Assembly (NCBI GenBank): GCA_002189035.1
Contig: NEEC01000030.1
Location: 62,001 to 126,000, forward strand
Origin: Utricularia gibba
Lineage: Eukaryota > Plantae > Magnoliophyta
DNA: 64,000 nucleotides
Direction: 5' to 3'
The position numbers were made by a program, and so were the translations under genes. The notes below the pieces were generated by a model. The model saw only the letters and a program-made list of their open reading frames with translations. It had not been told where the DNA came from and made no database searches. This document shows, in pieces, positions 1-64,000 of this stretch. The number at the start of each line of letters is the position of its first letter. The first letter of the stretch is position 1.

Positions 1-67
1 AGATAATTGGTCATTTCTTATCTGCATTTGCATTATCTCAAAATAATTCTTTTTTTACACCTACAGA

Positions 68-3000
68 TTTGCTCTTGACATTGATATAGATGCCCCAAAG
101 TCAGAGTTCCTATAGGCTCTAGCTCCACTGAAGATGTGAACCATCTTTTATTGGACTTTGGTCACTTCACCTTGCAAACAAAAGTAATTTATACCTGTTT
201 TTTCATGTTTTTCACTAAAATTTTGATTTCTATGAAATTAATTTACTGTGAATAACAGGAAGATTTTCAGCCAGATGGTGAAAGCCAAAGTCTGTATTCT
301 CGTTTTCATATATCTGGAAGAGATATTGCGGCTTTTTTTACAGATGACCATTCTAAGGGTTTAACGAACAGTTCGAGTTTTGCAACAGCAGTCTCTGTAC
401 CTTCTGGAGATTTTGAAAACTCCCCTTTTCTTATAGATAGGTGTGGAATGGGTGTAATCGTTGATCAGGTAGGTACAGATTATCAAATTTTCTTTTTTTT
501 TTTTCAACGAGGCATTTACTAGTACTACATGTATGCCATGAAGATAAAGGTGCCTCATCCAAATCATCCATCAACAAGAATATCTGTTAAAATTCTCAGC
601 CTTGGTGTGCATTTCTCGCTTTGGAGGTATCATAGACTTATTAAGTTGATGGCCCTACTTGGGGGTGTAATGGCTGATGATGAGCAGCTACCAGAAGAGA
701 ATCTCCGAATACACACTCTCCATAGCGTCATCCAGATCTGTCAAGTGATGCAAGAATTTTAGTCTGGAAGGTTAGAAACTTACTCAAACACACTACAGGT
801 TGGTTGTTGACACCATATTATTATAATGATTTGTTGGTCTTTTCTCATTATTATAGTTTTTTTTATTACAGGGAATTGGATATTCAGTTGCTGCGTGGCA
901 TCCTTGCCATGTTGTCTTGTCTTGATTTTATTTTTATGTATTGGAATCTGAAAATTCATATAGCTATCAACGGTGCTCAAGGTCTTTCAATACCCTCCCC
1001 CGAAAAAAAAAAAAAAAAAAAAGAAAAAAAGAAAAAAAAACAAAAGAAAAAAAAAAAAAAAGAAAGAAGAAAGAAAAAAAAGAAAAAAAAAGAAAAGAAA
1101 AGAAAAAAAAAGAAAAGAAAGAAGAAAGAAAAAAAAAACAATCTTTCTACATTTGGAATTGCAGCATGGCAGGGAAACAAGTATTTGATGTTCCCCAGCA
1201 AGTCTTGGTGGTTCTCCCGCATGTATTGCTATCTGCCCTAGGGGCATGGATATAAAAAAGGTAGTGATATTTTACTAATTCTGCAATTAGTCGTTCCTTT
1301 TAGCACTGTGGCTGAGTATGTGCATATTAACTTTTTATGTATTTAAAACAACAATGCCCTTCTGTTTCATGTGAAGTCTAGGTTGAATGAAGCAAAATGT
1401 CAGTATGCTTGTCTTGGGGGTGCATTAGGACAAAATCTGGTTGGTGATTGAATTCGACTCTTAGATTCTCTCTTTTTCATCCCGGTCTCTGGAGTCTTTT
1501 CGTACTTTGATAATTGAGTTCCAAAAGGAGGAGGAAAAACAAGCTTGGATAAGGGGACTTGTCCAGTGTACCTACAGAGCTTCTGTAAGAAGTTAAATCC
1601 TGTGGTCGGTTCTTTTATCTTGGATGTGCTTAGGCAATCAACATTCACTTTATTCATTGACAGGCCCCACCTTCAGTTAATATACTTGATGAAGTAATTG
1701 ATGAGCATGTAGAGCTCACTGTAACTCATGACAGTATCTTGAAGGCGGGTGATCTTGTTATCACTGGAACTGTGATAGAAACCAAAATTTCATTATACGG
1801 AAAGGTCAGCAATTTTGTTTCGATTATGTTATTTAAAAACATCCATGTGCTTTTATCACAAGGCCATTACTTGTGATTGTGTCTTTTCTCTTGTTAGGGG
1901 TGAGTGTACCATTCTGATGTGTAAATCTGCCTTTTTCAGTTTGGAGATGACAAAAATGATGACATGCAGCAGAAACTGATCCTTGAAATTCTTGCTAATG
2001 GTGGAAAGGTTTGTATTTCCTCTTATGATTTTTAATTGCTATCATCAAATCCTGACCTAGTAAGTACATACACCAAAAGTAAATTAAGAATTGTAGACAT
2101 TATTTCCATCTTTTACACACTGTGATATTATTGTATCTCATCAGGCAAACTGATAATTTTCCTCAGGTTCATGTCTCAAGTTGTACTAGTGACTTAATCG
2201 TAAAGATGAAGTTGAATTCCTTGAAAATTATGGATCAGCTTGAGGATTTGTCTGGAGACAAGTATTTAGCATGCTCAGTAGTTGACGCACATGCACATGA
2301 TTCACCTTTGAATTCGGAATATCTAGGAATTGTGCCCATTTTATTGCCAATGGAAGAGGATGATGACTTAAAAGATGCTTTGTCAGATTTTGTGTCTTCA
2401 AAGGATCCCTCTGAATGTGGTTTACATGATGTTTTTTACGAGACAATGGGATCTGTTGGGTCTGATTTTGTTTCTTTTTTATTCTTGAGAAGGGATCCTG
2501 GCTCCCCTAACTATGACGGTCTTGATACCCAGGTAACTATTTGTACTCAAATTAGAAAATTGAATATCCATTTGTTTTAAATTGATCCTGCATACTGCTT
2601 TTTTCAAAAAATGATCTTGCATGTTATTGTGTCTCACAATTCTTAATTTACAGATGAGTATCCAGATGTCAAAGTTGGAATTTTATTTCAACCGGCCTAC
2701 TGTTGTTGCTTTGATCAATTTTGGTGTTGATATGAGCTCTGCACATAACTTAGGTGATAGTTCAGACAATGAAAATCTTGATGCTGAACTTAGAGAAAGG
2801 ATTGAGCAACAATTACATGATTCATCTGTGAAAGGATTACTGGGTTATGGCAAAAGTAGGGTTGTTTTTCGTATGTATATGAAAGTTGACAGCGTCACTG
2901 TGTTTCTAAACAAAGAGGATGGTTCTTAACTTGCTATGTTCATTCAAGAAAGTTTTCAGTTGGATATCAAGGTGGTTTCTATTGTTGATTTTGTTTTTTG

Positions 3001-3180
3001 TACGTCCGGGACTCTACTACTGGACCACTTATTGTTATGCATAATTAGGTACACCCAAGTTCAAACTCCATTGAGGGAACTTTGGGCAACTTGAGATTGT
3101 GCGATCTAGGCCTTGGATGTGGGCACTGCTGGGGTTGGCTTTGTGATTTGCGTGACCAAGTCGCAGAGTCACTGATTCAG
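68..3180 (+). pseudogene. VPS13: VPS13-family (PH-domain-containing vacuolar protein sorting 13) gene fragment, disabled and 3'-truncated
   Basis: GT-AG exons encode plant VPS13-like peptides: FALDIDIDAPK..LLLDFGHFTLQTK, ISGRDIAAFFTD..DRCGMGVIVDQ, IKVPHPNHPSTRISV, PH-domain GIGYSVAAWHPC and AWIRGLVQCTYRAS, SKLEFYFNRPTVVALINFG, KGLLGYGKSRVVF, GTLGNLRLCDL. Lesions: TGA at 923-925, TAA at 2927-2929, 1-nt frameshifts near 100 and 1190. The gene starts before the window, and coding similarity stops after the exon ending at 3180. Confidence 0.85.
1003..1138 (+). repeat. 136-nt A-rich polypurine tract (A-runs broken by G) inside a VPS13 intron
   Basis: All A/G except one C at 1041. It lies between the donor after ...TGCTCAAG|GT and the acceptor ...TTGCAG|CATGG. 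Confidence 0.95.
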
Positions 3181-3358
3181 GTCCTCTTGAACTCTTACTG
3201 GGGATTTTCCTCTCAACTTCTACTGATTTGTATTTCTTTTATTTGTCTGCGATTGGCAATAAAATGATCACTAGCAAGCGTTTGATCAGTTTATTACCAA
3301 GTGTTTCCTCTTACTGGGCACCTTTGAATTTGTCTGCGATTTGCAGTTTATTACCAAG

Positions 3359-6300
3359 CGTGGCATTCCCGACCGCACCTATCACTTATATGATCACTAA
3401 CAGGGAGCAACTGAAAGCCCTGCTAACGGAAATCCTTACCGACCTCCGGGCACCTTCAGGTCTCAACTCCAACGCTCAGGAGAGAACACCTGAAACCGCA
3501 CCACGAACGGCGAAGCAACCTCTTATTCCGGAGTACCCCCAAATACGTGTTGAAATTCAGGATCCGATGGGCCAGGCAAGCGCACACGTGAAGCCCAAGT
3601 ACACAAGAAACGTGGATCACAATAGAAGAGATTAGGCCCAACCAATTACTTGTGATATGTAGTTTCTTATATACTAGACTATTCCACTTTCATTTTCCGA
3701 TGGGGGATTATGTATTCTAACAATACGGAGACTGAATTCGAAATCGAAGAGGAGATGCTACGGAGAAAGAGGTGCAACCAAGTCGTGTATGAGGTAGGTG
3801 CTGATAGGGAAAACATGACTAGCAAAATCTTGGAAGAAAGAGAAGAAGAGTTGAAGAGAGAGTTACACCAGATCCACGAGAAGAAAAGCTTTATCGACGA
3901 GCGGATGTTGGCAGGGAGAAGAGAGGATAGAGGCTTTAGGGACGTTTTCGATCAGAACGTATCCACTGGGAGAGGAGATGTTTTGGCCGATATTGCTTTG
4001 GCCTTAAAGAGTGGAGTTGAGGGAGCAGCTGGAACCAAAACGCTGCGTTTTGACCCTTTCTCGGACGATTTAGTCGGAGAAGAGCCCGAGAGAGGATTCA
4101 GAGTCCCGGATGGATTACCCACGTATGACGGAAAAGGGACCCCATATAGCATGTAACCGACTTCGATATGAGGATGTCCACGGTTCGACATTTAGAGGCC
4201 ATGAAGTGTAAGATGTTTGATTGCTCGCTCCAGAAAGGAGCGAAGACTTGGTTTAAACATTTAGAACTATGCAGTGTGGCATCTTATCGGGAATTAGTAC
4301 TACTCTTCACTACCCGATACGCTGTTAACATTGAAGCTCCACCTTCGAAGGCATCTCTATACTAAATTCGGTACGATCACTGAAAAGAGAGCTTGCGAAG
4401 ATTCATCGATCAATTCAACTGCTTGGCGCAGGATGTCCAATTGGGCCTTAGAACGTCGAAATTGGGACAAAGTCTATCGAAGTCTCCACCAAAGAATCTC
4501 GGAGAATTGTTAAGGAAAATCATGAAGTACATCCGAGTGGACGACGACCTCAGGGCCGAGATGAAAAGCCGCGTGGAGATTCGTCCAGTCCCACAGCAGG
4601 AGACCCAACTTAACTGAGGGCCCAGGGCGAATAAGCGCCGTGAAGTATATCAGGTGGAACCAACCAGAACAGATGCCTACTGCAAAATACACAAGACCAC
4701 CGGGCACGATACTGCCCACTGCCGATTGATGAAGAGGATGATCGAGCAATATCATGCTGGTGGGGGATGAACAACGCGATGCGGAACCCCGCATCAATGA
4801 TGGACCGGAAAAGAGGACGTAATGAGCGAACAGGGAACGAAGGGAACCGATATCCGAAATTCCCTCCGAAACCAAGGATGGCGGACTCGCGAGCCAACAG
4901 GGAACCGAATCATGGAGGAGTACAAGACCTACCGGAAAGATCACGGAGTGCCCATCAAATGCAGGGTAGTCCCCCTATATTCGGGAAATCCATATGATAT
5001 CCGGAGGAACCGAGATGGATGTGTCCCGAAAGGAACGGAAGAGATATTTGGATGAATCTAGAAGAGGAGAAGTTTTGGAAATCGGAAATGGTACGACTGA
5101 AAAAGCTGCTTAGCAAAAGGAAGAGATCAGCTTCTCCGACAAAGACGTCCCGGTTGGCCCAGCCGCGAGAGATGAACCCTTGGTGGTATCAGGAATATGT
5201 GGGAGCACCAAGGTAAGGAAGATTCTTATCGATCAAGGATCCTCGTGCAACATCATGAAGAAGGAAGTGGCCGAGTTACTGGCGTCATCTAACGAGAGAA
5301 ATATTTGCCATGTGCGCATGGAGTTGTACGCATTCGACCAGCGGGCCATGCAAACTATCGGGAAAATAACCCTGCCCGTAACATTCGGAGCGGCAGGGCG
5401 GAGCCGAACCGAGAGGTTGGAATTCTTAATACTGGATTCAGAGATCTCGTACAACATCATCCTTGGGCGACCCGGCATCAACCAATTCGATATGTTACCC
5501 TCCACTGTGCATTTGAGAATTAAATTCCCAACGTCGAAGGGCGTTTGCACGATGGGTATCGACCAACCAACCGCCCGGTCCTGTTACGTATCTTCCTGTC
5601 GGGACCCCTGCGCGAAAAAGTTGAGAGTGATGATGGTAGAAAAGGAACCCCGGTAACCCCTAGGCAAGCAATGGAACCAATAGGGTACAAGTCGGTGCAA
5701 CTAATACCAGAAGATGCGCAGAAAACCACCCGCATCGGTGCCAATCTAGACGCTGGATTCGAGAAAATGTTAGTTGAACTTTTGATGAAGAATATCGATA
5801 TTTTTGCCTGGACTGCTGCGGATTTTGTAGTTTTCGATCGATCCGTCGCTGAATATCACATTGATACCTACCCAGGGGCAAAAGCGGTTCGGCAGAAGCA
5901 ACGACATTTCTCAGAGGAAAAGTGCCAAATTATCAAAGAAAAAAAAAGAGAGCTCTTGGAAGCTGGTTATGTGAAGGAGATCCAGTACTCCGAATGGGTA
6001 GCCCACCCGGTCGTGGGAAAATGGAGGATGTGCATTGACTTCACCGACCTCAATGCCTGCTGCGAAAGGGACCCTTATCCTTTGCCAAAGATCGACAAGG
6101 TAGTAGACGCCATTGCCGGATCTCGATTCCTGAGCACCATGGATGGCTATTCGGGTATCATCAAATTTTCGTTACAGAGAAAGACCAACCGAAAACCACC
6201 TTCTACACTAAGGATGGGGTTTACTGCTACGTGGCAATGCCTTTCGGATTGAAGAATGATGGGGCGACTTACAAGAGGTTGGTAAATAAAATATTCTCTT

Positions 6301-6994
6301 TTGAAATCGATACCTCAATGGAGGTGTATGTGGACGATATGATCGTGAAATCTATGAATGGAGAAGACCATTTAGCGTATTTGGATTCGTTTTTCTCTTT
6401 ATGTCGGTTATACGGGTTAAAGCTCAACCCATTGAAATGTTGCTTCGGGGTGCAAAGTGGAGAATTCCTTGGGTATTACGTATCAGAGAGAGGAATGGAG
6501 GCTGACCCCGAGAAGATTAAGGCAATATGCGAAATGCAACCACCGAGATCAATCAAGGAGCTGGGAATGGCAGAACTCGACGTTGACACCGATTCGCGGC
6601 TTGTGCAAGGGCAATTTTCGGGAGAATTCGAAACCCATGACTCCCTCATAGCTTTGTACCGTGTCCAGGTGAAGGAAATGGCTAAAACCTTCAAGGAGTT
6701 CACCCTGTCGCACATAGCACGTGAGAAAAACGGGTCCGCAGATAGCCTCGCCCGATTCGCAGCAGGGTTTCACGAGTTAAGAGAAGGAAGTGTGACAATT
6801 TGGTTGCGGGACCAACCTTCGGTGAGCCTACGAGCCATGAATCAAATCACCCAGCAATCGGGAAACAATATCTCTTCACAACTGAGTCCCCTTGATGACT
6901 GGACGACGCCGTACATCCGGTATTTACAAAATTGGAAAACCCCATCTGATAAGCAGAAAGCCCGACGGTTAGAGACTAGAGTGAAGAGGTATAC
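3359..6994 (+). mobile_element. Decayed Ty3/gypsy Tat/Retand copy (LTR remnant, gag, protease, RT, partial archaeal-type RNase H)
   Basis: Colinear with the reverse complement of the element at 49598-59711. Motifs: gag LPTYDGKG, protease ILIDQGSSCNIM, RT WRMCIDFTDLN and YVDDMIVKS, aRH DSRLVQGQF. It has many frameshifts and stops and ends at RVKRYT, where a CRM LTR begins. Confidence 0.92.
3548..3722. mobile_element. 175-bp solo LTR (TGTTG...TAACA) with perfect 5-bp TSD ATACG, inserted in Retand gag
   Basis: ATACG at 3543-3547 and 3723-3727. Removing the insert restores the gag sequence seen uninterrupted in the 49598-59711 copy (...cccccagatacggagactg...). Confidence 0.85.
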
Positions 6995-8287
6995 TGATAC
7001 AACCCTCCAATCAACAAGTGATTGGCAAACCAGATCTTGGTTGAAAGAAGCAATTCCTCAAGAAAAAAAGTTGGCCCTCAAGGATTGAAAGATCCTTTCA
7101 ACCCAAACTATGAAATGGTACTACACTCACAGAATTAAGGAAGGAATTGAGAGTGATAAACCACACACTAGACACTACAAACAAGGCTTGATAAGTCTAT
7201 GTTCTACAAGAACTCAAGGAAGGAGAATAGCTCTCAAAAGTGATTACAATCAAAAGTTGTCCAAAACATGAGTAAGGGCTTCTTAAATAGATGAAGGATT
7301 GTGCCTTATTAGAGGAAAAGTAGTAATAATAATGTATTTGGTAGTAATGGGTCTTCTCTAATCAAGTTGATGCACTTTGAGAATGTTGAATTCTATGCCC
7401 AACACCACATAGCCTTGTTGATTGGCCCATAAGCTCTTAAGCACTTCCTTATTCCTTCTTGCTCTTGATCTAGTGATTGGCCCAACTGAAATCAATGAAA
7501 TATTATTGATCTTGTGTCTTTTATCTTCATTGAGATAATCTATAGCATCCATGATCTCATCATCCCCTCCTTCTTTTAGCAGATTCATCCTTGAATCATC
7601 ACCATCTACATCACAAGGAACCAAGTCAGCAATATTGAAAGTGGAGTGCACCGAAAACTCACCTGGAAGATCAATCTTATAAGCATTATCATTGATTTTC
7701 TCAATGACTTGAAAGGGTCCTTCTCTTCTGGTTGAAAGCTTTCAAGAGGTTTATGTTCACATGAAAGATAAATATCTTTAAAATCATTATCAAGACTGTA
7801 AAATTCTTTTATCGTTGACAATCTAAGAATTTGAGCATCAAGAGTAGCTAAAAGTGTGTACCTTCGTGACAATGCATCTGCAACAATGTTCTCCTTACCT
7901 TTCTTATATTTGATAACATAAGCAAAGGTATCAATGAACTCCACCCATTTTTCGTGTCTTCTATTGAGATTTTTTTGATTCTTGACATGCTTAAAACTTT
8001 CGTGATCTATATGGATAACAAACTCTTTGTGCCAAAGATAATGTTTCCAAGTTTCAAGTGCTCTAACCAATGAGTACAACTCCTTATCATAAGTTGGGTA
8101 ATTTAGTGTAGCTCCACCCAATTTTTCACTGAAATAGCCAATAGGTCGACCTTCTTGCATGAGAACAGCACCTATTCCAACTGTAGAAGCATCACATTCA
8201 ATTTCAAACGTGTTAAAGAAATCAGGTAATGTAAGTAAAGGAGCTGAGCTAAGGTTATCTTTAAGTGTCTTGAAAGCATGTTCTTGT
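6995..8287 (-). mobile_element. CRM (centromeric chromovirus) family A, 3' fragment: RNase H, integrase C-terminus, PPT and complete 3' LTR
   Basis: RNase H motif [40 protein letters not shown] at about 7563-7576. LTR 6995-7562 (TGATGAG...TATCA on minus). The integrase ORF runs into the LTR and carries the CR motif GPITRSRAR. Confidence 0.9.
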
Positions 8288-10132
8288 TGTTGTTACAAGA
8301 AAAATAGTCTTGGGAAGTAATAAAAAGGTAATGCTTATGAGATCACCTTGGATGATCTTTTGAAGATGAGCTACAAATATCTTTTGAAGATCCTTTTGAG
8401 TATGAGTGTGCTCTAATATCTTTAGTATAACCACTAAAGTTAAAGTTGCTGATCCAAAAACGAAGATTGAATTCCATGCTGTGTTGACCACCTACAACCT
8501 CTACCAAATCATGGTCAGTGATCATAAAAGTTGTATTTTCTCACTTCAGGATAAAAGCAGCCTTTGGCACAAACGTTTTGGGCACTATAGCTTTAACAAT
8601 CTGAAAATATTGCAAAAGAATAAGGAAGTACTGGAATTGAAAGACATCAAGTTTGCTAATACCATATGTGAAGTGTGCCATCAAGGTAAACAGTGTAGAA
8701 AGCTCTTTTATTCCAGTGATTCACTAGCAAAGGAAAAATTAGAGCTTGTGCATATAGATGTTTGTGCACCATTTAAGGAATGTTCATTAGGGGGGAGTAG
8801 ATATTTTGTTACATTCATTGATGATTATTCACGTTATTGTTGGGTTTACTTTCTTAAAAGCAAGTCAGAAGTTCCTCATATCTTTCGAAAATTCAAATTG
8901 ATGATTGAGAATCAGAGTGGATGCTCTTTGAAGATTATTAGATCAGACAATGGAGGCGAATTGTATAATAATAGCATGAGAATGTTCTGTGAAAATGAGG
9001 GAATCATGCATCAATTCACCGTACCATATTCTCCACAACAGAATGGTATATGTGAAAGGAGAAATAGAACAATAGTTGATATCTCAAGATGCCTATTGTT
9101 TGAGAAAGATCTTCCTGTAAATTTCTGGGCTGAAGCGGTATCTACATCTGTATATCTATTGAACTTGCTTCCGTCAAGGGCAATTAGTGGAAAAACCGCC
9201 CATGAAAAATGACATGGTTATATTAAAAAGGTTGATCATCTCAGAATCTTTGGTAGTCTGTGTTTTACTTATGTACCAGACCAAAAACGAGGAAAACTTG
9301 AGAAGAAATCTATATCTGGTGTATTTGTTGGTTATAGCAACACTACTAAGGGATATAAAGTTTATGTACCTCAACAGAAGAAATTTATCTTCAGCCATGA
9401 TCTCACTTTTGATGAAGGTGCAAGGTATACTTTAATTGATGATTGCATTGGTATGAATGATGCAGAAGCTCATAAAAGACTTGAAAGGCATAGCACCCAT
9501 GTGAAAGGAGACCTCTGGACACACATGCCTCAAAACTTCTCTTACAGGAATTCAACAAACCAAGAAACTTCAGAACTCGTTCATGAAGATTCAAATCAAG
9601 TAAATGATCAGCATTCAGATGAGAATTTTCCAGCTCAAGAGAAGGAAAAGGTCACAAATCAAGATGGCTCGTCCAATGAGAATTCAGAATCAAACTCTGA
9701 ACCCCTATATGGACAATCTCATTAGGCCAATGATCAACATTCAGATGGGAATTTCGAAATCCCAGAAGAGGAGGAAGGCACGAATGCAAAAGACTCATCA
9801 ACAGATGAATCTGATGGAGAGGAACCTGATACTGATGCTGAAGATTATTACCCATCTGATCGTGATTGGCAAAGGAGGAAACGCAAAAACATCAGAGATT
9901 CAATAGATAATGAAGATACTCATGTTACTGACATTAGAAGAAGCAATATAAACAAGGCTATTACAATAAGTTTCTCCAAGTTGAATGATGATGTCCAAGA
10001 TGCTATAGCTGATATTTTGGCTGGATTATTGACAGGAGATCCAACATCATTTGAAGTGGCTGTACAAAATCCGAAATAGAGAGAGGCCATGAAAGAAGAA
10101 ATGAATTCTATACTTGAAAATGAAACTTGGGA
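8288..10132 (+). mobile_element. Rearranged Ty1/copia fragment (inverted LTR end, GAG-pre-integrase, integrase, start of RT)
   Basis: Homologous to 27149-32457. Integrase ORF 8406-9212 has LWHKRFGH, HIDVCAPF and YSPQQNGICERRNRT. The LTR piece at about 8288-8357 is oriented opposite to the coding sequence. The fragment ends at ENETW, joined to the PGDH tail. Confidence 0.9.
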
Positions 10133-10251
10133 TAGCTCCTAGGAAACAAGCCATTATGGCCATTGGAGTTGATGAGGAACCGAGGAAGGATGCTCTTAAA
10201 AAAATAGGTGAAATCCCAGCCATTGAAGAGTTCGTGTATCTTAAATTGTAG
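10130..10251 (+). pseudogene. PGDH: Duplicated 3' end of PGDH (last ~40 codons, [39 protein letters not shown])
   Basis: Reverse complement of 45683-45804 with two substitutions (10140, 10153). It has no 5' part or promoter. Confidence 0.93.
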
Positions 10252-10466
10252 CCCTTGATCCTGCCGCTGTCATTTTTGGTGCGATTTTTTACTAGCAATA
10301 ATTTAGTATCGTGTTTTTTGGAAACAAATATGTCATCGTAAGAGGCATCAATCAGCTCACATAGTAAGCAGTTTCAAACTCATATACCAGATCCTTAGCG
10401 CGATATTCAGCCTCTGATCGCACCCAAAATCGAGACTTTAGCAACCGAAACTTCTCAGCTTTTATC

Positions 10467-11430
10467 TTAAATCTCCATGGCCTGCTGGGACTGAGGCTTC
10501 TTCCTTTTGGTTTTGGAGGATTTGGTCTTCGCATTTTTTCTTCTCTTGACCTTTTCATCTGCAGGAGGCTGTGTACCCAACAAATGCTGATAAATGGAAC
10601 CCAAAGGGTCTGTTTGGAATACCGGATCCTTGAAGACTTTCTCCAACTGGTTGCTCTCTTTGAGCCTGTCGTGAAATGAAAAGTTCAACACAGGTTTTAT
10701 GTTTTTCCTCGGCCATGTAAAGAAAAACACATCATCCAAGGAAATCGAAATGGAAAGCCCTTGGGTGTAAAGAATCAAACAGTAATGCTCACACTAGTTG
10801 GTTTCTAGTTTTGCTGTTAATCTTGAACAAGATTTTCCTTGGTTCCTTGGGGAGTCTCAAATCAGGGAGGTGCTCTGAGAGAGTAGTCATATCAAAAGCC
10901 TTCAGCTTCCTCTGCCGGCTCCTTTTCCTTTTCTGTTTCTCCTGCTCGGGCAACAACATATGCAAGATGAAACAGCAAGAAAAATGTGATGCTTTCGTGA
11001 GGCAAGAAATCACAATCCTGGAAACTCTTTACAATAAAAAGGGGCATAGCTTTTCATGAACCATACCTTGCTTATCTTTTTCTCAGAAACCGAATTCCTG
11101 ACCACTACAAAACCAGAAAACCCATGACAAGAATTGATGAACTCCATTTTTAAGTTTCAACATATCAAGCATAATGCCATACCCAAACCAGGAAATATCA
11201 GCATAATGACATGTGAGGAAAATGCTTGTTTATATTCTTACGTTCATAAAACTGCATCTTCTTTGCAAACTTCTTTTCAGTACGAGTGGCCCCATCCGAT
11301 CTGACTACCAAGGTTAGCTTATCAGCAGTCAACAAGAATCAGCCGACCACAAAAGCGTTTCAACGAATAACAGTATAACAAAAGTTGTAAGGAATTTCAC
11401 ATCCCTATACCTTGTGGAATTCTTTCCCAT
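10467..11430 (-). CDS. SLX9: SLX9/FAM207A-like ribosome biogenesis protein, duplicate copy in left arm (5 coding exons)
   Basis: Mirror of 44504-45467, with ATG at 11428-11430 and the same splice sites. Upstream promoter sequence is also duplicated. Confidence 0.78.
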
Positions 11431-12314
11431 TCCCAACGATTCTGTATCCACTTTCTACCTTTTGCAACAAATCAAACTGAAGAAATAAAAAAAAAAGGTG
11501 ACCGAAATGATATTCTCTAAGTCGCACAAACAATCCGGAAGCTGCAAGGCAAATTAAGGACCAGGATTCACGTGCAGAAAGATTAGAGGCGATAGATACT
11601 TGTAAAACCATTCCCTTAAGAAATCTATTTAACACTCACGAATGCTCCACACTATCCACCAAGAACAATGTCTGGTTTTCATCTGAAATCAAGATAAGAG
11701 AGAACCAACTCACAGGCGTCCCGAAGAGTTACTACTTTTAAGACGTACTAATTTGCGCTCGCAGCGGACCTTCTCCTCAGCCGAAAAAGCGCGGAGAAAG
11801 GAATCTTCTTCAAGAAGTCCGATTAGAGGATTTCAGTGAGGAAACGGATTTGGGCCAATCCAGCGATGCTCAGCCCAATATGGAGGCCGCAGTTGTAAGA
11901 TAAAACTCAACTTTGGTCAATTTAGGAACATATCAAGTTTGCAAGGGTCAAACCGAAATACAGTAAAGGGATAAATTCAAACATTTATTATTTTTGGGTC
12001 CAAATTGGAATTAGTTTCGGCAAGCAAATCCGGAACCTATTTGGTACGTGGGTTTGTGCGTGGGTTGAATTTAATTTATTTAAATGGGATAAGTGGATTT
12101 AAGATGCAAGAGTATACATAAAAAATAGTAAATTAATAAATAAATAATGTCTTTACAAAAAAAAATGGGTTAATTTTAAAAAAATGATTGTAATGTTATT
12201 TTGTTTTGAAACATGCATCATAATGTATAAAATGAGTTATATTAAATCATAATAATTTTTATCAATATCAAAGTTCGAAAATGGAATTTGTAATCGTAGA
12301 TCATGAGAAGTTAC

Positions 12315-13854
12315 TATAACACCCTTAGAGCATTCAGTTTGAGTATAATGTTTTAAAAATAAGAAAATAAGAGTTACAATGTTTATACTTTTGTTGGTAA
12401 TATCGACCACACGTTAATGGAATATAGAATCATTATCAATAGCTGTTATGGTCTGCAACATCCATTGCTGGAGTTTAGCATAATACCTCTCTAATGATCA
12501 TGGTTATGTATGAAATCAATAAACGATGGGACCCACACCGGTATGGAGTTTGTTTTTATTAACCAATGGAGATGAAGCAGGTGCTAACTAATGGAAGGGC
12601 CACATGGCAACCTCAAGATAGAGGGGATGCTGACTCATGATGTCTCCTAGGTTCAGGTAAATAGAGTCACATTGGAAAAAGCTGGAGAATCATGGTTGAA
12701 GAGGAAGGAGGGTAGAGAATACAGCTAGTGAGAAGGGGGAAAGTTCTTGGTTCTAGTTGTAGGAAGGGATTACTTATGTAGGGAATAAGGTAAGTGGGAT
12801 GAGTGCTACTGTCTTTTAGAAGCATGTTTTGATGCTTCTCTGAAACATATGTGATAATTGTCTATGTGTTATTATATGTTGTTTTGGAAAGAGTTCTTCC
12901 CTGTTTTCATTAACCTGTTTTTCCTCCCTGTTCTTCATTGTGTGAAGAGTCCAGCAGGGCACGTCCTTCTGGTCTTGGTGCCTCAACTCTGTTTAGAGTC
13001 CCTAAAATTCTTCTTTCAAAACCTAAATTGTTTTCTTCCAAGGATTTGGTGTCCTTGTTGGTCAGTTTCCAAACAAGTGTTTTCTTTCGAGGTGTATAAA
13101 GTGCTCAATGTTCATTGTTTATGTGCTATGTGTATATATGTTAGGAAATGGAGAGGAGTGTGGACCCACATTCCTAGCAACATGGTTTTAACCATGGGAT
13201 TCATGGCTAAATATATCATACATGTCTGAGGTATCCCTATGGGATAAGCCAATCAAGAAAGACCAGGGACATGTTTTATGCATGCTATGGTCTAAGTTTA
13301 GAGGTGGTGTTCGGTTGGTGGCTCTTCTGAACACTACTAAAGGACTTAGGCATCACCTCCAAATCTTAGGAAAAGGGTCATGTATTGCCTAAGCCGAAGG
13401 GTCAAGGCGATTGGGCAAAGATAGACAATGGGACTCACTACTTGGATATGTGCTTGACTTTGAGTCTTTATGCTCAAACACTTTTTCTTCACTTCATTCA
13501 TGTTTATGTTTTACCAAACTTCAGTAGCATGACCACTCTATGTTTTAACTTGTTCCAGGTGTAGAGGGGAATGGCAGAAGGTTTGGTGATTAACCAAAGT
13601 AGGAGTTTAGCTGTAGAAGTTGTGGTAGATCAAGAATAGCTTTTGGAACCTTAACTACGTTGTGAGGAATATGCTTAGTAGGTTGGACATAGTTCCTTTT
13701 GCATGTTTGAACGGTTGTGAGTTAGTGTACATGTAGCCATCTTAACGTTATTTCTCCATGTTACAAAGGGGTTAAGTCGCCTTGAGTCCCAACGTTTGAT
13801 AGGACTTGGCAGTCATGCCTCATGCCTCTTGGGCCCTGGGCATGGGTCCTGACA
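12315..13854. mobile_element. Putative ~1.5 kb gypsy (Tekay/Del-like) solo LTR
   Basis: Ends TATAACACCCT... and ...GGGTCCTGACA resemble TGTAACACCC/GGGTCGTGACA-type termini. Flanks GTTAC and ATAAC match only 3/5, so the TSD is not confirmed. No coding capacity. Confidence 0.4.
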
Positions 13855-14176
13855 ATAACAAGCTAACATCTTTCATTGGATAAATGTGACTCAAAAATGA
13901 CGTTTGAAAATAGGATAACATTATGAATATTTCTTGGCTATTTCTAAAAATGACTCAAAAAACCATTACATAGCACTAAAAGATAAGTTTTAAAATGACT
14001 TTGCATCAAGGTTACATCTTACTAATATTCGCTTCTATGTGTGTATGTAAACCTTAAGAATTGTCTCGTTTTCATAAGTTTTAGAGATATTATTATAACG
14101 TAGTACAATTCAATAACCTATGTTTTCTCCATATTTGATCATCACCCCTACACCTTACCCTTAAAGAAAAATTAGA

Positions 14177-15650
14177 TCAAATGTATCTTGTCAACAATAT
14201 TTGATAGAATCTTTTCCTTAGGTATTTGTAGAGAGTTTTCGTGTTCATCCGCTTGACATTTATGTTTTCCAGAATGCGATGCAATCTTGCAAATTCTTGT
14301 TGCATAGCTCTCAAAGAGAGTTTCTCATCCATTGAGTTATCTTTTTCATGCTCACTTATTGAATTTGACATTGTAAACAGAAGAAAGAAAAGAGAATAAA
14401 GTGAAAGAACAAAGAAACACACACAAGGTTTACCACTCAATCCCCAAGCTTCAAGTCTTTGATGCACTCCATAAGGTAGATGTTGACTCGAATAGTTGAG
14501 CTGCTTTAATGGAAATAATTCAGGCCAATTGTTGATTCCAATAGTGTTGAGTAGAGCCTTGACACTTGTTTCAACTATCTTGCTCTTACTTCTTTTAATT
14601 GGTTTCGGTGGAATGATCTTTGTCTTTAATGTGTTCACTTGGACATCATACTCATCATTCTTTAAATACTCTTCGTTAGTTTCCTGGGGCTCATCAAGAA
14701 GGATGACACACTAGATGAAAAGTTCACTTTTCATCAAGAATTTTTAATAGTACATCGTGATTTGGAAAATATCAACATCAGCTTTGCTGACCACGAATAT
14801 TCTTTACGAAATTTTTGAAGACCCAATACGTACTGAAAAATCATGCTTTTGGAAGGTGTTGTGGTGTGCAAATGCCTCAACGCAACAATATTTGATATGA
14901 CTATCTAATCTATAGAGATTAGCAACCCACGAACAAAATATGATTTTAAAGTCTGGAAAGAAATTCACCCAAATCTACCTTCAAGAGAATAAATCTCTTG
15001 GCACCATACTTTGAAAGATAGGGAATTAGGAGTTACACGTTACAAGGAGCAGTTATTGGAAGTGATAATCCCAATACACGGCAACCTAAAAGCTTGATAA
15101 CTAAAAAGTGTTAAAGTACTCAAATAATAGGAAAATCTTTAGAAGATACATGTAAAAAACTAATGGTCTTTCAAATAAAACATGTCAAGAGTATTTACTC
15201 TCAAATTAGGCTCCAACATTACAAAGCCCCAACTAAATAAAACAGGAAAGCTTAACAAATCCAATAATATTGAGTAGAGCGTCGAGTTTAGCTTCACCCA
15301 CCTTGCTCGTGGAATAATTTTTGTGTTTAATGTGTTCACTTGCGCAATATCGTCATTATTCTTTAAATATTCTTCATTATCTTGTTGGAGCTCATTATCC
15401 CCCGTTCTTTGGGAAGATTCGTCCCTGAATCTTTATCCATTTCGAAGGGAGACAAATCAGCAACATTGAAAGTTGAATGAACAGAATACTCAACACGGAA
15501 ATCTAGTTTGTATGCATTATCATTCACGAGTTCAATAACTTGGAAAGCGACATCTCAATGAGGTAGAAGTTTTGACTTCCTATTGGTAGGAAATCTCTAC
15601 TTTGTGAGATGAAGCCAAACCAAATCACCAGCTTGAAATACGACTTTATT
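14177..15650 (-). mobile_element. CRM family B remnants: two LTR-derived pieces, PPT, integrase tail and gag start
   Basis: Similar to LTR 25743-26326 (TGATGAGCCCC...). PPT AAAGAACGGGGGA near 15397-15409. Gag-start peptide SLRAMQQEFARLHRILENINV is also seen at 24736-25008. Confidence 0.75.
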
Positions 15651-15651
15651 G

Positions 15652-15829
15652 ATGCAAGAAAGACATAATCTTGGGAAGGAATAGAAAGATAATTCTTAGA
15701 AGATCACGTTGAATGAGGAAGGACCAACAACTCCAACCCAACACTTTTTATAAGTGAAACATGACTTCATGACACAAGGGTTGTGCGTCCAATCACCTTG
15801 AAGCTTTGGATTGAGGCTAATCTCAAACA
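15652..15829. mobile_element. Degenerate, internally deleted LTR of the resident copia family
   Basis: Both ends (tgcaagaaa..tcttgggaag..gatcac and ccaatcaccttgaagctttggattgaggctaatctcaaaca) match LTR 27149-27473. Confidence 0.75.
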
Positions 15830-16249
15830 CTTCCTGATGAGATCATGCATGCTATAGATTATCCCAATTAAGATAAATGACACAAGATCAATAATCCTCC
15901 ATTGATTTCAGTTGGGCCAATCACTAGATCAAGAGCAAGAAGGAATCAAGAAGTGCTTAAGAGCTTATGGGCCAATCAACCAAGCTATGTGGTGTTGGGC
16001 ATGGAATTCAACATTCTTAAAGTGCATCAACTTGATTAGAGAAGGCCCATTATTACCAAATACATTATTATTACTACTTTTCCTCAAATAAAGCCCAACC
16101 TTCATCTATTTAAGAAGTCCTTACTCTTAAGTTTGAGTTGCAAAGATCTTTCAATCTTTGAGGGCCAACTTCTTATTTCTTGAGGAATTGCTTCTTTTCA
16201 ACCAAGATATGGTTTGCCAATAACTTCTTGATTGGAGGGTCGTATCAGG

Positions 16250-16261
16250 TGGTATCAAAGC
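16250..16261 (+). promoter_or_regulatory. Primer binding site for initiator tRNA-Met (CRM-A)
   Basis: TGGTATCAAAGC, 1 mismatch to TGGTATCAGAGC, 2 nt after the LTR-terminal CA. Confidence 0.85.
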
Positions 16262-17152
16262 CAATCTTTCTCTTCTTCATCTCCTATTTATCTTGTTTTG
16301 GTTTCGTTCTCAGAAAAAAAAAAAAAAAACCAGAAACTAGTCCAGATCTATCTTGATTTGGTTATCTTGTCTTTTGCTCATCTCTGCCTCTGAAAAGAAG
16401 AACCAAGGGGGGTTTCTTATCTTTGTTTCTTCCACCCTTTTTTTCTGGATTGCTGCAAAAAGAAAAAAAAAACGTGTTGAAGGGAGAAAGAAGGTTAGCA
16501 GTTGAATTTTCAACTTTTCACACACAAGAAAAGTCAAAAAAAGAAGTTAGTCATTTGAATCCATTGAATCTTTTCTTTACCAAACAAAAGAAAAGTCAAT
16601 ATTGTACAACTTTGTCTATTGTCATACTTCTATTCCATTTTAACTCTTTTCAATTGTGTACCTACCTCTTTTGGTGTTAATCACAAAAAGTTACACTCTA
16701 TCTTTCCATTCCTACTTTTACTTAACCATTATTACTATTACCATCACCAAGTCTATCTTTCCACTCATTACCGTAGCCACTATGATCTCTTTGAACCACA
16801 CTTAGATTGATCATTTAAGGTTTACTGAGTCTTAAAGTTCAACAGGACTTGAGGTTTGGAAATTCTCTCTTTCTTGTTTTCCTTCTATCTTTCTGTTGTT
16901 ATTATCTTTCCTTCTTTTTGTCTACACTTTTCTCTCGTAGTAGGATGTCGAGCTCTAATAACCCTGCAGAAGAATAAAATGTTATGGATGTTGGTTTTGT
17001 ACTTAATGCAATGCAAAGTGAGTTCAAGAGATTGCAAAGATGCATAGAAGAGGACAGTGTTTCCCATGGAAGAATAAGAGTTCCAACACACCATAGCCGA
17101 AAGAATTCTCAACTAGAAAAAGATTCGAAATCTGAGGCTGAATAGGCAAGGC

Positions 17153-18355
17153 ATGGTGAAGTATGATTCATCTGGTGGTGATGATATGGACCGAAAATCT
17201 CAAAGAAATTGGAAGCCAAATCGTGATGTAAGATATGATTATAGACCAAGGGGTAGACACACACGTGAATACAAGGAATTTGATAACATCAAGATGAAAA
17301 TCCCTTCTTTTCAAGGGAAAAACGATCCAAATGCCTACTTGGAATGGGAGACTCGTGTGGAGCATGTGTTTGATTGTCACAACTATTCTGAAGTCAAGAA
17401 GATCAAGCTTGCTGTTATTGAGTTTACAGATTATGCCATAACTTGGTGGGATAAAGTAGTATTCAACAGAAGACGAAATGATGAAGAACCAATTCGCACT
17501 TGGGCTGAAATGAAGAGGATCATGAGAAAAAGGTTCATTACCAGCCACTACCAAAGAGATCAACACCAAAACTTGCAGAAGCTCACCCAAGGGAGCAAAA
17601 CCGTGGAAGAATATTGGCAAGAAATAGAGGTGTTAATGATTCGAGCCAATATAATAGAGAATAGGGAAGCTACAATGGCAAGATTCCTCTATGGTTTAAA
17701 CAAGAAAATCTCTCAAGTGGTCGAGCTGCAACACTATGTGGAGATTGAAGACATGTTGCATGTTGCAATAAAGATTGAGAAGCAACTAAAGTGTAAGGGA
17801 CAACATAGAGACCATCCAAAACCTACTACCTCGTGGAATGTTGCTGGAAGTAAGGAGAAGAAACCCAATTATCCTTCATTTGGGAAATCAACCAAGTTTG
17901 GACCGATGAAAGAGGGCACTGCAGATATCCGAAATCAGGAAAGAGAATTTAAGTCCTCTGGACAAACACGAAATATAAAGTGTTTCAAATGTCTTGGCCA
18001 TGGTCATATTGCTTCAGAATGCCCAAGCAAGAGGACCATGATTCTAAGGGACTCTGGAGATGTTGAATCTGAAATTGATTGTGAAAGTAGAAGTGAAGTA
18101 CAGGAGATAGATGATGGGGAACAACAACCTGTCATTGGTGAATGTTTGGTAACAAGAAGGACTTTAACCATGGATGCTAAGCCAATGGAGGAGCAACGAA
18201 AAAACTTATTCCATACACGTTGCTTTGTGAATGGGAAAGTTTGTAGCCTAATAATTGGAGGCAGTTGCACAAACGTTGCTAGTACTCTCATGGTGGATAA
18301 ACTCCATCTTCCTACTCTTAAACATCTAAAAAAGAGAGTGAAAAGAAAGACGTGA
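17153..18355 (+). pseudogene. CRM-A gag, zinc knuckle and truncated aspartic protease
   Basis: KMKIPSFQGKNDPNAYLEWE, CFKCLGHGHIASEC, CSLIIGGSCTN (catalytic D lost). An internal deletion follows. Confidence 0.88.
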
Positions 18356-18678
18356 ATGATGCAGTTGTGAGAAAAAAAGAAGTGGAATGCCTTGTTGCAA
18401 GAATGAGTGATGTGAAAAGAGTGTTACATGCCAGAAATCCCTTTCTTTTGCTCTTGTTTAAAGAGCCTTTGTCACACAACTCTAACCCACAATTGGATCT
18501 TCCTACTTGCATTAAACTTGTTCTCTAGGAATTCAATAATGTTTTTCCTGATGAATTGCCTGGATTACAACCATACCGAGGAATAGAATATCAAATTGAT
18601 TTCGTTCCTGGTGCTCAAATCCCAAACTGAGTTGCGTATAGAGCCAACCCTGAAGAAACCAAAGAAATCCAACGCCAA

Positions 18679-20946
18679 GTGGAAGAACTCATGGCTAAGG
18701 GGTTGGTGAGGGAGAGTGTTAGTCCATGCTTAGTTCCAGTTTTATTGGTGCCAAAACATAATGGAACATGGAGAATGTGCACTGATTGTAGAGCCATCAA
18801 CCAAATAACGGTTAAGTACAGTCAACCTATACCTAGGCTTGATGATATGTTAGATAAATTACATGTATCATACATTTTCTCTAAGATTGATTTCCGTAGT
18901 GGATATCATCAAATTAGGATGAGAAAGGGGGATGAATGGAAGGGTGCTTTCAAAACTAAATTTGGTTTATATGAATGGTTAGTTATGCCTTTTAGATTGA
19001 CTAATGCACCTAGTACTTTCATGAGATTGATGAATCATTTATTGCATCCCTTTCTTGGTAGATTTGTTGTTATTTACTTTGATGATATTCTTGTGTATAG
19101 TAAGACACTAGATGAACATACATGTCTATTACGTGAGGTGTTGGTTGTTTTGAGAAAAGAGTGTTTGTATGCTAATATCAAAAAGTGCGACTTTTGCACA
19201 AACAAAATCTCCTTTCTTGGCTATATTGTAAGTGATGTAGGTATTTTAGTAGATGAAGAAAAGGTGAAAGCAATTAGAGAATGGCCATCTCCTACCACAA
19301 TTGGAGAAGTGTGCAGTTTCCATGGATTGGCTACCTTCTACCGTCATTTTGTAAAGGATTTCATCACAATTGCTGCACCATTGAACGAGGTTATGAAGAA
19401 AAATGTGCATTTTTGGTGGGGAGAATCACAAGAACATGCTTTCAAGACACTTAAGGATAAGTTTAGCTCAGCTCCTTTACTTGCATTACCTGATTTCTCT
19501 AACACGTTTGAAATTGAATGTGATGCTTCTGGAGTTGGAATAGGTGCTGCTCTCATGCAAGGAGGTCGACCTATTGCCTATTTCAGTGAAAAATTGGGTG
19601 GAGCTACACTAAATTACCCAACTTATGATAAGGAGTTGTACTCATTGGTTAGAGCACTTGAAACTTGGAAACATTATCTTTGGTACAAAGAGTTTGTTAT
19701 CCATACAGATCACGAAAGTTTAAAGCATGTCAAGAGTCAAAAAAATCTCAATATAAGACACGCAAAATGGGTGGAGTTCATTGATACCTTTCCTTATGTT
19801 ATCAAATATAAGAAAGGTAAGGAGAACATTGTTGCAGATACATTGTCATGAAGGTACACACTTTTAGCCACTCTTGATGCTCAAATTCTTGGATTGTCAA
19901 CAATAAAAGAATGTTACAGTGTTGATCATGATTTTAAAAATATTTATCTTTCATGTGAACATAAACCTGTTGAAAACTTTCATAGGCAAGATGATTTTCT
20001 TTTCAAAAAGAACAGATTATGTATTCCTCAATGTTCAATTCGTGTGTTTTTAGTGAAAGAAGCTCATGGTGGTGGTCTAATGGGGCATTTTGGGGTCACC
20101 AAGACATTGGACATGCTTCAATAACACTTCTATTGGCCACACATGAGAAAAGATGTGGAAAGAATTTGTGGAAGATGTTTGGTGTGCAAGAAAGCAAAAT
20201 CAAAATCAATTTCTCAAGGATTGTACACTCCTCTTCCTACTCCTCTTTACCCTTGGATTGACCTTTCTATGGATTTTGTTTTAGGATTACCAAGGACTCA
20301 AAAGGGAAAGGATTCAATATTTGTGGTGGTGGACAGATTCTCCAAGATGGCACATTTCATTCTTTGTAGCAAGACTGATGATGCTTCGCATGTTGCCGAT
20401 TTATTCTTCAGGGAGATTGTTAGGCTTCATGGTTTGCTACCCTACTTCGTACCATCATCAAAAATAACATTAAAACATGGGAAGATTGCTTATCTAATGT
20501 TGAGTTTGCATACAATAGAGCAGTACTTTCTTCTACTCATTGTTCTCCTTTTGAAATTGTGTATGGTTTTAATCCTCGTACACCTATAGACTTGTTGCCC
20601 TTGCCATCTGATGAATTTTGTAGTTTTGATGGTGCTAAGAGAGCAGATGTCACCAGAACACTACATGAGAAGGTTCGAAATCAATTGGAAGCCAAAAACA
20701 TGGAGTATGCATTTAAAGCAACTAAATATAGGGAAAAAGTTACTCTACAACCATGAGATTGGGTTTGGGTACATTTTCGAAAGGAAAGATTTCCAAGCAA
20801 GAGGCATTCAAAGCTTTCACCTAGAGGAGATGGACCCGTTCAAGTCATTGAGAAAATCAATGATAATGCTTATAAGATTGATCTTCCAGAGGAGTTTTCG
20901 GTGCACTCCACGTTCAATATTGGTGACTTGGGTCCTTGTGATGTAG
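18679..20946 (+). pseudogene. CRM-A reverse transcriptase/RNase H (18679-19851) and fragmented integrase
   Basis: [67 protein letters not shown]. Stops and frameshifts occur in the integrase. Confidence 0.9.
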
Positions 20947-21222
20947 ATGGTGATGATTCAAGGATGAATCTGCTAAAAGAAAGGGGGAATGATGAGATCA
21001 TGGATGCTATAGATTATATCAATGAAGATAAAGTACACAAGATCAATAATGCTCCATTAATTTCAGTTGAGTCAATCACTAGATCAAGAGCAAGATGGAA
21101 TCAAGAAGTGCTTAGGAGCATATGGGCCAATCAACCAAGCTATGAGATATTGGGCATGGAATTCAACATTCTCAAAGTGCATTATCTTGATTAGAGAATG
21201 CCCATTACTACCAAATACATTA

Positions 21223-24200
21223 TTATGATAGAAATATCCACCCATGGTTGGGAAGGAGTAGGGAGTGGAGTATTACGGGCAGTGGTTGATTTAGCCTTCC
21301 TACAAGAAATACATCTATTACAAATTCTTTCAACATCCCTTCTCATGTGTGGCCAAAAGAAATGTTGGGTGAGAGTATCAAGAGTCTTTTTAACACCAAA
21401 ATGTCCCATTAGTCGCCCACCATGAGCTTCTCTAACAATCAAATCACGTATGGAGTAAGAAGAAATGCGCAGCCTATCTTTCCTATAAAGAAAACAATCT
21501 TTCTTAAAGAAGAGTCCAGATGGATCAAGTTCACATGCCTTATAAATGTCCCCAAAATCGTGATCAGGAGCATATAAGTCAATGATGGACGCAAATCCAA
21601 GAATTCTTGCATTAAGATTGACTAAAAGAGTGTACCTTCAAAATAAAGCATCATCAACCACATTCTCCTTACATTTCTTGTATTTGATCACATATGGGAA
21701 TGTGTCAATGAATTCCACCCACTTAGCATGTCTTCTATTTAACTTTCCTTGAGCCTTCAAATGTTTGAGAGACTCATGATCAGTGTGTATCACGAACTCC
21801 TTACGCCACAAGTAGTGGTGCCATGTCTTCAAAGCTCTAACCAATGCATACAACTCTTTGTCATATGTTGGATAGTTGAGGGTGGCACCATGAAGCTTCT
21901 CACAAAAATAAGGAAGTGGACGTCCATTTTGCCTCAATACAGCACCAATGACTAAACCTGATGCATCACATTCAATTTCAAAAGTATCAGAAAAATTTGG
22001 AAGTGCTAGGAGAGGTGTTGAAAGCATGTTCCTGCTCGTCTCCCCAATGAAATGCATGATTTTTCTTGATCAATTGAGTGAGGGGTGCTGCTATAGAGCT
22101 GAAGTACTTAAAAAACCATCTATAAAAACTTGCTAAACCATGAAAACTCCTAACTTCACCAACTGATGTAGGTGTTGGCCATTCTTTGATTGCTCTCACT
22201 TTTTCTTCATACATAGCTACTCCTGCATCACTTACAATATATCTAAGAAAAGAGACACTATTTGTGTAGAAGACACACTTCTTGATGTTGGCAAATAACC
22301 TTTTCTTTTTTAAGAGTATCTAACACATCTTTTAAATGCCTTACATGATTTTCAATACTCTTACTATATATAAGAATATAATAAAAATAAACAACTACAA
22401 ATGTACCTATAAAAGGCCTAAAAACGTGATTCATCAATGTCATAAAGGTGCTAGGAGCATTAGTTAATCCAAAAGGCATAACAACCCACTCATACAAACC
22501 AAACTTAGTTTTAAAACCGGTTTTCCTCTCATCACCCTCCTTCATTCGAATCTGATGATATCTAATTCTCAAATCAATCTAACTAAAGACACTAGCACCA
22601 TACAATTCATCAAGCATATCTTCAAGTCTAGGGATAGGATGTCTATACTTGATTGTGATGTTGTTGATGGCACGACAATCTGTGCACATCCGCCAAGTTC
22701 CATCAAACTTGGGAACCAATAACACCGGCATAGAGCATGGGCTCATGCTCTCACGCACAAATCCTTTAGACATCAATTCCTCAACTTGCTTTTGTATTTC
22801 CTTCGTCTCCTTTGGATTGGTTCGGTATGCGGGTCGGTTTGGAAGTTGTGCTCCAGGAACAAGGTCAATGCTCAATCCCTCTAAGGGGAGGTAGGGCTTG
22901 AAGTTCTTCTTGAAATACATCTTCATATACCTGTAAGAGAGACACAATACAAGATGGAATGGGTGAAGCATTGTTAGGGAAAGTAGTAACTTCATCCTTG
23001 TACATAAGTAGAAGAATTGGTTGCCTAGAATGAAGTGAGTGTCCAATTTCCCTTGGTCTTGCTAATAGACTCTCATCCAATCACTCAATTTCTAAAACAC
23101 TAATGTTTCCACTTTCTGTTTTGCACTCATTGTCATCCCTTTTTTCACTCAATTCCTTCCCATCTCTTCTTTTATCTCCACTTTTTCGAATTTTTTTTTC
23201 ACTCATTTTCACTCCACTCATCTCTTCCCCCTTGTGCTTTCCATTAGCACTCTGCAGGGATCTAGCATCACTCATGATTATGAGTTGATCTTCATATGCC
23301 TCCTTTGGAGACAATGGGGCAAGTGTGATGGAACGTCTATTATAATGCAAGGAATATTTGTTCTTGAAACCATCATGAAATGCTCGTCTATCATATTCCC
23401 AAGGCCTCCCAAGAAGAATATGGATTTCATGCCTAGGGACAACATCATATAGAACTTCATCTTCATATCTCCCTATGGAAAACGTCACAAGCACTTGTTT
23501 GGTAACCACTGCAAATTGTAAGGCTTAGGGTGTCTCACGGTTGGTATTTCCAATTTCTCCACCAAGATGTTGCTGGCAACATTAGTACAACTACCTCCAT
23601 CAATAATTAGGCTGCAAACTTTCCCATTAACAAAGCACCGTGTTTGAAACAAGTTTTCCCTTTGCTCATCATTATCCTTCACTCCAATGTTAACTATTCT
23701 TCGAGTGACTAAGACTTCTCCAGAAACAGGCAATTCATACTCATCATTCAATTCAGCTTCTGTCTCCAGTAGATCATCCTCATCTTCACTAACCACTTCT
23801 CCATTGCCTCTTATAATCATTGCTCGTTTATTTGGACATTCATAAGGAATATGTCCATGCCCCAAGCATTTGAAACATTTTATGTTCCTTGTAGTGCCAT
23901 TTAGAGGTGGTAGTCGCTCCCCATGCTTGTAACTTGATGGGATGTCGAATTTCAAGTTTTCCATGGATAACTTCCCTTTATTTTTCTCCAGTAACTCTTT
24001 GGTGCCTCCAAATTTGGAACTAGGAGGTCTCTTGTTGAAATCTCGAGCAAAGCTCTTATTAGAGAGTTGTTTCTCAAATGTTGTGCCCATATGAATCATG
24101 TCCTCCATCTAAATGTAGTGATGAAGCTCTACAATATTTGTTCTCCTTATTCATCCTATGAAGGAACCTAGCCATAGTTGCCTCCCTATCTTTATGCACA

Positions 24201-26326
24201 TTGGCTCCAATCATCAAGATCTCCATTTCCTGTCAATATTCCTCCACTGACCTTGAGCCTTGTTTGAGATTCTGTAAACGTTGATAAACATCTCTTTGGT
24301 AGTGGTTTGGAACTAATCGCCTCCTCATGACTCTTTTCATCTCAGCCCAATTATGAATTGGTTCTTCAGAGTCAATCCTTCTTTTAGCAACCAATTGATC
24401 CCACCAAATTACAACATAGTCACTAAATTCCATGGAGTCCAATCTGATTTTCTTTTCTTCAGAGAAGTTGTTGCAATCAAACACATGTTCTACTCTTGTT
24501 TCCAATTGGAGATATGCATCTGGATCATTCTTTCCTTGAAATTGAGGTATCTTCATCTTGATGTTGTTAAGATCCTTTCCAATTCTTCCTCTATCTCTTC
24601 TGCCTCCCTGATCTCGAAATCTTCTTGTATCACCATGTACAAAATCATTTTCACCATGTTCAAGGTAGTCATCTTCTTCATCAGTATTCAGGATTCGATC
24701 TCTTCTTCCAACAGTCCTTGCACTTCGTTGATCACTTAAGTCATGTTCAGTGTTGATGCGTTGATGCATTTGAATGCCTCGACCCTCTCAGCAGCATAAT
24801 TATCTTGCATTCGGGCTCTTGCAACATTTTGCAAAGAGTTTTCGTGTTCATCAAGCCTGACATTTATGTTTTCCAGAATGCGATGAAATCTTGTGAATTC
24901 CTGTTGCATGCTCATTTCTGGAATTTGACATCCTAAATACAAGACAAAAGAAAACGAGCAGCAAGGAAGAAAAGAGACTAAACTAAATGAACTACGAAAC
25001 ACACACAAGGTTTATCACTCATCCTCAAGCTTCAAGTCCTTGATGCACTCTTTAATGTCATCATGCTTGTTCTCATGGCATCTAACGAACTAATCACTTC
25101 CAAATTGGTATGGGTTAAGGTGTCATGATGGGGTTTGGTGAGGGTGGCAGTGTTAACTGACTCACGATACAGAGGAGTAGTGTGATGGATCTAAGTTTAT
25201 TGCTTGTTGCAGTGCATAAACCAGAAGAATGGACAATGAACAAATGAGAATAGGAAAATCAGGTGGAAGGGCACTAAACGCGAGGTTCGTTACTTGTGGG
25301 ATTGTAGAAAAAGAGGGATGGGCAATAAAGAAAGAGAAAAGTCCAATGAGATGTAGGGACAAGTAAAATGAGAAGGAGTGGGTTATTCAAATAAAAGAGA
25401 ATAGGAAATATATTAATTGTTGCAATGGGTGAAGTACAGGAGTGGACAATAATTCAATGGCAAGTGATGTGTCTTCAGCTTCATCCTCCTTCTCTTTCAC
25501 ACACTTGAAGTTGATCTTGATGATGTTCTTTCTAATCAATTCAAAGTGGATTTCGAGCTCTTCCAGAATAAACTTCCAGTGCACCCTTTTTTTTTCTCTT
25601 TTTTTTTTTTGTGCCAAAGCCAAAAGTACGAAGTTGAACGTGGCTTAATCTCTCCTTTTTTTTTCCAGTAAGCTGGAATGTAAGAACTAAGACAAGAACA
25701 GGATACTAATAAAGAGAAGGAACCCAAAGCTCTGATACCAAATGATGTGACCCTCTAATCTATAGAGATTAGCAACCCATGAACAAGAGGTGATTTTGAA
25801 GCTTAGAAGAGAATTCTTCCAAGTCTACCCTCAAGAGAATGAATCTCTTGCAACCAGACTTTGAAACAAAGAAAATTAGGAGCCACATTTCAGAAAAGAG
25901 AAGGGATTGGAAGTGATAATCTTAGGACGCCACAAGCTCAAAGCTTGAAAAGTCAAGAGTGTACAAGCACTCAAAGAAGAGGAGAATCCTCACAACATAC
26001 ATGAAAATGATTAAAAGTCCTTAAAGAGTACAATTTTAGACTATTTATACTCTAGGATTGGGCTCTAACATTACTTGGGCCAAACAACAAGCCCAATACT
26101 TTAAGATAAATTCATCTTCAAGTAGTTGACCTCTTTTGATGGGATGTCTTCAAGCCCATGTTTGATTCCAATTGTATTGAGTAGACCCTTAAGTGTATCT
26201 TCAAGAATCTTGCTCTTGCTCCTAGTCATTGGTCCCGTTGGAATCATCTTTGTCTCTAATGTATTCACTTGGACAAACCCCTCATCATTCTTTAAATACA
26301 CTTCATTATTTTCTTGGGGCTCATCA
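21223..26326 (-). mobile_element. CRM family B element, 3'-truncated: 5' LTR 25743-26326, PBS-Met, gag, PR, RT, RH, partial INT
   Basis: PBS TGGTATCAGAGC at 25729-25740. The LTR encodes the CR-type motif GPMTRSKSK. gag [48 protein letters not shown]. Joined tail-to-tail to the CRM-A 3' LTR. Confidence 0.9.
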
Positions 26327-27082
26327 TGATTCCCTCATTTTCACAGAACATTCTCATGCTATTATTGTAGAATTCACTTCCATTGTCAAATCTAATCATC
26401 TTTAAGGAGCATCCACCCTTATTGTCAATCATCACTTTGAATTTTCGAAAGATATGAGGATTTTCTAGCTTGCTTTTAAGAAAGTAAACCTAACAATAAC
26501 GTGAATATTCATCAATAAATGTTACAAAATATCTACTCCCCCGTAACGAACATTCCTTAAATGGTCCACAAACATCTGTATGCACAAGCTCTAATTTCTC
26601 CTTTGCAACTGAATCACGAGAATAAAATGGTTTTCTACATTGTTTACCTTGATGGCACACTTCACATATGACATCGGCAAACTTGATGTCTTTCAATTCC
26701 AGTACTTCATTATTCTTCTGCAATATTTTAAGATTGTTAAAGCTATAGTACCCAAAATGTTCTGCTTTGATCCTAAAGTGACAAAATACAAGTTTTATGA
26801 TCACTGACCATGATTTGGTAGAAGTTGTAGGTGGTCAACATAGCATGAAATTCAATCTTCGTTTTTTGATCAGCAATATTAACTTTAGTGGTTATACCAC
26901 AAGCATCCTTCATCAGCTTAATATCAAAACCTTGCTTGCTCAATTGGCCAAAGCTCAACAGGTTCTATTTGAGGTTTGGTGAATAATAAACATCATCAAT
27001 TTGAACAATTCCTTCTTTTAGCAAGAGTAAAATGCTTCCTTTGCCCCACAATGCCAATATTTTGACCAGTGCACGTGCTTAC
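26327..27082 (-). mobile_element. Decayed fragment of the resident copia (pre-integrase/integrase), interrupted by CRM-B
   Basis: Diverged copy of about 30010-30780 (KLELVHTDVCGPFKECS). Joined to a CRM patch through the microhomology TTACC. Confidence 0.85.
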
Positions 27083-27148
27083 CAAACAAGTGCTTGTGAC
27101 GTTTTCCATAGGGAGATATGAAGATGAAGTCCTTTGTGATGTTTTCCC
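27078..27148 (+). mobile_element. 70-bp CRM-B protease patch (VTKQVLVTFSIGRYEDEV)
   Basis: Third diverged version of the sequence at about 32481-32550 and (reverse) 23438-23506. Confidence 0.8.
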
Positions 27149-27473
27149 TGTTGTTGCAAGAAAAATAGAGTCTTGGGAAGTAACAAAAAGGTAATGCTTA
27201 TGAGATCACCTTGGATGAAAAACGACTCATGAACAATAAGAATGACCGAAAACCTAATTGACACGCATTCCTAGTAGGGTTTATATATACCCAATACCTA
27301 GGTTACCCAACAGTGGGCCACAATCATTGAAAACACACAAAAAGCCCAACAACTCGAATCCAACACTTCCATGCTCGAACCCAACACCTTTTTTTATCTG
27401 AAATATGACATTATGACACAAGTTTAGTTCTTCCAATCACCTTCAAGCTTTGGATTGAGGCTGATCTCCAACA
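27149..27473 (-). repeat. Copia 3' LTR (325 bp)
   Basis: Direct repeat of 32133-32457; no differences found by eye. Confidence 0.95.
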
Positions 27474-30400
27474 CTCCCCCCAGACCGAGATCTCCCAACT
27501 TGAGAAAGTCTTCCATAGTCATGAGATTCATGTTCTTCCTTGCTAGCTCAAACTGAACTCTGTTCAAACCTTTGGTGAGCCCATCAGCAAGCTGATTCCC
27601 ACTCTCAACATACTGCACTTTAATCTTCTTCTCCTTGATGTAATTCCTTATGACATGATACCTGATTCTTATGTGTTTGGCTTTGCTGAAGTTCGTCGGA
27701 TCCTTGGCAATGGAGATTGCAGCTCGATTATCCATAAGCAGATGTGTAGCTTCCTGTTGTATGAATCCAAGTTCGTTTAGCATCTGCCTGAACCAAACAC
27801 AATAGTTCGAAGCATGTGCTGCTGAGATGTATTCTGCTTCAGCTGTTGATTGTGCTACCACTTTTTATTTCTTCGAAAACCAGACTACAGGGCTCTTATT
27901 TAAGAAGAAGAGTGCACCAGATGTACTCTTGCTATCTTCAGCCATACCATAATCACTATCTGAGTAGGCTCTAAGTTTCAAGACTGGTTTTTCACCTTCA
28001 TAGGGATAGAACAATCCGAAATCAGTAGATGATTTTATGTACCTGAAAGCTCTTTTCACAGCTGCCATGTGAGTTGTTGTTGGTTTGTTGAGGAAGCGAG
28101 ATAAGACATTTACACAAAAACACAAGTCAGGCCTTGTATGCTGGAGATAAATGAGGCTTCCAATCATACTTCTATAAGTAGTGGCATCCACATTACTTCC
28201 CTGATTGTTCTCTCCAATCACTTGTTTGTAATCCAAAGGCGTTTTTGAAGGATTGACATCTTTGAACCCAAACCTTTCAAGAAGTTCATTACAGTACTTT
28301 TTCTGAGATATGAATGTTCCAACACCTTCAAGTTGATGAATTTCCATGCCTAGATAGTAGGACATCATTCCAAGGTCAATCATCTTGAATTCATTTTTGA
28401 GCAGAGCTTTGAATTCCTCAATCTTCCTTTCATTACCTGAGGTAATCATAAGATCATCCACATATAAGCTAATAAATAAACGATCATCTTCTTTTCCTTT
28501 AACATATAGTGAGTAATCACTATATGTTTTTCTGAAACCAATACCCTGAAGAAAGTTATCCATGCGTTCATTCCATGCTCTAAGAGCTTGCTTCAACCCA
28601 TAGAGAGATTTCTTTAGCTTCAATACCTTGTCTTCATGACCTGAAACTTCGAAGCCCTTTGGTTGTTCAACAAAAACAACCTCCTCCAACACACCATTCA
28701 AGAACGCAGTCTTAACATCCATGTGATGCACTTTCCATCCATGAGCAGCTGAAATGGCAAGAAGTACTTTAATCGTGTCAAATCTTGCTACTGGTGCAAA
28801 AATCTCATGAAAATTTATTCCTTTGATCTGACTATATCCCTTGGCTACTAATCTAGCCTTATATTTGTTGATAGAACCATCTGCATTCATCTTGGTTTTG
28901 AATAACCACTTGAGGCCAATAGGTTTGAAACTTCTATCCTTGGGTTTATCAACTAACTCCCACGTTTCATTTTCAAGTATAGAATTCATTTCTTCCTTCA
29001 TGGCCTCTCTCCATTTCGGATTTTGTACAGCCACTTCAAATGATGTTGGATCTCCTGTCAATAATCCAGCCAAAATATCAGCTACAGCATCTTGGACATC
29101 ATCATTCAACTTGGAGAAACTTATTGTAGGAGCCTTGTTTCTTTTGCTTCGTCTAATGTCAGTAACATGACTATCTTCATTATCTATTGAATCTCTGATG
29201 TTTTTGCATTTTCTCATTTGCCAATCACGATCAGATGGGTAATAATCTTCATCATCAGTATCAGGTTCCTCTCCATTAGATTCATCTGTTGATGAGTCTT
29301 CTGCATTCGTGCCTTGCTCCTCTTCCTGGATTTCGAAATTCCCATCTGAATGTAGATCATTGGCCTTCTCCTCCTCTGGAGCTGGAAAATTCTCATCTGA
29401 ATGCTGATCATTTACTTGATTTGAATCTTCATGAACGAGTTCTGAAGTTTCTTGGTTTGTTGAATTCCTGGAAGAGAAGTTTTGAGGCATGTGTGTCCAG
29501 AGGTCTCCTTTCCCATGGGTGCTATGCCTTCCATCACTTTTATGAGCTTCTGCATCATTCAGAGAAATGCAATCATCAATTAAAGTATACCTTGCACCTT
29601 CATCAAAAGTGATATCATGGCTGAAGATAAATTTCTTCTGTTGAGATAAATAAACTTTATATCCCTTGATAGTGTTGCTATAACCAACAAATACACCAGA
29701 TACAGATTTCTTATCAAGTTTTCCTCGTTTTTGGTCTGGTACATGAGTAAAACACAGACTACCAAAGATTATGAGATGATCAACCTTTTTAATATAACCA
29801 TGCCATTTTTCATGCGCGGTTTTTCCACTAATCGCCCTTGAGGGAAGCAAGTTCAATAGATATACAGATGTAGATACCGCTTCAGCCCAGAAATTTACAG
29901 GAAGATCTTTCTCAAACAATAGACATCTTGACATATCAAGGATTGTTCTGTTTCTCCTTTCACATACACCATTCTGTTGTGGAGAATATGGTACGGTGAA
30001 TTGATGCATGTTTCCCTCATTTTCACAGAACATTCTCATGCTATTATTGTAGAATTCGCCTCCATTGTCTGATCTAATCATCTTCAAAGAGCATCCATTC
30101 TGATTCTCAATCATCACTTTGAATTTTCGAAAGATATGATGAACTTCTGACTTGCTTATAAGAAAGTAAACCCAACAATAACGTGAATAATCATCAATGA
30201 ATGTAACAAAATATCTACTCCCCCCTAATGAACATTCCTTAAATGGTCCACAAACATCTGTATGCACAAGCTCTAATTTCTCCTTTGCTACTGAATCACT
30301 GGAATAAAAGGGCTTTCTACACTGTTTACCTTGATGGCACACTTCACATATGGCATTAGCAAACTTGATGTCTTTCAATTCCAGTACTTCCTTATTCTTC

Positions 30401-32013
30401 TGCAATATTTTCAAATTGTTGAAGCTATAGTGCCCAAAACGTTTGTGCCAAAGGCTGCTTTGATCCTGAAGTGAGAAAATACAACTTTTATGATCACTGA
30501 CCATGATTTGGTAGAGGTTGTAGGTGGTCAACACAGCATGGAATTCAATCTTCGTTTTTGGATCAGCAACCTTAACTTTAGTGGTTACACCACCAGCATA
30601 CTTCATCAGCTCAATGTCAAAACCTTGCCTGCTCAATTGGCCAAAGCTCAACAGGTTCTGTTTGAGGTTTGGTGAATAATAAATATCATCAACTTGAACA
30701 ATTCCTTCTTTTAGCAAGAGTAAAATGCTTCCTTTGCCCACAATGCCAATATTTTCACCAGTGCACGTGCTTACCTCCTTCCCAATCCTTTCAAGCTTGA
30801 GAAATGACCTTGTATCACAACATACATGATAGGAGGCACCAGAGTCCAAGTACCAACCTTTAGCATCTGAGGCTACTGTCATTAGAGCACACTCATACTC
30901 AAAAGGATCTTCAAAAGATATTTCTGGCTCATCTTCAAAGTAGGTAAAGGATGCATGTGATTTCTCTTCCCTGGATGTAGCCTTCTTGTTATGTTCAACT
31001 TTTATTGGATTTGACATTCCACATACCTTGTCAAGATGGCCTCTTTGATTGCATTTCGTGCACAAAGCATCAGGCTTCCACCAACAAAACTCACTCCTGT
31101 GATTCTGTTTGTTGCAATGCTTGCAAGCATTTGTGCTTAAAGTCCAACAATCTTCACTCTTATGGTTGGATTTGTCACAATCCCTGCACTTCTGATTGCC
31201 CATCGTTGATGTTTGGATTGACGTTGGTGATTGTTTGATGGCTGTTGTCTTGACATCCTTGACATTGTTAATTGCACCTGAGGTTATATTCATATTCTGC
31301 ATTTTGGTGAGGAGAGCAGCTTCACCATAAGTTTTCTCAACTTCATAACCATCTCTTAGTTCCAATCTCTTTTCTGTAGATTGCAACTCAATCATGAACT
31401 CTCTAAATGTTGGCTCTGGTGTAACAGGATATTCAGGATACAGCTGATGGAGCTTTCCTTCAATAATGTCAAGGATTTTTCTTTCTGTCTCAAGTGCACA
31501 TAACTTTGGCTCGAATCTTGCAGGTAGGCTCATGATTGCCTTGCTAATCACCTTTTGATCCTCAAGTTTTTCCCCCAATCCTCGAATCTCCTTCACAAGC
31601 TTCGCAGTACGTTCATAATAGACTCGTATGGTTTCATTGTCTAACATTTTGTTCCTCTCAAAGTCCTCCAGCTTGTTTTTGCATAATATCTCCCTGAGTT
31701 TGGCATCGCCTTCATAATGGGATTTGAGAGTATCCCATATTTCTTTTGCTGATTGACACTCTGCAATATCATCAAATAGATGTTCAGAGATGGCTTGATA
31801 CAAGGCATCCATTGCTTCATCTTTTCTCTGTTGAAGATACTCAGCTTCCTCTTGCTATTCTGATGTGGATTTGCTTGTTATTGTAATAGCCGGAATCTCC
31901 CTTTCAACAACATCCCAAATCTTTCTGACTCGAAGGTAGCTGCGCATCTTTTTGACCCAGCTTCCATACTCTGAACCATCAAATATTGGAGGTCCTCTAC
32001 CAGATGCCATCAT
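27424..32013 (-). pseudogene. Copia gag-pol polyprotein with two in-frame nonsense codons
   Basis: A single frame runs from ATG 32013 (MMASGRGPPIFDGSEY) through WYLDSGAS, HTDVCGP, KARLVAKGY, LYVDDLMI, YSDSDYG and STAEAEYI. Stops: TAG at 31855-31857 and TAA at 27862-27864. Confidence 0.92.
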
Positions 32014-32132
32014 AGCCACCGCTTGACAAGCTTTGGGTTGATACTTGGTAATCTACCAAGTAAAAAAACGCTGAACGGTATATAAAATACTGAAACGAAC
32101 ACAGGTTTGAGAACCTTACTGCTATGATACCA

Positions 32133-32457
32133 TGTTGTTGCAAGAAAAATAGAGTCTTGGGAAGTAACAAAAAGGTAATGCTTATGAGATCACCTTGGAT
32201 GAAAAACGACTCATGAACAATAAGAATGACCGAAAACCTAATTGACACGCATTCCTAGTAGGGTTTATATATACCCAATACCTAGGTTACCCAACAGTGG
32301 GCCACAATCATTGAAAACACACAAAAAGCCCAACAACTCGAATCCAACACTTCCATGCTCGAACCCAACACCTTTTTTTATCTGAAATATGACATTATGA
32401 CACAAGTTTAGTTCTTCCAATCACCTTCAAGCTTTGGATTGAGGCTGATCTCCAACA
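32133..32457 (-). repeat. Copia 5' LTR (325 bp)
   Basis: Direct repeat of 27149-27473, followed on the minus strand by the PBS. Confidence 0.95.
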
Positions 32458-34711
32458 CAATGAAAGAAGTGAGGTAAAGGTTACCAAACAAGTGCTTGTG
32501 ACGTTTTCCATAGAGAGATATGAAGATAAAGTTCTATGTGATGTTGTCCCTATACATGCAAGTCATATTCTTATTGGGAGGCCTTGAGAATATGATAGAA
32601 CAGCATTTCATGATGGTTTCAAGAACAAGTATTCCTTGCATTATAATAGACGTTCCATCACACTTGCCCCATTGTCTCCAAAGGAGGCATATGAAGATCA
32701 ACTCATAATCATGAGTGATGCTAGATCCCTGCAGAGTGCTAATGGAAAGCACAAGGGGGAAGAGATGAGTGGAGTGAAAATGAGTGAAAAAAAAATTCGA
32801 AAAAGTGGAGATAAAAGAAGAGATGGGAAGGAATTGAGTGAAAAAAGGGATGACAATGAGTGCAAAACAGAAAGTGGAAACATTAGTGTTTTAGAAATTG
32901 AGTGATTGGATGAGAGTCTATTAGCAAGACCAAGGGAAATTGGACACTCACTTCATTCTAGGCAACCAATTCTTCTACTTATGTACAAGGATGAAGTTAC
33001 TACTTTCCCTAACAATGCTTCACCCATTCCATCTTGTATTGTGTCTCTCTTACAGGTATATGAAGATGTATTTCAAGAAGAACTTCCATTGACCACACGA
33101 CCCGCATACCGAACCAATCCAAAGGAGACGAAGGAAATACAAAAGCAAGTTGAGGAATTGATGTCTAAAGGATTTGTGCGTGAGAGCATGAGCCCATGCT
33201 CTATGCCGGTGTTATTGGTTCCCAAGTTTGATGGAACTTGGCGGATGTGCACAGATTGTCGTGCCATCAACAACATCACAATCAAGTATAGACATCCTAT
33301 CCCTAGACTTGAAGATATGCTTGATGAATTGTATGGTGCTAGTGTCTTTAGTTAGATTGATTTGAGAATTAGATATCATCAGATTCGAATGAAGGAGGGT
33401 GATGAGAGGAAAACCGGTTTTAAAACTAAGTTTGGTTTGTATGAGTGGGTTGTTATGCCTTTTGGATTAACTAATGCTCCTAGCACCTTTATGACATTGA
33501 TGAATCACGTTTTTAGGCCTTTTATAGGTACATTTGTAGTTGTTTATTTTTATTATATTCTTATATATAGTAAGAGTATTGAAAATCATGTAAGGCATTT
33601 AAAAGATGTGTTAGATACTCTTAAAAAAGAAAAGGTTATTTGCCAACATCAAGAAGTGTGTCTTCTACACAAATAGTGTCTCTTTTCTTAGATATATTGT
33701 AAGTGATGCAGGAGTAGCTATGTATGAAGAAAAAGTGAGAGCAATCAAAGAATGGCCAACACCTACATCAGTTGGTGAAGTTAGGAGTTTTCATGGTTTA
33801 GCAAGTTTTTATAGATGGTTTTTTAAGTACTTCAGCTCTATAGCAGCACCCCTCACTCAATTGATCAAGAAAAATCATGCATTTCATTGGGGAGACGAGC
33901 AGGAACATGCTTTCAACACCTCTCCTAGCACTTCCAAATTTTTCTGATACTTTTGAAATTGAATGTGATGCATCAGGTTTAGTCATTGGTGCTGTATTGA
34001 GGCAAAATGGACGTCCACTTCCTTATTTTTGTGAGAAGCTTCATGGTGCCACCCTCAACTATCCAACATATGACAAAGAGTTGTATGCATTGGTTAGAGC
34101 TTTGAAGACATGGCACCACTACTTGTGGCGTAAGGAGTTCGTGATACACACTGATCATGAGTCTCTCAAACATTTGAAGGCTCAAGGAAAGTTAAATAGA
34201 AGACATGCTAAGTGGGTGGAATTCATTGACACATTCCCATATGTGATCAAATACAAGAAATGTAAGGAGAATGTGGTTGATGATGCTTTATTTTGAAGGT
34301 ACACTCTTTTAGTCAATCTTAATGCAAGAATTCTTGGATTTGCGTCCATCATTGACTTATATGCTCCTGATCACGATTTTGGGGACATTTATAAGGCATG
34401 TGAACTTGATCCATCTGGACTCTTCTTTAAGAAAGATTGTTTTCTTTATAGGAAAGATAGGCTGCGCATTTCTTCTTACTCCATACGTGATTTGATTGTT
34501 AGAGAAGCTCATGGTGGGCGACTAATGGGACATTTTGGTGTTAAAAAGACTCTTGATACTCTCACCCAACATTTCTTTTGGCCACACATGAGAAGGGATG
34601 TTGAAAGAATTTGTAATAGATGTATTTCTTGTAGGAAGGCTAAATCAACCACTGCCCGTAATACTCCACTCCCTACTCCTTCCCAACCATGGGTGGATAT
34701 TTCTATCATAA
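32458..34711 (+). mobile_element. CRM family B pol fragment (PR end, RT, RH, partial INT); inverted counterpart of 21223-23507
   Basis: Mirror ORFs 33362-33676, 33877-34296 and 34492-34743. It begins at NERSEVKVTKQ directly after the copia LTR. Confidence 0.9.
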
Positions 34712-37700
34712 TAATGTATTTGGTAGTAATGGGCATTCTCTAATCAAGATAATGCACTTTGAGAATGTTGAATTCCATGCCCAATATCTCATAGCTTGGT
34801 TGATTGGCCCATATGCTCCTAAGCACTTCTTGATTCCATCTTGCTCTTGATCTAGTGATTGACTCAACTGAAATTAATGGAGCATTATTGATCTTGTGTA
34901 CTTTATCTTCATTGATATAATCTATAGCATCCATGATCTCATCATTCCCCCTTTCTTTTAGCAGATTCATCCTTGAATCATCACCATCTACATCACAAGG
35001 ACCCAAGTCACCAATATTGAACGTGGAGTGCACCGAAAACTCCTCTGGAAGATCAATCTTATAAGCATTATCATTGATTTTCTCAATGACTTGAACGGGT
35101 CCATCTCCTCTAGGTGAAAGCTTTGAATGCCTCTTGCTTGGAAATCTTTCCTTTCGAAAATGTACCCAAACCCAATCTCATGGTTGTAGAGTAACTTTTT
35201 CCCTATATTTAGTTGCTTTAAATGCATACTCCATGTTTTTGGCTTCCAATTGATTTCGAACCTTCTCATGTAGTGTTCTGGTGACATCTACTCTCTTAGC
35301 ACCATCAAAACTACAAAATTCATCAGATGGCAAGGGCAACAAGTCTATAGGTGTACGAGGATTAAAACCATACACAATTTCAAAAGGAGAACAATGAGTA
35401 GAAGAAAGTACTGCTCTATTGTATGCAAACTCAACATTAGATAAGCAATCTTCCCATGTTTTAATGTTATTTTTGATGATGGTACGAAGTAGGGTAGCAA
35501 ACCATGAAGCCTAACAATCTCCCTGAAGAATAAATCGGCAACATGCGAAGCATCATCAGTCTTGCTACAAAGAATGAAATGTGCCATCTTGGAGAATCTG
35601 TCCACCACCACAAATATTGAATCCTTTCCCTTTTGAGTCCTTGGTAATCCTAAAACAAAATCCATAGAAAGGTCAATCCAAGGGTAAAGAGGAGTAGGAA
35701 GAGGAGTGTACAATCCTTGAGAAATTGATTTTGATTTTGCTTTCTTGCACACCAAACATCTTCCACAAATTCTTTCCACATCTTTTCTCATGTGTGGCCA
35801 ATAGAAGTGTTATTGAAGCATGTCCAATGTCTTGGTGACCCCAAAATGCCCCATTAGACCACCACCATGAGCTTCTTTCACTAAAAACACACGAATTGAA
35901 CATTGAGGAATACATAATCTGTTCTTTTTGAAAAGAAAATCATCTTGCCTATGAAAGTTTTCAACAGGTTTATGTTCACATGAAAGATAAATATTTTTAA
36001 AATCATGATCAACACTGTAACATTCTTTTATTGTTGACAATCCAAGAATTTGAGCATCAAGAGTGGCTAAAAGTGTGTACCTTCATGACAATGTATCTGC
36101 AACAATGTTCTCCTTACCTTTCTTATATTTGATAACATAAGGAAAGGTATCAATGAACTCCACCCATTTTGCGTGTCTTATATTGAGATTTTTTTGACTC
36201 TTGACATGCTTTAAACTTTCGTGATCTGTATGGATAACAAACTCTTTGTACCAAAGATAATGTTTCCAAGTTTCAAGTGCTCTAACCAATGAGTACAACT
36301 CCTTATCATAAGTTGGGTAATTTAGTGTAGCTCCACCCAATTTTTCACTGAAATAGGCAATAGGTCGACCTCCTTGCATGAGAGCAGCACCTATTCCAAC
36401 TCCAGAAGCATCACATTCAATTTCAAACGTGTTAGAGAAATCAGGTAATGCAAGTAAAGGAGCTGAGCTAAACTTATCCTTAAGTGTCTTGAAAGCATGT
36501 TCTTGTGATTCTCCCCACCAAAAATGCACATTTTTCTTCATAACCTCGTTCAATGGTGCAGCAATTGTGATGAAATCCTTTACAAAATGACGGTAGAAGG
36601 TAGCCAATCCATGGAAACTGCACACTTCTCCAATTGTGGTAGGAGATGGCCATTCTCTAATTGCTTTCACCTTTTCTTCATCTACTAAAATACCTACATC
36701 ACTTACAATATAGCCAAGAAAGGAGATTTTGTTTGTGCAAAAGTCGCACTTTTTGATATTAGCATACAAACACTCTTTTCTCAAAACAACCAACACCTCA
36801 CGTAATAGACATGTATGTTCATCTAGTGTCTTACTATACACAAGAATATCATCAAAGTAAATAACAACAAATCTACCAAGAAAGGGATGCAATAAATGAT
36901 TCATCAATCTCATGAAAGTACTAGGTGCATTAGTCAATCTAAAAGGCATAACTAACCATTCATATAAACCAAATTTAGTTTTGAAAGCACCCTTCCATTC
37001 ATCCCCCTTTCTCATCCTAATTTGATGATATCCACTACGGAAATCAATCTTAGAGAAAATGTATGATACATGTAATTTATCTAACATATCATCAAGCCTA
37101 GGTATAGGTTGACTGTACTTAACCGTTATTTGGTTGATGGCTCTACAATCAGTGCACATTCTCCATGTTCCATTATGTTTTGGCACCAATAAAACTGGAA
37201 CTAAGCATGGACTAACACTCTCCCTCACCAACCCCTTAGCCATGAGTTCTTCCACTTGGCGTTGGATTTCTTTGGTTTCTTCAGGGTTGGCTCTATACGC
37301 AACTCAGTTTGGGATTTGAGCACCAGGAACGAAATCAATTTGATATTCTATTCCTCGGTATGGTTGTAATCCAGGCAATTCATCAGGAAAAACATTATTG
37401 AATTCCTAGAGAACAAGTTTAATGCAAGTAGGAAGATCCAATTGTGGGTTAGAGTTGTGTGACAAAGGCTCTTTAAACAAGAGCAAAAGAAAGGGATTTC
37501 TGGCATGTAACACTCTTTTCACATCACTCATTCTTGCAACAAGGCATTCCACTTCTTTTTTTCTCACAACTGCATCATTCACGTCTTTCTTTTCACTCTC
37601 TTTTTTAGATGTTTAAGAGTAGGAAGATGGAGTTTATCCACCATGAGAGTACTAGCAACGTTTGTGCAACTGCCTCCAATTATTAGGCTACAAACTTTCC

Positions 37701-40099
37701 CATTCACAAAGCAACGTGTATGGAATAAGTTTTTTCGTTGCTCCTCCATTGGCTTAGCATCCATGGTTAAAGTCCTTCTTGTTACCAAACATTCACCAAT
37801 GACAGGTTGTTGTTCCCCATCATCTATCTCCTGTACTTCACTTCTACTTTCACAATCAATTTCAGATTCAACATCTCCAGAGTCCCTTAGAATCATGGTC
37901 CTCTTGCTTGGGCATTCTGAAGCAATATGACCATGGCCAAGACATTTGAAACACTTTATATTTCGTGTTTGTCCAGAGGACTTAAATTCTCTTTCCTGAT
38001 TTCGGATATCTGCAGTGCCCTCTTTCATCGGTCCAAACTTGGTTGATTTCCCAAATGAAGGATAATTGGGTTTCTTCTCCTTACTTCCAGCAACATTCCA
38101 CGAGGTAGTAGGTTTTGGATGGTCTCTATGTTGTCCCTTACACTTTAGTTGCTTCTCAATCTTTATTGCAACATGCAACATGTCTTCAATCTCCACATAG
38201 TGTTGCAGCTCGACCACTTGAGAGATTTTCTTGTTTAAACCATAGAGGAATCTTGCCATTGTAGCTTCCCTATTCTCTATTATATTGGCTCGAATCATTA
38301 ACACCTCTATTTCTTGCCAATATTCTTCCACGGTTTTGCTCCCTTGGGTGAGCTTCTGCAAGTTTTGGTGTTGATCTCTTTGGTAGTGGCTGGTAATGAA
38401 CCTTTTTCTCATGATCCTCTTCATTTCAGCCCAAGTGCGAATTGGTTCTTCATCATTTCGTCTTCTGTTGAATACTACTTTATCCCACCAAGTTATGGCA
38501 TAATCTGTAAACTCAATAACAGCAAGCTTGATCTTCTTGACTTCAGAATAGTTGTGACAATCAAACACATGCTCCACACGAGTCTCCCATTCCAAGTAGG
38601 CATTTGGATCGTTTTTCCCTTGAAAAGAAGGGATTTTCATCTTGATGTTATCAAATTCCTTGTATTCACGTGTGTGTCTACCCCTTGGTCTATAATCATA
38701 TCTTACATCACGATTTGGCTTCCAATTTCTTTGAGATTTTCGGTCCATATCATCACCACCAGATGAATCATACTTCACCATGCCTTGCCTATTCAGCCTC
38801 AGATTTCGAATCTTTTTCTAGTTGAGAATTCTTTCGGCTATGGTGTGTTGGAACTCTTATTCTTCCATGGGAAACACTGTCCTCTTCTATGCATCTTTGC
38901 AATCTCTTGAACTCACTTTGCATTGCATTAAGTACAAAACCAACATCCATAACATTTTATTCTTCTGCAGGGTTATTAGAGCTCGACATCCTACTACGAG
39001 AGAAAAGTGTAGACAAAAAGAAGGAAAGATAATAACAACAGAAAGATAGAAGGAAAACAAGAAAGAGAGAATTTCCAAACCTCAAGTCCTGTTGAACTTT
39101 AAGACTCAGTAAACCTTAAATGATCAATCTAAGTGTGGTTCAAAGAGATCATAGTGGCTACGGTAATGAGTGGAAAGATAGACTTGGTGATGGTAATAGT
39201 AATAATGGTTAAGTAAAAGTAGGAATGGAAAGATAGAGTGTAACTTTTTGTGATTAACACCAAAAGAGGTAGGTACACAATTGAAAAGAGTTAAAATGGA
39301 ATAGAAGTATGACAATAGACAAAGTTGTACAATATTGACTTTTCTTTTGTTTGGTAAAGAAAAGATTCAATGGATTCAAATGACTAACTTCTTTTTTTGA
39401 CTTTTCTTGTGTGTGAAAAGTTGAAAATTCAACTGCTAACCTTCTTTCTCCCTTCAACACGTTTTTTTTTTCTTTTTGCAGCAATCCAGAAAAAAAGGGT
39501 GGAAGAAACAAAGATAAGAAACCCCCCTTGGTTCTTCTTTTCAGAGGCAGAGATGAGCAAAAGACAAGATAACCAAATCAAGATAGATCTGGACTAGTTT
39601 CTGGTTTTTTTTTTTTTTTTCTGAGAACGAAACCAAAACAAGATAAATAGGAGATGAAGAAGAGAAAGATTGGCTTTGATACCACCTGATACGACCCTCC
39701 AATCAAGAAGTTATTGGCAAACCATATCTTGGTTGAAAAGAAGCAATTCCTCAAGAAATAAGAAGTTGGCCCTCAAAGATTGAAAGATCTTTGCAACTCA
39801 AACTTAAGAGTAAGGACTTCTTAAATAGATGAAGGTTGGGCTTTATTTGAGGAAAAGTAGTAATAATAATGTATTTGGTAATAATGGGCCTTCTCTAATC
39901 AAGTTGATGCACTTTAAGAATGTTGAATTCCATGCCCAACACCACATAGCTTGGTTGATTGGCCCATAAGCTCTTAAGCACTTCTTGATTCCTTCTTGCT
40001 CTTGATCTAGTGATTGGCCCAACTGAAATCAATGGAGGATTATTGATCTTGTGTCATTTATCTTAATTGGGATAATCTATAGCATGCATGATCTCATCA
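34712..40099 (-). mobile_element. CRM family A element, mirror copy of 15835-21222
   Basis: ORFs 37579-38781 and 36083-37255 translate identically to 17153-18355 and 18679-19851. One SNP seen (RADV vs RVDV, 20644/35290). Confidence 0.92.
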
Positions 40100-40104
40100 G
40101 GAAG

Positions 40105-41757
40105 TGTTTGAGATTAGCCTCAATCCAAAGCTTCAAGGTGATTGGACGCACAACCCTTGTGTCATGAAGTCATGTTTCACTTATAAAAAGTGTTGGGTTG
40201 GAGTTGTTGGTCCTTCCTCATTCAACGTGATCTTCTAAGAATTATCTTTCTATTCCTTCCCAAGATTATGTCTTTCTTGCATCAATAAAGTCGTATTTCA
40301 AGCTGGTGATTTGGTTTGGCTTCATCTCACAAAGTAGAGATTTCCTACCAATAGGAAGTCAAAACTTCTACCTCATTGAGATGTCGCTTTCCAAGTTATT
40401 GAACTCGTGAATGATAATGCATACAAACTAGATTTCCGTGTTGAGTATTCTGTTCATTCAACTTTCAATGTTGCTGATTTGTCTCCCTTCGAAATGGATA
40501 AAGATTCAGGGACGAATCTTCCCAAAGAACGGGGGATAATGAGCTCCAACAAGATAATGAAGAATATTTAAAGAATAATGACGATATTGCGCAAGTGAAC
40601 ACATTAAACACAAAAATTATTCCACGAGCAAGGTGGGTGAAGCTAAACTCGACGCTCTACTCAATATTATTGGATTTGTTAAGCTTTCCTGTTTTATTTA
40701 GTTGGGGCTTTGTAATGTTGGAGCCTAATTTGAGAGTAAATACTCTTGACATGTTTTATTTGAAAGACCATTAGTTTTTTACATGTATCTTCTAAAGATT
40801 TTCCTATTATTTGAGTACTTTAACACTTTTTAGTTATCAAGCTTTTAGGTTGCCGTGTATTGGGATTATCACTTCCAATAACTGCTCCTTGTAACGTGTA
40901 ACTCCTAATTCCCTATCTTTCAAAGTATGGTGCCAAGAGATTTATTCTCTTGAAGGTAGATTTGGGTGAATTTCTTTCCAGACTTTAAAATCATATTTTG
41001 TTCGTGGGTTGCTAATCTCTATAGATTAGATAGTCATATCAAATATTGTTGCGTTGAGGCATTTGCACACCACAACACCTTCCAAAAGCATGATTTTTCA
41101 GTACGTATTGGGTCTTCAAAAATTTCGTAAAGAATATTCGTGGTCAGCAAAGCTGATGTTGATATTTTCCAAATCACGATGTACTATTAAAAATTCTTGA
41201 TGAAAAGTGAACTTTTCATCTAGTGTGTCATCCTTCTTGATGAGCCCCAGGAAACTAACGAAGAGTATTTAAAGAATGATGAGTATGATGTCCAAGTGAA
41301 CACATTAAAGACAAAGATCATTCCACCGAAACCAATTAAAAGAAGTAAGAGCAAGATAGTTGAAACAAGTGTCAAGGCTCTACTCAACACTATTGGAATC
41401 AACAATTGGCCTGAATTATTTCCATTAAAGCAGCTCAACTATTCGAGTCAACATCTACCTTATGGAGTGCATCAAAGACTTGAAGCTTGGGGATTGAGTG
41501 GTAAACCTTGTGTGTGTTTCTTTGTTCTTTCACTTTATTCTCTTTTCTTTCTTCTGTTTACAATGTCAAATTCAATAAGTGAGCATGAAAAAGATAACTC
41601 AATGGATGAGAAACTCTCTTTGAGAGCTATGCAACAAGAATTTGCAAGATTGCATCGCATTCTGGAAAACATAAATGTCAAGCGGATGAACACGAAAACT
41701 CTCTACAAATACCTAAGGAAAAGATTCTATCAAATATTGTTGACAAGATACATTTGA
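40105..41757 (+). mobile_element. Mirror copies of the copia LTR remnant and CRM-B remnants
   Basis: Reverse complement of 14177-15829. Confidence 0.75.
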
Positions 41758-42079
41758 TCTAATTTTTCTTTAAGGGTAAGGTGTAGGGGTGATGATCAAA
41801 TATGGAGAAAACATAGGTTATTGAATTGTACTACGTTATAATAATATCTCTAAAACTTATGAAAACGAGACAATTCTTAAGGTTTACATACACACATAGA
41901 AGCGAATATTAGTAAGATGTAACCTTGATGCAAAGTCATTTTAAAACTTATCTTTTAGTGCTATGTAATGGTTTTTTGAGTCATTTTTAGAAATAGCCAA
42001 GAAATATTCATAATGTTATCCTATTTTCAAACGTCATTTTTGAGTCACATTTATCCAATGAAAGATGTTAGCTTGTTAT

Positions 42080-43619
42080 TGTCAGGACCCATGCCCAGGG
42101 CCCAAGAGGCATGAGGCATGACTGCCAAGTCCTATCAAACGTTGGGACTCAAGGCGACTTAACCCCTTTGTAACATGGAGAAATAACGTTAAGATGGCTA
42201 CATGTACACTAACTCACAACCGTTCAAACATGCAAAAGGAACTATGTCCAACCTACTAAGCATATTCCTCACAACGTAGTTAAGGTTCCAAAAGCTATTC
42301 TTGATCTACCACAACTTCTACAGCTAAACTCCTACTTTGGTTAATCACCAAACCTTCTGCCATTCCCCTCTACACCTGGAACAAGTTAAAACATAGAGTG
42401 GTCATGCTACTGAAGTTTGGTAAAACATAAACATGAATGAAGTGAAGAAAAAGTGTTTGAGCATAAAGACTCAAAGTCAAGCACATATCCAAGTAGTGAG
42501 TCCCATTGTCTATCTTTGCCCAATCGCCTTGACCCTTCGGCTTAGGCAATACATGACCCTTTTCCTAAGATTTGGAGGTGATGCCTAAGTCCTTTAGTAG
42601 TGTTCAGAAGAGCCACCAACCGAACACCACCTCTAAACTTAGACCATAGCATGCATAAAACATGTCCCTGGTCTTTCTTGATTGGCTTATCCCATAGGGA
42701 TACCTCAGACATGTATGATATATTTAGCCATGAATCCCATGGTTAAAACCATGTTGCTAGGAATGTGGGTCCACACTCCTCTCCATTTCCTAACATATAT
42801 ACACATAGCACATAAACAATGAACATTGAGCACTTTATACACCTCGAAAGAAAACACTTGTTTGGAAACTGACCAACAAGGACACCAAATCCTTGGAAGA
42901 AAACAATTTAGGTTTTGAAAGAAGAATTTTAGGGACTCTAAACAGAGTTGAGGCACCAAGACCAGAAGGACGTGCCCTGCTGGACTCTTCACACAATGAA
43001 GAACAGGGAGGAAAAACAGGTTAATGAAAACAGGGAAGAACTCTTTCCAAAACAACATATAATAACACATAGACAATTATCACATATGTTTCAGAGAAGC
43101 ATCAAAACATGCTTCTAAAAGACAGTAGCACTCATCCCACTTACCTTATTCCCTACATAAGTAATCCCTTCCTACAACTAGAACCAAGAACTTTCCCCCT
43201 TCTCACTAGCTGTATTCTCTACCCTCCTTCCTCTTCAACCATGATTCTCCAGCTTTTTCCAATGTGACTCTATTTACCTGAACCTAGGAGACATCATGAG
43301 TCAGCATCCCCTCTATCTTGAGGTTGCCATGTGGCCCTTCCATTAGTTAGCACCTGCTTCATCTCCATTGGTTAATAAAAACAAACTCCATACCGGTGTG
43401 GGTCCCATCGTTTATTGATTTCATACATAACCATGATCATTAGAGAGGTATTATGCTAAACTCCAGCAATGGATGTTGCAGACCATAACAGCTATTGATA
43501 ATGATTCTATATTCCATTAACGTGTGGTCGATATTACCAACAAAAGTATAAACATTGTAACTCTTATTTTCTTATTTTTAAAACATTATACTCAAACTGA
43601 ATGCTCTAAGGGTGTTATA
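42080..43619. mobile_element. Mirror copy of the putative Tekay-like solo LTR
   Basis: Reverse complement of 12315-13854. Confidence 0.4.
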
Positions 43620-44056
43620 GTAACTTCTCATGATCTACGATTACAAATTCCATTTTCGAACTTTGATATTGATAAAAATTATTATGATTTAATATAACTC
43701 ATTTTATACATTATGATGCATGTTTCAAAACAAAATAACATTACAATCATTTTTTTAAAATTAACCCATTTTTTTTTGTAAAGACATTATTTATTTATTA
43801 ATTTACTATTTTTTATGTATACTCTTGCATCTTAAATCCACTTATCCCATTTAAATAAATTAAATTCAACCCACGCACAAACCCACGTACCAAATAGGTT
43901 CCGGATTTGCTTGCCGAAACTAATTCCAATTTGGACCCAAAAATAATAAATGTTTGAATTTATCCCTTTACTGTATTTCGGTTTGACCCTTGCAAACTTG
44001 ATATGTTCCTAAATTGACCAAAGTTGAGTTTTATCTTACAACTGCGGCCTCCATAT

Positions 44057-44083
44057 TGGGCTGAGCATCGCTGGATTGGCCCA
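44057..44083 (+). promoter_or_regulatory. Pair of site II-like motifs (TGGGCT, GGCCCA) upstream of the SLX9-like gene
   Basis: Motifs at 44057-44062 and 44078-44083, just before the probable pyrimidine-rich 5' UTR. Site II motifs are common in plant ribosome-related promoters. Mirrored at 11851-11877. Confidence 0.45.
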
Positions 44084-44503
44084 AATCCGTTTCCTCACTG
44101 AAATCCTCTAATCGGACTTCTTGAAGAAGATTCCTTTCTCCGCGCTTTTTCGGCTGAGGAGAAGGTCCGCTGCGAGCGCAAATTAGTACGTCTTAAAAGT
44201 AGTAACTCTTCGGGACGCCTGTGAGTTGGTTCTCTCTTATCTTGATTTCAGATGAAAACCAGACATTGTTCTTGGTGGATAGTGTGGAGCATTCGTGAGT
44301 GTTAAATAGATTTCTTAAGGGAATGGTTTTACAAGTATCTATCGCCTCTAATCTTTCTGCACGTGAATCCTGGTCCTTAATTTGCCTTGCAGCTTCCGGA
44401 TTGTTTGTGCGACTTAGAGAATATCATTTCGGTCACCTTTTTTTTTTATTTCTTCAGTTTGATTTGTTGCAAAAGGTAGAAAGTGGATACAGAATCGTTG
44501 GGA

Positions 44504-45467
44504 ATGGGAAAGAATTCCACAAGGTATAGGGATGTGAAATTCCTTACAACTTTTGTTATACTGTTATTCGTTGAAACGCTTTTGTGGTCGGCTGATTCTT
44601 GTTGACTGCTGATAAGCTAACCTTGGTAGTCAGATCGGATGGGGCCACTCGTACTGAAAAGAAGTTTGCAAAGAAGATGCAGTTTTATGAACGTAAGAAT
44701 ATAAACAAGCATTTTCCTCACATGTCATTATGCTGATATTTCCTGGTTTGGGTATGGCATTATGCTTGATATGTTGAAACTTAAAAATGGAGTTCATCAA
44801 TTCTTGTCATGGGTTTTCTGGTTTTGTAGTGGTCAGGAATTCGGTTTCTGAGAAAAAGATAAGCAAGGTATGGTTCATGAAAAGCTATGCCCCTTTTTAT
44901 TGTAAAGAGTTTCCAGGATTGTGATTTCTTGCCTCACGAAAGCATCACATTTTTCTTGCTGTTTCATCTTGCATATGTTGTTGCCCGAGCAGGAGAAACA
45001 GAAAAGGAAAAGGAGCCGGCAGAGGAAGCTGAAGGCTTTTGATATGACTACTCTCTCAGAGCACCTCCCTGATTTGAGACTCCCCAAGGAACCAAGGAAA
45101 ATCTTGTTCAAGATTAACAGCAAAACTAGAAACCAACTAGTGTGAGCATTACTGTTTGATTCTTTACACCCAAGGGCTTTCCATTTCGATTTCCTTGGAT
45201 GATGTGTTTTTCTTTACATGGCCGAGGAAAAACATAAAACCTGTGTTGAACTTTTCATTTCACGACAGGCTCAAAGAGAGCAACCAGTTGGAGAAAGTCT
45301 TCAAGGATCCGGTATTCCAAACAGACCCTTTGGGTTCCATTTATCAGCATTTGTTGGGTACACAGCCTCCTGCAGATGAAAAGGTCAAGAGAAGAAAAAA
45401 TGCGAAGACCAAATCCTCCAAAACCAAAAGGAAGAAGCCTCAGTCCCAGCAGGCCATGGAGATTTAA
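44504..45467 (+). CDS. SLX9: SLX9/FAM207A-like ribosome biogenesis protein
   Basis: Exons 44504-44523, 44634-44692, 44830-44867, 44993-45141 and 45269-45467, all GT-AG and in phase. They give MGKNSTRSDGATRTEKKFAKKMQFYE...RSRQRKLKAFDMTTLSEHLPDL...VFKDPVFQTDPLGSIYQHL...AMEI*. The family is recognised from memory of plant SLX9-domain proteins. Confidence 0.8.
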
Positions 45468-45682
45468 GATAAAAGCTGAGAAGTTTCGGTTGCTAAAGTC
45501 TCGATTTTGGGTGCGATCAGAGGCTGAATATCGCGCTAAGGATCTGGTATATGAGTTTGAAACTGCTTACTATGTGAGCTGATTGATGCCTCTTACGATG
45601 ACATATTTGTTTCCAAAAAACACGATACTAAATTATTGCTAGTAAAAAATCGCACCAAAAATGACAGCGGCAGGATCAAGGG

Positions 45683-48120
45683 CTACAATTTAAGATACAC
45701 GAACTCTTCAATGGCTGGGATTTCACCTATTTTTTTAAGAGCATCCTTCCTCGGTTCCTCATCAACTCCAATGGCCATAACGGCTTGTTTCCTGGGAGCT
45801 ATCCTTCCCACGCTCATGAAGCTTACATTAACGTTCCCCTCCGCCAGGATACTCCCAACTTTTCCGATCATTCCCGGCTGATCGACCTGCCGGCAGAGTA
45901 TGATGCTGCCTTCCAAGCTCACATCCATATCGAAAGTACCCACTTTTGTCAAGTGTGGGATCCCGTCCTTCAACTTTCCCTCAACTGTGATATCCCCTGT
46001 ATCCGAAATGGCGCTGGCGAACTTCGATTCGACGTTTGCCATGTGGAGCTGGATCCATTCAAGTGGACTGGCAGGGGATCCGTCAAGGACCAGGTGTTCC
46101 TCGGTAATGAATAAACCTCTCTGTTTGGCGACGAAGTCGGCATTCACAAGGTTGATAAAGATGTTTGTGACTGGCTCAATTAAGCCCTTGGTGATCATGG
46201 AACGGAGAAGACTTGTGTCGAGGTCCTCTGGAGATCTCGCGGAGCCGTAGGAGATTTTCAGAGTTTTGATTCCACTACCACCTGCAACTAGTTGAACTGC
46301 AACCCTACCGAGCTTTTCAGCAAGTGAAACGAATGGTTTTAGCTCATTGAGAACCTAGGGAAGGATCATGATGAGCGTGAGCTATATAACTTTTACAAAA
46401 AAACACAACCAACTTGGCATCAAGGGTGAAGGGCATGGATGCAATACCTCTTCAGAAACCATGGGTGCATTAACCGCTGAAGAAGCAAATTCGCCTTTTA
46501 AAGCTCCAATAACAGCCTCAGCTATTTCAACGGCAACTTCTTCCTAGGTATAACACAGCAAAGCAAAGTGCAAGAATTAGAAACACGCACACTACCATGT
46601 ATCAGTTGTTGGAAACATGCAAACCTGCGCTTCCATTGTACTTGCACCAAGATGAGGAGTAGCTGTTACATTCCCATGCAGCACCAATTCATTATCTTTC
46701 TCTGGCGGTTCTTCTGTGAAAACATCAAGGGCTGCCTGAAACAAAAGGGAACACAAACATCAGGGAGTTTTGCTTCCGCATAATGAGGATCATTCAAGCC
46801 AAAGTAACAAGATCTTGTTTTTTTGCAACGAGCATCGACCTGGGAAACGATTCCAGAATTAATAGCCTTCACCAGATCTTCTTCATCAATAATCCCCCCT
46901 CTTGCAACATTAATGATCCGAACACCTTTCTTCATCTTGGCAAAAGTTACCTCGTTCAGCATTTTTGATGTGCCTGCGGTGAGAGGCATGTGGAGTGAAA
47001 TGAAGTCAGCAGAAGCAACAGCTTCATCAAAGCTCACAAGCTCCACACCCATGGCACGTGCACGGTCCGCAGACGCATACGGATCGTGTGCGATTATGTG
47101 CATTCCCAGACCCCTTGCGCGTCTTGCAAACTCTGATCCAACCTTTCCAAAACCAATAACACCAAGTATTTTCCCAGCAAGGGAGACTCCAACATGCTTA
47201 CTCCTCTCCCATTTTCCTGTTGATGGTAAGTAACAGAAATTAGAGAAAAGTACAGTTTCCCATGTAACTGCAACCCCGAATAGCAAGTCCAAAAAAACCA
47301 ATAGAATCTATTTCCATCACTAGAATTCTCAAAATCAAAGTTCACATTTCAAAAGGAAAAGTTGTCTTGGTTCGTTAGAACATTGAACGAATATTTAATA
47401 TGCACTGCAGAACCGATCGTCAGTGTGGACATTGATAAAAGAAAAGAAGAAAATTGAAACGTTAAACGAGAATCTCCAGCGCTCATATAATCAATAAAAA
47501 AAAGTTGAAGGACAAGCTAGTATAATAAAACATATAATCACCAACTTCAGGCATAGAATTGGTAGAATTTAATTGCAACAAGAACGATCTCAAAACTAAC
47601 CAGCCTTAACTGAAGCATTTGCTTGAGCAATATTTCTCGCCATGGAAGTGAGAAGCGCGATGGCATGTTCAGCAGCAGCCACCGTGTTAGCCGTCGGTGC
47701 ATTCACCACTAAACATCCATGTTCAGTCGCAGCCGCCAGATCGACATTATCAATTCCGACTCCTGCTCTTCCAACGACTTTCAACCGTCCTCCGGAAGAC
47801 TCAAACACATCGCGACTCACTTTAGTCCCGCTCCTCACGATCAGCCCATCGCAGAGTGAGATTTTCGAGCAGAGCTCGTCAATAGAGAGGTTATACGAGC
47901 AGTCGACATTTGCAAACTCTTTCAGCAGATTCAAACCTGCATCTCCAAGTTTCTCTGAGACCAGAATCGTTGGCTTGGTGCTCAACGATAGGACAACGAA
48001 ACGGCAGCTCCTTCGGCGGCGGTGGAAGGAGAATCCGGTGACTACGGCTGTACCGGGGATTTCCCCTAGTCGGAATAGGGATAAGGTAGCGCGCGACGTT
48101 GGAGGTGCGAGAGGTGCCAT
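45683..48120 (-). CDS. PGDH: D-3-phosphoglycerate dehydrogenase, plastidial (~591 aa, C-terminal ACT domain)
   Basis: Exons 48120-47601, 47216-46840, 46735-46625, 46543-46448 and 46354-45683 splice in frame. Transit-like N-terminus, [40 protein letters not shown]. Confidence 0.96.
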
Positions 48121-48363
48121 TGTTGATCTGTACGCTAAAATGTTGGTTAGTTTCCAACGAGAGAGCTAAAGGTGAGAGACTGGGGAGAGCCGAGAGGATC
48201 ACATAAAATCTCCATACTGCAGTTACAAATTCAGGTTACTCAATTAGCCTTCATATTTTCATAAATATTAAATTGTATTCGAAAAATCAACAAAAATCAC
48301 AGTTGGTGTTTTAGCCCAATAAGAGGAAAACCACAGGCCACATAGACCCAACATACATGGGCC

Positions 48364-49191
48364 TCAATGGGGAGGCGAGAAATGCATAATATAAGCATCA
48401 GCAAGTAATCGGCCCAAATGTACTTGGGCCTGAGTGGTGAGATGAAGATGATCTTCCTTAAGGGGCAGCCCATATGCGTCAACAGTTACCACATTCTCCA
48501 AATCAATTCCTTTCTGGATCTTTCTGATTTCAGCAATGTACGGCTCCGTTCCAGATGCAATTGCCACCTGTAAATATTTTAATTTCCAGGTAATTGTAGT
48601 GTAGTTTGCGTGAGTTTACAGAATTCTTTTTTATACATTTACCTGAATAAAAGGGAGACAAGGCAAGCCCAGATCTTGGCGAATATTGCGAACAAGTCCT
48701 TCCAGATTCCGCTTATAACGATCCACATCATGCTGCGACGTCGTATCGCTCTCCCCCTGGTACCACAAGACTGCCCTAATCTCGCCGCCGCCGGCTGCTA
48801 ACGCCGCTATCGCTCTACGGATCATGTTTTCATACAATTCCTCGCCGCGGGCCCACTCCTTGATCGCGGTACCTCCGATGGCACAGGGGACCAGCGCCAC
48901 GGTGCCGCCTACCCGGCCCAACACCGCGTTGGCGAACGCCATTCCCGGCCCAACACCGCACGTCTTCTTGATGTCGATATCGCGATGGAGAGGCTCGTGA
49001 GCTACCTCCCAGCGTAGATCGGCGCTGAGGCGGAAGATCCTGCGGTCGTCGGCTGCGCATTCAGGCGGCACAATGCCATTCCAATGGCGATGTTTATCGA
49101 CACCGCCGCGGCCAGCCATGTTACTCTGACCGGATAATATGAAAATCTGCTTAGCGCCGCCGCCATGGGTCGCGCTTGAGATCTCCTCCAT
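48364..49191 (-). CDS. Probable carbohydrate esterase (SGNH / SASA, CE6-like; At4g34215-type), ~250 aa
   Basis: Exons 49191-48643 and 48567-48364. Motifs IFILSGQSNMAGRGG, CAIGGT, LWYQGESD and DHLHL (catalytic Ser, Asp, His). An upstream in-frame ATG at 49278 is possible. Confidence 0.92.
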
Positions 49192-49597
49192 TAATGAAAA
49201 ACTTCGATTGGGGTGAGATAGATAGTCCCTGCCTTGGACCGGTGAATGGTTTTTTTTTTCGTAATGTACTAGATGCATCGGAAGGGTTCAGCATGGGTCG
49301 AACGTTCGATTAGAGTCATACTAGTTAAAAGCGAGCCAGTTAACTTGTCAGGTCCAATGTGTCACGAGTTCACTCTTGACTTTAAACATTTGATGATACA
49401 AGATAAAAATCATTCATTATCTTGAATCATGAAGATTAAGATATTATAATCAGAATAATTATAAATGAAAATTTATACTTAGCTAAATAGAATCACACTA
49501 GTGATATAATATGAAAAAAGATAGAAGAAAAAATTGTTATTAGCACTTTCATTAATAGTTCCACAAGCATATAATTCAAAAACAATGAAATTTACTC

Positions 49598-50124
49598 TGT
49601 TATGGGTGAAATCGGTATCCGGTGAGAGGCCGATTTTAGGTGATAGGCGCGGTCGAGAATGCCACACTTAGTCACCTTCTTCACGGTTGGTACGATTAAA
49701 ATAAGAGTGAGCAAGGATTTTTTACGTGGAAACTGCCGGAGAGCGGAAAAACTACGGAGCTGCCGGAACTCGCCGGAAAAGAGTTTCACTAGACGGAGGT
49801 CGCGAAAAGGAGAATACAACTTGAAGAAATCTTTTGAGTCCAACCCCCTTTCATCATAATTCCTCCTATTTATAGGAGAGCTCACTCTGACCGAATTCTG
49901 GTGTCTGCAAATATCGGTTGCTTTCTGCTCCTGCTATACGATCTCGCTTTTCAGATATCGGCCGCCTGTCATGCTGTAATTCGGCCGCTTTTCAGATTGT
50001 GTCATATGGCCATACCTGTCAGATTTCTGACAGATGTCGATCTGTCGTCTAGCGTTATCCCCTCGGGATCTCTTTTGGCAGCCTTCTAGGAACCGATTAT
50101 ATCCGACCGGTTTATCCCCTATCA
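49598..50124 (-). repeat. Retand 3' LTR (527 bp)
   Basis: About 19 substitutions and 2 small indels versus the 5' LTR by manual count (~3.7%). TATAAATA on the minus strand at 49867-49874. Confidence 0.95.
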
Positions 50125-50345
50125 TTCAGCCCCTCTGATTTGTCGATATTGGCCCTTCCGGGATAAATCGGGGAATTAGAATCACCACAATGCCGACTTC
50201 CAAGGTGCCACCTTGTTCGCATGAGCCACAAACCGCTTTGTTCCGATATCTCTGCCACGCGTCAGCTCATAAACACACCACGTTTTTTCCCGCCCACCCG
50301 GGGTACCTGAAATGTCGTGTCACTTCGTCTCCCGACTTCTTCCAT

Positions 50346-50352
50346 TATAAAT
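50346..50352 (+). promoter_or_regulatory. Candidate TATA box of the antisense gene
   Basis: TATAAAT followed by a pyrimidine-rich leader, a candidate 5'UTR intron at 50473-50603, and aaaATGG at 50633. Confidence 0.5.
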
Positions 50353-50632
50353 ATCCGCACCCCTTGTCATTTCTCCCCTTTGCTTTCTTCGTTCGCTCAT
50401 GAGATTCCAGTGCCCTTTGAACTCCGCTGTGCTTGCCGCCGTGTTATCCACCGGAGATTATAGATTTCTCAGGTATCCGCTCCTTCTCTGTGTCTTTTTG
50501 CATCCCTACAGTTGCTTAACTCTCCTTTAGATCTTCGGGAACTTTGACGGGTAGTTACTGCCCTCCTGAGTCTTTTCCCTTTCTGACTTCCGCCTCGTCC
50601 TAGGGTTTGGGGCTTCTTTTGATTTTTCGAAA

Positions 50633-52885
50633 ATGGGTAGAAGATCTAGTGAACTTGACATCCCATCTCTGCGCATTCGGTATTCAATTCCTGATGAGTA
50701 TCAGATTTCTCCTGCTCGGGATGCCGAAATCCCTTGGGGGATTGGCGAGGCCCCTCTACCTCCATTCAGTCTTCCGATTCCATTAGCCTATTTCGAGAGT
50801 GGTTTACGCTTCCCACTCCATCCTTTAATAGTCCGCTTTCTCTCCACCTTTGCGATTCCACTTTACTGCCTCGCCCCGAATTCTATATTCTGCTTCACCA
50901 CCTTCCTTTTCTATTCGGCCAGTATGGACCCGGTTATGACTCTGGTAGACTTCCTCCATCTCTTCAAGATTGCCGTGCGTAAAGCGAAGTCCCCGATGGA
51001 TGGACGATCTCATTTTCAATTCCGCCGGTTTGAAGATAACCCCAACTTTGTCGTTAAAGCCCCCGATACCCATCATGATTGGTGGTCCTCTTTTGTTTGG
51101 GTAGCTCCCCCTTTGGGTTTTCGGTGGAACTTCCCATTCGATCCTCCAACTCCTTTCAGGGTTAAAATCTTCGGTGCGTATCAGTCTTCTTCCGAATCTC
51201 GTGAAGTTCTTTACGAGAGGCTCAGTCGAGGCTGGTTCGGTACGAGTCTCGTGCCTTGATGTTCTTGGGTGTGTCGCTGAAAAGATCAGGTATTATCGGT
51301 CGCTCTCGAGACCCCACTGGCCCGATATTATTTCTTTCGGTGGCACCGATTCGAGAAACCTTCATCTTAGCCCATCTCCATCCCTTCCTCTTGTTTCTGC
51401 CTCATCTCCGATTCCCCACCTGTTCAAACCGGGGCCCACAAGAAAAAGAAGAGGGTTAAGGCGCTTGCGCATAAACCCTCAAAGAGGCAAAGAGGTAGTT
51501 GGGTTCAGCTTCCCCGAGTCTTAGAATCGGCATTATGCCTTATTGCTTTTCCTACTTTCGTCTTCAGTTGAAGAGATGGCTCGAAGAAGCTCCCTGGAAG
51601 ATTCGGTAATGGCGCGGTTCTCCGCCGAGATGCAGAGGATGCAGGAACCCGAGATGCCCTCCCCTGCACAGGTTTATCTTATTCCTGATGGCCCGTTGCT
51701 AAGAGTATTTGGTTCTAACTTTTTAACTTTTTTTCCAGGCCGATTCACCCTCAGCTCACTCAGATGTTGCTGGTCACCTCCTAGAGGGTCAAGTGGTCGA
51801 GGTTCCCGGAACTCGGGAACCAACTCCTCCTCCGTCTGGAAAAGGAAAAGAAAGGCTCCCGCCTGCACCGATATCCGATAATGATCCGGCTCCCGGCATT
51901 GGGCGGATCTCGGCTGGGGCTTCTACCTCGGTCCCTCCTAGTGACATAGGGGGAATTTCATCCCCTCCGACCCGGGTGAGGGAGGATCCTGCCTTTCCCC
52001 CTTCTTCCTTCCCCTTAGGGCTACAAAAAGCCTTAAAAGAGGCCACTCCCAACCTTGCGGGAATTCAACCAGAGGTTGTACTCAAAGGGATTTGGCAGGT
52101 ATTCCCTCTTCCTTCTTCTTTTCTTCTTCTCTCTCTCGGGTAAGCAAATATATCTGATTCCTCGCTCGCCGATTTCATCATAGGCTTTGACCTTTGGATG
52201 GGGGATGGCCAAAGAGATGGGATCCCATTATGAGGAAGTCTCTCGGCTTCAAGCTCAAATCACGGCTCAGGATGCCAAGATATAGTCGTTAGGGGAAGAA
52301 GGGAGCGCATTGAGGTGCATACTCGGGAAGCGTACATGCCGAGAAGAGGAGTTGCAGACCCTGGTTAATGAAATGGGGAAGGCAATTGATGACGCCAACT
52401 CCGAGAAAGAAGGCTTCAAAGTGCAACTCGAGGAGACTGAGGCGGAGCTTAAACAAACCAAGGATCGCGTATCGGCCCTGGAAGCAGAGCTACACAACCA
52501 GGAAGCATCTCGCGGAAGACTTTTGGAGGACTTCGTGAACTCGGCCTGCTTTTTCGAATTATCGGATGTCTATGCCGGAGACTTAATCGGCCTCATTCTA
52601 TTCCACCAAAGTCGATAGTTCAGTCGGGAGTTCGGGCTTTCAATTTTGGATTCGTGGTTCGATAGGATAAATCCCTTGACGAAGGATGAGAACATGCTAG
52701 ACGTTATCGCAGATACGTTCCAGGCCCCGAAAATTGGGTTTGGAGCTGATCGGGAGCGGCTGATGGCACTGATTCGGGCGAGGATAGGGCGAGAGAATGA
52801 TGCCAAACTGAGAGCGAGGATGAAACGTCATACCGGTTCCTCTGCCAATCCTCCTGTTAATCCCCCATCTCCTCCTGCACTTTAA
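50633..52885 (+). pseudogene. Antisense extra gene of the Retand element: Transposase_28 (PF04195)-like N-terminus, Pro/Ser-rich linker, coiled-coil C-terminus; intron-containing
   Basis: YFESGLRFPLHPLIVRFL...LAPNS fits the putative gypsy-type transposase pattern. Introns 51672-51738 and 52099-52183 join the ORF pieces in frame. Lesions: a frameshift near 51240 and in-frame TAGs near 51522, 52283 and 52616. Confidence 0.75.
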
Positions 52886-53691
52886 TGACTTTTTTGACTT
52901 AGTGTATTTTCCCCCTACTGTGGGGTTTCTTGAACATTTTTGATATTCCGGTTCGAGATTTCCCTCTAATTTACACTCTTTTTTGCGCATCACTTTTGCC
53001 TCTAATGATATCATATTTCGGGGGAAGCCCCGAGTCGGTTTGTTATGTCTATTACGTACTTAGACTTGGAAGGTTTGCCTATGCTTTTGTGACCCGAGGG
53101 AGGGTATCTCTTCACCAACCCTTTGGTTTGGGCTTTTTGATTCCAGTTTGCCTTAGTATTTCCTCATGTGGGCTGAACCGCCGCTAGGGAAGTAGGCCGG
53201 AACCCCTCATGGGTTGAGCGACCTCCCCAATTCGAAAGGGCCCTCTTCTGGCCGAATCCCATTGTTTTGAACATGAGTAGATTTGCTTTGGGTGCTCCTG
53301 TCGTCTCGAGATTTTGACAGTAAGGTCAATACTTAAGGGCTTTTCAGGGCTTACGCATGCGGTTTACGGGAACCGGTGACCGAATTGTACCAGGGCTTAT
53401 TCTTGCTACTGATGCCTGGGTTGATGGGTCACATATATATATCGGGGGAGACCCCGAGTCGATTTGCTGTATCCCGTGGAGGACGCCGATTTAGAAGATT
53501 CGCCTGGGCTTATGTTACTTGGCCAGAGCTTTAGATCTTTGATGGTCTGCTTGGGCTTACGTGATTCGGCCAGGGATTGTGGTTTTGTTTACCCATCTCC
53601 ATTTCGGAGGAATTCATAGGCGCGTGAGCATTTTGGGGAAGAGAATGCCGAATCTTGCGTAATCCTGTGACAGAGATTGATATTGAGTCGG

Positions 53692-56600
53692 TTAGGCGTA
53701 GAACTTCCTTAAATGCGATGCATTCCACGACCTTGGGAGTTCCACGCCACCTAATTGTTCCAGGTGATATGCTCCTTTTTCGATCACCCTTGAAATCCGA
53801 TAAGGGCCTTCCCAATTGCGGTCTAATTTCCCGACGTGTCTCTGTGCTTGGATGCTTCGGAGCACCAAATCTCCTTCGGAGAACTCCCTTGGGGATACCG
53901 AGTTGTTGTAACTCTTCTCCGTTCTTCTCTGATAAGCCCCTAGTTGGCTATAGATGCTTTGTCGCTTCTCTTCCAACAGCTCCAATTCCAGTTTTCAGAG
54001 GTCAGTATTTTCGTCTTCATTATAATGCTCCACCCGGTAGCTCTTCAGGGTCAGTTCGATGGGGCATATGGCTTCTGAACCATAAACCAATAAGAATGGT
54101 GGTTCGAGGGGTAGTGCGATATGACCACAGTACCTCGTCCAAGCGATCTGCCCATGACCCCCCAAAATCTTCGAGCTTAGTCTTCATACCTAGTCGGAGC
54201 GTTCGGTTCGTTAACTCTATGAGGCCATTGCTTTGCGGGTGATATACCGAGGTGAAGTTGTACTTGACCAAATATTTATCCAGGAATGCGTCCATTTTTC
54301 CTCTGGCGAATTGGGTTCCGTTATCAGTCACTAGCTCCTGAGGAATTCCAAACTGAATGAAGATGTTTTTCCATAGTAATCAGATACCGATATCTTTGCC
54401 ACGGCTTCAGCCTCTACCCACTTGGAGAAATATTCGACATCCACGATGACGAATTTCCTTTGACCCGAGGTGTGGGGGAACGGCCCCATAATGTCCACCC
54501 CCATCGGTCGAAGGGGCAGGAGAGTGGGAGAGAGGTCAGGTTACTTACTGGTTTCCTCGGTATATTTGCATGGTATTGACATACTTTGCACTTCTTCACC
54601 ATTTCGGTAATATCCTGCTTCATAGTTGGCCAGTAATACCCGGTTCTCAGAACTTTCCTGCATAGGGATTGTATTCCAATATGGCTGCCGCATTCCCCCT
54701 CATGTAGATCGGTTATGAGTTCTTGAGAATGCTTTGCCCCGATGCACCTCAATAGGGGTCCATCTAGGGATTTGCGATAGAGAATTCCATTCACTAATGT
54801 ATACCTCTTCACTCTAGTCTCCAACTATCGGGCTTTTGACTTATCAGGTGGGGTTTTCCCGTTTTGTAAATACCGGATGTAGGGCGTCGTCCAGTCATCA
54901 AGGGGACTCAGCTGTGAACAGATATCGCTTTCTGGTTGCTGGGTAATATGATTCATGACTCGTAAGCTTACCGAGGGTTGGTTCCGCAGCCGAATAGTCA
55001 CACTTCCTTCCCTTAACTCGTGAAACCCTGCTGCGAATCGGGCGAGGCTATCCATGGACCCGTTTTTCTAACGAGCTACGTGCGACAGGGTGAATTCCTT
55101 GAAGGTTTTAGCCAATTCCCTCACCTGAACACGGTACAGAGCCATGAGGGAGTCATGGGTTTCGTATTCTTTCGAAAACTGCCCTTGCACAAGTCGCGAA
55201 TCGGTGTAAACGTCGAGTTCTGCCACTCCCAACTCCTTGGCAATTTTCATTCCCTCAATCAGGGCTTCATATTCGGCCACATTGTTGGAGGCAGGGAATA
55301 AGAATTTCACCATAATATAAATATGCTCTCCTTCTTGGGTCCTAATGTCTATTCCTCCTCCGGTGCCGTTGTATGTTGAGCCATCCACGTACATAGCCCA
55401 TTGGTCATTGGCTTCCAAGAAACGGTCTATAGGCCTGGTCATTTCGACCACAAAATCAGCAAGAGGTTGGGCCTTGATTGCTGTTCTCGACTTAAACTCA
55501 ATATCCATTGTACTTAATTCAACTGCCCATTTGGCAACCCTTCCGGAAATCTCTGGACGAGACAGGATGTTCTTCAGAGGCTGATTGGTGAATACCACAA
55601 TGTGCCGATCTTGGAAATATGACCTCAATTTGGTGGCCGCCATCTTCAGAGCCAAGATGAATTTTTCTGTCACCGTATAGCGGGTTTCGGCCAGTAACAA
55701 AACTTTGCTCACATAATACACCGACAAGTGATTATCTGCCGAGATGGTTGTCAAGACTGCGCTGACTGCAATGGGCGATATAGACAGATATAGTCCTAAG
55801 GGCTCCCCTGCCTTCAGAGCCACAAGAAGCGGGGGTGATGAGAGATATTCCTTGAGTTTCTCAAAAGCAATCCGGCAATCCTCGTTCCATTCTAAAACGC
55901 TTCCCTTTCGCAAGACCTTGAAGAAGGATGTCGACTTATCGACCGACCGAGATATGAAATGGCTGAGGGCAGCCAATTTACCCGTGAGGCTTTGGTACTC
56001 CTTGATTGTCCTCGGGGGTTGCATTCCGCATATTGCCTTAATCTTCTCGGGGTCAGCCTCGATTCCTCTCTCCGATACGTAATACCCAAGGAATTTTCCA
56101 CTTTGCACTCCGAAGCAACATTTCAATGGGTTGAGCTTTAACCCGAATGACCGACATAAAGAGAAACACAAATCCAAATACGCTAAATGGTCTTCTTCAT
56201 TCATAGATTTCACGATCATATCGTCCACATACACCTCCATTGAGGTACCGATTTCAGAAGAGAATATTTTATTTACCAACCTCTGGTAAGTCGCACCAGC
56301 ATTCTTCAATCCGAAAGGCATTGCCACGTAGCAGTAAACCCCATCCTTAGTGTAGAAGGTGGTTTTCGGTTGGTCTTTCTCTGCAACGAAAATTTGATGA
56401 TACCCCGAATAGGCATCCATGGTGCTCAGAAATTGGGATCCGGCAATGGCGTCCACTAGCTTGTCGATCTTTGGCAAAGGATAAGGGTCCCTTTCACAGC
56501 AGGCGTTGAGGTCGGTGAAGTCAATGCACACCCTCCATTTTCCTCCGGGTTTTGGGACGACGACCGGGTTGGCTACTCATTCGGAGTACTGGATCTCCTT

Positions 56601-59117
56601 CACATAACCAGCTTCCAAAAGCTCTCTTGTTTTTTCTTTGATGATTCGGCACTTTTCCTCTGAGAAATGTCGTTGCTTCTGCCGAACCGGTTTTGCCCCC
56701 GGGTAGGTATCAATGTGATGTTCGGTGACGGATCGATCAATGCCTACAAAATCCGCAGCAGTCCAAGCAAAAATATCGGTGTTCTTCATCAAAAGTTCAA
56801 CTAACCTTTTTTCGAATCCAGCGTCTAGATTGGCACCGATGCGGGTGGCTTTCTGCGCATCTTTTGGTATTAGTTGCACCGACTTGTACCTACTGGTTCC
56901 ATTGCTTGTCCAGGGGGTTCCCGGGGTTCCTTTTCTACCATCATCACTCTCGAGTTTTTCGCGCAGGGGTCCTGACAGGAAGATACATAACAAGACCGGG
57001 CGGTTGGTTGGTCGATACCCATTGTGCAAATGCCCTTCGATGTTGGGAATTTGATTTTCAAATGCACAGTGGAGGGTAGCATACCGAATTGGTTGTTGCC
57101 GGGTCGCCCGAGGATGATGTTGTATGAGATCTCTGAATCCAGGATTAAGAATTTTAACCTCTCGGTTTGGCTCTGCCCTGCCGCTCCGAATGTTACGGGC
57201 AGGGTTATTTTCCTGATAGTTTGCACGGCCCGCTGGTCGAATGCGTACAACTCCATGCGCACATGGCGAATATTTCCCTCGATAGATGACGCTAGTAACT
57301 CGGCCACTTCCTTCTTCATGATGTTGCACGAGGATCCTTGATCGATAAGAATCCTCCTTACCTTGGTGCTCCCACATATTCCTGACACCACCAAAGGCTC
57401 ATCTCTCATGGCTGGGCCAGCCGGGACGTCTTTGTCGGAGAAGCTGATCTCTTCCTTTTCCCAAGCAGCTTTCTCAGTCGGACCATTTCCGATTTCGAAA
57501 ACTTCTCCTCTTCTAGCTTCATCCAAATATCTCTTCCGTTCCTTTCCGGACACATCCATCTCGGTTCCTCCGGATATCATATGGATTTCCCGAATATAGG
57601 GGGGACTACCCTGCATTTGATGGGCACTCCGTGAACTTTCCGGTATGTCTTGTCCTCCTTCAAGTTTCGGTTCCCTATTGGCTCCCGAGTTCGCCATCCC
57701 CGGTTTCGGAGGGAATTTCGGATATCGGTTCCCTTCGTTCCCCGTTCGCTCGTTAGGTCCTCTTTTCCGGTCCGTCATTGATGCGGGGTTCCGCATCGCA
57801 TTGTTCATCCCCCACCAGCATGATATTGCTCGATCATCCTCTTCATCAGTCGGCAATGGGCAGTATCATGCCCGGTGGTCTTGTGTATTTCGCAGTAGGC
57901 ATCTGTTCTGGTTGGTTCCACCTGATATACTTCACGGCGCTTATTCGGCCAAGGCCCCCGGTTAAGTTGGGTCTCCTGCTGTGGGACTGGACGAATCTCC
58001 ACGTGGCTTTTCATCTCGGCCCTGAGGTCGTCGTCCACTCGGATGTACTTCATGATTTTCCTTAGCAATTCTCCGAGATTCTTTGGTGGGGATTTCGATA
58101 GACTCTGTCCCAGTTTCGACGTTCCTAAGGCCCGCTTCATTATTTCAACCCTTTCTTTTAAATCCAATTGGACATCCTACACCAAGCAGTTGAATTGATC
58201 GATGAATCTTCGCAAGCTCTCTTTTCGGTGATCGTACCGAATAGAGTATAGTGATGCCTTTGAAGGTGGAGCTTCAATGTTAACAGCGTATCGGGTAGTG
58301 AAGAGCAGTACTAATTCCCGATAAGATGCCACGCTGTATGGTTCTAACTGTTTAAACCAAGTCTTCGCTCCTTTCTAGAGCGAGCAAGCAAACAGCTTAC
58401 ACTTCATGGCCTCTGAATGTCGAACCGTGGACATCCTCATATCGAAGTCGGTTACATGCGATATGGGGTCCCCTTTTCCGTCATACGTGGGTAATCCGTC
58501 TGGGACTCTGAATCCTCTCTCGGGCTCTTCTCCGACTAAATCATCCGAGAAAGGGTCAAAACACAGCGTTGTGGTTCCAACTACTCCCTCAACTCCACTC
58601 TTCAAGGCCAAAGCAATATCGGCGAAAACATCTCCTCTCCCAGTGGATACGTTCTGATCGAAAACGTCCCTGAAGCCTCTATCCTCTCTTCTCCCTGCCA
58701 ACATCCGCTTGTCGATAAATCTTTTCCTCTCGCGGATCTGGTCTAACTCTCTTTTCAACTCTTCTTCTCTTTCTTCCAAGATTTCTTCTAACTCGCGGAT
58801 CATGTTTTCCCTATAAGCTCCTGGCTCATACTCAACTTGGTTGCGCCTCTTTCTCCGCAGCATCTCCTCTTCGGTTTCGGATTCAGTCTCCGTATCTGGG
58901 GGTACTCCAGAATAAGAGGTTGCTTCGTCGTTCGTGGTGCGGTTTCGGGTGTTCTCTCCTGGGTGTTGGAGTTGAGACCTGAAGGTGCCCAGAGGTCGGT
59001 AAGGATTTCCATTAGCAGGGCCTTCAGTTGCTCCCTGCTAGTGATCATAAGGCCGGGGTCTCGCGCGTCGGCACTTCCGTCATGAGCCGGGTCGGTGGTT
59101 GTGCTATTTTCCGCCAT
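53692..59117 (-). pseudogene. Retand gag-pol (frameshifted): gag, PR, RT, RH, aRH, integrase
   Basis: LPTYDGKGDPISH, ILIDQGSSCNIM, YVDDMIVKS, MYVDGS..NNVAEYEALIEG, LHEGECGSH, TDNGTQF, HPQSNGLIE, KLDRNWEGPY. Confidence 0.93.
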
Positions 59118-59173
59118 GACTCGTGATTAGTGAGTGGCTCCTGTGGGTTTCTCAAATGGGACTGTGGAATGTA

Positions 59174-59191
59174 GCTCCACGGTGGGCGCCA
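59174..59191 (-). promoter_or_regulatory. Primer binding site, tRNA-Lys type
   Basis: TGGCGCCCACCGTGGAGC, 1 mismatch to the complement of the plant tRNA-Lys(CUU) 3' end, 4 nt from the LTR. Confidence 0.82.
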
Positions 59192-59195
59192 AATA

Positions 59196-59711
59196 TGTTA
59201 TGGGTGAAATCGGTATCCGGTGAGAGGCCGATTTTAGGTGATAGGTGCGGTCGGGAATGCCACACTCAGTCACCTTCTACACGCTTGGTACGATTAAAAT
59301 AAGAGTAAGCAATGATTTTTTACGTGGAAACCGCCAGAGAGCGGAAAAACCACGGAGCTCGCCGGAAAAGAGTTTCACTAGATGGAGGTCGCGAAAAGGA
59401 GAATACAACTTGAGGCAATCTTTTGAGTCCAACCCCCTTATCATAATTCCTCCTATTTATAGGAGAGCTCACTCTGACCGAATTCTGGTGTCTGCAAATA
59501 TCGGTTGCTTTCTGCTCCTGCCATACGATCTCGCTTTTCAGATATCGGCCGCTTGTCATGCCGTAATTTGGCCGCTTTTCAGACTGTGTCATATGGCCAT
59601 ACCTGTCAGATTTCTGACAGATGTCGATCTGTCGTCTGGCGTTATCCCCTCGGGATCTCTTTTGGCAGCCTTCTAGGAACCGATTATATCCGACCGGTTT
59701 ATCCCCTATCA
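59196..59711 (-). repeat. Retand 5' LTR (516 bp)
   Basis: Direct repeat of 49598-50124, adjacent to the PBS. Confidence 0.95.
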
Positions 59712-59731
59712 TACTCAAAGGATAATATATA

Positions 59732-62700
59732 TAATAAGTGATTTTGTGTCACTTATATTTATATTTTTAAAAATCTTTTAAATTGATTTTGCATCCATTT
59801 TATTTTACTTCCCTTATATTTTTAAATAATTTTTATACGTTTCATATCACTTTAATTTTTTTGATAAAAATTATGTTTTGTGATTTTTTAAAAGGATTTT
59901 AGCCAACATTAAAGGAGATTCGAGTTGACTTTTATATGGGTAAATATTTGATCTATCAAATAAAGTCCCAATTATATCATATTGCAAATCTTATCTTAGA
60001 AGATTCAAACACAATATTTGATACAAACTCATCAAAGAAGCGTAGCAAATTTAAACCATTATATAACAACCAATGCCCAGAGACCGGAGTCACTAAGTCA
60101 ATCTTAGAGTCTAGAGTCGAGTCTTGTATCTTTGGATTGATTTTATGTCATTTTTCATCAATTTTTATGTGTAAGATTCAAGCATGTGCGTATGAGTGCT
60201 TACGGTTAAGAATCTACAGTGAAGTATTGCTTATGCAAGCATGTATAGTTATTTTACTATGTTCTTCGACATTTAATTTGAAGTTTGATTATCTTTTTTG
60301 TAATGTTTTCTTTATGAATGTGTTCTTTTATACCACATAATCCCAACGGAGTGTGGGATAATTTAAGGTTGGCCTCAAGCATCTAAGGAGAAAAATTTAA
60401 TCGTACATCGTTGGTAAGACACATTCTATCTAACCTATCTATGAGGTGTGAGGTGTAGAGGTTAAATTTGATGTGTGGAAAAATGGGTTATCATATGAAG
60501 TGAAACGACTCTGATGGCATAGTTGATTCTATAATCCTACTAAATACGGGATGGTGCTATAATGGTTTATGAGTAGTACAATTTTAAAATAATACCCACA
60601 GAACTTGCCTAAATAATTCAGTTTTAAAGGTTTACATACGCAAGTATGGGCGAGTTTTGAGTAAGGTGGATCTTAATTCCAAAGTCATTTTTATATTATT
60701 TTTAAAAACAAACGCTTGTCTTGTTTTCGGTTTTTTTGAGTTCATTTATTTATAAGAAAATTTCAATAACAATTCTCTGTACATATAATCTTATTTTATT
60801 ACATTGATGATTTCTATGCAGTTGTAGAATTACCATTAATACACTATTAAAAAAAACTCCCATTCTATAAAAATAGTTGGTCTTAGTCTAGGGTAGAACT
60901 TGTAGAATCGAGTAGACCTAATTGCATAGTGGGTAATAATATTGGGGACTATCTTAGCCGAAAAACATGATAAATGACCTGGGTAAACTTAGGTTGTTTG
61001 GAGTTATGAGTATAGGAATACGGTAAATTAAGTTAGACATCTTAGCACCATATCACCTGAATTAAGTTAAGACATCTTAGTATCACACGCATACTTAGAA
61101 CCAGCACTTGTTATTTTCTGCTTTGCAACTTGATCTTAATTAACGAGTTTTTTTGTTATTGTTAGTTTGAGCTTAGACTAAGAACAACGTTCATTCTGAA
61201 TTTTGCATTTGTTAAAAAAGTTTGCAAGCACCAGCTCCTTGTGATTTACCCCGAAATCCACTATACAAATTTTCTAAATTTGTATTTTGTGTAGATTAGG
61301 ACTTATAAATTTATTTGATACGAAGATTTCATTTCTTGCAATGATTTTAAAAAATTTTCGTTTATCAAATTGGCGGCGTTGCCGGGGAGCAGTGTTTAAT
61401 TGTTTTGTGTTTTGGTTGATGTATTCACGTTCTTCTGGTGCAGGTAATCTTATTTTTTATACAGAAATCAAGAAAGCTATTAGTAAGCCCAAGAAGAAAG
61501 TGAGGGAAGCAAGCAATTTGAGGTAGCTCCCAACCAAGACTAACAGTGATTTCGGAATGGCTGAACCTGGAAGATCCTGAATGAATTAGATGTTGATGAT
61601 CACACTTACAGGGATCTATGCTTCAGATTTCCAAAGGATGGAGCAAGTAGGCTTAAACCAACAATGATTAATGTCTTGACTAAGTTCTATGGCAAGATTG
61701 GAGAGAATCCCCATGAGCATCTAAATAATATGACAGTGATATGTACTTCGTTCAAAGGAGCTGGAATGACTGAAGATTCAATCTGTTTGAGAGCCTTCTA
61801 ATTTAATTTAAAAGGAGGAGCTAAAGCGTGGTTCAACTCACTAAGGCATTGAAGCATCAAAGATTGAGCTAGAATGAAGAAAGTGTTTTTGAGCAAATAT
61901 TTGCAAGCTTTCAAGGCTAAGGGGATAAGAAAAGAGATTAGTGATGTTGAACCATCTCAACCCAAGCAAAACCCAAATTCTAGTGGAGAGTCGAATATTA
62001 GTGCCATGACTTCGAGGAATGGAAAAGAGAAAACTGGACGAGAATTGGTCTAAACTAAGACTAAGGATAACGAGATAGATGATTACGAAGTTGTCATGCA
62101 AAGTGAAAACGAAGTTTAAGTACTTCTAGAACCTATCATGGTGAAGGTGACCCAACCTCCTTTTCCAGGAAGGCTGAAGTTGAGAGAAGAGCAAAACGAA
62201 AAGGAGAAAATGTTTAAAGCATTGGGAAACACGAAGTTGAATTTAACCCTCTTGGAGTATATTAATCTTGTGCCAAAGAGTGTTAAATATTTGAAGTAGC
62301 TATGTATGTCTAAACCCAAGCTCAAAGAGAAGGGAAAGGTGAGATTGAGTGAAAGGTGCTCAGTGCTTCTCACATGTACGTTTGTGCATCAAAAGAGCTA
62401 TGTTAGACATTGGTGCTTCTATAAATATCATGCCAAATTCTGTCTATCACTTAAGTTGGGACCTTTGCAAACATCGGGTGTGTAAATTGAATTGGCAAAC
62501 ATCGGGTGTGTAAATTGAATTGATTTCTCCCAAAGACTTGGTGGAGGATGTTTTAGTGAAAACTGAGCACTTGGTATTATTAATGTGAAGATGGTTTATA
62601 TGGTGAGCATGTCCATTAGAGGATCAAAGGACATGACAATCATCTCAGGGAGACCATTTTTGAGCACTTCAAACGCTATCATTATGTGAAGATGGTGACG

Positions 62701-64000
62701 ATTGAGCTTTCTTTTGATGAAGACAAAATCACACTCGACATGAAGAATGCGAAAATTATCCCATTGATTTTGAGAGCATTTGTGTAGTAGATATGATGTA
62801 TGGACTCATTGAGGAGACTTGGAAAAAGAAATTTAGGAAAAAGAAGAGGCTCATGAAGAATCTCTACTTGCGAAACTAGAAGGTGAAGAAAAATTTGATC
62901 AACTGAACGTGGTGCAAGCCAAGACTCAAGAAGAGAGGTTAGTTGAATCGAAACCATTGCCTACTCATTTAAAATATGTTTTTCTTGATGCAGAGTTCAT
63001 GAACCCTGTTTTCATTTCCATTGGTCTAAGCTTAGACCAAGAGTCACGACTTCTCGAAGTGCTGAACAGAAACAGAAGGCAGTAGATTGGATGCTTGATG
63101 ACATTGAAGGGATATATGCTCATCCATATACATGCACAAAATTTTTCTACAGGATGGAGCTAAACTAGTTCATCAACCTCAAAGACACCTCAACCCAAAC
63201 ATGATGGAGGTGGTAAGAAAAGAAATTATTAAACTTAATGATGCAGGGATTATTTACTCTATCACAGATAATGAATATCTGAGCCCCATTCATGTTGTGC
63301 CAAAAAAGACTGAGATGACTATGGTGGAAAATGAGAGAGGCAAACTTGTTCCACAAAGGGTGCAAAATGGATGGCGCGTTTACATATATTACCAAAAATT
63401 AAATGAAGTGACAAAGAAAGACCATTATCCTTTGTCTTTTATTGATTAGATGATGGAAAAATTGGTTAGAAAATCATTTTATTGTTTTTTGGATGGATAT
63501 TCTAGATATAATCAAGCTCTTATTTTAGGACATGAACAAGATAAGACAGCCTTCATGTACTCATTTGGAACTTATGCTTATAGGAGGACGCCTTTCGAAT
63601 TGTGTAATGCCCCAGCTACATTTCAGAGGTGCATGACTAGTATTTTCTCCAATTTCAGTGAGGATTTTATTGAAATATTTATGGATTGAAAAGAACCTGG
63701 TTTTAAATTCTGAAAAATGTCATTTTATGGTGGACTATGAAATTGTTTTAGGGCATGTGATTTCTAAAAAGGGAATTGAAGTGGATAAAGCGAAAATTGA
63801 GATTATGTCTAAGCTTCCTTATCCTATTTATATAAAAGGTATTAGATCATTTTTAGGACATGATTGTTTTTATATGAGATTTATTAAGAATTTTTCAAAA
63901 ATTGCTTTACCTCTTAGTAGGTTGTTGCATCATGATGTAGCCTTTGATTTTGATGATTCATGTAAGTATACTTTTAATTCTTTGAAAAAGGCTATTACTA
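59732..64000 (+). mobile_element. Decayed Athila-type Ty3/gypsy: ~1.6 kb 5' LTR, PBS-Asp, degenerate gag/PR/RT (runs off the window)
   Basis: The LTR ends ...TTTATCA at 61367, followed by PBS TGGCGGCGTTGCCGGGGA at 61371-61388. gag-like LKPTMINVLTKFYGKIGENPHEHL; RT QRHLNPNMMEVVRKEIIKLNDAGIIY, KDHYPLSFID, FLDGYSRYNQ. The LTR start at 59732 (TAATAAGTG) is tentative. Confidence 0.85.
62467..62522 (+). repeat. Perfect 28-bp tandem duplication in the Athila protease region
   Basis: GCAAACATCGGGTGTGTAAATTGAATTG twice. Confidence 0.9.

What the first reader, a model, noticed from the sequence alone, without database searches (positions are those of the whole stretch)
10130..45804. Giant gene-bearing inverted duplication: ~13.2 kb near-identical arms around a 9.3 kb spacer
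More than half the window is one inverted repeat. Every ORF between 10130 and about 22830 has a reverse-strand twin whose coordinates sum to 55934; nearer the centre the sum is 55986. In spot checks I found only one internal SNP (20644/35290), one 52-bp indel and two edge SNPs, despite arms made mostly of dead retrotransposons. The event is therefore either very recent or maintained by arm-to-arm gene conversion, as in sex-chromosome palindromes (mammalian Y, willow W). No TSD or transposase marks it as a TIR element. It is the best candidate here for an undescribed system: a TE-built palindrome that doubles one gene and could yield dsRNA.
Basis: partly seen in the sequence, partly recalled or inferred. 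Interest (0 to 1): 0.88.

Follow-up and report, generated by a model that had tools for sequence, protein, structure and literature searches.

The report
Young 13-kb mirror duplication, TE-primed
A plant assembly holds a real-looking 35-kb mirror-image duplication that doubles one small gene; its edges look like a recent DNA-break repair accident seeded by two old inverted retrotransposon copies, which is a known kind of event, and no independent reads confirm the new join.

Summary
L 10130-23356 and R 32630-45804 mirror each other over 13.2 kb. They differ by 1 internal SNP, 2 SNPs in the outermost 24 bp, and one complex 63-vs-11 bp scar.

All 13 mismatches sit in the innermost 151 bp (8.6% diverged). 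Comparison with 150 homologues shows decay on both copies, so these are old inverted Ty3/gypsy fragments.

- The right arm is ancestral at its outer end, because PGDH runs across 45804 uninterrupted.
- The left arm is ancestral at its inner end, because the gypsy element runs across 23507 uninterrupted.
- The left arm starts mid-exon against a truncated copia RT, with 3 bp of microhomology.

Best reading (about 0.5): a recent double-strand break was repaired by fold-back or one-sided invasion between the old inverted gypsy copies. About 13.2 kb of the right arm was copied, and the end was captured by microhomology joining.

Rivals are an assembly artefact (about 0.25) and an old palindrome re-homogenised by conversion (about 0.12).

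- Public data were contigs only, and none listed bridges the new junction.
- One accession about 1% diverged looks single-copy.
- Only a small SLX9-like gene is fully doubled; PGDH contributes 40 codons.
- A dsRNA role has no support.

The scan noted similar palindromes elsewhere in this genome. This is a known kind of structure, of modest interest.

The parts
10130..23356 (.). Left arm, near-identical core (13,227 bp). Inferred to be the new copy.
   Evidence: It mirrors 32630-45804. It begins mid-exon of a PGDH fragment, directly against a copia RT.
32630..45804 (.). Right arm, near-identical core (13,175 bp). Inferred to be the template, because it is ancestral at its outer end.
   Evidence: The PGDH reading frame runs without a break from 46198 across 45804 to the stop at 45683.
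10130..10153 (+). Outer junction J1. Copia RT (ending ...NETW) is fused to the PGDH last exon. The microhomology is GGA at 10130-10132. Two L-specific transitions lie at 10140 and 10153.
   Evidence: Homology to the spacer copia runs to 10132. The R alleles keep the PGDH sequence; the L allele at 10153 changes Val to Ile. Clustering p is about 1e-5.
23357..23507 (-). Old inner margin, left: the tip of Ty3/gypsy copy G (protease region). It is contiguous with its gag in the spacer.
   Evidence: There are 13 mismatches to the right tip in 151 bp (K2P 0.092). Derived residues are found on both copies.
32479..32629 (+). Old inner margin, right: the tip of the inverted gypsy copy G'. It is 5'-truncated and carries a W-to-stop change. 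It abuts 20 bp and then a copia LTR.
22837..22899 (-). 63 bp kept intact in L (open gypsy ORF). It is replaced in R (33087-33097) by 11 bp made of two short pieces of the same 63 bp. This is a complex deletion scar, derived in R.
   Evidence: ORF 22579-23046 is continuous only in L.
20644..20644 (.). The only internal SNP: L has C, R has T at 35290. It is a CHG site.
23508..32478 (.). Non-mirrored centre. It holds the gypsy G gag and 5' LTR (to about 26327), an old copia fragment (26325-27083), a third gypsy fragment (27079-27145), and a young copia.
27146..32458 (-). Young, intact Ty1/copia element in the spacer. It has a 1315-aa ORF, 329-bp LTRs with 1 mismatch, and a tRNA-Met-type PBS. Its flanks do not match (TTCCC vs CAATG), so there is no TSD.
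10398..11743 (-). SLX9-like gene, left copy. It has 6 exons and a 154-aa CDS from 11430 to 10467.
   Evidence: Spliced contigs of run X6. CDS rebuilt. Weak Pfam SLX9 hit in the last exon (E 0.12).
44191..45536 (+). SLX9-like gene, right copy (CDS 44504-45467). It is identical to the left copy, including about 1 kb upstream.
45683..48120 (-). Intact PGDH (D-3-phosphoglycerate dehydrogenase) gene, with three coding blocks. Only 45683-45804 (40 codons) and the 3' UTR lie in the arm.
8359..10132 (+). Truncated copia 'C' (integrase to the start of RT), forming the left side of J1. It is 95-96% identical to the spacer copia.
15835..21226 (+). Old Ty3/gypsy element H inside the arm (gag, RT-RNaseH, integrase; LTR K2P 0.094). 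Its twin is at 34708-40099.
21228..26327 (-). Ty3/gypsy element G. It runs RNaseH, RT, protease, gag, 5' LTR. It crosses the arm/spacer border without interruption.

Best explanation
This is a recent, non-fixed inverted segmental duplication made by faulty repair of one double-strand break.

**Before the event**
Two old, about 9%-diverged fragments of one Ty3/gypsy family lay in opposite orientation about 9 kb apart. G lay on the left and G' on the right. The right one was followed by old TEs, the SLX9-like gene and PGDH.

**The event (all steps inferred)**
1. A break occurred left of G and left a 3' tail ending in G.
2. That tail paired with G', either by folding back on its own strand or by invading the sister chromatid.
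3. After the flap was trimmed about 151 bp into the homology, the tail was extended along the right arm for 13.2 kb.
4. The new end was captured by the other broken end, inside a copia RT, through a 3-bp microhomology (GGA).
5. Low-fidelity fill-in, or cytosine deamination of exposed single strands, next to that join left the two L-specific transitions.

**The result**
The product is a palindrome whose centre is the old inverted repeat plus spacer. It doubles the SLX9-like gene and 122 bp of PGDH coding sequence.

**Shown versus inferred**
The anatomy, the polarity of each junction and the two-sided age of the inner margins are shown. The order of repair steps and the enzymes involved are inferred.
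For: - The identity profile is sharp. The innermost 151 bp are 8.6% diverged. Beyond them there is 1 SNP in 13.2 kb, plus 2 SNPs in the last 24 bp.
- The inner-margin differences are derived about equally on L and R when set against 150 homologues. A third fragment (27079-27145) has its own private changes. These are old copies, not fresh synthesis errors.
- Each arm keeps one ancestral junction. PGDH is continuous across 45804. Gypsy G is continuous across 23507. This is what copying R outward from a primer inside G predicts.
- J1 joins unrelated sequences (copia RT and a PGDH exon) with only GGA shared.
- The strand geometry works. G is sense on the minus strand and G' is sense on the plus strand, so they are complementary within one resected strand.
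- Yeast work shows that inverted repeats up to 30 kb apart and up to 25% diverged fold back in single-stranded DNA. It also shows that they divert break repair into BIR (PMC10164571; PMC6103520).
- An accession about 1% diverged (X3) has an arm-only contig at depth 34.5. Its arm-plus-flank contig is at 40.9. So the duplication is not old and shared.
- The window lies well inside its contig, and the centre is a 9-kb asymmetric spacer. Classical fold-back read artefacts do not look like this.
Against: - No listed contig of three DNA samples bridges J1. In all of them the arm runs on into PGDH, and copia runs on as copia.
- Run X1 is identical to the window over the 2.4 kb of arm laid, apart from 2 letters that are probably the two edge SNPs. 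It gives no sign of the left-arm alleles.
- The scar in R cannot come from copying R into L, because L holds the intact 63 bp. The SNP at 20644 raises the same problem. Both need later mutation or an allelic template, which sits badly with a very young event.
- The left flank of J1 shows no remnant of the rest of G, so a deletion must also be assumed.
- The two edge SNPs (2 in 24 bp, 8.3%) equal the inner-margin divergence, which is just what the old-palindrome rival predicts.
Confidence: 0.5

Rival explanations
1. Assembly artefact, whole or partial. Either the left arm does not exist as a second copy, or both copies exist but their palindromic adjacency is a false join. The join could run through the high-copy young copia in the spacer, or through the gypsy homology.
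For: - No contig listed bridges J1 in any of X1, X3 or X4.
- X1 is the run closest to the window (0.97 of words), and it shows only the right-arm form at the edge.
- The spacer copia has exact LTR ends but non-matching flanks, as expected if two loci were joined through it.
- The region is a nest of TEs, where assemblies are weakest.
- Polishing with multi-mapped reads would make two arms identical.
- The two SNPs next to J1 could be consensus errors where only a few reads span.
Against: - J1 shares only 3 bp, so no assembler would create it without reads.
- An artefact needs a chimeric molecule at J1 and also a mis-threading inside G.
- The arms differ by transitions at CG/CHG sites and one complex indel, not by the homopolymer indels typical of long-read consensus errors.
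- The centre is a 9-kb non-palindromic spacer with truly diverged inner tips, unlike missed-adapter or fold-back reads.
- The window is interior to its contig.
- Contigs are known to prune a roughly 10-40x link hanging off a 200-1000x repeat, so the absence is weak evidence.
Confidence: 0.25
2. An old palindrome, about 8-9% diverged and several million years old, whose interior was recently overwritten by long-tract arm-to-arm conversion. Unconverted margins were left at both ends.
For: - Both ends show the same divergence: 2 of 24 bp outside (8.3%) and 13 of 151 bp inside (8.6%).
- An unrepaired large loop inside a converted tract would explain why the 52-bp heterology survives.
- Other palindromes of this genome are reported to have identical arms with diverged mirror margins (s1-197785, s1-210021; not checked here).
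Against: - In X3, about 1% diverged, arm-only contig depth (34.5) is not above arm-plus-flank depth (40.9). A shared old palindrome predicts about 1.5 times higher.
- The inner edge of the right tip coincides, within 2 bp, with the start of a third, independent gypsy fragment (27079). This suggests a TE-family boundary, not a duplication breakpoint.
- A single conversion tract of 13.2 kb that stops 24 bp short of the end of homology is unusual.
- There is no trace of further mirrored PGDH or esterase sequence in the left flank.
Confidence: 0.12
3. A fresh fold-back without a pre-existing inverted repeat. In this reading the diverged inner 151 bp and the scar are errors of low-fidelity synthesis at the start of the new strand.
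For: Mutation clusters and complex indels near breakpoints are known for replicative rearrangements (established knowledge). Three apparent tandem double substitutions were seen.
Against: - Polarisation against 150 homologues puts about half of the derived states on each copy.
- One 'tandem double' resolves into one change per lineage, from an ancestral ATG.
- One-sided synthesis errors cannot produce this pattern.
Confidence: 0.03

Closest known systems
Inverted-repeat-primed palindromic duplication after a double-strand break (fold-back / intra- or inter-molecular annealing of inverted repeats feeding BIR). Shown in yeast (PMC6103520, PMC10164571). By my own knowledge also Tetrahymena rDNA and mammalian gene amplification.
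   Same: - An older short inverted repeat plus spacer forms the centre.
- Identical arms start inside the repeat and run outward along one ancestral side.
- The spacing (about 9 kb) and divergence (about 9%) are within the range that works in yeast.
   Different: - The yeast products are dicentric or hairpin-capped chromosomes. Here the copy stops after 13.2 kb and is sealed by a microhomology join, giving a stable interstitial duplication.
- This is a natural plant locus, and no genetic dependency was tested.
Gap repair with ectopic template ('filler DNA', one-sided invasion, SDSA plus end joining) in plants, and large expansions of the plastid inverted repeat by break repair (my own knowledge of this literature; papers not read here).
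   Same: One end is homology-driven and the other is joined by microhomology. Flanking genes or gene fragments are copied to a new place.
   Different: The template lies in cis and inverted, so the product is a palindrome and not a dispersed or tandem copy.
Sex-chromosome palindromes maintained by arm-to-arm gene conversion (mammalian Y/X; willow W, PMC7023750, seen in the list but not read).
   Same: Large gene-bearing inverted arms more than 99.9% identical, around a unique spacer.
   Different: - No evidence of age or of conservation across accessions.
- The one comparison available points to absence in a diverged accession.
- The chromosome and the sex system are unknown.
- The arms are mostly dead TEs.
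Natural inverted gene duplications that silence paralogues through dsRNA (for example Arabidopsis PAI1-PAI4, maize Mu killer; my own knowledge).
   Same: An inverted duplicate of gene sequence.
   Different: - There, a promoter reads through both arms.
- Here, the twin genes point outward, the arms are 9 kb apart, and no hairpin transcript or small RNA was seen or tested.

Membership tests
IR-primed fold-back / one-sided-invasion inverted duplication | A pre-existing inverted repeat, older than the arms, flanks the spacer. | tested here: met
   The tips are 151 bp at 8.6% divergence, with derived states on both copies. The adjoining cores are essentially identical.
IR-primed fold-back / one-sided-invasion inverted duplication | One arm is continuous with ancestral sequence at its outer end. 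The other arm ends in a novel junction with little or no homology. | tested here: met
   PGDH is continuous across 45804. J1 joins a copia RT to the PGDH exon with GGA only.
IR-primed fold-back / one-sided-invasion inverted duplication | The duplication is absent from the ancestral state (related genomes lack the novel junction and the second copy). | tested here: inconclusive
   Contigs only. No bridging contig is listed. X3 depth suggests a single copy. Contigs cannot prove absence.
Conversion-maintained (sex-chromosome-type) palindrome | Arms more than 99.9% identical around a unique spacer. | tested here: met
   (core K2P about 8e-5).
Conversion-maintained (sex-chromosome-type) palindrome | The palindrome is much older than the arm identity implies: it is shared by diverged lineages, with arms homogenised within each. 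| tested here: not met
   In X3, about 1% diverged, arm-only depth (34.5) does not exceed arm-plus-flank depth (40.9). This is a single, contig-based data point, so weak. The old margins at both ends remain compatible with this family.
Conversion-maintained (sex-chromosome-type) palindrome | Location in a non-recombining, sex-limited region. | not testable with these tools
   The organism is only placed near Lamiales. The chromosome is unknown.
TIR transposon / Foldback element | A target-site duplication flanks the terminal inverted repeats, plus a transposase or a family of copies. | tested here: not met
   The flanks are ACTTG and TTCCC, so there is no TSD. The only enzymes inside are retrotransposon gag/pol.
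Fold-back read / missed-adapter assembly artefact | A spacer-less perfect palindrome, usually at a contig end. | tested here: not met
   The centre is a 9-kb asymmetric spacer with diverged inner tips. The contig continues at least 10 kb before and at least 21 kb beyond the window. Other kinds of misassembly are not excluded.
hpRNA / dsRNA-producing inverted duplication | A transcript that reads through both arms, or small RNAs from them. | not tested
   The only RNA run laid (X6) shows normal spliced SLX9-like and PGDH mRNAs. The twin genes are transcribed away from the centre.

The most novel reading that the evidence does not exclude
This locus may be one of many gene-bearing palindromes in a small plant genome that are old and are periodically re-homogenised arm to arm. 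In this reading the matching divergence of about 8.5% at the outer 24 bp and the inner 151 bp is the unconverted rim of an old structure. That would mean a genome-wide palindrome-renewal process outside any known sex chromosome.
Probability: 0.1. Interest if true: 0.55.

Novelty: new member of a known kind. Interest (0 to 1): 0.3.

Why it matters
If it is real, this is an unusually legible natural footprint of how a pair of old inverted transposon fragments can turn one DNA break into a 13-kb palindrome. One step duplicates a whole gene with its promoter and creates a new gene fragment.

It would show in a plant what has so far been demonstrated mainly in yeast and cancer models. Together with the other palindromes noted in this genome, it could be used to measure how often such events occur and how long they persist.

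If it is an artefact, it is a useful warning for palindromes in this assembly.

Tried and rejected
- **Exact-product look-ups.** I looked up ORFs that cross J1, and the PGDH last exon as a control, in public assemblies. Nothing was on record, not even the control, so this is uninformative (one search used wrong coordinates).
- **Homologue search with the J1-crossing ORF.** No candidates were found.
- **Exact-pattern scans of JGI metagenome contigs.** I scanned for J1 and for the ancestral PGDH junction. Both gave zero hits, so the species is not in that collection.
- **Silene / sex chromosome idea.** It was suggested by another note's word 'Retand'. It was rejected because the flanking esterase is closest to Lamiales proteins at no more than 75% identity, on a long branch. 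I take 'Retand' and 'CRM' to be TE lineage names (own knowledge). A guess of Utricularia stayed unproven.
- **A larger ancient palindrome reaching the outer inverted gypsy pair (3389-6994 vs 54799-59049).** There is no mirrored homology outside the TE, and no PGDH or esterase remnant on the left.
- **One-sided error-prone synthesis as the source of the inner-margin mismatches.** Rejected by polarisation.
- **The 20 bp at 32459-32478 as templated filler.** Only a 10-bp match lies near J1, found post hoc, with no whole-length match.
- **Contig depth in X1 as a copy-number test.** The arm-only contigs lie in multi-copy TE sequence, so they are unusable.
- **Other checks.** A bacterial promoter/terminator scan and a small-hairpin check at 13352-13385 gave nothing relevant.
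- **Not done.** The spliced 154-aa protein has no reference form, so I did not send it to family or homologue searches.
Full report
**1. Observation**

A self-comparison of the window finds one dominant inverted repeat. 10130-22836 mirrors 45804-33098 over 12,707 bp with three mismatches and no gap.

22900-23507 mirrors 33086-32479. Between the two blocks L carries 63 bp where R carries 11 bp.

In fact all 13 of its mismatches lie in the innermost 151 bp (L 23357-23507, R 32479-32629). The next 457 bp are identical.

So the near-identical cores are 10130-23356 and 32630-45804 (13.2 kb), around 9,273 bp. An 8.6%-diverged rim sits at the inner end. At the outer end, 2 mismatches fall in the last 24 bp. 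Neither clustering is chance (p about 1e-8 and 1e-5).

**2. Anatomy**

The right flank carries an intact PGDH gene on the minus strand (coding blocks from 48120 down to the stop at 45683) and an At4g34215-type esterase. The arm boundary at 45804 falls inside the last PGDH exon, and the reading frame runs straight across it. So the right arm is ancestral at its outer end. Only 40 codons of PGDH are duplicated.

In the left arm that fragment is fused at 10130 to the start of the RT domain of a truncated copia. Copia homology runs to 10132, so the two partners share just GGA.

Next to PGDH, tail to tail, lies a small six-exon gene. Run X6 is listed as 'DNA?' but is clearly RNA, because its contigs skip five GT-AG introns. 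It gives the splice pattern. The rebuilt CDS is 154 aa, with a weak SLX9 match in the last exon. This gene, with about 1 kb upstream, is the only gene doubled in full. The two copies point away from the centre.

The rest of each arm is repeats:
- an old Ty3/gypsy element H (15835-21226; LTR K2P 0.094);
- a gypsy-like 5' fragment;
- the 3' part of a second gypsy element G.

G lies on the minus strand. It runs uninterrupted from RNaseH (21638) through RT and protease into gag and its 5' LTR (to about 26327). It therefore crosses the arm/spacer border at 23507, so the left arm is ancestral at its inner end.

The right inner tip (G') is cut off at 32479. It abuts 20 bp and then the LTR of a young, intact copia (27146-32458).

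**3. Age of the inner rim**

I compared the two tips with 150 homologues from a profile-free search.
- L keeps the consensus residue at five of the differing codons (G13, E18, L33, W37, R42).
- R keeps it at three (C21, A28, S29).
- At codon 26 each copy has made its own single change from ATG.

Both copies have therefore decayed independently from a working ancestor. A third fragment of the family (27079-27145) has private changes of its own.

The rim is old paralogous TE sequence. It is not a burst of errors from a fresh junction.

**4. Mechanism**

Each arm keeps one ancestral junction. The identical cores start inside an old, diverged inverted repeat. The far end is a microhomology join between unrelated sequences.

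This pattern is expected if a break left of G produced a 3' tail ending in G. That tail would pair with the inverted copy G', on the same resected strand or on the sister chromatid. It would then be extended along the right arm for 13.2 kb. Finally it would be captured by the other broken end inside the copia.

The strand polarity fits. G is sense on the minus strand and G' is sense on the plus strand, so they are complementary within the minus-strand tail.

Yeast experiments support this route. Inverted repeats near a break divert repair into annealing between the repeats and into BIR. In single-stranded DNA, repeats 30 kb apart and up to 25% diverged still fold back, with flap removal (PMC6103520 and PMC10164571).

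The two L-specific transitions lie 8 and 21 nt beyond the microhomology. They would fit low-fidelity fill-in starting at the join, or deamination of exposed single strands. This is inference. All three arm SNPs are C-to-T-type changes at CHG, CG and CHG sites.

**5. What does not fit**

- The 63-bp block is intact in L and scarred in R. The scar keeps two short pieces of the 63 bp, as in repeated microhomology joining. A copy of R cannot hold what R lacks. So the scar, and probably the SNP at 20644, must be later. Alternatively the template was a sister or homologous R without the scar.
- The young copia in the spacer has exact LTR ends but non-matching flanks.
- G' and the third fragment begin at the same element position. 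This points to an earlier history I could not resolve.
- The outer 24 bp are as diverged (8.3%) as the inner rim. That is what an old palindrome overwritten by a long conversion tract would leave.

**6. Independent data**

All runs on offer were contigs. I laid four of them on 8000-13999.

In X1 the contig covering the laid arm is identical to the window apart from 2 letters, most likely the two edge SNPs. X4 is a low-depth run of the same study, also close. X3 is about 1% diverged.

In each of the three, the contig that covers the arm runs on across 10130 into PGDH sequence. The copia contigs run on as copia past 10132. No listed contig bridges J1.

This is not proof of absence. J1 hangs a 10-40x unique path on a 200-1000x repeat family, and contig builders prune such links.

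The one quantitative hint comes from X3. An arm-only contig (12283-12489) has depth 34.5. The contig that is about one-third arm and two-thirds single-copy flank has depth 40.9. A duplicated arm predicts a ratio near 1.5. So the duplication is probably not present in that accession. This speaks against an old, shared, conversion-maintained palindrome. It leaves a young or private event, or an artefact.

Look-ups by exact protein, a homologue search and metagenome scans for J1 were all blank and uninformative.

**7. Artefact?**

The classical long-read fold-back artefact is a spacer-less palindrome at a contig end. This is not one. The centre is 9 kb and asymmetric. The tips are truly diverged. 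The contig continues on both sides.

J1 shares 3 bp, so it must stand in at least one read. The arm differences are transitions and one complex indel, not homopolymer errors.

Against that:
- the region is a TE nest;
- the spacer copia lacks a TSD, as a join through a repeat would;
- no independent read support was found.

I put an artefact, whole or partial, at about one in four.

**8. Comparison and verdict**

The structure works like inverted-repeat-primed palindromic duplication. Of that kind's three features, the two structural ones tested here were met, and the third (absence from related genomes) stayed inconclusive.

It resembles sex-chromosome palindromes only in arm identity. The age criterion was not met in the one test available. 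It is not a TIR or Foldback element, because it has no TSD and no transposase. Nothing supports a dsRNA role.

The organism is a Lamiales-like plant. The Silene/sex-chromosome framing has no basis.

Other notes of this scan report several more near-identical palindromes in the same genome. Some have diverged margins, and one is half-confirmed by short reads (not checked here). So the process, or the assembly behaviour, is recurrent.

This is a new example of a known kind of rearrangement. It has unusually clear footprints, but its key junction is still unverified.

Noticed in passing
window 27146-32458: A young, apparently autonomous Ty1/copia. It has an uninterrupted 1315-aa gag-pol ORF, 329-bp LTRs with one mismatch, a tRNA-Met-type PBS and a polypurine tract. 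The 5 bp flanking its exact LTR ends differ (TTCCC vs CAATG). It is therefore either a recombinant of two insertions or sits on a rearrangement or assembly join.
   Followed up: partly
window 27079-27145: A third fragment of the same gypsy family, 93% identical to the arm tips. It begins at the same element position as the right tip (TTACCAAAC...) and is cut by the copia insertion. This hints at an older duplication of an already truncated fragment.
   Followed up: partly
window 3389-6994 and 54799-59049: A second, outer pair of inverted GC-rich Ty3/gypsy sequences, 92-94% identical, brackets the whole palindrome. The right one is a full element (49598-59712; LTR K2P 0.038). No mirrored homology was found outside the TE, so they are probably just two family copies.
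   Followed up: yes
window 8287-8359: The left flank is a mosaic. A gypsy fragment ends at 8287. Then come 68 bp of copia LTR in one orientation (8288-8355). Then copia internal sequence in the opposite orientation (from 8359). This is another inverted junction, at family-level identity.
   Followed up: no
window 10398-11743 / 44191-45536: Run X6, listed as 'DNA?', behaves as RNA. Its contigs skip five GT-AG introns of the SLX9-like gene and cover the PGDH 3' end. PGDH and the SLX9-like gene converge, with about 100 bp between their observed transcript ends.
   Followed up: partly
window 50633-51256: An ORF with a weak Pfam 'Putative gypsy type transposon' (Transposase_28) match lies on the plus strand inside the right-flank gypsy element, whose pol is on the minus strand. 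This is the antisense gene another first-reader note describes.
   Followed up: no
window 13352-13385: Contigs of X1 and X3 show an 'opposite strands' joint here that the window lacks. No inverted repeat was found at the site, so it probably comes from another copy of the repeat elsewhere in the genome.
   Followed up: partly

Follow-up and report, generated by a model that had tools for sequence, protein, structure and literature searches.

The plus strand of a 64,000-nucleotide stretch of Utricularia gibba DNA (contig NEEC01000030.1, positions 62,001 to 126,000; hereafter the window) carries a series of open reading frames (ORFs) between pol and the 3' LTR of a retrotransposon, on the strand opposite to gag-pol. 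They raise the question of whether we are looking at separate ORFs, at the remains of one continuous ORF or at the exons of a single spliced gene. A reading made from the letters alone (the sequence-only reading) had proposed a spliced, host-style gene with two phase-0 introns, a candidate leader intron and its own TATA box. The features considered here are given in Table 1, in positions of the window.

The host is a Tat/Retand-type Ty3/gypsy element, as indicated by its LTRs, its target site duplication (TSD), the PBS-like site, the order of its RT, RNase H (RH) and archaeal-type RNase H (aRH) domains and the distance from pol to the 3' LTR. The TSD measures 5 bp and is the same on both flanks, whereas gag-pol is broken into several ORFs and the two LTRs have diverged by 3.7% (19 substitutions in 517 aligned sites, 15 of them transitions, plus two indels). 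RVT_1, RT_RNaseH(_2) and RVT_3/RNase_H follow one another within one 487-aa ORF; an aRH domain between RH and INT is the mark of the Ogre and Retand clades (Neumann 2019, PMC6317226), and the extra reverse-orientation ORF between pol and the 3' LTR, which separates Retand from Ogre, is also present. The distance between pol and the 3' LTR (~3.6 kb) is inside the published Retand range of 2,933-6,566 bp, and the internal region (9.1 kb) and the LTR (~520 bp) are likewise inside the published ranges. A tandem-repeat array, typical of many Retand elements, was not found in the host element. The pol fragment was 41-51% identical to the pol of 80 loci from metagenomes, which were found through pol and most of which have the Retand layout.

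Table 1. Features of the host element and of its antisense gene
Feature	Positions	Strand	Remarks
Tat/Retand Ty3/gypsy element	49598-59711	-	complete but decayed; TSD GAGTA
3' LTR	49598-50124	-	TG...CA; TSD GAGTA at 49593-49597
Promoter module CGTGTCAC-N22-TATAAATA	50316-50353	+	antisense to pol
Initiator-like TGTCATTTC	50366-50374	+	downstream of promoter module
Possible 5'-UTR intron	50473-50603	+	131 nt; CAG/GTATCC ... CTGAC ... CCTAG/G
First coding exon	50633-51239	+	202 open codons from aaaATGG; TRP28 (PF04195) domain
Unphaseable stretch in this copy	51240-51567	+	ATG frame closed; frames 0 and 1 open
Candidate intron	51495-51567	+	73 nt; GAG/GTAGTT...TCTTCAG/TT; encloses TAG at 51522
Short exon	51568-51671	+	ends EEMARRSSLEDSVMARFSAEMQRMQEPEMPSPAQ; open in frame 0
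Putative intron	51672-51738	+	67 nt, phase 0; CAG/GTTTAT ... CTAAC ... TTTTTTTCCAG/G; GC 0.34, T 0.48
Exon	51739-52098	+	120 open codons; Pro/Ser/Gly-rich linker
Putative intron	52099-52183	+	85 nt, phase 0; CAG/GTATTC ... CTGAT ... CATCATAG/G; GC 0.42, T 0.42
Last exon	52184-52885	+	coiled coil and C-terminal region; TAA stop 52883-52885
Integrase C-terminus remnant	53695-53985	-	downstream of RNase H domains
pol fragment	55071-56531	-	order RT, RNase H, second (archaeal-type) RNase H
PBS-like TGGCGCCCACCGTGG	59177-59191		inside 5' LTR edge
5' LTR	59196-59711	-	TSD GAGTA at 59712-59716

The gene on the plus strand is an accessory gene already known from the Retand lineage, the antisense TRP28 (PF04195) gene, and it is the spliced reading of it that is new. 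The start codon lies in the context aaaATGG at 50633, as had been noted, and the PF04195-like domain that the sequence-only reading had recognised was recovered by Pfam (E = 3.7e-5, profile positions 5-67 of 69), although its 24.3 bits fall below the curated cut-off of 26.2 bits. The conserved residues G57, L58, R59, P61, P82 and N83 are present. The best phmmer match had an E value of 2.7e-11, and all ten phmmer relatives that were scanned are bona fide PF04195 members (27-81 bits, above threshold). The full HMMER search returned 27 distant matches, at most 34% identical and all restricted to 50633-51223; the homology of the downstream exons between the window gene and its relatives was not significant. 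A word-based protein search with the TRP28 ORF gave no match in its length window, a close relative was not found with this ORF in viral or metagenome contigs, and no further copy of the gene was found inside the 64-kb window. The AlphaFold model of the first exon was confident (pLDDT 77, pTM 0.73) and had no neighbour in the PDB (Foldseek E > 4; VIA Z <=2.4). The piece at 52286-52615 gave coiled-coil-type matches, and an Atlas search with it returned only generic coiled-coil families; the exons were analysed one by one. The proposed succession of TRP28 domain, Pro/Ser linker and coiled coil is found within single predicted proteins of Sesamum, Aristida and Sorghum (P0004, P0009 and P0021 among them). 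The gene copy is disabled, as had been stated, with in-frame TAGs at 51522 (frame 0) and, in the last exon, at 52283-52285 and 52616-52618. The words "host-style gene" are descriptive and do not count as evidence of a host origin.

All the splice dinucleotides of the sequence-only reading were found in place (CAG/GT donor to AG acceptor: 50473 to 50603, 51672 to 51738 and 52099 to 52183), and the junction peptides PSPAQ/ADSPS and KGIWQ/ALTFG were reproduced. That both splices land in frame is correct; as an argument, however, it is statistically weak, because downstream of 51161 GT-AG pairs can be chained without a stop in more than 1.5 million ways. We relied instead on the quality of the segments themselves. 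The segments at 51672-51738 and 52099-52183 each straddle a switch of the open frame and combine GT...AG, a pyrimidine tract, a CTRAY branch point, a U-rich interior and a length of at least ~60 nt, a set of U2-type characters that the candidates at 50473-50603 and 51495-51567 match only weakly. Within the gene, both rank in the lowest 0.3-5% of windows by GC and in the top 0.2-1% by T, and the first has the best acceptor and the second-best donor of the scanned region (50200-53000). With a filter on donor, acceptor, T content, GC content and branch point, they were the only qualifying segments on both strands of the 64-kb window, as judged with an approximate plant splice-site matrix and with thresholds chosen after the candidates had been seen; looser thresholds added 2 to 11 segments elsewhere in the window. 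These results support an antisense gene that is split by short introns of predicted canonical type.

The same frame switches could also have arisen through decay, indels and nonsense mutations having broken a once continuous ORF in which the splice-like sites are coincidental. The copy is indeed decayed: its LTRs have diverged, two or more stops interrupt the frame and one stretch cannot be phased. Chance also offers plentiful stop-free chains. Some relatives have a continuous ORF (657 codons in locus L076; 516 aa in P0021, on a 2.9-kb contig). Given the indel rate of the LTRs (2 in ~1 kb), simple frameshifts could explain the switch at least at 51672-51738, past which frame 0 remains open to 51878. 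At 52099-52183, in contrast, stops inside the segment close both flanking frames, so that an indel and a stop would be required together. Decay also leaves it unexplained that 128 kb contain no more than two intron-like segments of high quality, that these coincide with the two frame switches and that U-rich segments stand amid GC-rich flanks; moreover, the two nearest relatives (L003 and L004) likewise have a strong candidate intron just before the coiled-coil exon. We therefore consider decay of a continuous ORF an unlikely origin of the two segments.

Upstream of them, the stretch at 51240-51567 allowed several readings. Stops close the ATG frame at 51257, 51278 and 51368, and the basic stretch can be read in two frames. 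The TAG at 51522 is present as proposed, but several readings cost the same, and the model of one frameshift, one TAG and an NLS-like TRKRRGLRR is just one of them. A reading without lesions runs from a donor at 51240 to an acceptor at 51567; it comes cheaply by chance, because there are six in-phase GTs, and the 328 nt between the two sites have an exon-like composition. The candidate at 51495-51567, which the sequence-only reading had missed, shares that acceptor, which may be the end of a third intron. No single good intron was found that would link the ATG frame to frame 0, and neither the homology tests on this stretch nor the comparison of the relatives' intron with the window at the DNA level gave a significant match. 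Two motif matches picked out by eye, an exon-1 tail (RAL...G/GT) and an exon-2 head (MAR...MAR), failed an HMM test.

Analysis of the loci found through pol showed TRP28 antisense to pol in 48 of 81, in most of the 48 at 3.2-4.3 kb downstream of the pol match; in L003, L004, L022, L039, L040 and L045 it may belong to an adjacent copy, since the offset differs. One related family comprises 34 copies. In it the TRP28 exon and the coiled-coil exon are separated by a putative intron of 68-73 nt, always in phase 1, with the donor G/GTTAGTTG in all 34 copies and the AG in 32 of them. Both exons are intact (338-365 and 323-332 codons) at intron lengths of 69, 71 and 72 nt. Seven intact diverged copies gave an exon dN/dS of 0.09-0.11 at dS 0.5-0.6, showing that the exons are under purifying selection, and the putative intron differed by only 9% between copies that differ at 50-60% of synonymous sites, its first 15-22 nt being conserved. 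The LTRs of L009 and L010 were identical across the 300 nt reported. At the TRP28/coiled-coil junction, a candidate intron is also present in five further families; it is directly in phase 1 in L076, L051 and L057, and in L045 and L047 only with an alternative donor 4 nt upstream, worked out by hand. Conserved boundaries and phase together with a free length were thus observed in related families and for a different putative intron: the second exon of the 34-copy family is continuous, and therefore the family has no counterparts of 51672-51738 and 52099-52183.

These data also bear on the possibility that the antisense ORFs are separate and unspliced, that each of them or only the first is translated, and that the T-rich segments are intercistronic spacers. 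Separate ORFs are how the literature draws them (ORF3 and ORF4 of Retand-2; the 2025 survey). In the 34-copy family the stop of the first ORF lies directly past the putative donor (in L009 a TAG), and the second ORF has an ATG in strong context (ATCATGGC) 5 nt past the putative acceptor, an arrangement that suits this explanation. Nevertheless, spacers need no invariant GT and AG, no polypyrimidine tract and no TTAAC-type branch site, and they do not need the compatible phase that was found in every family examined even though the lengths vary from 65 to 77 nt. In the window, the exon at 51739-52098 has no ATG before codon 19, the only start there being a GTG, and in other plants both parts are joined in single predicted proteins. 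Internal cistrons are rarely translated in plants, which further counts against separate ORFs, and we regard them as improbable.

The gene also appears to have a promoter of its own. The TATAAAT box was found at 50346-50352, where the sequence-only reading had placed it, as part of a module that lies ~190-230 nt inside the 3' LTR boundary. The module, CGTGTCAC followed by the TATA box, had one match in the window against 0 expected. Each of 23 related loci also has a single match to it, in every case on the strand opposite to pol, and where its position was compared with TRP28 coordinates (in L009, for example) it is upstream of the TRP28 ORF. This distribution supports a TATA promoter proper to the antisense gene, predicted from a module that is common to its relatives. 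The proposed leader intron fared less well. Its GT at 50473 and AG at 50603 are present but its signals are weak: with an acceptor score of -1.9 and a GC content of 0.49, it passed only the loosest filter, a setting that admitted 29 candidate pairs in 128 kb (both strands). In the relatives examined, L009 and L037, only ~80 nt separate the TATA box from the ATG, which leaves no room for such an intron.

A promoter could serve a transcript that is only non-coding or regulatory, for example a source of double-stranded RNA, with ORFs that have no function as protein; antisense transcription itself was proposed as a possible regulator in a 2020 review (PMC7264820). Such a role of the strand seems to us highly improbable in view of the low dN/dS of the seven intact copies of the related family, the TRP28 domain that is confidently folded by AlphaFold and the presence of this domain in 97% of the surveyed Retand clusters.

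The reading that we prefer, with a probability of roughly 0.7, is that of a decayed Retand antisense accessory gene, spliced and with its own promoter, encoding a TRP28-linker-coiled coil protein that serves the element. For the family of the window, we infer transcription, splicing and protein function as follows. RNA polymerase II would start at the internal promoter (CGTGTCAC box, TATAAATA box and initiator), ~200 nt inside the 3' LTR, and proceed towards pol. Splicing would remove at least the short U-rich introns 51672-51738 and 52099-52183, and probably also another intron ending at 51567. The product would be one protein of roughly 600-700 residues, in which a TRP28 domain at the N-terminus is followed by a disordered Pro/Ser linker and then by a coiled coil at the C-terminus. 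It would act as an accessory or regulatory factor for the element, probably in the nucleus. The introns would survive retrotransposition because the RNA that is reverse transcribed is the opposite strand, on which they read CT...AC and are not recognised. The copy in the window is no longer able to make such a protein. A more speculative proposal, which we hold to be doubtful, is that the introns are part of an expression strategy, in which splicing licenses export and translation of the antisense mRNA and shields it from the RNA silencing of intronless transposon transcripts; the small TRP28/coiled-coil intron may also double as a cis-acting signal for the element on either strand.

The closest known counterparts are the antisense ORFs of other Retand elements (Silene Retand-2 ORF3/ORF4; Vicient 2025, PMC11963269; Vicient & Casacuberta 2020, PMC7264820), which likewise lie antisense in the region from pol to the 3' LTR and have a PF04195 domain and a coiled-coil ("Smc"-like) part, to which the PF04195-like domain and the coiled coil of the gene of the window correspond. 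In these papers the ORFs, of 600 bp or more, are listed separately and the word intron does not occur, whereas the ORFs of the window and, more firmly, those of the related families behave as exons of one spliced gene. Gene23 of maize Grande, a Tat-clade element whose 3' internal region is long, is also an antisense accessory gene and lies in that region; as summarised in PMC7264820 (Gomez-Orte et al. 2013), it has its own promoter and its protein was reported to be nuclear. That review does not mention splicing, and the likeness considered here is one of layout.

Sense introns provide two comparisons. Ogre, another Tat-clade plant element that uses host splicing for its expression, has a sense-strand intron that separates gag-pro from RT and is removed from only part of the transcripts (Steinbauerova et al. 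2008, as cited in PMC6317226); the introns of the window are antisense and would never meet the genomic RNA. In retrotransposition reporters of the his3-AI type, intron removal depends on the orientation relative to the reverse-transcribed transcript (PMC12786077). Those cassettes are engineered and their intron, sense to the element, is lost on transposition, in contrast to the antisense intron of the window, which would be kept. A more distant parallel is HBZ of HTLV-1, which Pol II transcribes in antisense at the 3' end of a retroelement. Its mRNA is spliced, its introns cannot be recognised on the strand of the genomic RNA and the protein has a coiled-coil (leucine zipper) region. HBZ is cited as antisense and nuclear in PMC11963269. 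It belongs to an animal retrovirus, its promoter is in the 3' LTR itself and it has no sequence or domain relationship to the gene described here, so the comparison is an analogy only.

As the copy in the window is dead, its value is that of an example and not of an active gene. An antisense TRP28 gene is a hallmark of the Retand elements, and these account for a large share of many plant genomes. If such genes are spliced, surveys based on ORFs would fragment the protein and miss its TRP28-linker-coiled coil architecture, and the correct coding sequence could be used for tests of expression, localisation and interaction. They would also offer a natural example of an intron shielded from loss by being antisense to the reverse-transcribed RNA. 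The exon dN/dS of ~0.1 in the relatives indicates that the protein matters to the element, and the shared promoter module would give a handle on the timing of expression of the antisense gene.

The antisense gene is enclosed by a complete LTR retrotransposon, whose termini and PBS-like sequence are given in the table together with the other localised features. Since 19 of the 517 aligned LTR sites were substituted (15 of them transitions) and two indels were present, this copy is old; with the rate usually applied to rice, the divergence (K2P = 0.038) corresponds to approximately 1.5 My. Several ORFs now make up gag-pol, and the largest pol ORF encodes, in this order, a reverse transcriptase, an RNase H and a second RNase H of archaeal type, followed by an integrase remnant. 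According to Neumann et al. 2019 (PMC6317226), such a domain order characterises two angiosperm subclades of Tat, Ogre and Retand. Of these, the antisense extra gene and the length of the region from pol to the 3' LTR (3.6 kb; the published Retand range is 2.9-6.6 kb) point to Retand. Elsewhere in the window, two pairs of ORFs of equal length lay inverted and about 16 kb apart, which, along with the repeat families D1, D2 and D7, indicates that other elements form a large inverted duplication.

Features of the retrotransposon, of its antisense gene and of related elements
Feature	Coordinates	Strand	Remarks
LTRs	49598-50124 and 59196-59711	minus	both TG...CA; 5-bp duplication GAGTA on flanks
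PBS-like TGGCGCCCACCGTGG	4 nt inside 5' LTR	minus	
TATA box	50346	plus	
ATG	50633	plus	
First candidate intron	51672-51738	plus	junction peptide PSPAQ/ADSPS
Second candidate intron	52099-52183	plus	junction peptide KGIWQ/ALTFG
Two ORF pairs (400 and 390 codons), elsewhere in the window	17153-19851 and 36083-38781	plus and minus	
Complete related element	L009:6657-16109		metagenome contig
Complete related element	L010:6580-16227		metagenome contig
Intron of L009	L009:14431-14501	minus	1496-1566 of reverse-complemented L009:11935-15997

The sequence-only reading had placed a spliced gene at 50340-52885, and its TATA box, ATG, three CAG/GT donors, three AG acceptors, junction peptides and TAG codons were all found where it had located them. 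It had also called the first domain PF04195-like; the first ORF did match PF04195 (Transposase_28, here TRP28) with E = 3.7e-5, but its 24.3 bits fell just below the 26.2-bit cut-off. Among 1.84 billion representative proteins, 27 relatives of this ORF were found (best E = 2.7e-11); those with a named source came from Urochloa, Sesamum, Ensete, Aristida, Sorghum and Daucus, and the Pfam PF04195 threshold was passed by 10 of the 10 relatives scanned. The alignment to these proteins was confined to 50633-51223, and 52286-52615 matched generic coiled coils only. In Sesamum (675 aa), Aristida (569 aa) and Sorghum (516 aa), one predicted protein each unites a TRP28 domain with a basic stretch, a linker of low complexity and a coiled coil, which supports the view that the same parts of the window gene would form one protein. 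The TRP28 domain at 50633-51256 was modelled with fair confidence from 25 sequences (pLDDT 77, pTM 0.73), and no structural neighbour of the model was found in the PDB (Foldseek E > 4; VIA-align Z <= 2.4).

The main argument for splicing in that reading, that both splices fall in frame, proved weak: when any GT...AG of 60-250 nt was permitted downstream of 51161, more than 1.5 million stop-free chains were counted, and one stop-free three-intron chain even removed real domain sequence. The quality of the two candidate introns, on the other hand, is not readily obtained by chance. Introns were scored heuristically with an approximate plant splice-site matrix, the content of T and of GC, and a branch point of the CTRAY type at 12-50 nt from the acceptor site. 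On both strands of the whole 64-kb window only the first and second candidate introns qualified as intron-like, with thresholds set after the candidates had been seen; relaxed thresholds added 2, and then 11, candidates outside these two segments. Their low GC and high T content were extreme within the antisense gene, and in a scan of 50200-53000 the best acceptor was 51738, the second and third best donors being 51672 and 52099. Plain decay, by which the two segments would be damaged sequence instead of introns, seems unlikely to us; in the second segment internal stops close both flanking frames, so that a simple indel cannot connect them.

Within 51240-51567, stops interrupt the ATG frame at 51257, 51278 and 51368, and neither frame 0 nor frame 1 is closed. 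For this stretch, a frameshift into frame 0 with read-through of the TAG at 51522 had been proposed; the TAG is present, but the proposal is one among several possible readings. A candidate 73-nt intron (51495-51567), with the fourth-best donor in the region, would contain this TAG and needs the ATG frame upstream, which implies either three nonsense changes or a pair of compensating indels. Another alternative requires no lesion: the acceptor at 51567 would be paired with a phase-1 donor at 51240. Chance provides six in-phase GTs for this joining, and the composition of the 328 nt is exon-like (GC 0.50, T 0.29). By-eye matches of the region to the exon ends of relatives failed HMM tests, and DNA-level comparison with the relatives, including their intron, gave no significant match; the basic "NLS-like" stretch may thus be translated in either frame 0 or the ATG frame, or may belong to an intron. 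Firm lesions of the window copy are the two TAGs at 52283 and 52616.

No further copies of the family of the window element were found in the window, in protein collections or, with the TRP28 ORF as query, in viral or metagenome contigs. With the pol ORF as anchor, one viral-collection locus and 80 metagenome loci were recovered (pol identity 41-51%), 48 of the 81 having a TRP28 domain opposite to the pol strand; in most of these it lay 3.2-4.3 kb downstream of the pol match, as in the window. The offset deviated in six loci (upstream in L003, L004, L022, L039 and L040, unusually far downstream in L045), where the TRP28 gene may belong to an adjacent copy. In the two with the highest pol identity (50-51%), L003:1-3579 and L004:953-5102, the gene stood opposite to the pol strand and preceded the pol match by about 4 kb, a layout which suggests tandem or adjacent element copies. 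The complete related Retand elements L009 and L010 had both antisense exons intact and showed no difference between their LTRs over the 300 nt reported; they are thus young, and they look recently active.

Thirty-four loci formed one family, different from that of the window element, with a mean nucleotide identity of about 80%. In its best-preserved copies, two long antisense ORFs (approximately 339 and 332 codons) were separated by about 50 nt; whether they shared a genomic frame varied from copy to copy. In the junction alignment the donor (...TATG/GTTAGTTGTTCTGAT) was invariant in 34/34 copies and was followed by a TTAAC-type branch site, a T tract and TTTTGCAG/AT, the acceptor AG being kept in 32. 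The candidate intron measured 68-73 nt; both exons were full-length in copies with introns of 69, 71 and 72 nt, and the junction was in phase 1 throughout. These relatives have a stop at the donor and an ATG behind the acceptor, as separate unspliced antisense ORFs would, but the conserved phase and the splice signals speak against such ORFs, making this explanation quite improbable. In the young L009 the first ORF ends at a TAG directly past the donor; intact copies of this family thus lack an open frame across the intron. Seven intact diverged copies gave dN/dS values of 0.09 (exon 1) and 0.11 (exon 2), with dS of 0.5-0.6, which rule out a non-coding transcript in the relatives and make one a most improbable account of the antisense strand. 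The L009 intron shared its junction with 33 other loci. Between copies with this exon dS the intron diverged by only 9%, its first 15-22 nt being nearly invariant. Such conservation exceeds that of synonymous sites and suggests an additional constraint acting on either strand.

Five more families had a candidate intron of 65-77 nt at the same junction. Phase 1 was computed for those of L076, L051 and L057; for L045 and L047 a calculation by hand also gives phase 1, provided that the donor is moved 4 nt upstream from the first-scored one. The L076 candidate is open in frame, giving a 657-codon ORF (extract 613-2583). By eye, the Ensete model P0019, a related predicted protein, appears to retain intron-encoded residues (GTIILLYFSLSNCSLTY) at this junction; gene callers thus treat the intron inconsistently. 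The TRP28 genes of L003 and L004, the nearest loci by pol, contained two to three intron candidates, and in each a strong one lay just before the coiled-coil exon, at the position of the second candidate intron of the window.

The predicted promoter of the relatives comprised CCACGTGTCAC, then TATATATA or TATAAATA, then TGTCATTTT, with about 80 nt from the TATA box to the ATG; the window counterparts were GTCGTGTCAC, TATAAATA and TGTCATTTC. The pattern CGTGTCAC-N8-38-TATAWAWA occurred once per locus in 23 related loci, always antisense to pol, and once in the window, at the proposed TATA box, against 0 expected, the window count being partly circular because the pattern came from the same comparison. 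In the window the TATA box is 287 nt from the ATG and an upstream ATG is found at 50399, so that a leader intron is conceivable; the one proposed (50473-50603) passed the loosest filter only, had an exon-like GC content and drew no support from relatives.

The antisense TRP28 gene is already known and has been described as separate ORFs, introns never being mentioned (PMC11963269, PMC7264820), and a search for spliced antisense transcripts was called for in a 2020 review (PMC7264820). Automatic gene models in other plants already unite the TRP28 and coiled-coil parts. The best reading of the sequences compared here, with a probability of roughly 0.7, is a spliced gene that Pol II would transcribe from its own promoter. 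Its introns would be retained because, from how retrotransposition works, the reverse-transcribed RNA is that of the other strand, and splicing of the transcript would yield one TRP28 and coiled-coil protein that would serve the retrotransposon.
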